From: Amoebophrya sp. A120 | Lineage: Eukaryota; Protista; Dinoflagellata | Direction: 5' to 3' | Length of the DNA stretch: 64,000 nucleotides | Assembly: GCA_905178155.1 (NCBI GenBank) | Contig: CAJINV010000009.1 | Location: 1,791,817 to 1,855,816, forward strand | In this document: positions 1-64,000 of the stretch, piece by piece | How the letters are laid out: each line of letters begins with the position of its first letter | How positions within the stretch are numbered: position 1 is the first letter of the stretch | Notes under the pieces: generated by a model | Told to the model about the DNA's origin: nothing | Database searches by the model: none | What the model saw: only the letters and a program-made list of their open reading frames with translations | Program-made: the position numbers and the translations under genes

Positions 1-518
1 CTGAGCTGCGACTGCGAGCTACCACCTGGCCCACCGCCGGCAGTTGACGAAACCTTCGACTGCAGTGGCGTTGCTCCTAACAAGAGCTGAAATGACGTCG
101 AGGGGCGCGCAGAGGCGGGTCTTGTCGATACCGCAAAACTCTGCAGAGGCGAAAAAGTTGGTAACAAATCCCGCTGTCCTCTCTCCTGCAAGGCAGAACT
201 AGTGGCAGGCTCGTCTGGGGGCGCGTCGCGCGGTGGAGCCGGTTGTTCGTACGGCCCGCTCGGGGAAGAGCGTCCCACAGCACGAGCACTGCGCCTCTTC
301 TCGTTATTTGCAGCCGGCGAGATCGGTGCAGCCGCGGTCGCGGCTACTTCGCCCGTCATGACTTGTGGACTTGCAGAGCGGCGCAGTGCTGCAGCCGTGG
401 GTCGACTGGAGGTTTGTCCTGGAGAAAATTGGAATGATAACTGGGCGAGCGCTGTCGTCGCGGACGAGTGCGAGTTGTCGGTTGCTTGTTCATCTATGAC
501 TGCAGGGGCGACTTTATG
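1..518 (-). CDS. Open reading frame running off the left edge; in frame with, and separated by a single TAG (519-521) from, the kinesin-like gene. Either its C-terminal extension or the next gene (ATG at 359)
   Basis: Hand translation from 518 to 1 has no stop (HKVAPAVIDEQATDNSHSS...GGGPGGSSQSQL), with the same Ser/Ala/Pro-rich composition as neighbouring coding exons. Confidence 0.55.
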
Positions 519-3500
519 CTAGTGCAAATCTTCCTTCCGGTTGTAATCCATTTTGTTCAGGGCATGCACAGCAACAGAGACGAGGGCTGCAAGAGAGTGG
601 ACTCTGCATCATGATAGATAAACCAACGCCCGATTCATCGGAGGCTATTCCTGCTTTGAATCGCTTTCAGAATTTATCACGCAAACAGTGGCAAAAGTCA
701 GTTTCAGTACGTGAGGTTGCGACAACTTTGCAATGCCAATGACAAATGAGGCGGGGAACAAGCGGAAGGGGGAGCAGCTGCGCACTCTCATACATTTCCT
801 TGACTTGTTCTTGGCCTGTGTGTTTCATCTTGTTCTGTTCAGACGGGGGCTCCTTCGTTTTTGTCGATGTAGTCGAAACCTTCATCATACTTGCGGCGCT
901 CGGCATCTTTCCACCTTCTGCCATACTACTGCCCGAACCCGCAAAACCGGCGCCGATCGTACCAGCCGTAGCTGCTGCAAACGGGTTGTTGTTGAAGACT
1001 CTGGGCGTTCTCGAGGCGGAAGCCTCGCGCGCCGTGGCTGCATTCGTCAAGATCGCGGTGATCTTGTTACTAAGAACTCCGCCGGCCGCCGCGGAGGAAA
1101 GCGACGATTGTTTCTGCCGCTGCTGCAGACTGAAAGTGTTGGCCTTCGATAACTGATCGGCAGATGCGGCGAGCGCTTCCGCGGTAATGACGGTCTTGGA
1201 CGGGACTGACGAAGCGGTGTTTTGCAGAGCTTGTTGTGGTCCACCGGTGGTCCTCGATGCCGGCTTCTGTAGTTGACTTGTAACTGAAAAAGACGATGAG
1301 TTGGGGTCTGCTCCTTCCGGTGCTGACCCGCCTCGTCGTAATTTGTGTTGTTCCTGAATCCGATCTCTCTCGGAGAGTTCCCGTTTTTCCAACTCAAGAA
1401 TTTGCTGCTCGCGCTCCAGATTCTGCTCCCACTTTCGGAGCCGGTCCTCGTCTTGAGTGAGCTGGTTTCTTCTGCCGCCCACGAGGGACGCCTGCAGATT
1501 GGAGTGCGAGTAACCGTGTTCACGTTCAGGATCTTCTTTATCTCTGCTGCTGGGCAACGCTACGGCTACACTGAGACTGAGTTCCTTCTCTGCCTCGTCG
1601 AGTTTCACACTGAGCTCCTGTTGGAGGTTCAGCACCTCCTCCCACCGCTCTGCCAGCTCCGCTTCTTTCTGCGCCAGCTCTTCCTCCCTTTTCAGCAAAG
1701 CGGCGGACTTTCTCTTCATTGCTGCCTTTTCCTTCTCAGATGTTGAAGCTCCACCACCTCCTTCGATGGGTGAAGCGCGGCTATCAACATCGTGGGCAGC
1801 TTGATGTTCAGCTGTTTTCTTCGTTCTATTCGCCTGGTTCTGTAGTTCCCTCTCCTCGAAGAGCTGCTTCAGTTTGCCTTTCCACTTTGCCTCCAGCTCC
1901 TTGACAGCGTTTTCCCGCTGCTGCAGCCTTTCCAACGTCTCCCGCCCCTGCTTCGCCAACTCTTCGAGTTCCTGCTTTCTCAGTCGGTTTTCCGCGAGAT
2001 CCATCATTTGTTCAGTGCCGGTTGCAGGTCCAGAACCCGGAACCGGGCCGCTACTTGTTGGAGACTGAACCCACAACCCCCCATCGCTGCGCCCCTCGAA
2101 AACCTGGCTGCGTTTCTCGAGTTTTTTCGCGAGTTGCTCCACCTCGTCCAGCTTCGCCAGCATCTCTCTGCGCCCGAGAAACACGTCTTTGGGTGAGTAA
2201 AACTTTTTTTCTCGCGCGTGGAAGACGACGGCTGTCGGGTCTTGAACCCGGTCGTCCTGGCCGTGCAGGAGAAACAAAATCTTCTCCTCAACGCCCTGCC
2301 AAACTGCAGGCCAGGCGGACAACGGGACGGAGGGATTCTTCAGCATAACAGCCGGCGCGTTCTGGTTCTCTGTGCCACCAGTCGGGAACATGCTGCTGAG
2401 GTCGGCTCGCCCGCCCGTTATGTTGCCGTTTTGCAATGTCTGCAGCTCGAGTTCCTGCTGCTGTTCCTGTTCCCGCTGCAGTGCGTAAACAGCTTGCATC
2501 ACCGAAAGGTTCGCTGCGTCGTTCCACACCGCAAGTGCGCGTGCTGGTTCGAAAACCCTGGCAGACTGCAGCTCGAATAGGTACGGGCCCAGCTGCACCG
2601 TGTCGTGGTTCCGGAGGCAGATCTTGCCCAACTGCATGCGGCCGTTGACGAAAATTTCGAAAGAATTACCAACGTTCTCCAGCGTGATGGAAGAAAAGCC
2701 TGTCGCACATCCCTCTTCTGTGTTCACATGGTGCGTCACGCGCACATGAACCTCACAAGGCGAGCGATTGTTGGCGGAGCCAGAATTGATGTCCGCAGCC
2801 AGTGCTGCTCTCGCGTTATTTGGCGCTGCTCCAGTACGAGGATTTGCAGCCGATTTCTGTGGTTGGACCGGAGCTGCGCCTGTTATGGCCTCGAACTGTT
2901 GCGCCCAGCTTTCCAACCGTTCACGGTATCGCTCATCCAGAATCCGTCTCAGTTTCATCCGGATAGGTGCGTACCGGCCCTGGAGAACAGAGCTTGCACT
3001 TGTGTCGTCAAAGTACGCCGCAACCTTCGCCATACTTTCGCACCCGAAATCCAACACGTCTGGCAAAGTGATGAACTCGGAAGCCGAAGCTTCGCGGAGG
3101 TCGTCGGCGTAGTGCGAGTTATTTGCTAACGAGTGCCTGTTCGTGTTGTTCGAGGGTGCTGCGCCAGCTGCAAGGCCCTGCTTCGGTAGTTTCCGTGTGA
3201 GAATCAGGTGCAACTCAGAACCTGGTTGCAGCTCGTACCTAACCGCACCCGCCAAGCTGCGATCGAAAAGTGGCAAACTGGCCAAGCACGGCGGCGGGGC
3301 TTCGACAGTGCTCGGACAGTCAAGGATAGTTTCCACACTCGTGTCGTTGTTTTTGGCCAAGCGGACGACGTTTCCTGAAAGTAAAGAAGAACGACTGCCG
3401 TGTGTTACGTGACTGTCTTTTCTCTTGCTCTTGCAGAACTGATGCCTTTGATTCAGCTGGTAGAGCAAACCCAGAGCTTCCTCCGAAAATTCGTGCATGG

Positions 3501-6500
3501 ACGACTCTTGCAGCGATTGCAAAAGCGCGAGGTGTGAGGAATGAGCCGCCGCAGTGGCGGCTGATGTCGGACCCTCGCTGTTTTTACTCGCACTCGCTCT
3601 GCTGGTTGTACCGGGTTTGCTCGCAAGCGTCGAGATGGTCGGTCCTGCGGGCCCTACTCGCGTGTGCGGGCCAGTCTTTTGATTGTAGGCATGATGCAAT
3701 GCCATTTGCGATCTCTGAACCTCCTCCGCCAATTGCTTGGCGATCGCACCGCGCTTGCTCGACAGGTTCGGCGCCACCTTTTGCAGCGTGGCGTCGATAT
3801 TTTGGTACCGATCGTTCAGGTGGAGAGCCAACTGCGCGAACTGCATGGTGTCGAACAACTTTGTTCCGGGACCAGTTTCCTCCACTCCAGACGAGGCAGC
3901 GGATGACACATTGGCGCCTGCGCCACTTCCTCCTGCTGCAACACGACTTCGACGGCACCCGAGCACCGTGCCCGCTACCGTGAAGCTCGCGAATCTCCGA
4001 CGGGCATCGCCGAAAAACTGGTCTAGCAAAACAGAGAGCTTCGACCGGTTCGAATCCCGTATGTGATGATCGGCTGAGGACGCCCCACTGCCCAAGACAC
4101 GGCGCTGCACCCCCGGTCCCGCTTTCAGCGGCGAAGCGAGGCTTTCGCGGTGCTGCTCCGATTCGGATTTGGGCGGGGCTGCGGACAGGAGGTCGACGAA
4201 CTGCTGCTGCACGGAGTGCTGTAACTCGGCCTGCACGGCGTCGCTAGCGGGGTTCGTGAGCGGGGCGAGCTCCACCACCGCAAGTTGCGCAGCTAGATTC
4301 CCGGGGAGGTTCCAATGATCGATCAGGTACACGCGGGCGACCGGGCGCTTGTAGAATGGTGCAGCCTCTTCCACTTCGTGAGCACCGGAAAGATGACTGA
4401 TGGTGTTGTACGTGTTTTGGAGGTATTAGTATTGACGAGCAGATTGGAGCCATATTTCTTTACGTAGCAATGATGTTGACGTAGCGCAGACGTAGCTCAT
4501 CATGAACTATCCACAGCACGACCGCCGAAAAATCTTCCGTCGACAGGCCTTCACTTTTTCAAAAAGTCGCAGTCGCACGAGAAGCAAGGCATTTAAAAAA
4601 GTTACCTCCCATACAGTCCCTGCTTGAAGACTGCGAAGTCGAGCAGATTTGAGAAGTCGTTGGGGTTTCGGGCTTGAATTTTGCTGACATTCCGCACGTG
4701 AATGGGCAGGTCAGGGTGTTCCACAAGTTGGAAGGGCTGGTAATCCTCGGAAAAGTCCTTCACGTTCAGCAGATCGCGAATCACGTCCTCTTCCAGTACC
4801 TCAAAAGCCTGCAGGGCCACGTGGGGCGCATGCTTGACTTCGCTCGGAGCGGAACCTCCTACTTCGGACACGACCCGACTAGAGCCTCCACGGGATGATC
4901 CTCGATCCTGCTTGTTTGCAATGCCGGCGTCGCCCCCGTCGGCAACCGTGTTCGCCAAAGAGCAGCTTCTGGCCACCATTTCCGCGAAGCGCTTCTTGAA
5001 GTCGCCGTAAAAGACCACCGCAGTGTTGATGCCTTGGGATAAAAGTGATCTGATCTGGTCGATGTCCGCCACCCCCTGGAGCAGACGCGCGGTCTGCAGA
5101 CCCCTTTCGTCCTGCGTGCTCGGTGCCGTTGTACCGGCTGATGGAAAGAAAGCAGAGGAGGAGGTCGCGGCAGAGTCACCCACGAGGAGTCGACCCACAG
5201 CTGCTGAAGAAGACGCAGTGTTTGTGTGATCAGCCTCATCTGAAGTGCTCGCTGCTTTAGTACTCCGCGTCGAGGACCCTACGGTGCCTCCTGCGCTAGT
5301 GCCGCCCCGTCCGGACCCGGCGACCATGCGCACTTTTACATCAGCAAAGGGGCCGAAAGTTCGTCTTCTCGCACCGCCCAGCGACACCATCTTGTTGCCT
5401 GAGTGCGTTTCCACGCCGAACTTAGAAACCGGTATAGCAGCGTCGTCGCGGTCAATAAGAACGCGGACGTCGCAGTAGCTCCTCGCTTGTTCGCTTATGG
5501 ACCGGGAATTCAATGTTTTTAGAAACGGTCGCTCGTCCAATTCCCAATCGGGCGCCATCATTTCAGTATCTCCGGATGGCCATGCCTGCACGGCTGAGCT
5601 GCCGTCTATATCTCTAGTACCGTCATCGAACCCAGCTTCACTTCTGGCTCCAAGTCCAGACGTACCAGACAGCATGCTCGCCAGTGAGTAGTCCTGGTCG
5701 TTTTTTTGAAATTTGGAAAACTTTGGCAGCTCGTGGTTGGACGGCTTTCGGCCAATGTGGTGTCTCCGGTCGTCCTCCAAGTTGGCCTGCTTCAGCACGA
5801 AGTCGTTGTACTTCTTGATATTTTCCTGGTGCTTTTTCAGAGGGACGCCAGTAATGGACCTGGTTACCGTTGTGCCGATGTGGTTCAAGTCAGACCGCAA
5901 GTTCACGAGTAACGACTGGCCGTTATCGGCGGTGTCGCGAAACACGTTCTGCTCTTCCTGTAGCCGCTTCAACTGCGAAAACGATTTTTGCCGGCTGGAG
6001 TACTGCTTGCGCTTCGCGAACGTCGACGCGGACATGTCGGACTGCTTCGACTTCAGGCTGAAACTGGTCGAGAACGCTGCTACGGAGCTCGAACAACTGC
6101 TGTCATTGTCCTGTTCGGTCACTTCTATTTCTCGCTCGGAGGTAGTCTGCTGATTCGACTGCTGGTCCACAAGCGCACCACCATCTTCGCCTGTTCTCCC
6201 ACCAGGGGGAATTCTAGTGCTTCGAAGCTTGCTCGTACGGCTGGCGGTGTATTTGTTGGCGATTTTCACTTCCAGATCTTTCGGCGCAGCGGGGGGACCT
6301 TCGATCAACGTCTCCTCGGTTTTTAGCGGACGCCATTCCTTTATGCTGGGAATCTTGTCAAGAAGCTTGTGTGGACTCGAAGTTCTGGCCGAGGCGGTGT
6401 TTATTTTCTGGGGGCTTCGCAAAGTCGCCTCCGGCGTCAGGATGCCCGTCGATCCCCGAGCTTCTGGAGTCGATGCACCGGGCGCTGTGGTGGTCCTGCG

Positions 6501-7109
6501 CGCAACATTTCCATCTGGTCGCTTACCTTTCCCAAGGCTATTGCGATTGGTGGTCGCGCCAGTGCTATTGTTCGTGATTGTCGTTGCATAGCTGCTTTTC
6601 GAGGACCCCGGAGTTATTCTGCTTCCAGGTACAAACGCACCTTGGCGTGGCGTGCTCGTGCCGGCGGAGACGGCGCCGCTAGCAGCAGTTGCCGGCTCCT
6701 GAGAGGCGGCGGCACCCGTGTTGTGCGTAGAGGTCTTGTTCGCCGCACGGGCATCGACCGCGGCAGCGATGCCCGGCGTCGTGGTCGAGGTCCCGAGTGT
6801 GACAGTCACGCTGTCTTCGTAGGTGTTCTCGATTTCGTGTTCTTGTGCCACCTGCCCATTGTATTCAGGTTCATCAGGAGCGGCCCCAGGACCGAGAACC
6901 TCGCTCTCTTGCTGCTGCTCCAACGTAAGGTCCTCGTAGGCAGATGGAGATCTTGGCAAAAATGTAAATGATTGATGACTGTCATCGGGAACATGTTGAT
7001 CGGCGTCCAATTCTTGGTGACGCAGGGCCAATTGCTCTCCACGCTCCTTCTCCTCGGCGACGGCCTGCTGCAGAGACGCAATGCGAGCTGCCCACACATC
7101 GGACGACAT
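519..7109 (-). CDS. Divergent, probably motor-dead kinesin-3-like protein (degenerate motor domain, FHA domain, coiled coils); proposed exons 7109-4606, 4553-4508, 4425-793, 548-519
   Basis: Kinesin motor relics occur in the correct order: DVRVLID, TFGPFADV, LSQGINTAVVFYG, VALQAFEVLEEDVIRDLL, LVEHPDLPIHVRNVS, SAVVLWIYLQN, RVYLID, HIRDSNRSKLSVLLDQFFG, DTMQFAQLA. An FHA-like segment follows (ITLENVGNSFEIFVNG...LRNHDTVQLGPYLF). The joins preserve frame. Confidence 0.75.
554..792 (-). mobile_element. TAT-family introner (degenerate 3' end), 5-bp TSD AAATG
   Basis: Sense 5' end TATGAGAGTGCGCAGCTGCTCCCCCT...CCTCATTTGTCAT resembles the TIR at 12362. It is flanked by CATTT at 549-553 and 793-797. 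Removing it with one TSD gives in-frame VKEM|DYNRKEDLH. Confidence 0.7.
4426..4507 (-). other. Candidate non-canonical (GT...AA) intron with terminal inverted repeat
   Basis: Sense TAGTTCATGATGAGC pairs with GCTCGTCAATACTA. Removal joins AVVLWI to YLQNTY, restoring the kinesin beta-strand after switch I. The exact boundary is uncertain. Confidence 0.5.
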
Positions 7110-9299
7110 GGAACGGATGTCGTTGTCGACCTTGTTGTGCCCTTTAATTGCCCTTTACCTGCTCTAGCAGAAAAAGAAACTGGAAGTGCCTTGTGACTTT
7201 GCTTCTACCTTCCGCCAAACGCAAACACTAGTCCGCGTCGCGTACAAACAACTGTTGATCTTTGTCGTTGCGCAAGGAATTCGGCCTCAGTATTCATGGA
7301 TGCGGCTAGGTTCGTCACGAAGGTGCGGCACTTCTTTCATAAGAAAATTGACACAAGCAGGCACGGCTAAAAACATCATCCGAGAAATGATCGCGCGAGC
7401 CATGTGCATCTGGTGGCGCTGCAATGCTTTAGGAAAGTGACACAATATCGCTCCGGGCTGCATGTGCTCGCCGATCTCGATCAGACAGGTCCTCGATGAC
7501 GACGTAACTTGTACGATCTGGGCACTTTTGCACTCACGCTAACATCGATCAAAAATACATGATTTCCGTTTATCTCGTGGCTCCCTCGGCAGCGATTTTG
7601 GTGTCAAATTGTATCTCACGACGCTCAGACAACTGCAAGTTGCACGGGTAACTAGGTTTCTGAAGGAAAATTCTGGTGGTTCGACGATGAGATTGAGATT
7701 CTCGACGAGGGAGCGCGAAATAGTACTGACTACAGGCGGCACCACGCGCCAACGCCATACACGCCACCGGATGAACGAAGATCTTCGCGGCGAGGAATCC
7801 CTGGTGTTTTGCTGCGCGAACAAATTTCCTCTTCTTGGCTCTCTTCCGTGACCGTGGCTTCGTTTCGGCGGGCGTTGAAATATAATTTTCAAAAAGCCCA
7901 AACATCAAAAATCTACTTGCTTCTTTATTTTTAAAACAAATACTGGCCGCGAAGAGGGCAGCATACGTATTGGTTTCTTCTTTTTCAACCGCCTACCGAG
8001 AGCTGCTTTTGGCACGGTGCCAGCTAAAGAAGATAGAGCTTGAGCTTCTGTTCATCTTCCGTCGATTCCTTGTCTACCTCCAGTTTTTGTTTCAAACAAA
8101 TCGATGGACTATCGTCGTTTTATGCATCGTCTTTTTTTGAGGAAGAGGCGCAAAAAATTGTGTGAAAGTGGTGAACTATCTGAGGCATCGCGTTTTCAAG
8201 TGCGACAAGGCGAGACATTTAGGAAATCGCTGCCGTTTTTTCCTTTGGTCTTGCGACGCTACGGTGTGTCTGAGTATTCTAGGGAAAAGAAAGAGCAAAA
8301 ACACGCTAAAGATCGTTGCCAGGTCGTCGCGTACAGGCGACTACTTGTTGGAAAGCATCCTGCTTTTTTTCTTGTTTCTGGGCTCCATGGGATTCAGGCG
8401 AAAATCTTACCATACCCTCGCAAGACCTTGTTTGAAAAGAGCAGCAGAAAAGACCAACAAGATCTTCCAACAGGTCTTGAGAAGGCCTACGCCTAACAAG
8501 ACAAATATTAGTATAGTCTAGCAACTGAAGTCATCGCATTCGGGTCGTATTATTCTAATTCTCCACGTCGAACGGGACCCACTTCGAAAAGATTAAAAAA
8601 TATAGTCCTGCGGCGAAAGGGCAAAACCACGAAAGATGACGACGCTACGGGCACCTTATTTCTGGCGTGATCTTTCAAATGGAAGAGACAAATCCTCCCT
8701 CTGTGGAAAATGTTCAAAAGTCGAAAAGAAAAACCCCGATCCATCCGTTTGAAACCTAAAGCACGGAACTCTTGTACCGATTTTTTGTTGTTCAAAAAAA
8801 TCTATACTGTGACTGACTTCAGACGATGAAAACACGTGTCTTCTAGTTTTGCAGTCGTCCCAGATATAGTTTCGTACATAAGTACCTTCTTGGTGCTAAG
8901 TTTTAGCTAAAAATAAAAATATAAGCAAGGAAGTGCTGCAGTTGTTTTGGATGCAGTGTCAGTACCTTAAAAAAGCTGTCGTGCCTATATTCTCTACCGT
9001 CTTCCAAAAATCGAAAGCGTTCTTTTATTTATCTCGATCTCAAAAAATAAAAAACTCGAAAGCCTCTTTGGTGAAGGTGATGCGACGCATCTTGTTCATA
9101 ACGGAACATACTGGCAGGAGTAGTGCTCGTGTAGCTTCAGATATTAGTAAGTACAGAATCATGGTCGTGGTCCATAGAATGTCGCAGCGAAGGACATTTT
9201 CGAACCCCGCGTGGAAGATCTTCATGAGGCGTCTATCATTATTGCGAGGAGGAGGACTGCTGTAGTGGTGTTCCGTGACCTTCTCCGACTCCGTCACCA

Positions 9300-11147
9300 T
9301 CAGTTACGCCGATGACCTCCGTCGTTGACAAGAGTTTCCACCCTCTGCAGGAACCGATTGACATTTTCGGATAGATTATTTTGCCCCTGAAGAAGCGTTT
9401 CGTGCCCTCCAGAAAGGCTCTGCACGCTTTCGGCCAGGTGTTCGTGACGTCGCAGCAGGGTATCGTGCAGGCTTTCTTGCCCCTGGGAAACCTGGTCTTG
9501 TCGCTCGATTAGGCTCTGCTGTCCCGCAGCAAGCTGCTGCTGCCCTTCGCGCAGGCGGTCTTGCCCCTGAGAAAGCTGGTCTTGTCGCTCGATCAGGCGC
9601 TGCTGTCCCGCAGCAAGCTGCTGCTGCCCTTCGCGCAGGCTTTCTTGCCCCTGAGAAAACTGGTCTTGTCGCTCGATTAGGCTCTGCTGTCCCGCAGCAA
9701 GCTGCTGCTGCCCTTCGCGCAGGCTCTCTTGCCCCTGAGAAAACTGGTCTTGTCGCTCGGTTAAGCTTTGCTGTCCCGCAGCAAGCTGCTGCTGCCCTTC
9801 GCGCAGGCTTTCTTGCCCCTGAGAAACCTGATCCTGCAGCCGGTCAACCAGAATGTCGACCCTGGCGCCCTGATCCGTTCCCATTTGTGCGATTTCCCCC
9901 CGCACGGTTTCGAGGCCGGCAGCAAGCGATGCTGTGCCTTCGGCGATACGGGACTCCAAGTCTGCTCCCTGGCCAAGCAAAGTATCCCCTAGTCGTAACT
10001 GGTCCTCCCGTAGATCCGAGGTTGCCGTTAGTACGGCCGCAATGTCGTTTCGAACCGTGTCAAAGCGTGCGTTCGTATTCCCCGCGTGCTCCGCCATGCT
10101 GTTTTCCAACGCGGTGTGCACGTTTTCCACGGTCTGCTGCAGTTCCGTTTGCACTGTCTCGATGCGTGCCGATAAATTAGTAGCGCCCTGGTCAACGATG
10201 CGCCGCAGTCCCTGCAGAGTCGTACGCAAACTAGCCAGCTCGTTGCTCCACTCGCCACCGCGGGCGTCTATCAGTTCCTCGGTAGCCTGAATCTGGGTCA
10301 ACAGGGACGCAAACTGGGATGCATTGGATTCCTGTGTGGCCTGCAGTTGCCTCTGGACCTGCGTGTCCACACTGGATGCCTGCTCAGACTGCAGCTGCAG
10401 CAATTGCTCATGCCTGTGTTCCGTGTGCCACGCGGAAACAACCAGCCCGACGGCAAGAAGTAGGATACCGAACAGAAGAGCGAGCAGGGCTGCTCCGGTG
10501 CTTGTTTTGCAGGATCTCGACCCAGCAGCAGGTGATGTTGTAGTAGTTTTTCCTTTCGTGCTGGGACGGACGATAAGGAGATCCTCCTGAGAGCGCTCAT
10601 CATGATCTCCCAGCGCGGTACAGCCTCGCGTTCGTGCTGTTGTCGGATTCTTTGTGCCACCTCCGAGCTTGGCCTTGGTCTTGATTTTGCTCTTCGTTTT
10701 GCCGCTTTGTCTTTCTTCTACATTATCTTGACCTCCTTCCCCTTCACCAAGAGGAAGATGAGGGAGACCCTCAACTTTTTCCCGTTCCAAGGCGCTAAGA
10801 TCAATACTATAATCGTGCTGCCGAAGTGCTTCTTCGAGCAACGGCACGTCCTCGCCGCCGCAAGTGACCTCCACTCGTACCAGCTCCTCCTCAATCTTGT
10901 TTCTCGCTCCCGCTCCTGCAGCTGCAACATGCATTGCGCATATCTGCTGTATCTTGCTGTTGTCGACGGTTTCTGCTTGCTGTGGCTCGACGCCGGGCGG
11001 AGAGAAAAATGGTGACTTAGAGATTGACGCTCGACACCTGCGCTTGTCCTTTTCGTTTTCCTCGTCTTCGTCTTCCAGCTCTAGCAACAATGCGACCCGC
11101 TCCTCACCGTCCATCCTGATGTTTTTATCACTACAACTTCTTTTCAT
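9300..11147 (-). CDS. Single-pass membrane protein with long coiled coil and LxxGQ heptad repeats
   Basis: 615-aa ORF with hydrophobic segment GAALLALLFGILLLAVGLVVSAW, followed by coiled coil and 28-aa tandem repeats. Confidence 0.8.
   Translation of the reverse strand: MKRSCSDKNIRMDGEERVALLLELEDEDEENEKDKRRCRASISKSPFFSPPGVEPQQAETVDNSKIQQICAMHVAAAGAGARNKIEEELVRVEVTCGGEDVPLLEEALRQHDYSIDLSALEREKVEGLPHLPLGEGEGGQDNVEERQSGKTKSKIKTKAKLGGGTKNPTTARTRGCTALGDHDERSQEDLLIVRPSTKGKTTTTSPAAGSRSCKTSTGAALLALLFGILLLAVGLVVSAWHTEHRHEQLLQLQSEQASSVDTQVQRQLQATQESNASQFASLLTQIQATEELIDARGGEWSNELASLRTTLQGLRRIVDQGATNLSARIETVQTELQQTVENVHTALENSMAEHAGNTNARFDTVRNDIAAVLTATSDLREDQLRLGDTLLGQGADLESRIAEGTASLAAGLETVRGEIAQMGTDQGARVDILVDRLQDQVSQGQESLREGQQQLAAGQQSLTERQDQFSQGQESLREGQQQLAAGQQSLIERQDQFSQGQESLREGQQQLAAGQQRLIERQDQLSQGQDRLREGQQQLAAGQQSLIERQDQVSQGQESLHDTLLRRHEHLAESVQSLSGGHETLLQGQNNLSENVNRFLQRVETLVNDGGHRRN
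9468..9837 (-). repeat. Coding tandem repeat, 84-bp unit, about 4.4 copies (QDQFSQGQESLREGQQQLAAGQQSLIER)
   Basis: Near-identical 84-bp units visible in both DNA and protein. Confidence 0.92.
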
Positions 11148-12118
11148 TTATTTTACCAAAAAATCGCGGGAAAAAAGTTTAAGCTTTAGGTTTCGTGTTT
11201 CGAAGGTGGGTCTTCCACGCAATTTCTGCACGCTACAGAGACGCGTCTGAGGCTGCTAGCAAAGCTAAGGGCACACAGTCTGCGAAGGCATTGCCAAGCA
11301 GACTTCGTAAAAAGAAGTAGACAGGATCCCATCGGGGTAAACACAAGAAGGACAAAAAAGAAAAAAATCGGATTGCCAAAAACAACACCAGAGACGGAAA
11401 TCATGATCATCGGAAAGAAGCACGAGCATGACGTGAATCAGTATCAAAGGTGCTCCAGATCGCACATGTTTTCGGAGAAAAGCTTGCTGTTGCTCCATTG
11501 GTTGCGACTCGCGAACATCTGGTACATCAATCGATGATCGAGTTGCGCTTGGCCTCAACCCCCATGGATTCGTTTCCTCATTCAAGACAAGGACGTTAGC
11601 GCGACAAAGTTTTTTTTTCGGCCGGTGTGTACAGGTGATATATTTGGTCTGCTTCAGCGTCTGTAGTGTGACGAGTGGTAAGAACCGAGCTTGTCAGCTG
11701 TTGGTTCCGGCGGGACTGAAGGGCTTCAATTGTTCATTCATATTTTATATATGGTACTACATGATACAAGATTAGCAGAAACACAAATCGGCAGGCACGA
11801 TGATGCTATTTTGTACAGGGGCATTACCAGCAATGGCATTGGCAGACTCCAACTTCAACCAATCCGTCAAATCAACTTGAACTTAAAAGGTAAAGGATAA
11901 GGTGGTTAACAAGGTTTAACAAGGTAAAGATATTAAAGGTTAAGGTTTAAGTTTAGCTTTTTGCGTTTTTCCTTGAAAGATCATGATCATGTGTATACAG
12001 TGAGTATATGCGCGTCGTCATATCAATCGTGAGTCAGCATCAACGAAGCTGCGTATTTCCAATTTCATCCAAATGCTGCCATACCAGCACTCTTTTTCGA
12101 CTACGTCGTTTCATCAAT

Positions 12119-15100
12119 CTACTTTTTCTTCTTCCCACCGCCGGCCTTGGCCTTTTTGTCCTTTGGACCCTTCGGACCGGCAGCTTGTGCCCTCAGGGCG
12201 GCCTCTATCCACAGAAAAAAAACCCATCCCCATCCATTTTTTGCATGACAGACACGGGATTTGATGTATGTTTTGCATGAAAAATTGGATGTCGTGGATG
12301 GGTGTTTTTCCGGGATAGCCTCCTCCGCGGCTTTCTGGCGTTCCAGCTCCAGCCGCTCCTGTATGAGAGTGCACAACTCCCCCTCACCCTCATTTGTATA
12401 GCATGAACGGCAATCATCATCATCATGTAGTGGACACCCGCACCCAGCGCCACAGGTCAAGGATCCCCTCCCCGGGGGGTAGGCGAGCGGCAATACAAGC
12501 ATCAGCAAGAGTGCCGGTTTTGCATGACAGATTTGCAGTGGAGGGTGGTGCTATTTGGGCTACCAGAACTTGTCATGCAAACAGTCGAAGAGGCAAAGGG
12601 AAGGGTGGATTGGGTTTGGGTATTTTGCATGACAAATGAGGGGGAGGGGGAGTTGTGCATTGTCATATCCTGCTCCAGCTTGTCCTGTTCCAACGCCGCC
12701 GCCTCCAGCTCCTCCTCAATTTGTCTCTGCTTGGCCTCCCGCTGCAGCCGGCGCTCCTCCAGCCGGCGCAGCTTCTCCTGCTTGCGCTCCTCCTCCTCCC
12801 GCCGGAGCTGCTCTTCCTTGATCGCCTGCAATTTGATGGACTCCGTGATGTCCGGCGCGTTCAGGATCATGTCGTCCGGGTCCAGTTCCACCGGGCGCAG
12901 CTCCGCCAGCTGCTCGCTGGACATGGTGGTCAGCTTGTTCTGCGAGGCGATGGTCTGGTTCGAGGACTCCCCGCCCCGGCCGTACAAGACGCCGATCTCC
13001 CGCTCCAGTTTGTGGAAAATCTGGGAGTACTTTTGGTCCTGCTGCCAGTCGTCGACGCTCAGCTGCATGTCCCCGATGCGGCGCCCGAACTCGCTGGTAC
13101 CCAGACTGTTGTTGTAAAACACGTTCCGGAGAGTATCCTCAGCAAAAACGTCCCCACCCCATAGTCAAGTTGGGAATCTGGCAACACAAATCTCCAAGTT
13201 TTGGAAGCTGTGCATGACAAGTCTCCCTGTGCAGTGTAGGGCTGGCTGGCAAGGAAAGCCGCATGAGAAAGCCATTTTCCCATCGTTTTTACAGCATTAC
13301 AAATTCCAAAACACGATTGGAAATTCCTCTCATGGAACTGCGCATTGCAAATGTTCCTGTCATTGCACATGTGCATGACAACTCTGTCGTGGGCACATTT
13401 TTACTCAGAATAGAGCGCGCTCAGCTCGAACAGCTGGTCGGCCACGTCCTCGTCTCCGTCGTCGTAGTTGATGCGCTATCCTGTGCAAAAGTATCGCACT
13501 CGTACGAATTGCAGTTATGCATGACAAATTTCCTTTCCAAGGTAAAACAGCATGACAAATTCAATTTTTCATGCTGAGAAAATTTGTAATGAAATTTATA
13601 CTAGTACGATGGTTTTGCAATTCATATGTGCGCCCCCGCGGACACCAGCATGTCAAAAATCGCCTTCCGGCCCAACTTCGACGCCTCGATGATGGGGGTC
13701 TGTCGGTAGAAGTCCTCGACCTCGAGCAAGTTCACGTAGATTTTTTGCTTTTTGCGCACCGTCAAGCTCGCGTAGACACTTTTCGCGTTCTCCTGCTCCT
13801 GCAACAGAATCTCACGCTGCAAATCGTCTAGCTCTTTGCGCATCGTCGGGCTGTTGCTGTTCGTGTTAGTAACGTTCAACAACTTCAGCATTTTCGCGCT
13901 CGGACTGCTCGGGGCGGCTGCCGCAACACCAGCGTCATCTTCGTCGTCAACGTTTTCTGTTGTGAGTTGCTGGTTCAGGACATCCGTTCCTCCCGTGTTC
14001 TTCAGGGCCTGCGCCACCACGTCCGCCTTGAAGCGTGTCCCTTTCGGCCAGTCGGACTTGGCATCGAGCAGCAGCTCGTCCAGTGTGGGGATGGGCGGCG
14101 GGGCGAGCTCTTTGCGAATGCGGACGTTGTAGTCCTGCCGCCGCTGCCACATCCCCTCGCACTCGACGAGCAAGTCCCTGTACTCCTGCAGTTCCTCATC
14201 CAGCTCCTTTCGCCAGTCTTCCGCTTCGAACTCGGGCGGGAAAACCTTCATCTCGTCAACTTCAATCTTCATCAGCTGGGCCTTGGACGGAGAAAGAGCA
14301 CTTGCTGGTGATGGTGCAGCGTTCTTCTCACTCTGCGTCTGCCCAATCTGCTCGTTATTATTTCCGCCATTTTTGTCCACTATCTCGACATTCTTCCGTC
14401 CAGTGCTAAGTGGGGTGTTGGCAAATTGGACGGCAGCATGCGTGCCCTCGGTGTTCATCGGATCACTTTCCAGTAATTGCGGTAGGGCGACGTCGACATT
14501 GCCTCCTGCATTTTTCCTTTTCGGGTCATTGTAATCAGCTTCCGTAATTTCTATTTCATTCTTTCTTGCTTCATCAATTTCGCCATCTTCACGCTCTACT
14601 TCCCTCGTCTGTGGTCCGCCCAAGGTTTCTTCGTCGCCACTGACTGCAGCCGTGCGGATTATTTCGCTTGCTCGACCGTCTTGATGCCGATCTACGTCAG
14701 GCGCACCCGCGGGAATAATGCGGCCATGTTTAGTATTAGTCCCCTCTCCACCAGCAGCATCTTCTTCATCAGGCTCTAGCGTTTTCTCCGATTCGAGACT
14801 ATGTGGATGCAGAGCTTGGCCTTGTTGCTGATGATGAGTATGATCCCTAGCAGCTACAACAACCGTCGCCGCATGCTGTGGGGATGTCGAGCTTGACGAC
14901 GCCGAGGCTCCGCGATTAGAATTTGCCGTTCTGTTACTGGTTTCTTGTTCACCTCCCAACAAGATTTGCGACATGAAGGGATAGTCTTGCGCGTTGGCCG
15001 CCGCCCATTTTTTCTTGTACCGCTCGACGGCGCCCAAAACCAGTGGCTTGTAGGCGGTTTCTTCCTCGATTACGTAGTCCTTTACCATCGAATCCAGAAA

Positions 15101-15571
15101 CTTGAGCAGTTGCTTTTCAGATTCTTTCGTGGAATCGTTCTCCAGCTGGTCGTCTTCCCGGAAAAACCCGCCGGCCACCATCGAGTCGATGCCGAACTTC
15201 CCGCGCTTCCCGGCCTTCATCGGGTCGAGGTAGTGCTGCGCGTTCAGTTCCAGAATTTTGGAGCTGAGCACCTTCATGTTGTACCGAATGGCGTAGTGGA
15301 GCAGCGTGCGGCCGAACTTGTCCTGGAGGTGAAGTTCCTTCTCGTACAGTTTCGAGTAGAAATCGGAGGAATAGGGCCCGGCGCGGAGGTTGTCCGTCGT
15401 CATCAGCATCTCCATCAACTCCTCCTCGCTCATGCCCTTTCTCAACGCGTAGATCATGCGGGAACCGAACTCCTGGAAGTCGATGTCCTGCGTGTGCAGC
15501 GAGTGGAACCGGGGTACCCGTCCATCCAGCACGGCCCCCGAGGGAATCAGCGTTTCCGTCACGAAAGGCAT
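12119..15571 (-). CDS. Ankyrin-repeat and coiled-coil protein with Lys-rich C-terminus; five exons separated by four TIR/TSD introners
   Basis: Ankyrin motifs QDKFGRTLLHYAIRYN and QTPIIEASKLGRKAIFDMLVSAGA(H/R)IN. Removing the four elements gives one continuous frame: ...AGA(H/R)INYDDGDEDVADQLFELSALRNVFYNN...KLEQERLELERQKAAEEAALRAQ...GGGKKKK*. Confidence 0.85.
12206..12317 (-). mobile_element. TAT-family introner, 112 bp, perfect TSD GAGGC
   Basis: GCCTC at 12201-12205 and 12318-12322. Termini TATCC...GGATA with ~35-nt imperfect IR and two TCATGCAAAA motifs. In-frame join EEA|ALRAQ. Confidence 0.9.
12362..12667 (-). mobile_element. TAT-family introner, 306 bp, perfect TSD CAGGA, 36-bp TIR
   Basis: TCCTG at 12357-12361 and 12668-12672. 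TIRs TATGACAATGCACAACTCCCCCTCCCCCTCATTTGT vs TATGAGAGTGCACAACTCCCCCTCACCCTCATTTGT. In-frame join LEQ|ERLE. Confidence 0.92.
13134..13412 (-). mobile_element. TAT-family introner, 279 bp, TSD CGCTC/CTCTC, 24-bp TIR
   Basis: TIRs TATTCTGAGTAAAAATGTGCCCAC vs TATCCTCAGCAAAAACGTCCCCAC, with two TGTCATGCA motifs. Removing 5 flanking bases restores frame (SAL|RNVFYNN); removing the 3-base CTC repeat does not. Confidence 0.88.
13477..13626 (-). mobile_element. TAT-family introner, 150 bp, TSD GCACA/GCGCA
   Basis: Termini TATGA...GGATA with two TTTGTCATGC motifs. The 3' end GCGATACTTTTGCACAGGATA is identical to that of the element at 33221. The join completes the ankyrin GA(H/R)IN motif. Confidence 0.85.
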
Positions 15572-16465
15572 TGTGGTCGTCGTGCTCCGGAAGGAGCCCC
15601 CGTGCTAGCGTTTACAGCTGTTTACCACCGACTGAAGACATGCATCAGAAGAAAAGATGATCATGAAACAAGGGCAAACCGGTATGATAGTATAGATGAA
15701 AGCGAGGTTGTTGTTTTGGTTGAAAAAAAATCCCTTATAGTTTTACCATTCATCAGCTAAGATGGAAAGGCGGATATCAGCGTTGGTATTTGCATGATCA
15801 CAACAAAGGATGCGACTTACAGAGCAGGACATCAAGGTAACAATACTTGCGCAGGTTGCAGCGCCAGAACCAGAAGAGTCAGGTGGTTATTCATTACTTT
15901 ATCAGGGAATAAAGGAGAAGCAGGACCTGGACCGAGAGGACTCAATGAAACATACCAACTGCTCCCACGGGGCGGACGATATAATGTTTCGAAAGCGATG
16001 AAAATGGCGAGACGAGTTGTGTGTAAAAACCACGATGCGATACGACGCCCGCCCAGCCCAGCATGCCATAGCGAGCCATGAATTGCGCGACAGGGAAAGA
16101 TCCGAATCACGAACAAAAGTATTATACAGGCACTGGTGGTACTTTTTCATCTAGCGTAGCGCTTCCCCTCTGGTGCTTTTTCTTTGAAGCGGCAGAATTA
16201 TGGGATCACAGCAGACAACCGGTGACCGGTGACCGAGACCGGACCGAGATCGAGAGAGTGTTTGTACCTATGACCAGAGGTCGCGCAGACTCTACGAACA
16301 GAATTTTTACGCGCGGCAGAAGCTGCCTTTGCCCAACTGCTTCAGCAGTTGACCAGTCTACACCGTCACACGCGCAGCTTCAATCAGAAGCCTACACGTG
16401 ACACGTTGTCAGCATGCCTGAAGATGACGAGCTCGAGCCGAGTTGTGCCTGCATAGTCAACAATT

Positions 16466-16804
16466 TCACGCTTCGCCTTCGAGTTTTGGAAGGTAATTGA
16501 TTGTGAGAACGATGGCGCCGCTGCTCATCAGCATGCAGAATGAGGTCCATTGGTTGCTCGAGCTGGCTGCCACAAAGACCGGCCAGCCGCGAGGGGCGGC
16601 CCGGGCCTCCCTTGAGTCAAACGTAGAGATGAGCATCACGCCCGCGAAGAGCAACAACATGCAACCCAGGACGCATATGTACGGCGCCCGGCCCATCCGA
16701 ATATGTTGCCGGATCAGGCTGCGGATGGTTTGGCGAATCGCCGCTACCACTTCCTTCACCTTCCCCATCACCGTCCTCGTTCCTCCCCTGGATGCAGGCG
16801 GCAT
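16466..16804 (-). CDS. Small membrane protein with two hydrophobic segments, unknown function
   Basis: 112-aa ORF with GC3-rich codons and hydrophobic stretches YICVLGCMLLLFAGVMLIS and WTSFCMLMSSGAIVLTINYL. Confidence 0.45.
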   Translation of the reverse strand: MPPASRGGTRTVMGKVKEVVAAIRQTIRSLIRQHIRMGRAPYICVLGCMLLLFAGVMLISTFDSREARAAPRGWPVFVAASSSNQWTSFCMLMSSGAIVLTINYLPKLEGEA

Positions 16805-17720
16805 GCTGTGGCCGTCTGCTTACAGTTCCAAAAATTGAACTCAAGATGACTAGGCTGTTCCGGTCCCCCGAGGACGGTCTTGTGCGCACTTTTTAAGGAA
16901 ATAGGACGACCGCTGCACCAGACTACACGGGAATCCACAGATCATGTAGGGGTTTATTGCATTTCCATTTACCTCCTTAACGACAAACACGCCGCAACTA
17001 AGCGACAAGGGTCGCAATTTATTTCTTTTCTGAGTTGTTGTTGTACTATCTAAGTTAGACTGATAAACGGAAGATAGAAGAGATGAGATGCATTCTTATT
17101 CTTTCTCTTCAAACGCCACACTTCATCGCGCGTGGCCGCGACGACGACCACCGCTGGCCACGATCGTGCTTATTCAACGGGATATGTTGTTGACAAGCAG
17201 GTCGCAATGCGTACTTATACGGAACTCGTGTTGGTGAAAATGAAGATCCTAGTACGCTTTTTTTTCTATTTGGTCGTTCCCTCTCGACGCCGGAACAAGT
17301 AGCCGCAGATGACAATACCGCATCCGTACTATACCGTATCGACTCTCACTGCCTCGAATAAGCAATAACTTGATATGGAGGCATGCCGCACGAAGAAAAG
17401 CGGTCTCTGAAGAGGATCGTCGTTTGCGAATGCGAGAACACAGGAAATAGTGCGACTATGAGTTGTACAAAAAGTAAGATGACGTTTCCTCGCTAGTGGC
17501 GGGATCATACTGAGTGTGTGTCGCAGTCGCTGATAGTACACTTTATCATCGCTCTATCATCTTCATGTCGTCGTTGTCGCTGATGCTCAGTATGCTATCA
17601 TCCAAGTTCATCGTTCCAAAAATACAGAAGATTGGAGGAACGAACTGTGGAACAACTGAAACTGTTGAAACTGTCATCCTACAATTTCATTATTCTCACT
17701 TTGAAAGCGTTAAGGTTTGC

Positions 17721-20473
17721 TTACAACTGCGCCCCGTATTGTGAATCCAAAAGAGCCAGCCAGCGGTGGTTTTTCCCGAGCGAAACTCGCCAGCAATTCC
17801 GGATCTTTTCGTGCAGAACTGCTTTCAATCGGTGGTCGTTTCGGTTTTTTACTAATGCTTCGCGATTTCGGTCCCCAAGCTCAGCGTCGTCCCCCTCGCG
17901 ATCCCAAACTTCCTCGAGATATTCCTCCAATACGACTCCGACGTAGGGATGGCAAGAAGAGTAGAAGGCCGCGCGGGAAAGTGGACTTTTTGTTGATCTT
18001 CCTACTGTCTCTGTCGTGCCGTCAAGAGAATGGTCCTGGGCGGTATCGCCACGCGCATCACAACTCTTTCCTGAAAAGAAGTTTTCAACGTTATCGGCAT
18101 ACAATTGGAATTCGCGGTCGCGCCGTTTCCCGAGCGCGCCTAGTGCTTGAATCCGGAGTTGCACCATTCTGTGCACCAGGTAGTGATGTTTTGGCAGCCG
18201 AATCGTGTCGAGATCGGAATCCCGAAGAAAGTCCTGCAGCACACGTAGGGTCAGGCCGTTCCCGCCGCGATTAATCGCGTCGTCGAACGCCCGGCAAACT
18301 TTTTCGCAGTAATGTTCCTCCTTGGAGAACGGTACTGCCCACGAGGGGGCGTTTTTTTCTGAATAGCCTTTGGTTTTTTCCATTAGCACGTGCAAGAACC
18401 GGAGCGATCCTTGAACGCCGATTATCATCAAGAAAAAAACGAGCATGCCGTTGTGGCTGGAATGACTATATATAACAGTTCGAATAGTGCGTGTGCGCTG
18501 CATCAACAGCAAGTGCGAGTGCGAGCTCATCTTCTTACTTACATAACAAAATGAAAATCTGCATTGCTGCAGATATCATATTAGCTTTTGCTTTCGTATT
18601 CCTCCATCTGCATCTTCTTGTTGACCTGGAGTTTCACTTTTTGTTACTTTTACATAAAAGGCACTGGCACACTAGTTCTTTTCTCTTTGATATGAACGGG
18701 GCCGGCCAGATACTGGTGAACTTCGGCGGGCCAAAACCACTCCGCTGTGCTTTCTGAAATTTCGCTTATTTTTGTGCTCAACAAAGACACGGCTGTGCGG
18801 GTGTGGTCTCCAGACAGGATCGATGGCGATGGTTCACGTGTGACTCCGCCGCTCGGATTCAAGAAACCTACCACCGTGTCTGGTCCATCCCTACATTTAT
18901 TCCCTCCATCCACAACTACAGGCCTCATATCGTCCAATGTCGCTCTGCAGCGCACGCAGTCACACCAAAATTCCTTGCTTTGGAAGAGCAACATGCGTCG
19001 CATTAGCGTTGGTAAATATAAGTCCTCCGCACTCAGGTAGGACACGGTAAGCTCCTCGCCTTTTTTCATATCACGAAGCACACGAACCACTCTGGCAGGC
19101 CCACCGAAGTGATTTTCCTTGCAGCTCGCGATCGGGTAATTTTCACAATGAGGCTCAGTTTCTTCATCTGCTTCATTATCCTCGGCTTGCGTCGGCGTCC
19201 GCGGTGTGGCAAGATGAAACCTCGAAGAATCTTGATCTTCTGAGTTAATATTCAATCCCTGCTCCTCGAAAGAAGCTTCCACGGCCGATGAAAGTCCTTC
19301 TTTGGAAGCAGCATTCGACGGTGACAACAAAGTAGCTTCGACGTTGAGTCGAGAGTGCTCGCCGCCGGAACAGATCGTAGAGGACCCAGAGGTGTTCAGG
19401 GAATCTCGATGTTGTTCGTCCAAGACAGCGCTCCCTCCATTTTTGTAACGACCCATAGACGTGGTTCTCGCCCAGGTGGACTCTTCGGGGGAAAATACAG
19501 GCACTGGATGAAGATCAGATGGACAACCATTTTGATTTTTTTGGCAATCAGAATCTTCATCACCACGGCCAGAATGAGCAGCTGCACCACGAGCTTCCTC
19601 TAAAAATTCATCCTGCGCGAAAACTTCGCAGTCGCGATACTCCCGGACGTCCAGCCAATGGCACGTCGGCTGGCACGAATGCGAAAACATTGCCGCATTG
19701 GGATACAGCGAGCACGTCTTCTCGAGTGCTGGCAGACCTTCTAGCGTGGTCGACGTCCGCGATCCACCCGGGCTGTCCTGGTCGCACCCGCTTTTTTGGC
19801 GCACTTCCTCCAGAAGTCCCTCTTCAAGAAGTTTATCCTCGCCAAGGCCGATATCCTCGACGGCATTAAATTTCAGAATGCGGCAAAACTTGCGATACGT
19901 GTCCTGTAGGAGAACAACATCATTTTCATTGCTCGCCGGGCCATCTTTGTTTACTATTTGTTCCTCGGCGCATCTGCTACTGCTGTGCGTACAGAGCATC
20001 AAATCCGCTGCGGAAATGCTTGGCGGCGTGAAGGTGCAGCTCGTTCCGCCAGGTCCATGGAAGAAGTGGTCAAGGAATAACTTCTGGGTGTCTTCGGAAA
20101 GTGTGCTGCGAAATTTCTTCCAGGCGCTCACAAGTTGTCCTTTTGGGTAGGAGAAAAGTGCGGGCTCCGCTACTGGAAATGCTCCTGTTCTTCTTACATC
20201 TTTGGTCGCGATAGAAGAACGTCGGTGAAAACCTTTCGCTCGACCCTCATCCGCAGCTCTTGTAGTTGTTTCTTCATTGATGTGCTCACTACAAAACGAT
20301 GGCGCCGCCTGCCGCGAAGTGCCGGATAATCGCAAAACAGTTCCCTGATCCAGGTCTCGCTTCGCAACAAGGATCCGGCCAGAGGTGGGCGTTTCCCGTA
20401 GTTCCACATCGGGACTGGCGGAACAAGGTGCCCACGACGAATCGCCGTCCGTGTTCCTAGGGTCATCCATCAT
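17721..20473 (-). CDS. SMYD-like SET-domain lysine methyltransferase (split SET and post-SET); at least two exons
   Basis: Motifs VELRETPTSGRILVAKRDLDQGTVL, ILKFNA, LYPNAAMFSHSCQPTC, VRVLRDMKKGEELTVSYL and post-SET FWCDCVRC. Joins in frame to ORF 17721-18530 at the CGTTCA repeat (GPV|QGSLRF). A possible further GT-AG intron starts near 17724. Confidence 0.85.
18418..18692 (-). mobile_element. Probable degenerate TAT-family introner with displaced direct repeat CGTTCA
   Basis: TGAACG at 18412-18417 and 18693-18698. IR TATCAAAGAGAAAA vs TATCATCAAGAAAAAA (starting at 18423). The join is in frame. Confidence 0.6.
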
Positions 20474-23400
20474 TCTATGCTTCCTTGCGAATGGGGAAAC
20501 GGATCATGTATCTTTTCCTGTTGACATACATGCAGCACATGGCCCGCTCTACCTTTAGTATGTCGCAACAAGCGTAACCAAACCACTTGTCTGTCTGTAT
20601 CTTTCACGCTGTTACTGTTTTTATTGATATTGTCTGTCTGTTAAATTCATTGATTAATATGACTTTTTATCTGTCTAGTTCTAGTAGCCTTATTTTCATG
20701 ACTTGCAGCTTCTTTGCAATGCGATTGTTTAAATGGTTATGGATGGTGGTAATCTGGCAATTATTCATCATAGACACTATCACTATTCCTCATTTCAGTG
20801 ATGATCATGTGTTTTAGCCATTTTGATCACATATGGAACCGAGCACAATTTCATTTCATTCGGCTTCTTATCACGAGAGCAAGTCTTTGAATGATCATCA
20901 TACTCATGATATGATATTCGGAAATCCAACATTTTCGGCTACAACAGCTGAGGCAAGCGAATGGCACGGCGTTCTTACGTGTTGACCTCTGTCATGGTCG
21001 TGCTCGTACGCAGGAGCACAACGACAAGAGCGTGATCCACTTTCATCGTACGAAGAAACTCTACTCGTACGAAGGAACTCCACGCAAAATACAATGTGGA
21101 GCAAGCTTCTTTGGCTTCTATCTTTAGATGCCTAGGCGAGCCAGAAACTGCCATCGATCAGCCTAAATTTCCTGGAGGTAAAATGTCTGCACTGGATTGC
21201 ATTGAGAGCCAGGCATCTCAGATATCGCAACACCACCCATTTTAGCAGTGAAGGGACATCCGATTGCGGTCCATCGCGTGCTACCACCCTCACACACAAT
21301 GTTCAGGAGATCCCTACCTAGGCGCTGGAGAGGATCCTCAACCACCCGACATACCTGACTCAAAAACCCGCCGCCTCTGGGTTCTGTGTCAGTCGAACAG
21401 GAAAAAGAGGCCCCAAGCCATGCCCAGTAGCGAGCTTCTTTGCGGGCGCAGCAAAGCTTGCCAGAACGAACGGCGCCACCGAGCTCAGTGATCAACGCGG
21501 AGTTTTCCACACTTCGCTGCGGTCAACCTTTGGTGGGACATTTGTTGTTCTTTTATTGAGCCTTGTAGTCTACTGTCCTCTTTTCTCTTAGTCGCGCTGG
21601 CTCTTTCTTTTCATATTTTTTTTTTTCTGCACGCTGTACTATCCGGGCTTCTTTTCTTTTTGTGAGCAGGGGGCCCTCATCTTTCTTTTTTTTCTTTTTG
21701 TTCTCGCGTCGCCCATGCTCTTTTTTTTTTTTTGCGACTGATATTTGTTGGCCACTGCCCTTACACTCTTAGTGTCCTTGTGGCAGCTTGCTGGACTCCG
21801 AACTCTCGTCTACTAGTCTGTTTTTCGAAGGAATTACATTAAGAAGTTTTTTTAAAGATCCAGAAAAATGCCTTCTTCCTTAGCCAAGAGCTAAGTAGCT
21901 TGCTCTTTGCTTTCTTCTAGTGAAAGATCCAGAAAAATGGATCAGTAGCTCGCGTTTACTTGACAAAAGGCGCACAAAAACCATTTCCGGATCTTGTGCT
22001 GTAGTGGCCTTGAACGATGCTGAAGGAGCTAGAACATCAAAAGTACGAACGAGTGCGAGGCCTAAAAAAGGGAGGAAACATTGGAACCCGAGAAGCTCTC
22101 CACGCAAAATACAAAAAATCCACAAAAAGTGCGCGCGCCACAATCTTCGAGCTCCCAGTGAGTTGCCTGTGTAGCGGCTAGAGTGCTCCTAGGTGAAGGT
22201 TTAGTCATTGTTTTTTTTTGTTTTCAGAAAGCAAAAGCGAAGTGAAAAGTTTATGTTTGCATTTGTGCTGGTTGAGGTTCCATGCATGTTCATTTCACGG
22301 GTGATGTTGTCCCCTCCTCATGGACAGTTGGACGCGATGAACGGATATGAGACCACCATGATCATGAAAGTGAAATAATAGTACCAAAACCATCTTCTGA
22401 TGTGGATTTATTTATAGTTTTTTCTTTTCGTTTTTATCTTCTTCTTCAACATAGATCTACATCTTGCTCTTTTACTTATTCTAGCAGTTGCGCTTGCGGT
22501 GTACCTAAATCTATTCGAGCCACTTTATATTCTTCATCTTGTCTTTCTATTTCATCTAGTGCGCCTATTTCTAGTATTCATCGTCTTGGCCTGCACATGC
22601 ACTACTTGCTAAAGAACTAGAAACAATACACCCTTGATCACCTTGCTTTCAATCTGGTATAGCTGTAAGAGGGCGGCGCTCCAGCCCTGTTCACAGCAAA
22701 AGGTGAGTACAACATCCATATCGAAAGGGTAAATCTAAGTGACGATGTTCCTTCCAAAAGAACAAAAAGAGATAAAGAAGAAAATGTTTCTTTGGTAGCG
22801 GGCAAATTTTCTATGGCAGCGAGAATTCAGTTGGGCGGTTCATCTGATTTCTATCACGATAAGGCTAATAAGAGCATTAAAATCTATCTTCTGTGTGATC
22901 GATATTTTTCTTTTTAACTGTCGACGATGACAAGTAGCGCTGCTTTCAACTTCCGCTAGCAATCCAGCAACTTCGCTTCTAAACCGCCCTATCTAGTATC
23001 TACAACTACAGATGTACCTACTCACCGCGAATAAGTAGTTGTCATGGTGACGAGTGCGAAGCCTCCTCTTCAAGGATTCACAACACTAGTAGAAAAAATA
23101 ATTATGAAGTTGATCCCATCGCTTTTTTGTGGGCGATTCTGGGCAGCTTCAGCCACTTGCGCGGTGACAAGCACCACATTGATTTGTCGGCACGCTCGAG
23201 CCTTAATACGAGTACGATCATCGTGCCAGTCGAGACCTGATTAAAATAAAGAATGCTACAAGCCAGAACTTCTTCCAAATGAAGACTTTGGTCCGTTTCT
23301 TGCTGCATAGCATCGAGTTTGTTTTTGTACTCGTATTTAGACAATATAAATGACATTATCTATAGGGCTGCGCTGGTACTCATGGATTTGCATCTGCTTA

Positions 23401-23962
23401 TCCTCATCCATCGGTGCAGCTAAAATTAAAAATCTCATTAACAAAAAATAGCGGTTGTGCTGCAGCTGCTTCATCTGCCTGAGAAGACTAATCCCTGCAC
23501 GGCCGAGCGGTTCTATCGAATAAACGAAATTTTTTCTGGCGAATTGGAATTTTAACAAAGAAACAGTCAAGCACGAATCACAAAGTTCGCGCCTGTGCGT
23601 GCATATGTTTATGTATTCTTTGCGGTAATCCGCGGATTTTTCACATTTGCTGAAATTCCCATAGAATGTTGTCCGCGCAGCTTCATCTTCTAGTCTTTTC
23701 ATTACAAGAAGGCGTGTTAATATTGGAATGCATGTGTAATCTATGTTTTATCTTTACACGAAGAGGACGAAGGATATTTTGACACTCAAAGAGCGTCAAC
23801 ATTGAAGAAAATTCTTTCGATTCCGTGATGGTTTCCGTAGTGATGCAAACGAAAAAACGTTCGCTTTCGGTAGTTTCGTGTTCGTCTTGGCTTCGCCGTC
23901 ACCTACAACGGCTCAAGCTACTCAATGCCTTCTCCTCCTTCTTCCCTGCTTCCCACTGGTGC

Positions 23963-24880
23963 TCATTGGTAAGGGCCATACTGTGGATTTTCCGGAACTT
24001 GCATCGGCGCAAGCGTCATCGCATTGGGATTCTGCAGCTGTTGTCTTTCACGTGAGGTGGAGCTATCAACAAACGGCAGCTGTCCCAAATCCAACGCACC
24101 AGCCTGTTGTATTCTGTGTTGAAGTTGATGTCCAACCATCGTTTGGTATTGCAGCTGCGTCTGCTGCTGCGGCGATTGCGTCCATGCTGGCCCCTGCAGC
24201 ACATTTGGATGAAAAAGAGGCCCCTCCGGTTGCTGCACCAGAGCTCCACCTTGAAAATGTTGGTTAGTCAGCGGTAAGTGATGCGCCATTTGGAGATGAT
24301 ACGGCGATACCTGCGCCTGGTGCCAATGCAGCGGAGAACCTTCTCCACGTGTCCCAGCTCCGGGGCCTGCAGTGCGATCTTCGTGCCATCCTGCGGCGTG
24401 CGGAGGCAATGTTGGAACAAAACCAAACTGATCTGCGTCGACTGGGCCGAGAAAAGGACCGTATGTGTCCCTCAGTTGCGAGTGGTATCCGCCCGGACTT
24501 TGGGACCTGGTGCTTACGTATGACCCCCTCGCGTCGTGGTCCTTGTCCTCTTCTTGGCTATGCAGTCCACTAGCACCACCGACCACGTCCTGATGCAGGT
24601 TCGAGGGAATGCTGAAAACGGTCTTATCGTCGCCGGTGGTGTTTATTACGTGGTGGCGCAAAATCGTTTGATCTCGTCCTGCCTCTGCGTCCTCGTGGTC
24701 TCCCAGCTCATCTGTTGCCTCTCGGCGCTGGTGCAAAACCCCTTGCCTCTCAGCAGCGGCGGCTGCAGTGCGTTCTCGTCCACGTCTCAAACTTCTGCCA
24801 CGGGGGGAAGGCTGTGCTGTATCAATATGCCACGGAAAAAGCCGCCAATTTCCATCTTTATATATCCTTCCTATTGGCAA
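23963..24880 (-). CDS. Gln/His/Pro-rich low-complexity coding exon, possibly the 3' part of the CCCH gene
   Basis: 305-codon open frame on the gene-bearing strand; no recognisable domain. Confidence 0.5.
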   Translation of the reverse strand: MPIGRIYKDGNWRLFPWHIDTAQPSPRGRSLRRGRERTAAAAAERQGVLHQRREATDELGDHEDAEAGRDQTILRHHVINTTGDDKTVFSIPSNLHQDVVGGASGLHSQEEDKDHDARGSYVSTRSQSPGGYHSQLRDTYGPFLGPVDADQFGFVPTLPPHAAGWHEDRTAGPGAGTRGEGSPLHWHQAQVSPYHLQMAHHLPLTNQHFQGGALVQQPEGPLFHPNVLQGPAWTQSPQQQTQLQYQTMVGHQLQHRIQQAGALDLGQLPFVDSSTSRERQQLQNPNAMTLAPMQVPENPQYGPYQ

Positions 24881-25298
24881 AGAAACTCATGGTGCAGATC
24901 AACAGAGTCAGAAACTTAATTTATGCAACGAATAAGTAGAAGAATGATCAACTATCGTGATCGGGCACGATTGCTCTGCGTCTTCATTTTGCCTTTTATT
25001 TCTTTCGAGACAGAGGGAGAAACGGGCTGAGCCTATGATCCCGCATGAGCTACAGCATGTACTACGATCACAACCAACAGGAAGAAACAATGAGGAAGGG
25101 GAGTGAATGTTCACAGAATGATAGACCGGGTTGTCAGCGTCCGTTTGATACCCTCCCTCGTCGTCGAATTCATCTTCGCGGTCTCCCAGCCCCTGGACAA
25201 TCGAGGCTGTGAAGAAGGTAATTCATCCAGTTACAGTAGTTTTGTTTGGCGAATGGTCATGCCTCTAGCTCTACTGGTACTACCGCAAAAACTTATAC

Positions 25299-28200
25299 TT
25301 ATATCGTTTCAATTAACATTTGATCATGAAGTTCAAGTTCTTGTACAAAAGCATTTCTAGTAGTACCTGGATGTTGTTGCGAGCCCGTGGAAGGCTGGTT
25401 TCCGGACAAGTCGATAGAGCTGAGGCTCCCAGCGCTCGGAGGAGGAACCCCCGTGCTAGCCGACGAAGCTGCTCCTTGCAAAAATTCTGATTCCGCTCCC
25501 ACTTGCACCTGGGATGCCGGCTGACAGACGAGGAGCCATTGGAGTTTTGTAACAGCATCAGACACGGTTTGTAATTTTAACCGCAGTTCTTGCGTATCCC
25601 TAGTGTCGTCGTGGTGCGCGTCGGGAACTATGTTCGGTTTCAGAAACAAGTTGCGGCAGTGTTCCATTTTCTCCGCTGGCGTGACTTCTCGCAGGCATGT
25701 ATGATAGCAAAACCAAGTCGAATTGTAGGTTAAAGGCGTTTTCGTTGATGCAAGTCCTTCTACTGTGAGTACTGATACTGTCGCAGCTGCAGGGGTGGTC
25801 CTCAGACGGAGGAGACGAGCTTGCTCTTCCAAATAGATCGTCAACATCGACGGTAATAAATCAAACTGCACATCACGCCCCCACGCTGCACCTATAATCT
25901 TTAAGCCCTGAAGCTGCACAGTGCACACTGCATCACTACAGCTTATCATATATGTAACATAAACCTATACGCAGCGTGTAGCTGCTGAAGCAGACTACAC
26001 ATTTGACTATAGCGACTCAGTCTTTTCTCACGATACAGGAATGCCCCGGAAGGATTCGGATTTGGCTGCCACCACAGTCGCACATGCTCCGCAGCGTTTT
26101 CGCTCACTGGTAGGAGCCCAGTCGTCAGGAACTCCGCCTCCTGCTCCTGTGCCAACTGCCACTTGTGGCGCTGGGTCAAAACCAAATTCTGCAGATCGGA
26201 GGTGCCGATCAGCATTTTTTGCCAGTCGGTATTATCCCCAATTTGCCCTTTCAATTTCATGGGAAAAAGCATGGTGGCAGCGCCCGGAGCACCAGCTGGG
26301 TCGTCTTTAAAACGATAGACCGGGACCATTGCCTTCGCGATCTCGCGCCCGACCGCTTGCACATGCGCCCAAGGACGCCCCAAAGAAGTCTGAGGAGAAC
26401 AAAAAGCAGGCTGAGGAGGCACACGCATGCACCACTCCGGTGGTGGAGCAATGTTCTTAGGTTTCAGCACAAGCATGGGCAGGAAACCCACGATCCGTTG
26501 TGGGTCGTGAACGTGTTGCTGAGACCGACCGTGATGATCAAACTTGTTTTCCCAACTACTTGACGGTGGCAAGTCCGTAGCTTCCACCGCGTGCGCGTCC
26601 GCTACGCGGCCGGGGGAATAAAAGTACGGAGTTTCATTGGCGGATCGGGATCCTTGTTGATGCAATAAATTGAAAGCGCTTACTGTTGCTTGTTCCAGCG
26701 GGGCCTGTGAATTCGACGCGGATTGGCCAAGCCCGCACGAGGATCCGTCCTGCTGGTGATCGTCCCACTGCTCGGAGTTTTGTCCTCGCTCCTGCATTTC
26801 TCGTCGCAAATGAGTTATCCTCTCTTCGATTCGCAGCTGTTGCTCGACCATCCATTGCCGCTTTTCCTGATTCATTTGATCCAGAAACAGCTGCGGGAGT
26901 TGACTGCGGTGGTCCGAAAGCTCCTCCCACAGGCAGGCGCACCGCGCGACTGCCTGCAAATCGTTCTCAAAATGGTTGAGGCACAGTTCGATCTGCTGCC
27001 TCTCTTCGGCACTTTCGGTTGTTGCGGCCCGCATCTGAAGCTGCTCCATGATGTGCAAAAAGTGGCCCACAACTGAACTGCCGACCTCGCGCTTGTGGTT
27101 TTCCGTCTCTGGGTGCGCAAACCGGCAGTGCAAGTTTTGCACGGCCACCGGCTTGTCCCGAAGCAGGTTGTACTTTTCCTCCTCCCACATGAGCCCGTGC
27201 GAGTACACGTACTCCTCGTCTTGGTCTTGCTCAACATCACCGGGAGCACCCTTCCTCCGCCTCCGATCGCTGCAATACCGATTGCAAGAATATGGGCTGC
27301 TGTTGCAGATTTCCGTCTTCCACTGATTGTGCTCGTTCGCCTCAGCCAGCGAGTGCGCAAATGCACAACTACTTCTACGCCCTGCTCGCGGCCTGCTGCG
27401 GTCGCAATGACCTTCGCCAGCAAACCTGTTTATTCACATTTAATTTCATTGCGAAGAGATGTCGTAGTGGTCGATGGCGCACTTACTTCCACAAGGGTAA
27501 AGTGAACAGTGCGAGAGTAGAAGGCAGTTGTTGGGGATAGTCTACAACAAGTCTTGTCGCGAGCTCTTAGTCTTGTCGCACGACACGCGCAACTGTGCTG
27601 ATGGATATACTCAAATAAAATCAAGTGAAACGCAACGCCAAGGGCAATAAATGATAACGACGGGCGTGTCTTTTGCTTCTTGCGTGGGTTTGGTCACGGT
27701 GAAATAGAGCAAAATCTTCGTCCATTGTTGAAGAATATGAATAATTATGAATTCGTGGACTTACCAACAGAATCGGGTTTTTTCGACCAAAAACCTGTTG
27801 CAATATTTTTGTTCTCGTCGCCGCCAGACGTGGGGCTCAGGCGGGGAACCGGGAGCGGGCTCCTCGTGACGCCGCTGCTCGCGGACACGAGCGGCACGGC
27901 CTGCATCGGTGGCCGACGAAGAAGATGCGCCGGATGCCCAAGTTGCAACACGGTCTACTACGGCCCCTTCTTCTCCCTGATTATTTTGAGCGGTCATGGT
28001 GGTGGTGTGAACAGGACCTTCAGGTCTGCTTTGTTCTTGGCGTTCACGACGTGGTTGACCATGCCGGTAACCACGCCGGCCACTGGCCACCAGAGACTGG
28101 GAGGCCTGCTGCTGCTGCTGCTGTTGCAGCTGATCATCTCCATGTTCATCAGTCCAAGGCCCCAAAAGTCTGCGGCTTTCCCTCGTCGTGGTCGGGTACA

Positions 28201-28336
28201 ACTCCGTGCCTCGCAACACGGCCGCGCGGGACAGCAAAATACACCGGTCGTGGCGGAGATCAAACAGAACCAGCACGGCAAGCGCCGCCTTCTGGTAAAC
28301 GCGAGAAATGCTCTTACTTTGTCTTAGGGAATCCAT
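25299..28336 (-). CDS. CCCH zinc-finger protein; exons 28336-27765, 27425-25970, 25892-~25300
   Basis: Canonical intron 27426-27764 (GTAAGT...AACAG) joins KTRFCW to FAGEGHCDR...SSCAFAHSLAE, forming a CCCH finger. A second KTEIC half-finger follows. The frame is continuous with ORF 25946-27208. Confidence 0.7.
25893..25969 (-). mobile_element. Weak candidate TAT...ATA intron (77 bp)
   Basis: Termini TATAGGTTT...AAAGATTATA with flanks GCTGCG/GGTGCA. Removal fuses ORFs 25946-27208 and 25299-25949 in frame, whereas the GT-AG reading at the TATAGGT repeat leads to a stop within 6 codons. Confidence 0.4.
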
Positions 28337-31300
28337 CTTTTACATGCAGGGTTTTTCTTATAGTGTTTTTTGAGTAAGTGTAAGCAGGTAGTACGTCGAT
28401 ATAATGAAAAATAAGTGCGTCAACATGTCTCGTCTTCACGTACAATTACCAATAGCTTCATCGATCGCTTTAGCGTGAGGTGGATATACTAATTAACCTC
28501 GTTAGTAGTTTTTAGATCTGCGACGTCAATCTGTCGTGATTGATGCAATAGCAATCTTGTGGTCTGCTCCAGTTTATAGCTTCTACGTGTCAGCGGATCG
28601 ATGCAGACGCGATTTTCGGAGGCAGACACGAGAGGAAAAAGGACACGCTCAATTATTGCGTGGCGGGTCGAAATCTAAAACGTAAAACAAAAGGAAAAGA
28701 TTCTTTGTCTTTTCTCAATGTCGTCGCTATCATGGAAGAAATGTAAAAGGTTCTTGAGCAAGGCCTTCCAGCGAACCTTTCAAGAGCTTAAGGTATGACA
28801 AGAAAAACGACTTTTGCCGTGCGAACCATGTGAATCATAACTGAAACTGTACCTCTACTTGAAAGTACTCGATCAGAATGAACCATTTCAACTGGTGCCT
28901 GTTTAAAGTAGAGAAAGCTAAAGCTTTGAAGACGTTGCCAAAGATTTGCATTTGTGGGCCTACTCCTGGGAGGACAGAGACGTAAGACCACGGGTTTGCC
29001 AGGATGATCTTCTTGTCACGTAGAAGACTTGTGGCTGAGGCTGAGCTTTGATATTGATTTTCCATACGATAAAATGTGCAATAACACCAAATCAGGTCGC
29101 CGGGGTGGTGGTCAGCATGCGACTACACTGGTGCCGCCCGGGGATCTTTTTTTTCTTTTGCATCAAATACTCGCATATGTTGTCATCCTAGGCCCCAACA
29201 TCTTACGAACCAAAGGAGATAACTACGCCTGCGCATGCTGTTGTAGCAATGCAGGCAGGGCACACTCGGATCTTGAAAAAGCATCTAGATCTAGTTGTAC
29301 TTCACTAAAGAAGTTTTTCATCAATTCAACGGTAGAACATTCGGCGGAAGAAACCACGGCCACGGGCCACGGGCGCTTTGAATTTGAAAATATCTTTCTT
29401 CATCTTCATACTTCGTTTTGCACTAAAACTAGAGCTCCGAAAAAGTAGGGGTCAGGACAAGCCCTTTTTCCGTCCGTTCAGATCAGTGAGTTGCTTCCGA
29501 AAAAGATTCGATCTATGTGAGAGTCCAGAATCCACCATTATCAAGCGTGAACTAGCAACCTGCTATTTTCCATCTGGGACACTTCTGAATTGATTTAGAT
29601 CTAGTAATTCTATCTTCATCATACACGGTAAAATTATGCAGCTTTGGTCCTCCGACTCCGACTCCGAGCGTTGATGCAAACAAGAAATGGTGCTTGTTGC
29701 GGCCAAAATACTTACAGGTCAGTATGCTTATGCGTTGCAGCATTGTATAGGTTGTACGCGATTGGGATCATTATCGAAACCGTTTCTGGACGGGCGTCGC
29801 ATAGTCTGCAAACCTGCTCTCCTGATGCGGTGGAATGAAGCAATCTACCCAACGACTAGCACCAGCAACAGTTTCCAAAATTACATCTCAGCAGCGTACT
29901 TCTTGTGCCCCCCCTGTTAGAGTTGTTTGTTCCTATTGCTATTGGGGGGTAGAGTTGTTTCTTTATGAATTTTCAAAATTCAAACTAACATCAGTTTGAT
30001 TTTGTCATTTCTAGGCAACAGATCAGCATCAGCCGCTGCTACTATCTAACTTTCTGAGCGGATAAGGGCTATTTATTCATCCTATTCGGTCGCTTCCTAT
30101 GAAAAAGCTGCTATGAGCGAGATCTTCTTTCCGCTGTCTGCAATACAAGTACGATTAGAACTGATCAGCATACAATCATATTCATATATGGGTAGTACAA
30201 GAAGGTGAAAAATACTAACTTTAAGATAGTCGTTTTTTGTGTTCTAGGCCGAAGCACGCCTCCGGTTTTTCAGCTCCTTCTCAACGTGAAAGATTTTCAT
30301 CAAAATATATACAAAATCAAACTATACACGAGGACTTCTAAAACTGTATTTCATCTTGTTGTTCTTCTATACTATAATCGATGTTGCTGGTGTTCTTGTC
30401 TCAGAATCGACCGTGCTGGGTGTTTATCCGTGGTACGTACCTTCAGAAGTACTGAACGAACAAGCGCGTTGTTGTTGTAGCTTCTTTACGCAACTACAAT
30501 CCCAGCGCCATCAGAGCGCCCTCATGTAGAGCTGATATCTACCTGTTGTATCTGCATTTTCGCGCAGTCTTGCTTTTCTATTTCTTCTTCACAGGTTAAA
30601 AGCGAGCGAGATGAGGTCGATTTCATCTTCTCACTCAGCACGGTCAAGATTGCCAGCGCAGAAGCGCAGCAAGCTGCGTGAAGTTTCTTTGCTCCCTTCG
30701 TCATTTCGTGAAGGGCACATCTTCTGCCACTGCACTCATAACGACTTGCGCTTATTAAGTTGTTCTAATGCTAATCACACCCTGTTTGCTCTAATATCAC
30801 ATCTATCTTCACACGTGTAAAACATCGACAAATCGAAATCTAGTACAGCTACAGGTACAGCCTACTGATGCTCCGACGCATGGTTATGAAGTAGTAAAAC
30901 CAGCCCACTCTCTTGCGTCTTCTTTACCGGAGCGCCTCGCTGTTTCTACTACAACTTCCAAGGTCTGTGTGGATGCCTGTGCAGAAAACTTCTAATACGC
31001 TGAAGGTAAATATCAATCTTGTCTGTCATATTAGAGTGTTAGTAGCACTGACGGCCGCCTGCCACTGAGATCAGATTCATATGGTGCCTCAATGCCTGAG
31101 GTCAAGGTCTTTGCTTGAGAAATCGATCTAGTACTACGAGGATGTAGGAATTCGTTCAATACCCTAAAAATTCTTGCGCGATTGTGTTTGCGTTTCGTTT
31201 TATTTCTTATCGCCAACAACTACAGCATAAATGCACTTTTTTTGAGTCTGTCCGCCGGAATGAGACCCTTGCGGGCGTAAACGTCTACATCATCATCACC

Positions 31301-32079
31301 CTCATCGACAAAACGCGTGGCATTTATATTTTCCGTTGGAGTTAAGATTTAGCGTTACCAACACCATCGCGATCATCGCCTCCCAAGTGCACTGCAGTTG
31401 AAGTGCAATAAAAGATGAATGACCGGATATTGATGAAAAAGATTACGAATAGTAAGCTTCGGATTCATCTTGACCTCGGGCGCTTCAGGTTTCACAAAGG
31501 AAAGGGCCCCATGTTGAAGCGAATCCTAACCAAGTTTTTGTAGCTTGTAAAATATTGCTTTTTTTTATCTATACGACCTTACACTGAATCTTAAATACAA
31601 ATACTGCCCAGGTTATTCCTTCAACATCTTTACAACCCTTCCCCCTTCCTGTCATTCTCGCAGTTATATATAAACTTGTTTAGTTGATGTAGATGTAGCG
31701 CTTCACAATGCTAGTGGTCTTTACTTTTAATTTGAAATCACGTCGAGCAACTACAGCTCGAAAGCGAAAGCATCAACATGCGCGATTAAGTTTAAGTTAG
31801 TATGAGTAAATTGCTAAAAGAATGCCAGCGTCATTCGGACAACTTTATCGAGCTGGCGTGCCTTTGCGCGTTAGTTGCTCTTGATGTGATGCTTGCCGCG
31901 TTCGGTAAGACTAAGAAATGATTGACGCGCCAGGAGCTCTTCAGTACTGCTTGAGATGAGCTTTAGCAGTATAAGTAGTAGATAATGATAAGTATTGATA
32001 TGCGAACGGCTTCAAAAGAACTGATGCGCAGGTGACACCGCTTCTCTGTTGGGCTTACATATTGATAAATTGATAATGA

Positions 32080-32430
32080 TATTCCATCAAATCCGCTTTG
32101 GCATGTGGAAAAAGATTCAAGAAGTTGCAGGCTGGCACCAAAAATCGCCGATGCAGCTCTCTTCAACCCGATGACGCCGAGGGAAAAGAAGATGCGCCCG
32201 AATACTGCTCCCAATGTGCCGGGGACGGTGTGCGCGAAGGCGTCGTCGAGGGTGCGCGCAACGCCGGAGAGCTACGAACCGAGCTGCGCCCTCGTTCAGA
32301 TGAGTCGACTGGTGACCCCCGATCGTCTTGTCCACCATGATGTCCCCAGAAGCAGTAAGGCGGAATCACGACCCCATTGGGCGAGCACGATGCTCCATAT
32401 GGAAGCGCCGTATGGGCGTCGCCCATGATC
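32080..32430 (-). pseudogene. Possible decayed membrane-transporter fragment (NRAMP-like helices)
   Basis: One frame reads SIWSIVLAQWGRDSALLLLG...*...*LSGVARTLDDAFAHTVPGTLGAVFGRIFFSLGVIGLKRAASAIFGASL, with two stops. The resemblance is by eye only. Confidence 0.2.
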
Positions 32431-33051
32431 ATCGTCGCCGGGTTTATGGCACCTGTTCGTCCACATGAGTTCATGTTGAGTAATACACAAGCGAAAGCGC
32501 GCATGAACGTAAAATGGATACATATTCATATTGGCGATAGCTGCTTTTTACAATAGTCTAACTACGGTATTTACAATTGGATTACCTTCATTCGCAACTC
32601 CATCGCTCAAATGAAAGTCATCTGCAGCTCACGTATTTAGCCCGTAAGACCACGACGTGACGAACGAGCGATGGAAAAGCTCGGGCTAGATTTACGAGGG
32701 AGTCCAACTGTACGCCTTGAAAAAAAAAAAAGAACCTCCGTAAAGCGTCAAAACAAAGTAAGCACCTTCTCCTCGTTGCGGCTGCGGGTAGCAGTATGCA
32801 GCGGATAGCTGCAGTTCTTCGTCCTCCGGTAAACTGTAGTGGTACGTGGAATTGAAGGACATTGGCGAAGACGCACTCGGCCCAGAAAAACCATATCCAG
32901 GGACGACGTGGCGCTCTGCGGCTACGGGAGTGGCTGTTGTGGCACCAGTATGGGGCGATGGCCAGATGAAACCATGCTGACCTGCATTGTGGAACACCGC
33001 CGGAGTACTACTACTTGAAGAAGATGCTGGCGCGTTGGCCAGCTGCTGCAG

Positions 33052-34541
33052 CTATACCGGCTCTGGTGGGCACGAAAAGGGACTCTCCTGCAGCTGCTGC
33101 TGTAGCGGTTGTGGTGCGGGACAAGGCAGAGCAGGTGGCAGAGCAGCAATTACAGCGGCCTTGCCGGTCTCCAAGGGTCCAACGATAGCGGGAGGCAGCA
33201 AGTTGCACACTGCGGTCCGCTATCCTGTGCAAAAGTATCGCGCTCGTCCTACTTCTTGCAGTCGACGTCGTCCTGCATGACAAGTCTCTGTTCAAAGACA
33301 AAGGTACGTAAATCAATAACATTGAAAATTCTGCTTTTAAACTTGAAGATTTTGTGATGCAATTGCGACTAGTGCGATGACTCTACAATGGATTTGGATA
33401 TCCGCATCTGGTCCCTACTGATGTGACCAGTCTCTCCCTCGGGCGTTGCGGGCAGGCACACCGGGACCCAGACGGGCGGAAACACCGGTAGGGGTTTCAG
33501 CCACAGTTCCTCGCAAAAAAGGCCTCGCTCTTTGGGACCTACGGCTTGCAGCGTTGCTGTCATACCGTGGCCGCCATGCTGCTGCGGCAAACCCCACCAG
33601 AAAGGCACGCGGCCACTGTTGTTCCGGTCGATCCTCACGCCGTTGTAGGATACGAAGGTCGCACTATCGTATGGCGTCTGGAGCACGGCGTCCAGATCGT
33701 CCTGTATGGCGAACGCGATCGGCCGATTCGCAGAGCCCTGTACTCCAACTGTGATGTGACGAAAACTGTACTGATTCGAGACGGGATCGCGCTGCAGCTG
33801 CACGATCGGTACAAAGCTTCTCGTCTGCCCCTCGTGCGCCATGGCAGTCTGGTACCAAGAATTAAATAGTGCTCCTGGCGTAAAGACGTTGGTCATTGGA
33901 ACAGGCACAGGCACGAACGCTGGTTGATTGTGCTCCAGCAGTTCTTTTTCTTGCGGGGACGACGGAGACCCTCCTGCCGCGATGGCGGCCGCAAGAGCTA
34001 GAGGGCGAGGACCTCCAGCCGTCTCTGCAGGCATCGTTTGTTTATTTCTAGTTTCCAGTTGTTCGGCGACCGGTGCAGCAAAGGAACGGTCTCCGGAACT
34101 GGCACTGGCTTCACCGAACATCGACGAAGGACCTGCGGCCATCACGTTCCTCGGTGTCGCAGATTTTTCAGCCTCACTGTCACTGTCGACCAGGCTGTGC
34201 CAGCAGCGTGTTTCTTCTTTAACTGTCGTTTTTTGTAAATCTTGAACTTTAAACTCTAACGCTGTGCCATCGGACTCGTAGCCCTCGTCTCCGCTTTCCT
34301 CGTCCTGTTCTTTCTTCAGCGCCATGGCGATCTGTTGATAGAAGTCTCTGCTGGACGAAGCTCTGTACTTGCTCGGCATGTGTGACCAGTTCGCACCGTC
34401 CCATACGTTCGTCATCGCCAGAAAATTCCGCAGGCCAACTTCATTCATAATCATAACTTCCTCGTCTTGTAGTCGTGCGGCCCCACTGGCCGCACCCGCA
34501 GAAAAATTGTCCCCGGACCTGGAAGTCGGCTTCAGCTCCAA
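33052..34541 (-). CDS. Hypothetical protein, two exons joined across the 33221 introner; the frame resumes after TAG 33052-33054 to about 32692
   Basis: 390-aa ORF plus in-frame join RDQMR|TAVCNLLPP...PPEPV*. Confidence 0.7.
33221..33400 (-). mobile_element. TAT-family introner, 180 bp, perfect TSD GCGGA
   Basis: TCCGC at 33216-33220 and 33401-33405. Termini TATCC...GGATA with internal TTGTCATGCA. The terminal 21 nt are shared with the element at 13477. Confidence 0.88.
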
Positions 34542-35504
34542 GTTGTTGTCTATGTAACACTATGCATGTGCAATCTTGTGTTCTATTTGTCAGGAGGCGG
34601 ATGATAGGAACAAAATGAGAAGTCAGCTGTGGCTGTAGGAGCACACCAGGAGCAGGTGGTGGGGGCCAAGAATTACACGAACGATCATGGCCCGACCACC
34701 CGGATAAATGTAGGCCACTGTGTTGTAGTTGTTGATGGGTCGTGCGTGGTCATCTGCGTGCTGTTGCAAGCATTAATCTGCCGCCTCGTCCGCCACTACA
34801 AGCAATAACACTTTGAGATGCCAATGTTGACCTTGACGCTGAGTCGTCCGCGAGCTGGGCTCGAAGCCAGGGAGTGCTGGCGGCGCTCCTAATTGCACAG
34901 ACATAATCATAATCTGGCTTGAGTACTACATCTTCATCACAGAGTAGCAGAAAATCTTCATGCCAGTGAATAAAATGAGCCTCCTCCTCCTGACAAGACC
35001 AAGAACAAATCTGCCACCGATAAATGAAGCAAGAAGTCTTTGTATTCTTTGGTAATCGTTCCATCGTTCTTGATGTTCTTTCGCGTTTCCTTAAGAATGC
35101 TCCGATAATGCGCCAACATCGAGGTGCCGGGGACGCGGACAGAGCCTTCCAAATTTGGGTGCGCCCAAACGCAAAACAAATGGTTGAGGTATGGGGGCAA
35201 GTCATGCGGAGCCCGGTTCGCTTTACACTGGTTCTGGTTGCAGCTATCAGCATTGGAACTTTAACACGCGTTCGTCTTCCAGGTGTTGTTTTTGTCCAAC
35301 TCGCTGATCTTATGCGCAAACACACACGCGTCGCCATCCGATCCATGCCTACACGGCTGACCGCTTCCGAAATGGTACCTGTTGAAAGAATACTTGTGAC
35401 TGTGAGGAGGAGATAGTCACAATCTCATAAGACAGACACTTCGAAGATGAATGTCGATGCTTTCCTTCATCGTGCATAAAATTGCAAGATGAAGATGTAA
35501 CAAA

Positions 35505-35975
35505 CTATCGCGCAGAGGAGCCGTTGATGTGGAATGGAAAATGAACAAATTGTGGGCAGCAAGGAGGAAGAGCAACACACACTGCATATAGACAAATGCA
35601 ATACCGGCAAAGTTTCGCGTTTCGAAATTTGTCCTTAGCGCTGCAGTCAGGATTTTCTGACAACAAATGTTGCTGTTCTCGTGTTGCTTCCCGCTGGTCT
35701 TCACGCCACCGACTACTGCTAGCGGTATGCGGAACGACACGATCTGCATCATATCCGCGGTTTGCTCTCCGCAGTAGGCGGTTGTGGTTCTCCCCACGCG
35801 CTCCTCTCGTTTGACGGCCGCTTTCAAGAGCACGGCGATCGACGATCCCTCTCCCTCTCACCAAAGGCTGTGGACGAAATGTGTTCTCGGACATCTGCAA
35901 CCCCTCCACAGGATGAATTCCCACACTGATGAGGGTGAACAGACACTGCATCATCTTCAGGACCTTCATCTTCAT
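35505..35975 (-). CDS. Possible first exon of a secreted protein
   Basis: MKMKVLKMMQCLFTLISVGIHPVEG resembles a signal peptide; the downstream exon structure (34750-35400) is unresolved. Confidence 0.3.
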   Translation of the reverse strand: MKMKVLKMMQCLFTLISVGIHPVEGLQMSENTFRPQPLVRGRGIVDRRALESGRQTRGARGENHNRLLRRANRGYDADRVVPHTASSSRWREDQREATREQQHLLSENPDCSAKDKFRNAKLCRYCICLYAVCVALPPCCPQFVHFPFHINGSSAR

Positions 35976-37121
35976 CGATGGTCCTGTAACTGTATATTCT
36001 TCTAGTTCTAATCTAATTCTTGTGTGCTTCTGCTTCCTCTGTCTCACGGGCACAGATCGAAATAATTATATTTTACAAAGTAGAATCTATATACGATGCA
36101 ATTATACGTTGCGACTTCGCCAATACCGCGAAGGTAAATTTTAATTTTTTACAAATGTGCTTGATCTTATTCTTGTTATGATAAGTACTGCGTTCGCGTC
36201 GTAGTGCTTGTCGTTGAAGAGTTGAAGTTATCGAAGACTTCGCTTTCACCTTAGACTTAATTTCGGGAAGACGAAAGTGTAAGTGATGCCTGTCATGAAT
36301 AATTCAATAATGTGCGGGAGGTTACGCTTACGTTCCTCCCTCTTCGTACTACGAAGAAAGACGAGGACCTTCTTGGAGAAACAGAGAAAGTTTAGTCTTC
36401 GTGGTCTTTATGGAGTGGATCAAATACTCATACCATGCAAATAAGATGCCGATCCTGAATATCATCCCCATCGAAAAGATCATCCAATTCTTTGGCTGTG
36501 GATCATGTCCATGCACATTCTTGCAGCGAACCTTTTGCAAGATAGACCTTGTTCTTCTGGGTCTGGTTCACGATCCTGCATGTGAAGATCTTGCATAGTG
36601 TAAGTTTTACCATCTTCGAGGTGAACGGCAAGACCAGCACCCCCAGTAGATCCTTTGCTAGTAAAAGTGATGACCTTCGAGGACAGATCCATATAGCTTG
36701 CTAGATCAAAGGTTTTCTCATTTTTGACGTGATAGCTAACTTACTTTTTATAATATATTGGACTGTGCTTAATGTCGGAGCACGATGGGTGAGCTATCGT
36801 TTGTATTTGTTTCAGCATTGCTATATCGAATCCTCGTCGTGGTCGGTTAACGCTCGCTGCGTCGCGTTGGCACTTGCCATGACACCGGAAATCGCAGGAC
36901 ATGAAATTCATGTGCATGAACAGCGCATGATCTTTGTCTTTGTGCAACACGACTCGCGCCGCTGTGTTTGAAGCTGCACCACCACCAGTTTCTGCCGGCG
37001 GGGGCGGCGTAGTCGTATTCGTAAACATTAACTACATACAACATACTTAATCTACCACTGACATTTATCATTGCCTTTTCGACGACAGCAGCCCGATTGA
37101 CGATTGTCCCTCTTCTTGTTG

Positions 37122-40100
37122 CTACTTCAGCCTGCTTGTATACTTGGCAAGAATGGCGTTGACCTCTGCATCATCCTCGTCGTCGCTACTGGTTGCGGAG
37201 GGAATTTGGTTTCTCAGCGACGAAGTGCCGCGGAAGTGTCGGCTGATGCTTCGGTCCGCCGCTCCGTCGTCATCGCCGTCCTCTTCCTCGCTCGAGAGCT
37301 CTTCGTACTGAATCTTTGGCAATGGCTCAAGTGCCCTGCGCGGCTTTGCAGTTTTATTTGCATTTTTCTTGCCTGCTGTCACCGCGAGTTCAGCAGGATC
37401 CGCGTCGTTCGGCACTTGCCCAGAGGCCCCAGCTGCACTTCGTACGGAGGAGCCCGAGGCTCGAATGTCCTGCGCGCGGGCCTTCATGCGCAGGGCCCCC
37501 TGAGCGGAAACCGGAATAATGCTGTTGCTCAAACCGTCTGTAGTTGTGGCGCTTGAAGATGAAGTCGCATTACGCGCCCCGCCGTCTTCGTGCGCCGAGC
37601 GCACCGAAGAAAAAGCACCCGCGCCAAGGACAGGAGGGGATTTCGAGCGGTCGGATTTCTCCAGCGAGCTCTTCCGCGCCGAACTTCGCGGATACCGGAA
37701 GTTCAAGACCTTCAGGGGTGCCGTAACGGTGATGTCGGCGAGGTCATTCAAGCCGGTCCCGTTCATGCTTTCAGACATGGAGAAATCCTCCTCCTCTTCC
37801 TCCTCATCGGAGGCAAATTGGTCGAGTTCGCCATCGAAATTTGTCGCCGGAAGCGTCTTCTATCCCATGCAAATTAACCATCCCCATCCACTTTTTGCAT
37901 GACTAATACAGATTTTATAGACAACATGTTTTGCATGACAAATTGGATGGGGATGGTTAATTTTCACAGAATATCTTCCACCCGGCCGACATCACGCTGC
38001 TCGCGTCGGAATTCAGGTCGTCCTGGTCGTGGTCTCGGAAAGAGGGCGATTTGTCCGCAGCTATTCCGTGGTCAGTAAAAGCGTCTGGACTACTAGAAAT
38101 ACTTGCAGGAGCAGCCGCGTTTTGTATCTTTACGTTGTTCTTTCGATTTGATGATCCCTGCTTCAAAACTTGCAGTTCCGAGATACTTAGAGCATCGTCG
38201 TCGTTCTGATTCGTTCTCTGAGCTGTGTCACTTTTGTCTTTCTTCACGACGTCAAATTGTGAAGATGCCGACTGGGGTGGAGGCTGCTTCCGGCTGATGT
38301 ACACTTGCGGCTTACTGGCTCCGGGATTCGTGCTCGCGCTCGAGCCTCCTGCTTGCTGGTGAAAAACGGACGTGACAGCTGCAGATGCAGTGGCTGAGTT
38401 CGGTGTTTTCATCTCCCCGTTGTTTCTAGTGGTCTTCCTACGGGTGTTCTCGCTTCGCTCAGGGTCCGTCTCCGTCAACATTTCTTCATCCTGATGCACG
38501 CCAGTGGAGGATCTTGGGGACGTGCTGGGCATGCGGTCCGTGCTGTCCTTCGAGTGCGACGGCTTCTTCACTTTGTGAAACCCGATTTCGCGGTCGGGTG
38601 CGCGCGACCTCACGTGCGCCTGGTGGTGGTCGATCTGCTCGCGCGACCGGCCGGGATGCTCCACCTCGATTTCGACGCTCCTCTTGCCCGACGAGAGCGT
38701 GCTGTTCTTGCTGTTCACGGGCGACAATACCTCGCGAAACTGCTCGATCTGCTCCGGCTCGAGGGTGTCGCGGTACTCCTGGCTTTTGCGAAGCAGGATG
38801 TGTTCGCGTGTGCTGCTGGATGACGAGGTCGCCCGGGTGGCACCCTGAGTGTGATGCTGCTCTTCTACCACTGTACGCAGGGGCCCAACGATGGACGACA
38901 GGTGCGAGTAGGGCGCCGTTTCGAGCATGTAGTTGGCACTTTGGACCAGCTCGGCAGCAGAGGCGGCGGATCGGCTCGTCGCGTTCTTCGCAGCAGCAGA
39001 AGCAGCTCTCTGTTGTTGGCCAGTCGCAGCAGCTCCAAAGCCGAGATTCAGACCACTAAGAATCGAAGTGCTGGGGCCGTCAAACTGGATGCTCGTGTTC
39101 ACGGCGACACTGTGGCTCGTTTGCGCGGGCGGCGACCGCTCCTCTGCATCCTGGTCGTCTGGCCGTGGTCCTCTGGATGTTGCTCCGCTGGAAGACTCCT
39201 TCTGCTCGGTGGTCGAAGCGGCTTCTGTATGGATTATTAGTGTGCTGGACGAAGAGATTTATCTTGCGTATTAAATTGCTATGTTGAATTTGGTGTGAAC
39301 TTCTATACTGGAAGCCATAACAACTAGAGGACGTCGCATGCTTTTCACAAAAAAAACATACAACGAAAACAATCGAGGAGTCCGCTGCGATCATCGCGAG
39401 CAAGGCGGTGGAATATCAAAGACACAGGTGATGAATTTCGGAGACAGAGACAAACAAACTGCGGTCAGGTACGTATAAATATTTTTACTTTTCGCCAGTG
39501 CCGATGTCAGGTCTGTGACTTTCTGCTGTAGGGACAGCAGCTGGTCCTGCTGTTTCTGGAGGAACCCCCAAAGCTTCTCGTTTTTGCTCCAGGACGAGAC
39601 GGTCGAATCGTCGAGGCCTATTCGAGGCGGTGGACACTGCTTTTTCAGCGCGCTCCACTGGGCAGCAAAGTGATCGAGGTCCTGTGGCAGAAGGTTGATT
39701 TCCCGCGAGTCGAAAAGGAAAACTTGACCTCCCGTGAAGAAAAGGACGAGATGTCTCAGCGTATTTAGCTACCAAAAGTGAATAAACGAAACCGGTTCAT
39801 TGTTATGTGCTTGAAAAAAACACGAAAAAATCTTTAAAGTACATCTGTGGCTTGGAGCAAGAGATTATTTTCCGTGTGCTTGTTGTTCATGGTCTTTCCT
39901 GCGCCCAAGAATGTTCCCCCGGCGCGGCCAGTCTGCCCGGCGTTTTTCTCCGTTTTTGTGCCAAGACCACGGCCGCCGCTCCAAAAAACCTCGGTCTTTG
40001 GACTTCGCTGCGAGGGAGAGGCTGACCCGCTTTCCCGGCCGGCCGCCTCCTCCGCAGGAAGTAGATCGCCGGGGTTAATATCATCCTTCACGATCAAAGA

Positions 40101-41396
40101 GGAAACGTCCCCTCGCTGCAAGAAATCGAAGCTCGCGTTGTGCGAAGTCCGCAAAAACTGGTTGTGGTCGACAAAGCTCTCCTGCACGACCTTCTGTCTG
40201 GAAGAAGAACTGCGGATGCTCGCCGCCGCGGCTGTCGGCAGTGGCGTGCACAGCTGTAGCTCCACGGTTTTCCTGCTGTTCGTCGTGCCGGCCTCGTCGT
40301 AGTCCAACTCGACGGTCGCCGCGTAGGTAGTCTCCCCGCAGGTCTCCAAGTCCACGACCCTGTTTTTTGACAACGTGGTCTGGATAGTAGCTGCTGCTCC
40401 ACCGTCGTCGATTTTATGTTCCCCGGCGATCGTCGTGGAAAAGTTCACCTCGAACGAGCGCGTTAGCGCTTCTTGCTCCGTCGCGAGTTGTGGTCCTCGG
40501 TACAGAGCGAGGCAGAGAAACGTTTTCGGGCTTATGAAGATGCGATTATGGAGATTTTGGCTCGTCACAAACCGCATGCATGCCTGCCAAATCAGCGGGT
40601 GGTCCACCTGTGATAGGTTGCAAATAACATCAATTTCCAAACAATTACAATTTTGAGCGTTCATGTTGTACTACAGTCGATCATACGCAGATGAAGCTCG
40701 TTGAAGATGGTGATGACGTACATGTTACACTCCTGCTTCTTGTCAAACAAGATAAACAAAACGCTCTCCACCTTCAGTAAAGGGTATACTTAGTCAGTGG
40801 GTGGAGAGAAATTACGAGAAAGACAATAGACGATGACGAATGCCGAATGTATGCCGACACGACTCCTCGTGCGTAGTAAGTACTTGGTCCACTGCGATGG
40901 GTATTGTTCTGTCCCCACTTGCTTCCGCGAGATCCTCCATTTCATCTCCGCTCGTGGCGCCGCCCGGTGTCGTCCTTTCACTGCTATACACATTGACAAG
41001 GTCGACCCAAACGCCGACCAGCGGGGTTTTTAAGGCTGCTGGGTCGGTCTCGAGGAGTGGAATGGCCTTCCGTGTCTTGTCTAGCGTGACGTAGCCGAAT
41101 TCCATCTTCCCGCCGCGTCGCGTCGTCAACAACCTCTTCGACAGAGCGCAGTTGTCGCTCTGTAGGGGCACGTTGTAGAGAAGCGGCTTGAGCACGAAAG
41201 GGATGCGTGGAACTTTCGCGAGGAGCTCAATCCGCACCGTGGAGCTGTACCGATCCGCAAAGGCAATGCAGGAAAGCGCGAAAAATTTGTCGCACGGGAT
41301 CGGGCCCTTCTCCTGCATCGTGGAAGTATTGCGATAGGTGGAGATCTCCTGCAGTTGATCCGAGTCCAGCTCGGGCAAGCAGTGAATTACCGTCAT
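37122..41396 (-). CDS. STIL: STIL/SAS-5/Ana2-like centriole assembly protein; proposed exons ~41396-40893, 40607-39843, 39768-~39474, ~39246-37974, 37855-37122
   Basis: N-terminal block [31 protein letters not shown]...[12 protein letters not shown]...RIF matches the STIL N-domain pattern. An exon absent from the ORF track encodes [19 protein letters not shown] (central coiled-coil pattern). C-terminal LPKIQY and EVNAILAKY resemble the STAN region. Confidence 0.72.
37861..37973 (-). mobile_element. TAT-family introner, 113 bp, perfect TSD GAAGA, near-complete hairpin
   Basis: TCTTC at 37856-37860 and 37974-37978. Perfect 20-bp arm AAATTAACCATCCCCATCCA/TGGATGGGGATGGTTAATTT. Joins ORFs 37957-39102 and 37122-37778 in frame (AGWK|TLPATNF). 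Confidence 0.93.
40608..40892 (-). other. GT-AG intron bounded by an 8-bp direct repeat GTGGACCA
   Basis: TGGTCCAC at 40600-40607 and 40885-40892; in-frame join IPIA|VDHPLIW within the STIL N-domain. Confidence 0.6.
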
Positions 41397-42828
41397 GTCG
41401 GAACTCACTTCTGCGTAGGGGAGGCTGCAATTTTTTGATTTTCGGTTTTTAGTTTCAGGTGGAGGTTGATAGGATAGCTGTCAAAATAGCAATCTTTAAC
41501 ACTAGCTTCGTGTGCGTTCTAGTACCCTGCTCTCGCGTCATCTAGAAAATAGTTGCCTTCGGTTCGTCGAACACCGAGACTGCCCAGCGCCGCTCAACAA
41601 AACCAAAACGGTCTAAATGGGAGGAGAAAAGGATCAAAAAAATGAATCTTCATTTGTCACGACAATGCATATTTATAGGTAGTGCAGTGTCTGTCAGCAG
41701 TCTTACTTGTCGTAACGCTCCACGGCGAGATGCAGGACTCCAGGCGCAGTGCGCGAATGGGTCAGCAGCGATCCGCGACGGTAGCCCATGTAGCGGGAGA
41801 CAGATGTGGGAATGCTCAATACCGGCCGCGGTCCGGAGGGAAGATGTCGCACGATTCCCGAAGTTGTGCGATCCCACAGCACGTTGCGCCGCGTCGGAAA
41901 ATGATCCTCCGACATCACGCTCATGTTGCAAAAATGGGGCTCAGCAACACTCACAATGTAGTCAAACAATGCTCGTTCAACATCCTAGCTGCTCGTACCC
42001 CGGTAGCAACCGATGCTGCAGCATGATTCTCCAAGAACCGAATCTAAGTGGTCCTCCGACAGAAGCAACGAAGCAGAAGCAATATGTTTTGTATGATAAA
42101 TTGATGTTGAAGATCCTGCGCGTTTAATGCGCTACTTGCTTCCTACTTTCTGTAGTTTCCGATTCCGCTTTTCATTTTCTATATAGAATATCTATTCGCG
42201 TTTGTTCTTGTGGCAATTTTGTGAGAAAACCAAAACTCGCTCTTGCTCTCGGGAGCTAGTTCAGATACATGTACACGGCGGGGTGGACGTGGTAGAGCTA
42301 CATCACGAAAGCAGAGGCAGATATACTCCACCAGGTGGAGAGCAACAGAGCGACAATGAATACTTCCACTTCATCACGAGGACAACTTTGACGTTCTGTG
42401 ACACCATGATGTGAAAAATCAACAGAGCTCCTGTTGTGACTGTGTCGTGAAGTGGTCCATGTGCAGGATCTCACTGATGAACACCACCCGTAGTGCCATT
42501 TTTCCAATCGTGTTCTTCATTTTAAAGATACACTCATATCAAACATGTCCAGAATTTAGTTCTTGTTGACGACCTCAACACCGACTGACGGATGTTGCTG
42601 CTTGTGCTCTTTGTCTTACCGTCGCTTTATTTCATCTACTTGGTTTATTTGGCCAAGGAGCGCTTCCGTTTGGGCAGCGGCAGACTGTGTGGTGAAGTGT
42701 CCTCTTCACCTGCGAGTTATCGATCGTTGTGGAGGCCACGCACCGGAATCTTCTTCGTAATATGTAGTTGTTGTATCTCGATTCCGCATCCACGTGTGTT
42801 TCGCTCAGCCTAGTCAAAATTTTCTATG

Positions 42829-43833
42829 TCATGGAAGAAAAAGTTTAATCGCCTGGAAAAAAGTCTTGCGGCAGAGGTGGCAACGCTTGTCTTTCAGTTT
42901 GTCCACACACGAACCACAAGCGGTATGTCCGCAGGGGACAAGAACCCGGTCTACGGTCCGCGTGAGGCACACACTACACTCCAGTGACGCGGCTGCAGGA
43001 GGCTCGACCGGCTCAATTGCGTCATGATCTCCTGAGGGAGCGACGGCCTGCGATGAAGCTGAAGCAAAGCGGCCTCCTGACGAGGTGTGCTCAACGCAAG
43101 AACACGAGCTGTTGGCAGGACCAGCTGGGGACGGTACTTGCTTTCGTTTCGTCTGGGGACGGATCTTGTTTCGTCCAGAAGGGGACGGTACTCGCTCAAC
43201 GCAAGTACCGTCGCGGCACTTGCTTTCGCTTCGTCGGGGGCGTTTTCGTATGCCGTGCACCAGGTTGTAGTCGTCGTTGTAGCTAGATGAACTACTTGGG
43301 CTTGAGCTCCCAACTGTGCTGCGGGACGATACAGAAGTTGATTCGTGGTCAATGTCTAGTTTAGGTCTCTTCTTCGGTGCACCAGTGGAAGATGCAGCGA
43401 GACGACCACTACACGGAGCAGAACTGGCGGGCTTCGCAACACTACAAAGAGGTCCGGAGCCTGATGTTGCTTTTTCTGTGTGAGCCAAATTATTTTTTCC
43501 GGGCGGGTGCATTGAAATTGTCGTTGTGTGGTCGTCCTCTTCGTCTCCAGTTGTCTCCTTGGCATGTCTTTTGGTTTCTCGACGTTCGACACCCGATCGC
43601 TCCGATTTGCACCAGTTTACAAAGCACAGGAACGTCTCGACCGTATTGAATCCGCGCCCTCGGTTCAATGTGTACGTATCCACCACGTCCTCATCGATGA
43701 TCCAACCGGCATCCAGCACCTTTGCCGCTTCTTCCAACGAAGCCTTTTCTTTTTCCGTGGGACGGGCTTGGACAAACACCCGCGCGAGAACGCCTTCTAA
43801 ATCCACAGAAAGTGAATCGCTTGGAGTGGACAT
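42829..43833 (-). CDS. RING-HC (C3HC4) finger protein, putative E3 ubiquitin ligase
   Basis: C-terminal CSVCLTRTVDRVLVPCGHTACGSCVDKLKDKRCHLCRKTFFQAIKLF. Confidence 0.88.
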   Translation of the reverse strand: MSTPSDSLSVDLEGVLARVFVQARPTEKEKASLEEAAKVLDAGWIIDEDVVDTYTLNRGRGFNTVETFLCFVNWCKSERSGVERRETKRHAKETTGDEEDDHTTTISMHPPGKNNLAHTEKATSGSGPLCSVAKPASSAPCSGRLAASSTGAPKKRPKLDIDHESTSVSSRSTVGSSSPSSSSSYNDDYNLVHGIRKRPRRSESKCRDGTCVERVPSPSGRNKIRPQTKRKQVPSPAGPANSSCSCVEHTSSGGRFASASSQAVAPSGDHDAIEPVEPPAAASLECSVCLTRTVDRVLVPCGHTACGSCVDKLKDKRCHLCRKTFFQAIKLFLP

Positions 43834-45061
43834 TTTCAAGCGTTTTTTTGATACAACCCGGCTCTAGATGCTGTTGCCGTTGCGCCGTTTATTTTTTCCT
43901 TATGAACTTTTTCTTTCGAGAAAATGTTGGTTACCTATCGGTGGAAAAAAACAAAAACCAACGATCGAAAACGCAATGCGTGCGAAACACAATTCAATGT
44001 CAAAGTCAAACTAACCAAATAGATCTTCCAGCTTCTCTGGAGGGTTTGATCTTTGTTCGCGTTGACTCAGCAAGTACGTCAAACATGCCCATGCGTCATC
44101 CAGAAGACTAACATCGAACAGATCCTCACTCTTAGTAGTTATGGATTGCAGCGATTGCAAGGAAAGTAGGAGATGCAGAACTTTTCTTGTAAGTAGCCAT
44201 GTTTATTGCTCACTCAGGCCAGAGGCGGAACGGACACGGAGGCACAGAAAAAATCAAAACGAAAACAAGCTACATTGAGATGAAGAAAAAGGAGCTCCCT
44301 ACTGCACTCGTGCTCCACTATCTGAGCGCCGAACAAAATCAAATACCTGCCTGAGCTTGAGGCAAGAAAGACAAGAAAGATAGAAGCACCGTCGAAGCGA
44401 ATTAGTATCAGATAATTGCGCAAAGGCGCATTTTCATATTTTTGTTTTTTTATATTTGTCTTTTGGTCTGCTGGTGTGCCTGCGTGTAGTTTTTTTTTGG
44501 GGCCGAAATGCGTGCCTACGTGTATAGCGTGATCTATTTTTGGTATTTTTTGAAAAAGATTTAGCTGCAGCGTTAATTATTGGAGTCAATGGAGGACTTC
44601 ATATTGTTTTGCATCTGCGGCCTCTTCGTCTTGTTCTACAGCCTTGATAGAGTTTGAGAAAGACACGATCGTTCGAAACAGCATGGCGGCGCTCTGATTC
44701 AGGTCAATCTGACAAACAGGAATACAGGAGGTTACAATGAGACAACAAGTCGCAAGCATCAATGGATCAAGATGATAACATAAGGCTGTAGTAATCTTCG
44801 CGTACTAAGACAACTAAATTGCAATTGAATTGAACAAGAATGTTGTGCAAAGTGAGAGAGTAGACGTAGAGTCTGAATGTTAATGTTTCTTCAGGGCATC
44901 AAAAATACATCTACAGGCAAGCATCTATATCAAGACACAGAGACAAAAATGTCAAATTGATTCAAAAAAGCAACAAGAACGAAGTTGTAATATCGCTTCT
45001 ACCGATACCGGTTCATTGTGCGAGTAAACCACGGACCCGCAGACGTAACGCCCCTTCTTCA

Positions 45062-48000
45062 TCACGGAGAGCTGCAGTACTTCTGCGCTCGCTCGATTTT
45101 GTAGTTGTTTTTCATCCGCGAGTTGGTGTCAGTCTTCTTCTTCCCCGGGGTTTTCGCTGGGCTAGCCATTTTCGCAGCGCGCATCGCCGCGTCAAATTCG
45201 GCTTGGAGCAGCTGTTCATTTTTATTGCAGAACTGAACAAGACTGGTGAAGAACATGACAAAAGTACGTGTAGTGCAAACAAAGCAGCGTGAGTGTCCGT
45301 GTCAAAAAAACATGATGACACTCCGTCAGGAAGCTATTCTTTCTCGGTTGTAGCTCAAGTTCGGACTCCGACTCACACAAGCAACAAGCTACTTACCTGT
45401 CGTTCCGACTTTCCCCCACGGCTTTTCTTCGGCGATTCTTCCTTTTTCGGCGACTTCACCTTGTTCGCCTTTTTGGGCGACCGGGTTTTCTTAGCGCCTT
45501 TCACTTTCCCGCTTTCCTACGGTTTTTTGATTTTGTATACTCTACGTCGCGTAATAAGCGGCCCTCAAATAAGGTCAGAGGTCACGAGACAACATTTGAC
45601 GCCCGGACGCTTGACGACAGAGCCTGACGCGCGTGACGTCGTATGGGCTAAGCACTAGTCGAACCGAAACCATGCCGCGCGGAGCACAAAGAATTTGCCA
45701 GGCAGACTAGCCTCTGCCTGCACTGTAAAGACCCTTGCATGCTAACCCCAATGCCGGCGACGCAGAAGCATCGGGGGGCTATCTGTCCTCTGCGTTTCTA
45801 AAAAGGGAGCTAGCGCGGTTCTTTCGCAATAATTCCGAGGGGCTAACCGCCCTTTGCATTTTGTACAGGAAATCTAGCCCGGTCCTGGGACAAAAATTTC
45901 GGGTGGCTAACCTCCCTTTGCATTTCAAAAAGGGAGGCTAGCCCGGTCCCTGGGCAAAGTTTTCGAGTAGCTAACCTCCCTTTGCATTTCAAAAAGGGAG
46001 GCTAGCCCGGTCCCTGGGCAAAGTTTTCGAGTGGCTAACCTCCCTTTGCATTTCAAAAAGAGAGGCTAGCCCGGTCCCTGGGCAAAAATTTCGGGTAGCT
46101 AACCTTCCTTTGCATTTCAAAAAGGGGAGTTAGCTCCTGCCCAAAAATTTCAGTTGGCTAACCTAGGTTTGCATTTCAAAAACCTAGGTTAGGAAAAATG
46201 AATTGGCGGGCTTTTGCTAGCCGCCCTTTTCAAAATGAAAAGGGCGGTTAGGAAAAAAAAAGCGCGCGGCCACGCACTCCCTTTCACACACTGCGCGCGC
46301 ACATGATGCTGGCGCCGTGGGAATAAAAAAAATTTTCGCGCGCTGCGCGCGCCCGAGTCGTAACCTTCTTCCTTCGGGAGTTAGCTCCTGCCCAAAAATT
46401 TCAGAGGGCTAACCTAGGTTTGCATTTCAAAAACCTAGGTTAGGAAAAATGAATTCGCGCACTTTTCCTAACCAAGGTTTTCAAAATGAAAACCTCGGTT
46501 AGGAAAAATAAATGTGGCCGTTTGCGAAGGCGGCCTTGGCAAACGGCCACATTTTTTTTTCCTAACCAAGGTTTTCATTTTGAAAACCTTGGTTAGGAAA
46601 AAAGGCCAAAATCATTTTTCCTAACCGAGGTTTTCATTTTGAAAAGGGCGGTCAGGAAAAATTTCAATGGGCTAACCTCTGTTTGCATTTCAAAAAGGGA
46701 GGTTAGGAAAAATGAATTCGCGCACTTTTGCTAACCGCCCTTTTCAAAATGAAAAAGGCGGGTAGGAAAAAAAATCCGGCCGCTTTCCCAGGTTCAGCCT
46801 GGAAAAGCGGCACATTTTTTTTTCCCCATTCAAATGAAAAGGGCGGTTGGGAAAAAGGCGCCAATTCATTTTTCCTAACCTCCCTTTTTCAAGTCTCGTT
46901 CTCGTGCCCAAGCCACGGCTGCCCATTACCTGAAAAAGTATTGAGGTTGTGAGAATTTAAATGGTGGCTTTCTAGCAGCCAGACTGTGCAAGTTGCGGCA
47001 GATGCACTATCACAAGGAAAAGCAAACGATAGGCATCGCAAATGCAGAAACCGACTTGCGTTTTTCATTGTCCGGAAAGGAGAGCAATTAATAGCGCCAC
47101 TCGTCGCGCACGCAGCATGGGATTGCGGCGGGCGAGGGGTAAGCTTTCCGATTTTCAGTTGCCTTGCTCGTTTTCTTGTTCAGTTCTTGCGCCTGGGCTG
47201 TGCAGTTGCCGCAGACGCGCTACGCCAATGATTACGCGTATGCATCTTGAATACATAGAAGCAACTTGCGCTGTTTGTTCTACGGAAATAAAGGGCGCAC
47301 GCCTGTCGCACAAGGACGAGCAGCAGACGCAGCGCACAAAGGTTCCGACGCGTTTTTGTTTTCCATTCCTAGTCATCAGCTACTCGCGCTCGCTAAAATT
47401 ATTCCGAGCGATGGGGCGTCAAATGTCTGGACTTATGAAAGGGCCGCTAATTCGGTTCTATAGAGTATTTGATCTGCGTTGCAGTTCTATGTAAATATTT
47501 CCTCGGTAAAAATGAAAATCTACCACGCACCATGGGTGCGTGGTAGAGGCTTCTCATGATTTGTTTCTCGCTTTTTTAAAAAGCGAGAAACAAATCATGA
47601 GAAGCCTCTTCTATGCAGAAGAAAAAGCACTCCAGCAAATTCATACGGCCTCGGACGCCGACGCGGAGGCAGCGGTGGTAGAGGACTTGGTGCTGGTCGG
47701 TTCCTTCACTTCGCCCTTCAGCAGGACCAAATCGGCCTCCGCAATGGTGTTGACATCGACGACGAGGGGCTGTTTCATTCCGATCATGATCGCGGGGGAG
47801 GTCAGGTTCACGACCGGCGGCTGCGCCGTAATAGCGTCCGCCAGCACATCAGAGGGCTTCATTTCCAGATCCTGTTCCGGCTTTTCCTTTTCGTCATCAT
47901 CAGCTCCCCCCTCCGCAGCCGCCGCCTGCGGCTTTTCCGATTGCTCGGCCGCAACCCGATCCTCCTCTTTTCCCTTCAGCAGGGACGTGTCGGCATGCTG

Positions 48001-48138
48001 GTTGACTTCGTCCACCGGAGTGGTACCTTCACCCGGGACAACGGGCGCCGTGGTTGGAGCAGCTTCGGCTTGCTCGCCACCTTGCTCGGTGGACACAAGG
48101 GCAATCAACCCTTTGAAACACTCTTCCAGGGACGACAT
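45062..48138 (-). CDS. Three-exon protein with acidic N-terminus and basic SPKK/TPxK tail; exons 48138-47647, 45516-45397, 45232-45062
   Basis: Phase-0 canonical junctions GCC|GTATGA...CGTAG|GAA and CAG|GTAAGT...TTCAG|TTC. Exon 2 reads ESGKVKGAKKTRSPKKANKVKSPKKEESPKKSRGGKSERQ. Confidence 0.65.
45840..46890. repeat. Array of about 13 palindromic ~37-bp units (CTAACC-N4-TTT(G/T)CA..T..AAAA-N4'-GG(T/C)TAG), period mostly 59-64 bp
   Basis: Examples: GCTAACCTCCCTTTGCATTTCAAAAAGGGAGGCTAGC (45906, 45970), GCTAACCTAGGTTTGCATTTCAAAAACCTAGGTTAG (46157, 46408), CTAACCAAGGTTTTCATTTTGAAAACCTTGGTTAG (46562). Confidence 0.92.
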
Positions 48139-49035
48139 CGTGACTTTCACTTATTGTGGTCTTGGCGATGCGGCCGCGGATTCGGATTGAGTCTTAGTTC
48201 TAATCTGGTTTTTTCCTAAGTACTTAAGTAGGTGCTTAGATAGACTGCTTGTGCAGTTTTCTATCCGGCGCAAAGAACTGCGACTTAAACTCTGACTTAC
48301 ATAGATGAACTCACAGGAGCTACAAAAAACCTTTTGCTTCCGCGCTGTGCTTCTCTAGAAATTTTCTGGAAAATGCTGAATATTGCGCTCTATTCTGATT
48401 CATGATCACCCCGTTTGAAAGAAAAACGGAGACACGAGGACACCCAACGACCACGAAGCGAGTGGCGAAACGAGAACGACGATTTAAATGAAGTGCTGAC
48501 GCGATGATGTTACGGGTAGCAGAAATGAGTCATCAACAACACGCAGGAGCACAAAGATGATATCCGACGATACGACTGATAATTTTTGTTACAGTTTCTA
48601 AGTTTCAGCCATGACGACCCAGAAAACGATTGGTGATACTGGTGCAACAAGGTACGACGTTCGCCCTGTGAATTGTCCCTCGTGATTTCAGCAGTCCTGA
48701 GATGTAGAGTGGCGAAAGTTTTAATTTGTTTTTCTCGTCTACAAGACCAAGACGAATCATACGACAGCTGTGACACAACAGCGGCCATCTATATTCAAGT
48801 GCTCCGGCGATTGCCTCGTGCTGAAAGCTTCACGACTACACCTACAGAGACAGAAATGAAAAACAAAAACGAACCCGCTGCATGAGCATGCTGCTGATCT
48901 CTGTCGAAATAAAGTAGTAGAATTCATCGTGCTGCAAAGGCGAATAGTGAGTTTTTTTCCTGCAGCAGTTCTTGTTTCGCTGGAATTCAATCAACGTCAA
49001 ACATTAGTCGTGTGCCGCGAAGGCAGGGGGTATAG

Positions 49036-52000
49036 CTAGCTCAGATTCATTTCTAGTTTCGCTCTGTTCGGACGAGTACTTCGATTGAATGGTGTTCCAC
49101 TTACGCTTGCTGCTGCATTTACTGCGTTAGCATTACTGTTCTTTGTTCGCGCTTCCTTTGCTGGTCCTTTTGCAGGACGATCAGCAGCAGGGCGCTCATT
49201 CGACACAGAAGTACTCGCACTTGATGATTCTTGTGCCTTCACGTTGAAGTGCCTTCGAATTTCGTTTCGCAGAACATCTCTCTGAGAGGGACCTGGTGGC
49301 TCGTCCGCTGTGCGAGCAGAAGACGACTGCGACTTCTCCTTCCCGTTGACCTTCCTGCAGTGTGTTCCCTGCACCTTCGACGCTGCATCTTCCGGCCCCC
49401 CGAGCAGCCAGGCTTTTTGCCGCGGCGGTGGAGGGGGCTGCACATCCCACAAAATTTCGTTGCCGCGCAGCTTTGTGCATAAATCCCCTGCAGGAGCTCT
49501 CTGCTCTTTCTTTGTTCTCTCTCCACTTTCGGCCGAGTCCTTGTCTCTTCGCCACGCTTCGATTTTCACCTTCTGTTCTTGTCGCTTTCTCGCCTCCTCG
49601 CGTTTCCTCCTTTCACGGGCTTTTTCCTCCTCAGCCGCAATCTCCTCGTCGTACGCGGCCTCGGCCTCCAGCTGCTCGTCCCGTTCTTGGTAGAGCGCGT
49701 CAAGCTTTTTCCGCAGTTCCCGATGGTGCTGCTGTCGCTTGCGCTCCTTCGCTTCGCTTCTTTCAAATTCCAGCTTTTGCTCTTTCTATCCTCAGGAAAG
49801 AACCCATGATCCCCATTGTTCACTTGATTTTGCATGCCAAACACTGGATGTGGATGAGTTGATGCATGTTCTGCAAGCATGGCAAATCCAAATTGGATGG
49901 GGATGCTGAGTCTTTTTTTGTGGATACTTCCAACTTCTCCTCCATTCTTTTCACGTCCACCAGCAACCTGCTCTCTAGCGTAGCCAACCGCTCCACGTCC
50001 TGCCGCACATCTCGCATCACGCGCTGCCGCTGGTAGTGCAGGCCCAATTCATCGGCGCAAGAACTGTTATTTGCGGTTATGGTGTGAATCACCTCCCCAC
50101 GCATCACCTCCCCACCTCCCTACCTCCCCACCCTGGGGAGGTGCCTCCCCGCGTGTGGGGAGGTGCCTCCCCAGTAGTGGGGAGGTGGGGAGGTTCTTCC
50201 CCACCTCCCTGCCGTCCAACACTTCCCCACCACGTTGCACTTCCCCGCGATGGTCGACCAGAACGTGACTGCGTCTGGATGCTTGTTGCTTGGCTTCGTT
50301 CTGTGCCATCGATCTACCTCGCGGCCATGAAGCCAGCAGGTATCTGCCACAACGCACATGGGCCCTCATCCTGCATGACAGATGCGCCTATGTACGCGGC
50401 CACCAGATGTCGACCGGCGGCCCTAAGGTGGCGAGCATGGAACGACCTACGGGGCACGCAAAGCAATGCCGCAAGGAGTTAAGGCACGGAGGCACGCCGG
50501 GGGCAAAGGGCGCACAACATTCAGAAGGGCCAACGAGAAGGGGGCGCCAAAAGGGTGACACGCAAGAGCGGAGAAGGGACAGAGCACACGAGGAAGAGAG
50601 AATCGCCGAGGCCAGCCGGCGCGACGGCGCCGTCGCGCCGGCTGGCCTCGACGACCCTAAACCCCGAGCCCTAAACCCTAGACCTAAACAACCAAGGCCG
50701 CAGCCGGCTCTGCTTCTGCATCACCTCCGGCCGTTGCGGTGGTGATGCGGCCGCGTCACGAGGTGATGCGGGGGAGGTGGGTAGGTGATCCGGGTGGGGG
50801 GGTGATGCGTGGGGAGGTGATTCAAAGGGGTGGGGAGGTGATTCACACTCCTACCGTTATTTGCTGGCGGTGGCTCTAAGACGACGACCGGAGCTGCATC
50901 TTCTCGTCCAGTGCTCGTTGCTGTGCTGCTGGTGTTCCTTCTACCACTTGAGTTGTGAGCAGGCGGATGTACCGGAACATGATTTTTATGTGGCGCGGTG
51001 CAGCGCGCCCGCAAATCCTGATGCCACGCGGCCGTGGCGCCCGTGTCATCACGGAGGAACAGATCCGTGGCTCGAATGATTTTTCGCGCCGTGTGCTGGT
51101 GCCTCCGCTTTTGCCGGTCGAAAGCATGACCTCCACCAGTTGAGGTTATTGCTTCCATGAAAGCATTGATTACGGTATCCTCGGATTTCCTTTCTCCTCT
51201 CGTCCCGCGTGGCCCTCTGGTGTCGTAGGTGGAGCCTTCTTGGCTTCGACAGGTTCGGGCGGTACTCGTGTAACTTGAAGAATTCGCGCTTAAGCTACAA
51301 TTAGAAGCGCTACTGCTCGACGTTGGCGAGTAGAGCGATGAGCGGACGACCACAGCATCGTGTTGAGACTGCTGCACCACAAGCGATTCCGTTGGCTCTT
51401 GCGAGGAGTAGTTGCAACAAGACCTACTTGTAGGTGGACCACTGTCGTCGTAGTTCTGCTTGTAGTCCTGAGTATTCAATGACTTATGATGTGGCGCCGC
51501 TTTCTTCGCCGGCGGGAACGGCTGTGAACCGAAAGATAGAGATGCTGCACCGGACGAAGCTAATTGCTCCTGATTTTGCGCCGGTGCCTTTCGCTTTGCT
51601 TGTTCTCCTGAACGTGCAACTGGTCCCGCTGTGACCATGGCCTTTTTCGAGCTCGTGCTTGCGATGTGGCTTCTTGGCGGTTCTTGTCGGAGCAGTGGAC
51701 TTTCGTCCAAAAGAGTCGCTATCCGGTCTGCGAGGCTAGGGATCCTAGAAGCAGTTTCATTTTTCTGTCCCGCAATTTTGACGTGAGCATCTTCGTCACA
51801 TGCCGAAGACGAGCTACCAGCAGGATGCCGCACGCTCATTGTTCCTTTGCCGTCATGATCCCTGGGCGAGATCGAACTGCAGTTCATGATCCCTTCGTCG
51901 CGCAGCTGAACAACGTCCGTATTGGTGGCTCTGGAGGCTGAAGCGTTTTTCACACCTTCGCAGGTCCTCCCCAGAGTTCCCGCCATCGAAGAAACCGAAG

Positions 52001-54608
52001 CACTCACGTTGTTCCCCGCCATGTTTTTTGTTGAGGAGAGTTGTAAGATCTTCGGCAGTAACCCTTTCGGCAGCAGAATGTGGTGTTCGCGGAGCGCCCG
52101 CGCGCGGAACGAGCGCTCGAATTCTCGCTCAAATTGGAGTCGCGCCTCCTGCGGCACCAAAGCGCAGAGCGATTGGCTGCTGCTGCGGGCAGATTTCATA
52201 GAAACAGAAAAATGCTCGCTTTCGTCCTCTGCACTGTGTGTCGCTGTTCCTCGTGGCGTGCGCGGCCTTCTCACACCTCGTCCGTTACACTGTCGTCCCA
52301 AGAGAAAATCGATCTTGTGCAGCACTTCTGCCTTCGCCCTATTCTCGTACGCTTGAGACAGTTGGGGGTAGTTGTTCCGAAGCGCGTCCGCGCTTCCTGC
52401 TGAGGGGGTTTCGGCGGCCCGAAGCAGTTCCAGGTGTTCGTCAAAGATGCGATTTCCTCGTAACCACGGCGCTGCTGCTTCGAAAGTTTTCTTTCGTTCC
52501 GCCGCGGACATCATGACCGATGTTGCAGCCGCTGCTGTCTCGTCGCCAACGATAATATTAGCAGCATCAGTGCTGGACCTGCACGTGGCCCAAAGACCAG
52601 CAGCAGGATCATTCACAGGATCCGCATCCCTGTTGTGGGTCGTTTCTCCCTCTGGTCCAGAGCGCCTTCCAGCACGCATAGCTCGATCCCGCAGTCTCGT
52701 TGTGGAAATGCAGGAGCGCTGAAACCGGTAGGCTCCGTGTCGCTTTCCCGGAGGAGAACCAATTCTGCTAGAAGATAGCTGTTGAAGAAATCGTGACCGC
52801 GACGAAAACGAAACTGACCTGTTCTGAACTTTTTGCGTTAGTACGGCAGCGCCACGCTGCTGGTACTGATGCTTTGTTGATCCTGATTCCGTTGTAGCAG
52901 CCACAATTTCATCATCCCGAACAGCAAGGGAGCACGAGTCGGGCTTGCTGCCGGCTTTGTTTACCTGATTCTGCAGCTCGACCACGTCTCCAGGAGCTCC
53001 TCCACAGAATCGAGATCCACCGCCTTCTTCTGCACATGATGGTCGCTCTTCCTCATCTTCTTTGTGCAAACAAGCAGCCACGACGTCCTGTCTCGGCTCT
53101 GCTACTTCTACTCCACCGGCTGCTGGTGGATGATCAGATGCTAACGCTTCTACGTGTTCTCGCTCTTCTTCTTCAGTGTTGCCATCTGAAGTTGTTTTCG
53201 CATCTTGTCCTTCATCAGCTTCACCTTTTGCTTCGTTGAGTGCGGCCGCGTCGAGGTCGTTTTCTTTCTCTGCCGCAGCTGCAGTGCGCGCTCGATTTCT
53301 GGCTGCTGCCTCCATCACGACAGAAAAGAAATCCTGGCGAGCTGGCGGCGGGAATGCTGTGTGCAAAGGCAACGCAGAAACGGTTATTTTCTCAACATGA
53401 TCCTTATCCGCGTTGTTTTCTAGCGAATCAGCGATCGCCTTTTCCTCTTCGAGTTTCTTTTTCGCAGCCACAACTTTCCCGATCTCCTGTTGCAGTAGTC
53501 GTTGCGAATGGTTTGTGGATGAGCGCAGCCGAGGTTCGTCGGTTTCATCTTCGGAAATAGCTAGTATGCTGCGAGCATTCGTTCCAGGAGGTGCTGGATC
53601 ATCTGCCAGATTTTTGTTCCTTTCAATTTCCCGGGCTTCGGCAAACCTTGTGCTTTTGCTTTCTAGACTCGAAAGCCACTCTTCGCGTTCGGCTTGCGTC
53701 GTGTAGAAGAGAACGTCGACTTCATTTTGCGGCAAAGCGAGGTAATCAAAGCCGCCATCCTTGGTCTCGCCGGCCGCCGTGTCCTCGAATGCCGTCCAAA
53801 ACTTGTGGGCCTCCTCGCAGAATGGGAACTGCCTTTCCAATGCTGCTGGCGCTAGCACACCTCCTACAACGCCAGGAGCTTGAGCTTGGCGCGACTGAGT
53901 CGCTTCGTCAGGAGCGGCAGCAGCAGTGAAGCCGGCAGTTTTGTCTTTGCTAGTCTGCGCAACATCGCCGTCCTCGCGATAGTTCTTGAGACGAGCGAGC
54001 ACCGCGTGAAACCGAGCATACGTTGTGGGGCGAGCTTTGTCGCTTACCTCTTGATGTTCTGGAGGAGATGAAATCGGTGCAGTTGGTGCGGTAGCTGACG
54101 CTGCAGGTGGAAACCCCGAACCCGAACCAGGTGCACCTGTTAGGACGTTGGTTCAGAATTTATTTGTGTCGCGGCGTAACTAAAGCCAAAATAAAGTTAG
54201 TAAAGGTCGAGCACCATTACAATTTCATTGACGGCTCGACGACGTCAGGCGGTTACTATTAAGTTTAAGACCCGATCCCAATGCTCATGCGCATCGTAGA
54301 TGATGAGGAGACGGCACAAAAATAACTGCAAGTAGATTGATACCCTGGGCGAAATGCTGTCCCCCGTCTGCCTCTACGAAGATTTTTGCAGCGTCCCCTG
54401 CAGTAGTTCCCCGGCTCAACAGTGAAAGCTTTTTGCTTTTTGCCTGCGCGGAAATCTGATTATGGACTCGACGCTGGAGTAGGCTGGAAACTTCCTGGAC
54501 GAATGTAGGTTCGTCGCGCAGCTCGGCGGTAAACAGACAGCGTAGCGCGGACCACGAAGGCAGGTCCGAAGAAGAAGTAGAAAACTCCTGGGATGAAGGT
54601 GCTGCCAT
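49036..54608 (-). CDS. Large low-complexity protein with C-terminal charged coiled coil; exons 54608-54344, 54136-50856, 50065-49927, 49781-49036
   Basis: One canonical intron (54137-54343, GTATCA...CTAACAG) and two TIR/TSD inserts. All joins preserve frame (PPANN|SSCADEL; EEKLE|EQKLEFER...QKVKIEAW). Confidence 0.75.
49787..49926 (-). mobile_element. TAT-family introner, 140 bp, TSD GGAAG/GAAAG
   Basis: Termini TATCC...GGATA. Contains CATCCCCATCCAATTTG as in the 37861 element and TTTGGCATGCAAAA. The join is in frame. Confidence 0.88.
50075..50855. mobile_element. Non-autonomous Mutator-like (MULE/MITE) element acting as an intron: 781 bp, 26-bp TIR, perfect 9-bp TSD GCAAATAAC
   Basis: GTTATTTGC at 50066-50074 and 50856-50864. 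TIR GGT(TATG/AGGA)GTGTGAATCACCTCCCCAC with subterminal CACCTCCCC repeats. No transposase ORF. Confidence 0.9.
50655..50688. repeat. Interstitial telomere-like (CCCTAAA)n relic, five degenerate units
   Basis: CCCTAAA CCCCGAG CCCTAAA CCCTAGA CCTAAA. Confidence 0.5.
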
Positions 54609-55382
54609 GACGTCGTTGCAACGTCGAAACGTGAACAAGAGGCTCTGTGACAACGATGGTGCGCTCGTTTTGAATGTTTATGTTATGAAAATGAATTACT
54701 ACTCGGAAAACGCACACTAGTAGCATAGACAGAGCAGCTGACACAAAGCGGAGGCGGTTTCGGTTTATCATGTTTATCGTCATTCGTCGCTCTCAACATT
54801 TGGCCGTCGTGCACAGGTGGTCTTGTACGCCTGAAGACGCCCTCTCTCGTGATAAAACTTTGTCACGATGCTGCTGTACACTCTGTCAAGATGAAGAAGA
54901 TAGACGAGAACGTTAGTCCAGCCACGACTGGAATTATGGTAGTCGGTGACGACTGGTTGACACCTTCTCATTTTTTCCCGCAGCTAATCATGATGAGTGA
55001 AGCTTATGATCAGGCTCAGGCAGCTGGTTCCTTGGCGTCGGCGAAGAACATCATGCCACGCTCAGTGTCACGCCGACATGTTGGACGGCTGAACATAACG
55101 ACTAACAAACCGCACACAAAGGCCATACTTCAAACACAGCCTACTCCATCATCTTGATCTGCATCGTAGACACAATTTCGCGACCCTGAGGGCAGTTGCA
55201 GATGCACATTGCTCCACCATGACTTTCTCACAGAGCTACAGGCACGCTGCAGCGCCAGTATCTAGCACTTCTAGCAGGAGGCCGTGGCTTCTTCATCATG
55301 TGGTTCCTTTTTCTGTTTGCTGTGGTTCGGACACAAGAGGTTCGAGATGACCACAGACACCTACTGAGTACGAGCTTTTTGT

Positions 55383-57176
55383 TTAAAAAAGAGCTCGAGT
55401 CCTCTGCTTTTTTTTTCTCATTCGAAACCATGCCACTAGTTCTGCCGCGTCCCGAGGTGGCTCCCCCGTACCCCCCAGATCAATGAGCATCTGGAACCGG
55501 TCGGCGCGAACCATCTGCCGGAGGAGATTCCACCTCATAGCTCGCGTCTTTGCTAAATTGTGGCTCTGGGTGTCTTCAAAATTCTTATCGACTTCTCGTT
55601 CTTCTTGCACCACATGCATGCCTTCATAGCTTGTCCAGTGCACCATGTGCATCACCATGCTGTCCCCGCCTGCTGGTAGCGCGACAGGATCCGACGAAGC
55701 TCCCGCCTCTCGTGCCTGTCTTGCCCGGAACCAGGCGACAAGCTCAGCGGCGTTCCGCGGAGGCCTGCCGGTTCCGCCCATAGCGATAAGGTCGTACAAA
55801 TGTCGGCTTCGAACTTCCTTTTGCAGTCTACGCCACCTGCCTTGCGTCAAAGCAGAATAAGTGCCGAAAACTGGTGCGGTGAATGATCTACTTGCCCCAG
55901 CAAGAGCAAGGCTATCAAACAGCGATGACGATCTCGTGATTTGGTCCATATTTTCCTCACTGTAGGCCGCTGCAGTCCGAGGAACTCCTAGCGGATTTGT
56001 CTTCGAGCGAACGTCTCGTACCGGTACTAGAGCCGCATGCTCTACCCCGAGTGCGGTCCTCGTGGTTACGTCGTTTTCATTATCATTATCTCGCGTTTGG
56101 ACTCGGCTCTTCCTCTTCTGATCATGCGCATGACAGAAACCGTCAAGGTCCTGATTCTTTTGCTCGTCTGGCCGGGCAAGAGTCTCAGAGACAGGTGGCT
56201 GTGCATCTTCTACCTCACCGCCCAGCGCGCCCTGTAATATATCTGCTTTCATCTTCAGGAAGGCCTTCTGGTGCGCCGCTCCCGCCTCCACTTGGTATAG
56301 GGGACTCGTGGTTTGCTCAGCTTGTTCGGAGTCAACATCGTCACGCATGTACACGTCTTCGTCTGCCTTGGTTGCAGAAGGAACTTCGAGTGCTTTGTTC
56401 CAACTTGAACTTACACCAGCCTCGGGGACGGGAACCGCGGCCATGGTTGACTCCTCAACGCTGGAACTGCAACTGCTACATACGATCTGCTTGTGCGGAG
56501 CGTGATGATCCTTCTCGGGAGGTGGCAAAGAGGCGGACGACGGTGGTGCCAACGTCATTGTATTTGCTCTTCTTGTCGGAACTGGAACATGAAAAAACAA
56601 CCTCGTTGTATTCGAATTCGACTCGTAGACTACTTTATCGTCTAGTTGTTCCAGCATCGCTGAAGCCTCTGGTGCAGCGGCTTCGACGTTTTTCACCACA
56701 TTAATCGCGCAGGCCGAGTGTGCACTTGAACTTCCCGCAAGGCTTTTGCTTTCCAGATCAACATGACAGTGAAGAAGATCCATTTCACGTTCGGCATGCT
56801 GTAACTCGACATCGTAGTCATCTTCGTTGGTAGGGCCGATACCTGCTTTATTTTCAGCAACGACGTCCTCGACAGCAATCTCGCTCGCTGCACACGTGTC
56901 CGGCTCCGGCTCGGCTTCTGGTGCCACTACTTGACCTTGAGTCTCATAGTTCAAAAGCTGCGCGTCATAGTTTCTGATGTGGTCGCCTGCGTCGCGGCCG
57001 CCCGGCACCCCCGTCTCCCTATTGGGAGCAGTTGCGTTATTTTCCACCAACACAACATCTTTAGACGGTCGTGGATCTGTGCCCTTAGTTTTCGATGCAG
57101 AGAGAGCAATTCTTTTTTTTGATGGGCGAAGACACATTCGGTCAAGGCAAAAAGAGAGATAAAAAGATGTCAACAT
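55383..57176 (-). CDS. Hypothetical protein with a duplicated ~40-aa C-terminal module
   Basis: 597-aa ORF containing RWRRLQKEVRSRHLYDLIAMGGTGRPPRNAAELVAWFR and RWNLLRQMVRADRFQMLIDLGGTGEPPRDAAELVAWFR. Confidence 0.75.
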   Translation of the reverse strand: MLTSFYLSFCLDRMCLRPSKKRIALSASKTKGTDPRPSKDVVLVENNATAPNRETGVPGGRDAGDHIRNYDAQLLNYETQGQVVAPEAEPEPDTCAASEIAVEDVVAENKAGIGPTNEDDYDVELQHAEREMDLLHCHVDLESKSLAGSSSAHSACAINVVKNVEAAAPEASAMLEQLDDKVVYESNSNTTRLFFHVPVPTRRANTMTLAPPSSASLPPPEKDHHAPHKQIVCSSCSSSVEESTMAAVPVPEAGVSSSWNKALEVPSATKADEDVYMRDDVDSEQAEQTTSPLYQVEAGAAHQKAFLKMKADILQGALGGEVEDAQPPVSETLARPDEQKNQDLDGFCHAHDQKRKSRVQTRDNDNENDVTTRTALGVEHAALVPVRDVRSKTNPLGVPRTAAAYSEENMDQITRSSSLFDSLALAGASRSFTAPVFGTYSALTQGRWRRLQKEVRSRHLYDLIAMGGTGRPPRNAAELVAWFRARQAREAGASSDPVALPAGGDSMVMHMVHWTSYEGMHVVQEEREVDKNFEDTQSHNLAKTRAMRWNLLRQMVRADRFQMLIDLGGTGEPPRDAAELVAWFRMRKKKQRTRALF

Positions 57177-58010
57177 GTGTGGTCAGATAGTCCAAAATCC
57201 GGTAAAACTACGAACGATATAGTATACATTGAAGTACGAAGCTGATGAGTCTGGGGTCTACACCGATGCGAATAATCGTCGTTTCGAGGGTGTATCTTGA
57301 TCCTGAATACGTGACCTCGTCCATCACGCTGCCGAACCGCCATAAATGATCAGCCTGAGTCTGATGAGGTCTCATGCCCTTAAGCTTGTGTACTGACTGT
57401 AATCTTTCTCAAGACCGACCTTCTGGATGTTGCCAATCATGATCTTCCAGATCCATCGACGGATATGGTTCGGGAAGCCCTGCCCCTGGAGATCAGGGAC
57501 AGAAGGCAGCATCAACAGTACCGAGCATCGAGGTCTGCTCCTCCTGCAAAAGCTCTTGTGAAGTTGGTGACCATGTTGTACTCGGAAAGCCGAACTATGA
57601 CGAGTCAACGTGACTGCTCTGTTCTCGTGTCGACCGATCACTTAAAATACTAGTATCCGCCTATACAACTTGCCTTTCTACTAGCTCAATTATCATCCTG
57701 ACGTTTAATGCGACTTGTTGCTCATCATGTATCGGTTTTGGTGGTCTATATCTTTTTTGGTCTTTGTTCTCAGGCTGGTCTGGAAGCATCTTCATCAGTA
57801 CTGATGTGCGATGCAGTGGTCCTGCTCGAGTCAGTTCCGATGTTTTCTCGCGGAAGACAACCACTTCGAAAGAGTGATCGGGTTTCTCTTTCTGCTTTAT
57901 TGGTACATTCGCTTTGAAATAAGTAAATCTGAAAAAGTGTTTCTGTTTGTAACTCTAACTCAGCTCGTCCTCGTCGTGGCGCCACGACGAGCAACATCCA
58001 CAGTGTGTCT

Positions 58011-61000
58011 TCACAGCTTCCGCCACGAAACCAGAAACGCGCAGAATACCATGACTGCACCGAAGGCGTAGGGCAATTGCGGCAGCCCTTCCTTCCGAAA
58101 GACCGCGTAGAGCAAGGCAAACATTACCGGACCCATGATCCGCCCCACCTGCCCCGCAGACTGCACAAAGCCCTGCGCGCGCCCGATCTGATCCTTCGGA
58201 GCATGTGTGCCCACCATAGAGGAGAGACAGGCCACGGCAGGGAAGGAGACACCGACTAGAACCTCTGCCACCATAGCGAGTGGAAAGCTGGGCACGTAGT
58301 ACAGGCTGGTCAGGATGCACATGTGCAGAAAATTGAGGAATAGGCCGACGCGAATGATTTTCCTATTGGAGAAGGTCAGCGACAGCGAAAACCTGGAGCG
58401 CGAAGGCGAGCTGGTTCGTGATGTCGTTTCACCAGCAGCTGTCGCACCAGCGCTGCTCGAGGGAGTAGAGGGAGTTCGACTTTGTTCCGAACGCGAGGAA
58501 CTAGAATCGCCACCCTTCTTCATGTCCGTGGGTAGAAACACTGCTATTATTGCGCTGACGACCGCTCCGGAGAGGCCCACCGCAAAGAACATAATCGCAG
58601 TATCTTTCGGCTTCAAATGTGCGAATTCCTGGAGATAGTAGATGGCTTGTTCCTGCACTCCCTGCGACGAGCAGCTCAGAATCGCGCGAATCAGGGCGGC
58701 ATACAGAATGATGTGGTTGAAGTCGAGCAGCGGTTGCGTGACCAATTCCGTGTAGATTTTCTGGGTCTGCTTCCGGAACGAGGCTAGCAACAGTGCAGCC
58801 CGTGCACCAGCTCCCACACCACGCGCGCGTGCCCTCGCCGACCACCTTGCCGCTGCTGCACTTGAGGACGAGGCAACGCTGGAAGCAGACGGGCTACTAA
58901 AGTTCGCAGCTGCTGGCGGAACTGCAGCTCCGGTCGAAACTACTTCGACGCCTCCAAAAGGCACCTCTGCATCTTCTGGGAGAGCCGAAGAAGTTCTGGC
59001 CGATGATGTTGTGCTGAACTCGAGGTCATCTACTTCGTAAGAACTCGTCTGCAGCGACGTAGTTAGTAGCGACGACCTAGCGCTAGTGCTACTTCCTCCC
59101 GCACTGGTGGTCGCGGAAGTTGTGCTATCATGTGTAAAACCTAGATTGGCCATCATCAGCGCGGGCTTTAATCCTCTGCGTTGATCATACTATGCCTCAT
59201 TTTTTTCAAGAACTCTATGCATGGTGGCCTTCGCGGCACTACAAATTGATGGCGAGGAGGACAGTCAAGATTTTACATATGGATATGCATCTGCGCCTCC
59301 TGTGTGAGATCCCGGGGAGGAGCCAGCGTGCCGCACTTCCGATGGGTCCACCTCTACTGACACACTACCACTAGTATCGACGAGAACGAGGGCCGCCGAG
59401 CTGTCTTCCACACGACTTGGCCGATCGTCCGGGAGAGTGCGGTAGCCTACCAGGACCGCAGCAAGCGCAAGCATAGCGTTGATTTTTAGCAGGAAGGTCA
59501 GGTCGCCGGTAGTGTGATCGACGACAAACACACCCAAGGAGGGGCCGACGCTGATTGAAACGGTGAGCAAAACAAAAAACGCGTTGAAGTTGCGCGTTAG
59601 GATCGCGTCCTGCTTCCGCTTGGTTTCCTGGGCTTCATCGTCGACGTCGCCCGAAGCTTTCTTTCTACCAAGTACAACTCCAGGTGCAGATGCCCCCGAG
59701 CCAAGACCTGGACTTCCGCTTTCAACAACAGAGACAGCCGACCCAGACGAGGGGTCCGCGGCAATCCCGAGGCTACCTTGCTCCTTTTCTGCAGCAGAGC
59801 CCGCTGCTACTACCTGCCGTCTTGACGAGACCGCACTGGTGGTGGCAGGTGGAGAAAAAGTGCCCTTTTGTTCTTTTCGACGTACTACGTCAGCCGTTGA
59901 CGCTTCCCACGACGACGAGACGCGGGTGACGGTATCTTCCGCTATGCTGTAGTCCAATGCGTCCTCGTCATCGTCCGCCTCGTGGTCGGCCTCCCCAGGT
60001 GATGACGTGTCCTTGCTTTTACTTCGTCTGCGCTCTAACGAAGTCGAGCTCTCGAACGAGTTGTACGCAAGCTCATCTTCATCCAATTCCGCGGCAGTGT
60101 CGTAACCGCTTGAGCTGCTCCCAGATGCGCTGTAGTTCTCCGCATGCTCCTCCGAAGATGTTTTTGACTGTTGCTGTTGGGCAGGGACGAGTCCGTGGTC
60201 TTTCTCTTCCATGGGAAAGGAAAATGTGGAAGTTTTTACAACAAGGACGTCATCCGCATTTTCCTCGTCGGATTCCGGATAATTCGCTTTCCCATGTCTA
60301 CTTGGTCGTTGACGAACGTCGGCGACTCTCTTACCGTCGACGAGCATGAGATTGCTTGTCCCGCTCGGGAGATAGTCGTCATCTACTGGACTTCCTAAGG
60401 ACAGCGAAACACTGTTCTGATCTTGTTGATCCCCCTGTAGTTCTCGTCCTCGTTGTGAGTCCTTCTCTGCTCCTGCGCCGCCCGTGGACAAATCGACAAG
60501 CGTTGCCTGTACCGGTGCCATTCCAAAAAATCCGTAGACCGCACCCACCGCGTTGAAAAACGCGAGGAAGGACGCGTAGAAGAAGAAGCACAGGTAAAGT
60601 ATCACGTCATCCGAAAAGTTGAAAAAGGAGCCGTAGGAGGTAGTCGAGAAACCTGAAGATCCACGACCTGAATCGTCTTGTGCGGCTTCAAGCGATGCGC
60701 TCGATGCTCGCTGTTGAGGTATGCGCCACTTCTCGTGCGCCCCAGCAATAGAAGCAGACCGCGCGGCTATCGAGAGCGCAGGGAGCAAGAAGGGGAACGC
60801 AGCGCTATTGCTACGCTCTCTTGCTGCCCCAGACAGGCCTCCTGAAATTTCTGCTGACGACAATCTTTCGAGATCATCGTGCCCTACTTGTAGTTCCTGC
60901 AATTGTTGAACTGGATCCGGCCACGACTGCGAGTCTGGTACAGCTAGGCTTTCTTGCCACGACCTTGTCGGGGGTATTCGCCCGGGCTCCTGGTACAACT

Positions 61001-61400
61001 GACCAGGCAAAGGCGATCCAGTTGTCCCTGCACTGGTGGTGTCGTATTGTTCCCAGCCCTTATCGTTCAGCACGTACCCGGCCATGACCGCGAGATTCGC
61101 CGCTGCGAGAAAGTTCACGATGGCAAAAGCGGACAAAACCCGTTTGCGGCCGTGGGTGTCCGTCCATTCCCCGATCTTGGGTCCGAAGTAGATCGAGGCG
61201 ACGCCGAAAACCGTGTCCAAAGTGGAGAAGAAAATGACCGTCAGCTGTGTACAGCTCGACTGCGTCGTGCACAGGTCCAGCTTCTGCATCAGCTTCACAC
61301 GAAAGTTCGGCAGAAGGGAGAGCGTCAAAAAGTCCGGCAACGCCGCCAAAAATACGAAGGCGGCGAAAAAAAATATTCGGGCGCGCGAAACTGCTGTCAT
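58011..61400 (-). CDS. Major facilitator superfamily transporter (DHA1/TetA/MFSD14-like) with very large loop insertions; canonical intron 59190-59276
   Basis: Motif A GPKIGEWTDTHGRKRVL, motif-C-like SVGPSLG, and C-terminal APKDQIGRAQGFVQSAGQVGRIMGPVMF. The GT-AG intron joins the two ORFs in phase 0. Confidence 0.88.
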
Positions 61401-61415
61401 TTTTTTGTTGCAAAA

Positions 61416-61930
61416 AACAAGAACCACCTGTTACGACGATATTACGCAGCCGCAAAGTCGTTGCCGACTATGTTGACGCTCTTTTAAATTCAAATCATTA
61501 TTTTTCATTTTTTCGTTTTGTTTCTTGGTGTGAAATATGTGAGGTCCTGTTGGAGGTGTTGAATGCAGCAAGATCGCGCTGGTCATTTTCATAAATGAAG
61601 TTGAAGACACCTCAAAACAGGTACGATATGCATTTGCGATTGTCCCTCACGCTCTCCTGTGCGCACTCTGGTGGCTTTCCTTGCAGCCTCGACCTCGAGG
61701 ACTCTCATGGTGACATGATAACCACAAAAATATGTCGTGGAAATGGAAGATATTCGGCATGCTGGAGGACTCCCACTCCGACTAAGTAGATGTCAGCAGT
61801 TTTGATGATTGATGTTTCAACAACTCCGAAAAACAAAAATCGAACAACAAACACACCACGAGGATGACAACGCACGCACTAGCTCTCTTCGTTGTCACGA
61901 CGAGGCAAGGCTCTGGCTTTTTGGGTTTTA
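61416..61930. repeat. Copy 1 of a ~500-bp direct repeat
   Basis: Colinear with 62997-63493 (e.g. ACGACGATATTACGCAGCCGCAAAGTCG; GAAGTTGAAGACACCTCAAAACAGGTACGATATGCATTTGCGATTGTC). Confidence 0.92.
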
Positions 61931-62349
61931 TCGTCCGCGCGCCCGCCGAGCCACAGCGGAGCGCGAGACACAGCCAGGCGCGCGCGGCACGGCGAGAGCA
62001 CAGCAGGAGAGCGGATGCGCGCGAGAGCGGGCGCACAGACACGCGCACAAGCGCGACACGGCGCACGCGAGAAGGCGCGCGCGCGACGCACGAGGAACGC
62101 GCACGCACGGAATGGCCAGACTCTTGACACATGCGGGGGGCGCCACATACACACACAGTCGAGGCACACGGCCGATGGCACATGAGGCGCCCGCGCGGTG
62201 ACGCAGCGGCGCGACGCCTGCACACACATGCGCGGCGACCTGGCTCGCCGCTACAGTGGAGCACGTTCGTCCTGATAGATATAGCGGCTGAAGGTAATGG
62301 CAAGCCGCGCGCATCTCTCTGACCACGCCGCGGCGGCATCAAAGGAAGG

Positions 62350-62580
62350 CTACCGCTTGTTCTGCCCCCCTTGTTCCATCTCCATCGCGTCGAGTTTGCC
62401 CTGCAGTTCGCGGATTTTGGCCTTGTATTTTCCGACCGTCTTCAGGTCTTTCCCCAACCACTTAATCCGCTGTCGTAACCTGTTCACGCATTCACTCACT
62501 CATTGTGCGAGGAGACTTACGCCGCGGCGGCATCAAAGGAAAACTCAGGCTGATGATAGAGCTTGATTTCTCCGCGAAAT
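62350..62580 (-). CDS. Small spliced coding fragment (exons ~62580-62521 and 62479-62350), gene or relic
   Basis: A 41-nt GTAAGT...AACAG intron gives EIKLYHQPEFSFDAAAALRQRIKWLGKDLKTVGKYKAKIRELQGKLDAMEMEQGGQNKR*. Confidence 0.45.
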
Positions 62581-62996
62581 AAGACGCGCGCGCGACGCGA
62601 GGGGAGCAGAGCGAGGAACGCGCACGACACACGCGCGAGGCACGACGAGCGAGGCAGACGAACGCACGCGGAGGCGCGCGCAGACGCACGCGAGCGCAGC
62701 ACAGAAGCGCGAGACGAGCGCCAGCACGCCGAGACGCGCAAGAAGTGCGCGCGCGAGACGAGGCGCGCACAAGCGAGAGCGCGGACGCACCGAGCCAGAC
62801 GGCGCGCAACAGCAAAGCGCCAGCGCAGCAACAGCGCTTTCTGCGCGCGCGTGCGAACGCCAGAACGAACGCGAGAGACGCGAGAGCACACGGGAACGCG
62901 GAACCGCCGACATTTCCTTTTACTTACTTCTCCCGGAAGCGGGGGCGACGTATCTATGTATACGTCGAAAGACAGGCCACAAACGCCTGCACTTGC

Positions 62997-63493
62997 AACA
63001 AGAGCCACCTGCTACGACGATATTACGCAGCCGCAAAGTCGATAGCGGCTACTTATGTTGACGCTCTTTTAAATCATAATTTTTTTCGTTTTGTTTCTTG
63101 AAGTGATGAAATATGTGAGGTCCTGTTCTTGGAGGTGTTGAATGCAGCAATATCGCGCTGCTCATTTTTATAGACGAAGTTGAAGACACCTCAAAACAGG
63201 TACGATATGCATTTGCGATTGTCGCTCACGCTCTCCTGTGCGCACTCTGGTGGCTACTTTCCTTGCAGCCTCGAGGCCTCTCGTGGTGACATGATAACCA
63301 CAAAAATGTGTCGTGGAAATGGAAGATATTTGGCATGCTGGAGGAGGTCTCCGACTAGATATCAGCAGTTTTGTTTCAACAACTCCGAAAAACAAAAATC
63401 GAACAACAAACACACCACGAAGATGACAACTCACGTTGGAGCTCTGTTCGTGGTCACGACGAGGCAAGGCTCTGGCTTTTATTTTTGGTTTTA
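62997..63493. repeat. Copy 2 of the ~500-bp direct repeat; a second ~75-bp module lies on both sides of it (62918-62996 and 63557-63640)
   Basis: TTTTACTTACTTCTCCCGGAAGCGGGGGCGA...TATACGTCGAAAGAC occurs twice. Confidence 0.9.
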
Positions 63494-63900
63494 TTTTTTT
63501 GCGTTTTTCACTTTTTTGGTAATGCCTCATCGTCATCGTGTTTGAAGATTTCTTTCACTTTACTTACTTCTCCCGGAAGCGGGGGCGAGGTATCTATACG
63601 TCGAAAGACGTGTAGCAGCACCTGCATTTACTTACAACAGGGGTATGCCAATTGCTAAAACTACATATCAACATCAAGTGGGAGTTTGTAGTATTTGTAG
63701 CTCGTGTATCTTCATCGGGGTAGGCGTTCATCTGTCTTGCTGTACAAAAATAGTAAGTAAGTAATGCAACAATAGCACAACAGTTTCATCAAGAAAGAGG
63801 TCAAAACAACAACAAGGCATGAGCGCAAATAACAGCAGTAGCATCGTCATTGGTGTTTTTGGTCCAGATGGAAGCAAAACTGCGAAACCCACCACGACCG

Positions 63901-64000
63901 AGCGCAACCCACCGCAACCCTCCGCAACCCTCCGCAACCCTCCACAACCCTCCGCAACCCACCGCAACCCTCCGCAACCCTCCGCAACCCTCCGCAACCC
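63901..64000. repeat. 10-bp minisatellite (TCCGCAACCC)n running off the window
   Basis: Ten consecutive units with few substitutions. Confidence 0.95.

Follow-up and report, generated by a model that had tools for sequence, protein, structure and literature searches.

A short internal motif shared by TAT introners of Amoebophrya sp. A120 lies in either orientation relative to the host gene in a near-identical strain

Spliced TAT elements in the window

The window, by which we mean the whole 64-kb stretch of Amoebophrya sp. A120 DNA analyzed here, has all of its host reading frames on the minus strand, among them an exon (13629-15571) that matches an A120 protein at 100% identity. Eight short TAT…ATA elements, together 1,558 nt, lie in it. 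All eight were skipped in transcript contigs of runs X1-X3, which come from one study, are guessed but not recorded to be RNA, and skip canonical introns too; the comparison covered the window outside bases 16,501-32,500 and 52,501-64,000. Raw-read runs X8 and X9 gave 0 reads matching the window. Removed from the transcripts was the element plus 5 nt. The first element, the sole member of its family (515..792; minus strand, as are all those that follow), was skipped from 511 to 793, giving a spliced frame of 2220 codons, and its 5-bp target duplication has decayed. Families 0, 7, 4, and 1 are represented by 12206..12317 (skipped 12201-12317; duplication GCCTC), 12362..12667 (skipped 12357-12667; duplication TCCTG), 13134..13412 (skipped 13129-13412), and 13477..13626 (skipped 13471-13625), respectively. 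A further singleton occupies 33221..33400 (skipped 33216-33400; duplication TCCGC), and family 0 recurs at 37861..37973 (skipped 37856-37973; duplication TCTTC), where folding predicts a single long hairpin, and in diverged form at 49787..49926 (skipped 49782-49926). An inverted-repeat element of non-TAT type (50075..50855; skipped 50074-50854) is likewise spliced and is flanked by a 9-bp duplication. Two other candidates, 18423-18692 and 34561-34905, had no target duplication and were dropped. BLAST with 130 elements revealed no further family members in the window, and there were no Rfam matches within it.

The TAT…ATA elements are the introner elements published for A120 (Farhat et al. 2021; PMC7789003): their inverted repeats start with TAT, followed by about seven variable bases and at least three A, their junctions carry 5-bp duplications, and all eight are skipped in the transcript contigs. 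The published elements likewise have the TAT start, variable stretch, A run, direct repeats (3-5 nt), hairpin, and noncanonical splice sites, whereas the text on them, figures S19-S25 aside, mentions neither an internal motif common to different families nor orientation. Across the sampled elements, which measure 91-432 nt and include 10 multi-copy families, terminal inverted repeats of the form TATS-N6-AAA and 5-bp target duplications were common to all families. A logo of 290 ends had TAT in 99%, a value partly imposed by the element caller, S at position 4, and A at positions 11-14 in 80-92%. Being short, noncoding, bounded by terminal inverted repeats and duplications of fixed length, and dispersed in many copies (depth in DNA run X5 was about 100-fold across bins containing two of the elements), they resemble MITEs and other non-autonomous DNA transposons. 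They are also similar in length and terminal repeats to the A120 families that Gozashti et al. (2025; PMC12130899) assign, in rows 1-21 of 58, to TIR DNA transposons with superfamily unknown, where, unlike here, no motif or orientation count is given.

A motif shared by all sampled families

Exact copies of GCATGACA numbered 12 in the window, against 2.56 ± 1.28 expected from shuffled sequence (at least 12 in 0 of 100 shuffles), and 10 of these 12 fell inside the TAT elements. The latter are on the plus strand except for one at 12571. Element 12206..12317 carries an exact copy at 12243 and a one-base variant at 12276, in direct orientation and each about 39 nt from an end; 12362..12667 carries sense copies at 12522 and 12627 in addition to the reversed 12571; 13134..13412 has exact copies at 13212 and 13373 and four matches to a broader form of the motif; and 13477..13626 has copies at 13519 and 13550 as well as a reversed variant, read from the sequence, at about 13565. 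In 33221..33400, the copy at 33275 is accompanied by a reversed broader copy at 33351. The exact copy at 37933 in 37861..37973 is joined by a one-base variant at 37897, and 49787..49926 has one-base variants at 49832 and 49877. Of the two remaining exact copies, one (50373) is the single copy in the non-TAT element and may be there by chance; the other (56128) is the only one in the remaining 61.7 kb of the window.

A preliminary description of the window had reported the motif in these elements at most of these positions (50373 was absent from its list), and this was borne out. The variant that it put near 745 exists, at about 735-747, and is the only form of the motif in 515..792. The full 14-mer in its title is present, but exactly only twice (12623 and 37929), and two copies per element, which it called usual, applies to most elements but not to three: 33221..33400 has one exact copy, and 515..792 and 49787..49926 have variants only. 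Its count of a single reversed copy is too low once variants are admitted, as they were in its own list: reversed variants occur at 673 and at the two positions given above.

Across the sampled elements, the motif took the consensus (A)TTTGT[C/A/G][A/T]TGC, with family averages of 1–5 copies per element, frequently in both directions. GCATGAC ranked first among shared 7-mers, occurring in half or more of the members of each of the 10 multi-copy families, and the broader motif reached 13.7 per kb inside elements versus 0.58 outside. Both strands carried the broader motif in 48/95 elements, and it was absent in intact form from 7/95 outside elements and 2/8 spliced window elements. The motif is thus repeated, conserved, bidirectional, and internal to the termini, as subterminal repeats are, while the sequence between copies is dissimilar across families. 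Copies in most families lie scattered, in positions that do not suit pairing.

Orientation of the motif relative to the host gene

All eight window elements carry the motif in the sense orientation, as the preliminary description stated. Taken alone, this has a two-sided probability of 0.008, and since all window genes are co-oriented, "sense" there is inseparable from "same chromosome strand." The description read the bias as a signal in the sense-strand RNA (a protein or snRNA site, or a branch point) required for excision, and one canonical intron does contain a near match, TTGTCATGTT, in the sense direction. To set against this, 29 outside loci were taken from the JACKZZ assembly of a strain very close to A120 (protein identity 96–99%), 8 of 37 loci from other sources having been left out; splicing at these loci was deduced from reading frames and homology in this different assembly. 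The element caller made about 7 calls on shuffled sequence versus 132 on real sequence; manual curation removed 2 calls, a further 2 were discarded because they overlapped others, and 29 partial hits were left unclassified. Strand calls, lacking for 40/136 elements, were error-prone: two methods disagreed in 5/53 cases, and one call based on the Markov method only was shown to be wrong.

Orientation in this sample was close to even. Exact copies were sense in 61 cases and antisense in 70 (96 elements), and by element there were 30 sense, 40 antisense, and 26 ties (p = 0.28; 95% interval for sense 0.31-0.55). The 64 elements with strand calls from long ORFs gave 44 sense versus 49 antisense copies, and the broader motif gave 134 versus 127, being antisense only in 19/95 elements. 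An antisense excess among Markov-only calls (22 vs 41; p = 0.02) faded with ORF-based calls and is not believed. Family 0, the commonest in the window, is internally one-directional (44 vs 0 copies), yet relative to the gene its elements divided into 12 sense and 10 antisense. Neighboring elements within one spliced frame, a comparison that needs no strand call, were concordant in 15 cases and discordant in 13, and both polarities occurred in 9/13 spliced frames. The valyl-tRNA synthetase gene contains two copies of family 4, also one-directional, in opposite orientations: taking out either one brings the sequence back into alignment with the A25 protein, and a retained antisense copy would cause a frameshift. 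At another locus (L026), excising an element with four antisense copies, which would likewise disrupt the frame if left in place, yields the exact junction residues of A120 protein CAD7959529.1; a homologue search with one exon of this locus found none, and the A120 protein later proved longer than the range searched.

Judged from reading frames and homology, the elements are likely to be removed from transcripts in either orientation. A fixed sense orientation in spliced copies was not observed outside the window, and a near-even split is the outcome that the preliminary description had itself named as refuting its proposal. In addition, conservation was not specific to the sense strand (core mismatch 8.1% at sense sites vs 7.9% at antisense sites), and the distance from motif to 3' end of the element ranges from about 40 to 230 nt. 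The sense-strand RNA signal is largely refuted and now seems highly improbable. The sense run in the window is most likely due to chance. The window and the outside loci do differ statistically (6:0 vs 30:40, Fisher p = 0.009; vs 22:26, p = 0.02), so A120 itself may have a mild bias toward sense.

Conservation and function of the motif

In 6/6 families, motif columns were more conserved (0.83-0.95) than other internal columns (0.65-0.85). Among the three largest families, 7% in the core versus 26% elsewhere were affected by inherited changes, whereas private changes, with all columns counted, were equally frequent in the core (2.5% vs 2.3%; p = 0.66). Fewer inherited but equal private changes are expected if selection acts while elements spread. 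The private-change test is not clean: fewer private changes fell in the core when columns with shared variants were excluded (3.2% vs 5.3%; p = 0.04) and when six families were pooled (p = 0.0004).

We consider the motif likely to be a subterminal site on double-stranded DNA that is bound by the putative transposase, or a helper protein, moving the A120 TAT introners; its direction with respect to the host gene would not be fixed. A transposase site had been the secondary idea of the preliminary description, and sharing between families, conservation on both strands, and occurrence either way round favor it. A single mobilizing machine would serve all families and would need an array of sites, so that copies with intact sites would spread; insertion would be random in orientation, and both orientations, as expected of a MITE, were seen in the related strain. 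RNA excision would then depend on features symmetric between the ends, namely the long hairpin formed by the termini and a start, N|TAT, that resembles the GTA donor. End-to-end hairpins formed about equally well in the two orientations (101 vs 100 of 103), and the sense run in the window would be accidental. A precedent for such sites is the MITE Emigrant, a non-autonomous element with repeated short internal sites beyond its terminal repeats, whose subterminal repeats are bound by Lemi1 proteins (PMC1636448). Emigrant is pogo-like, whereas the A120 elements have a 5-bp duplication, share one site across many families, and serve as introns, and their binding protein is only predicted.

Two other readings bear on the same data. 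A host factor might bind the motif, either on the DNA duplex as it is transcribed or on the RNA once it has paired into a hairpin, and so mark elements for excision regardless of orientation. The CATG core is palindromic and the two copies of family 0 face each other in the stem; families with unrelated interiors have the motif in common, often on both strands; one version of the private-change test found fewer core changes; and no U1 snRNA has been detected in A120 (PMC7789003), so that some other recognition factor would be expected. Against this stand the elements, two of them spliced in the window, that have no intact broader motif, the equal frequency of private core changes in the all-column test, and the scattered placement of copies in most families, and we regard such a host mark as unlikely. 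The motif could also be a relic without present function, inherited from one ancestral element with internal repeats; the terminus and duplication common to all families make common ancestry likely. Its core has nevertheless been kept where the sequence between copies differs between families, and is far more conserved than its neighbors within each family, which makes a mere relic improbable.

Returning to the binding-site reading, a wider version of it can be offered tentatively and with rather less than even confidence: the A120 TAT introner families may together make up one transposon system, defined by the multi-copy internal site that they share and mobilized by a transposase outside all known superfamilies. 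Excision by the host would be precise in either orientation, guided by the symmetric terminal hairpin and requiring neither fixed splice dinucleotides nor, apparently, U1, and the site may double as a host excision mark. On the side of mobility, Farhat et al. (2021) reported no transposase in A120 in their text on introners and argued against general transposase mobilization (PMC7789003), while family 38 of Gozashti et al. has an integrase-like ORF between inverted repeats (PMC12130899). On the side of splicing, the nonconventional introns of euglenids also vary at their borders, carry direct repeats where they join the exons, have a stem that draws the two ends together, and have been proposed to derive from MITEs (PMC3935182). 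They belong to an unrelated lineage and differ in their conserved stem bases (CA..TG) near the ends, and the account of them describes no multi-copy internal motif.

Implications for introner biology

The results bear on how Amoebophrya, with no U1 detected, removes tens of thousands of noncanonical introns and on what mobilizes them (PMC7789003). The present analysis removes one false lead, the sense-only RNA signal. Because copies of the same family lie both ways in intact genes, splice recognition would have to rely on features that are symmetric between the ends, and the hairpin and the N|TAT ends are the candidates left. Two points keep their interest, the common signature of the families and splicing that is apparently blind to orientation: a site common to all sampled families could serve as bait for the mobilizing protein and as a tag for the autonomous element.

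Introners and motif copies in the window

The TAT..ATA elements of the window are the A120 introners of Farhat et al. (2021, PMC7789003), extracts of which describe inverted repeats with a TAT start and short direct repeats, ~29,850 copies in 1,954 families, and noncanonical splice sites in a genome where U1 was undetected and a transposase was not found. The minus-strand exon at 13629-15571 of the window matches an Amoebophrya sp. A120 protein at 100% identity. The motif strings had no match in the supplement text consulted, and literature searches found no published description of the motif or of A120 introner orientation, part of which the figures of Farhat et al. or Roy et al. (2023, Curr Biol) may cover; none was found in passages of PMC12130899 with 21 of its 58 A120 table rows, or in passages of PMC9860276, PMC3935182, PMC11282704, and 10.1101/2024.09.05.611473. 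The elements were already known; the motif, confirmed as real, has apparently gone undescribed in print.

The string GCATGACA occurs 12 times in the window (2.56 expected), bearing out the enrichment originally noticed. Ten copies fall inside the eight TAT elements (1,558 nt total); of the other two, a spliced non-TAT element holds one and the rest of the window (61.7 kb) the second. Contigs of X1-X3, sequencing runs presumed to be RNA from one study, skip all eight elements as well as 7 GT-AG introns, and every TAT skip spans the element plus 5 nt, one copy of the 5-bp target duplication. Each skip restores a long minus-strand frame, so the motif does lie sense-wise in 8/8 window elements, where host genes are all on one strand. 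The preliminary description was wrong in limiting reversed copies to one (at 12571), as reversed variants also lie at 673, ~13565, and 33351. In the public A120 protein set, model P0121 (900 aa) includes introner 12201-12317 (117 nt) as 39 residues although transcript contigs skip it; translating in-frame introners in this way is a likely annotation error.

Motif sharing and conservation

Outside loci came from a single metagenome scan whose pattern fits either terminus of the commonest window family; of the 37 loci recovered, 29 belong to the same assembly (JACKZZ01 contigs). For two comparable genes, JACKZZ01 proteins are 96-99% identical to those of A120, and window elements are about as distant from JACKZZ01 copies as those copies are from one another; JACKZZ01, distinct from the window's own assembly, represents either a strain nearly identical to A120 or a sister species. 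Our structural caller made 132 calls on real versus 7 on shuffled sequence, and cleaning plus BLAST rescue gave 145 elements (137 outside, 8 window), including 10 multicopy families that all orient without conflict.

The most widely shared 7-mer, GCATGAC, is present in at least half of the members of 10/10 families. The fuller site, (A)TTTGT[C/A/G][A/T]TGC, has a density of 13.7 per kb within elements versus 0.58 outside and family means of 1.3 to 5.5 copies per element; both of its directions occur in 8/10 families, and host genes hold 134 copies in sense and 127 in antisense. Conservation exceeds that of other internal sequence in 6/6 families and is equal for sense and antisense strands. 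Within the three largest families the core has fewer inherited changes (7% versus 26%), while private changes show no avoidance of it (2.5% versus 2.3%); because the core is somewhat protected when only columns without shared variants are counted (p=0.04), the private-change test is suggestive. Across all elements, private changes at terminal positions 4-14 are rarer than internal ones (1.3% versus 2.3%, p=0.006), which may reflect postinsertion selection on the termini, though the caller favours intact ends.

Orientation relative to host genes

The preliminary description took the shared sense orientation to suggest a signal for excision from RNA and/or a transposase binding site, and named an even split of intronic copies elsewhere as contradicting it. 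Two methods assigned host strand, one from the length of the spliced ORF and the other from a codon model that was trained on window sequence and made 1 error against 64 correct calls at the chosen margin. They agreed in 48/53 cases; one call resting on the codon model alone proved wrong and was corrected. Strand was obtained for 96 of 136 non-nested elements, in which exact motif copies at outside loci numbered 61 sense and 70 antisense. By element, 30 were sense, 40 antisense, and 26 tied (p=0.28), and ORF-only calls gave 44 sense versus 49 antisense copies. Families 0 and 4, which carry the exact motif in a single direction only, are oriented 12:10 and 3:4 (sense:antisense) in genes. Neighbouring elements within one spliced frame, for which no strand call is needed, formed 15 concordant and 13 discordant pairs, with mixed polarity in 9/13 frames.

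Individual genes agree. A valyl-tRNA synthetase gene holds two family 4 copies in opposite orientation; removal of either restores alignment to the A25 protein, and the antisense copy would cause a frameshift if retained. At locus L026, 4/4 junctions agree with A120 protein CAD7959529.1 at every residue, including one at an element with four antisense motif copies. Frames and protein alignment point to splicing of antisense elements. The near-even split is the outcome that the preliminary description had itself set as contradicting its reading, and the sense-only claim is not supported. Separately, a family 0 element at L020:3314-3422, between two ValRS exons, apparently sits inside an ordinary intron as a non-exonic copy.

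Orientation in the window departs from that in the outside sample (p=0.009 to 0.02). The chance of eight in a row is 0.008, acceptable for a pattern chosen post hoc among many windows; A120 itself may have a mild bias.

Excision from RNA

Element ends are predicted to pair on either transcribed strand (101/103 and 100/103), a level reached by 0/6 canonical introns. Contig joints, considered jointly under a single assumed rule, put the 5' cut 1 or 2 nt ahead of TAT, on the basis of two elements whose duplications are imperfect. A cut at -1 would give an N-T-A-T start, resembling the GTA seen at canonical donors in the window and consistent with the NT donors that dominate Table S4 in extracts of Farhat et al. 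(PMC7789003). On the sense strand, the base before TAT is enriched for A (39/103, p=0.004) and depleted of C (13/103, p=0.001; both uncorrected), hinting that selection acts on the donor. Since either element end could supply the N-T-A-T start, orientation would not matter to excision.

Other elements and repeats in the window

The spliced non-TAT element (50066-50864; 781 nt, G..C ends, 9-bp duplication GTTATTTGC), which we take to be Mutator-like, has probable GT..CG splice borders. Its mRNA retains both duplication copies, adding 3 residues, and it contains two telomere-like TTTAGGG units plus one motif copy. A 2.1-kb GT-AG intron (45516-47646) carries a multicopy repeat that includes long palindromes and tandem units of 64 bp (DNA depth 75-133 versus 28). 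Within 61400-63500, AT-rich segments similar by eye (~61420-61900 and 63000-63460) flank low-complexity purine-rich repeats. A 10-bp tandem array closes the window (63903-64000), and a coding tandem repeat lies at 9463-9830 (84-bp unit, 4.4 copies, 93% alike).

Function of the motif

The motif's sharing, two-way occurrence, and conservation are what a double-stranded DNA site would show if selection acted on it during spread, and protein presumably binds it. We consider it fairly probable that the motif is a shared subterminal transposase site. In these respects it resembles the subterminal repeats of Emigrant, which, according to extracts of PMC1636448, are bound by Lemi1 proteins; for A120, binding is our reading of the pattern. 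The shared motif offers a handle on the mobilisation of A120 introners and on their apparently orientation-blind splicing.

Follow-up and report, generated by a model that had tools for sequence, protein, structure and literature searches.

A transposon that sits inside a coding exon raises a simple question: is it taken out of the transcript and, if so, what defines the cuts? In Amoebophrya sp. A120, this question touches upon a broader one, namely how Amoebophrya, apparently without U1, removes its introns, most of which lack GT-AG borders. More than 60% of the A120 introns are non-canonical (Farhat et al. 2021, PMC7789003), and the introner elements of this organism carry inverted repeats of 8-20 nt together with direct repeats of 3-5 nt that overlap the intron borders; the model put forward in that study is that the inverted repeats pair into a hairpin, which joins the ends of the exons (PMC7789003). 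The same study detected nearly all spliceosomal proteins in the species and found neither U1 snRNA nor, in A120, a transposase (PMC7789003). In these common elements, the true cut sites are hidden because the short direct repeat overlaps the borders. The element considered here is flanked by a 9-bp repeat and, since this repeat is kept in the exons, the cut sites, G^GU...CCN^ (a caret marks a cut), become readable to the base.

The element, 781 bp long and non-coding, occupies positions 50075-50855 of the window (the whole stretch of 64,000 nucleotides analysed here) and lies between the two copies of a perfect 9-bp duplication, GTTATTTGC, at 50066-50074 and 50856-50864; with the chance of a perfect 9-mer match being about 4e-6 per site, the duplication did not arise by chance. 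The host gene is read from the minus strand, where the duplication, a target site duplication (TSD), reads GCAAATAAC and the element starts with GGTAGGAGTGTGAATCACC and ends with GGTGATTCACACCATAACC. The left terminal inverted repeat (TIR), 50075-50100, is GGTTATGGTGTGAATCACCTCCCCAC, and the reverse complement of the right one, 50830-50855, is GGTAGGAGTGTGAATCACCTCCCCAC; the two agree in 22 of 26 positions and share a perfect core of 19 nt. They differ at positions 4-7, and since these four mismatches recur unchanged in all copies, the asymmetry is a property of the family. Subterminal arrays of the repeats GGGGAGGTG and CACCTCCCC adjoin the TIRs on both sides. Further inward, there is a near-perfect palindrome of 52 nt (50603-50654), conserved in all copies and some 80% identical to its counterpart in a second 9-bp-TSD family, and adjoining it are telomere-like repeats of the CCCTAAA type (50655-50689), also present in that related family, whose 629-bp element (for example, G000:C12 near 1501700-1502330) has GGAC^GTAAGCC at its end as a candidate cut. 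Since a Pfam search of the internal ORFs (100-151 aa) gave zero matches and the copies differ by indels whose lengths cannot be divided by three, the element is non-coding. Thus, the anatomy described in the initial annotation, with its perfect 9-bp TSD, TIRs starting with GGT, subterminal repeats and lack of coding capacity, was recovered in full. The same holds for the claim that this element is unrelated to the other introner of the window: no other sequence match to it exists within the window, hence it is unrelated to any other element there. An Rfam search of window positions 49900-51000 returned only generic miRNA-like hairpin matches, all far below the gathering scores. By its TIRs, the constant length of the TSD, the lack of coding capacity and the presence of multiple copies, the element is a MITE-like, non-autonomous TIR transposon.

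To which superfamily it belongs is a separate matter. A 9-bp TSD combined with G-initial TIRs is found both in Mutator/MULE transposons, where the TSD ranges from 8 to 11 bp, and in Merlin transposons, where it measures 8-9 bp, and the TSD of the element fits either of them. The MURA-type domains PF10551 and PF00872 gave no match in the 115.5-Mb assembly, bearing in mind that absence from an assembly is not proof; PF03108 gave no match in the same assembly either, a result of little weight because the control genomes were also silent; the IS1595/Merlin-type domain PF12762 had no match in the genome. A longer, autonomous copy was not found: wherever TIR cores occur in pairs, 0.6-0.8 kb separate the two, and the unpaired cores are truncated or internally deleted copies. 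Since transposase domains were not found and only short TIR pairs exist, we leave the element unassigned to a superfamily and do not call it a MULE: the 'Mutator-like' label that it had been given derives solely from the length of the TSD.

The family is small. The genome (115.5 Mb in 401 contigs) contains about nine full copies with 84-95% identity, in addition to deleted and truncated ones. Besides that of the window, copies lie at G000 C1:9151341-9152134, C1:886616-888247, C2:9903575-9904379, C5:7191732-7192494, C4:10058020-10058776, C4:7068435-7069194 and C6:1672887-1673601. Direct repeats of 9 bp flank every full copy and differ from one copy to the next (for example, TGAAATATC, GGAATTTGT, AGATT[C/G]GGC, T[G/T]TTTTTGG, CATTTTGTT and TTGTGCTTC), and 9-bp direct repeats likewise flank the older, internally deleted copies. 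A scan of public metagenome contigs for the TIR core yielded two more copies, on JACKZZ010011508.1 and JACKZZ010024323.1. The former has flanks that are 94% identical to G000:C5:3462950-3465268, where the corresponding site (3463896-3463924) is empty and reads GTGCAGATC-AAACAGAGC-AGTCAACGACC, with a single 9-mer; the filled site on the related contig reads AAACAGAGC-element-GAACAGAGC. This pair of filled and empty sites directly demonstrates insertion with a 9-bp duplication, and the insertion took place inside an open frame.

The element of the window also sits in an open frame, and one alternative would be that the insertion was disruptive, in which case the gene would be broken, transcripts would end within the element or make use of cryptic GT-AG sites, and the gene model would be artefactual. 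Indeed, the minus-strand ORF of 1093 codons (50721-54002) enters the element and runs into a stop after 48 codons, and a frame-preserving cryptic GT..AG pair that extends past the element, by 64 nt of the downstream TSD copy and exon, would yield an intron of 844 nt. Against this alternative stands a deposited gene model: the 1046-aa exon translation is 100% identical to the respective part of CAD7959984.1 (P0001), an Amoebophrya sp. A120 protein of 1479 aa listed as "unnamed protein product", and, the non-canonical sites having defeated the ab initio tools, the A120 gene models were drawn from alignments of transcripts (PMC7789003). According to this model, all on the minus strand, exon 1 (54344-54608) is followed by a 207-nt intron that can be read as GT..AG; exon 2 (50855-54136) has the first G of the element as its last base; exon 3 (49928-50073), which reads ...CAAATAAC AGT TCT..., carries a coiled-coil-like segment; and exon 4 (49036-49782) contains the stop codon. 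A Pfam search with all exons of the host gene found no domain.

The deposited models make it possible to ask how the exons on the two sides of the element are joined. The junctions were taken from three such models, all transcript-based, corresponding to three copies of the element; the exon joins were scripted, each possible junction was compared with the deposited protein, and the exons were searched separately. Both TSD copies are retained in all three proteins, as ANN-ANN, DIS-DIS and NKM-DKM. Specifically, the junction in P0001 reads PPPANNANNSSC (...PPPANN-ANN-SSCADE...), where the upstream TSD copy (50856-50864), kept in the exon, encodes A-N-N, and the intron removed is 781 nt long. 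Taken by itself, the copy of the window admits three registers, with borders CG..AC, GG..CC or GT..CG. The copy L031 (G000:C1) is found in the gene for CAD7926095.1 (P0005), a protein that reads ETDISDISAST, i.e. ...ETDIS-DIS-ASTT.... The decisive copy is L036 (G000:C4), the TSD of which, AACAAAATG, leaves no ambiguity of register: the genome reads AAC AAA ATG, element, AAC AAA ATG, the protein CAD7947801.1 (P0006), which maps to one genomic locus only, reads QKNKMDKMDEE, and the junction is therefore marked by its own N-to-D change. Exhaustive enumeration at this locus produced a single solution, an intron of element length, GTAGGAGT...CATAACCA, whereby the upstream exon ends at the first G of the element and the downstream exon begins at the second base of the TSD. 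It should be kept in mind that the register is fixed by this one copy, the model of which is marked partial; for a further copy, L035, no annotated protein was found in the length range searched.

Of all registers, only that of L036, shifted by +1 relative to the element, agrees with the three loci. The intron thus has the length of the element, with the 5' cut falling after the first base of the element (G^GUAGGAG) and the 3' cut one base beyond its end (...AUAACCN^, where N is G, G or A and there is no AG). In the window, the intron spans 50074-50854 on the minus strand (5' GUAGGAGU...CAUAACCG 3', 781 nt, GU..CG, as derived from the deposited model together with the register common to the family); the first base of the downstream TSD copy (50066-50074), at 50074, is the last base of the intron, and the other 8 nt are exonic. 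The borders are GU..CG or GU..CA, there is no pyrimidine tract, and the footprint that is left behind is constant, 9 nt or three codons. On the strength of these gene models, the element very probably is an intron with these borders. The earlier proposal of a transposon-derived intron with non-canonical borders in a coding exon is, to this extent, supported, and the breakage of the gene is very hard to reconcile with the identical, precise treatment of the element at three unrelated loci, including the junction-specific N-to-D change, as well as with the age of the copies (84-95% identity) and the frames that are open on both sides at 8 loci; we consider it highly improbable. The canonical pair that could tempt the reader, G^GT...AACAG^, fails as had been predicted: in the scripted joins it removes 791 nt and leads to a stop after 15 codons.

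Could the cut be defined by the TIRs together with the direct repeat, such that 790 nt, including one TSD copy, are removed and the original coding sequence is restored? This was the 'exact removal' of the initial annotation, and it has some appeal. Removal of 790 nt is in frame, which was correctly noted, and with the usual A120 introners one of the two 3-5-nt repeats is in fact lost (PMC7789003), an example being intron 3 of the host gene itself, a usual A120 introner from which one short-repeat copy is lost. Still, 781-nt and 790-nt removals are both in frame only because the TSD measures 9 bp, the three annotated proteins retain both TSD copies, and no 790-nt register yields P0001, which makes this reading extremely improbable. 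It also was stated that no frame-preserving register within the TSD ends in AG; of the 10 possible 790-nt registers, none is GT-AG, GC-AG or AT-AC. As a side remark on intron 3, the pattern ^GUA ... AUA N4^ fits both the element family (^GUAGGAG...AUA-ACCN^) and this intron (^GUAUCC...AUA-GAAA^, in one of its four registers); that the pattern is a shared one is a tentative idea, coming as it does from the sequences of two families only.

A footprint consisting of both TSD copies would also be left if the element were excised from DNA, with the transcripts stemming from nuclei that had been cleared by a transposase. Typical cut-and-paste excision leaves behind both TSD copies with a base or two of the element, just as seen in the mRNA. 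The same one-base footprint at three loci, however, is too regular for end-joining repair, the assembly itself carries the elements, no transposase was found, and tens of thousands of similar introns have been documented from RNA in this species (PMC7789003), so that excision at the DNA level has very little to recommend it. Removal of the element as an intron is, in addition, in keeping with the persistence of the family: the copies are 5-16% diverged and the host frames are still open, which indicates long-term tolerance.

The orientation of the copies is informative with respect to the mechanism. When the element is removed, open frames of 180-1183 aa span the insertion point in 8 of the 9 independent full copies. 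Read along the coding strand, the intron has GGTAGGAG at the 5' end and CACCATAACC at the 3' end in all eight open-frame copies of A120, an orientation that is shared by the copy on the related contig. If only frames of at least 379 aa are taken into account, the orientation is the same in 7 of 7 copies (two-sided chance of about 0.016). The location of copies in long frames is, by itself, not strongly enriched, given that about 35% of the window positions fall in open frames of at least 400 aa; an enrichment of the copies in coding sequence is unconvincing against this background. Four more copies, diverged and older or deleted, lie outside long open frames.

The RNA fold of the element (-433 kcal/mol, z = -10) brings its ends together, but the opposite orientation folds about equally well (-433 vs -439 kcal/mol, z of -10 vs -13). 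The orientation bias in conjunction with the equal folds implies that a symmetric hairpin alone can explain neither the removal nor the bias. The initial annotation suggested that excision could be generic for any structure made of TIRs and a direct repeat; this does not hold here, since the direct repeat takes no part and the open-frame copies are uniformly oriented despite the equal folds. In the asymmetric part of the TIR at the 5' end of the intron (50830-50855, minus strand) lies the 5' splice-site-like sequence G^GTAGGAG, which resembles the canonical 5' sites of this genome (GTAAGC, GTATCA), and the TIR at the 3' end (50075-50100, minus strand) ends with ...CACCATAACC, without an AG.

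These features bear upon the choice between the spliceosome and some other machinery. A removal at the RNA level that dispenses with the spliceosome might involve an endonuclease that is guided by structure to the base of the TIR helix, plus a ligase that joins the exons, either of the tRNA or HAC1/XBP1 type or as proposed for euglenids. Several traits would suit such a route: the very stable fold of the element; the G1-C781 and G2-C780 pairing, which would give the excised hairpin a 2-nt 3' overhang; the variable last base of the intron, A or G; the lack of both an AG and a pyrimidine tract; and the failure to find U1 in the species. However, the orientation bias is strict whereas the folds are equally stable on both strands, the 5' end is like the canonical 5' sites of the genome (GTAAG, GTATC), spliceosomal proteins are nearly all present in the species, and the cuts fall at the very edge of the helix, unlike those of known RNase III enzymes. 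In view of the orientation bias and the cuts at the helix edge, in particular, we rate this route as unlikely. Removal by the spliceosome seems the better guess, albeit one to be made with reserve: we know of no precedent for a standard spliceosome handling a GU..CN intron that has neither a polypyrimidine tract nor an AG.

Taken together, the data are best accounted for by the following scenario. A non-autonomous cut-and-paste DNA transposon inserted, in sense orientation, into a coding exon of an A120 gene and very probably leaves the pre-mRNA as a non-canonical intron, with both cut sites set by the element. As the element sets the cuts, both 9-bp TSD copies end up in the mRNA, the first base of the second copy being replaced by the G of the element. 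The 3' cut, ...CACCAUAACCN^ with N being A or G, is fixed one base past the element, whatever that base happens to be. We infer that the TIR helix may juxtapose the two sites, in line with the published hairpin model, and that GUAGGAG, in the asymmetric part of the TIR, may be used as a 5' splice site by a spliceosome which, in this species, tolerates non-AG 3' ends.

A bolder version of this scenario, which we regard as unlikely, is that the cut sites are measured from the terminal helix and not defined by splice-site sequence, so that excision would be structure-guided and, possibly, non-spliceosomal. Were this the case, helix-measured cutting could be the pathway behind thousands of non-canonical introns of Amoebophrya, and a 9-bp TSD would render any element cut in this way frame-neutral. 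More generally, provided that the length of the TSD can be divided by three, a self-sufficient element, one that brings both cut sites, can occupy exons at a cost of three codons. Being of low copy number, sense-oriented and represented by a pair of filled and empty sites, the family offers a clean substrate for minigene and branch-mapping work.

It remains to place the element among the known introner systems. Gozashti et al. (2025, PMC12130899) trace the introners of A120 to several kinds of transposon: non-LTR, LTR and diverse TIR DNA transposons; by this statement, the use of unrelated transposons as introns in A120 has already been published, and the general idea of the initial annotation that unrelated superfamilies can serve in this capacity is borne out by the literature (PMC7789003, PMC12130899). 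Similar introns are present at three unrelated annotated genes and stem from the insertion of a mobile element, which is what introners are in the broad sense. The closest relatives by organism are the introners of Farhat et al. (2021), which come from the same species and are likewise repeated, non-coding, TIR-bearing non-canonical introns with transcript support, members of families repeated in the genome, with end inverted repeats able to form a hairpin. Unlike the element here, with its GGT start and 9-bp repeat, they have inverted repeats that start with TAT and 3-5-nt repeats that blur the borders; one repeat copy leaves with their introns, whereas here the repeat is exonic save for one base; and the non-canonical A120 introns are 240 nt long on average, as compared to 781 nt.

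Some resemblance extends to other lineages. As reviewed in PMC11282704, the introners of Micromonas and Aureococcus (Huff, Zilberman & Roy 2016) also are non-autonomous DNA transposons with TIRs and a TSD that turn into introns upon insertion and carry a 5' splice site, but they take the second splice site from the TSD and restore the original mRNA, whereas the TSD is not used here. The MITE-derived introns of Fritillaria borealis and the nonconventional introns of euglenids share with the element non-GT-AG borders, end-to-end pairing, which brings the intron ends together, and a suspected transposon origin (PMC11282704). Their borders are unlike those of the element, being AG-AC or AG-AT in Fritillaria and following a pyrimidine^purine consensus in the case of euglenids. 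These introns have short TSD-like repeats at their borders and are not related in sequence to the element.

With respect to the retention of the TSD, the closest precedent comes from Aureococcus, where an introner enlarges the transcript by 12 nt (Gozashti et al. 2022, PMC9860276, Fig. 2F). As in the family described here, both cut sites come with the element and the TSD is retained. The addition is in frame: the 12 nt in Aureococcus comprise 4 nt of the element and 8 nt of the TSD, and the 9 nt here, counted beyond the first TSD copy, comprise 1 nt of the element and 8 nt of the TSD. The Aureococcus introners, however, have canonical splice sites, whereas the 3' end here is CG or CA. What is new, then, is a well-resolved family within the known introner phenomenon of Amoebophrya, and its value is mechanistic.

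A second family related to the 781-bp main element (window 50075-50855) is 629 bp long and occurs at L028:1422-2050 (contig G000:C12 of the A120 assembly, near 1501700-1502330), with further copies at loci L029 and L030. Its target site duplications (TSDs) are also of 9 bp (ACAAAAGCC and TAGATCTGT), and its terminal inverted repeats consist of GGACGTAAGCCGGATCATCCCCC and the reverse complement of GGACATCGGCAGGATCATCCCCCC; the subterminal repeats are GATCACCCCCCTCAAG, accompanied by telomere-like repeats. The family carries a perfect palindrome of 52 nt, with ~80% identity to the near-perfect palindrome of the main element (window 50603-50654). Of its three copies, two are located within open frames of 534 and 262 aa, and in these the end with GTAAG is on the 5' side.

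The 145-nt intron 3 of the host gene (window 49783-49927, minus strand) is a typical A120 element, with the ends TATCC...GGATA, flanked by an imperfect repeat of 5 nt (GGAAG/GAAAG), one copy of which is removed together with the intron. Its borders are ambiguous, as four registers are possible: TA..AG, GT..AA, AG..AA and AA..GA.

Two copies of the main element are found at L032:5007-6624 (G000:C1:886616-888247), spaced by ~973 bp; they share the same TSD (GGAATTTGT), their flanks are almost identical, and the second copy has an internal deletion of ~145 bp. The pair has the appearance of a tandem segmental duplication in which a piece of exon was copied along with its introner. At L031, another locus with a copy of the main element, the coding strand at 6969-8675, immediately 3' of the gene for the host protein P0005 (CAD7926095.1), translates into a relative of P0005 with 27% identity; the stretch is a diverged tandem paralogue of the P0005 gene.

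In the related lineage, where the site is filled (JACKZZ contig L040, TSD copies at L040:5712-5720 and 6449-6457), the downstream TSD copy begins with G, whereas the upstream copy and the empty A120 site have A. By the deduced register, the differing base is the last base of the intron. Among the three A120 copies for which a protein is annotated, two likewise have G at this position, a coincidence that may be due to chance. Some 60 nt away from the empty site, A120 has an extra segment of ~135 nt (G000:C5:3463973-3464107), which is missing from the 94%-identical JACKZZ contig (L040 around 5655-5660) and is probably a small introner specific to A120. The same contig contains, at L040:7400-7660, a ~255-bp repeat that has matches of 95-97% identity at over 30 places in A120 and is a young, high-copy family common to both lineages.
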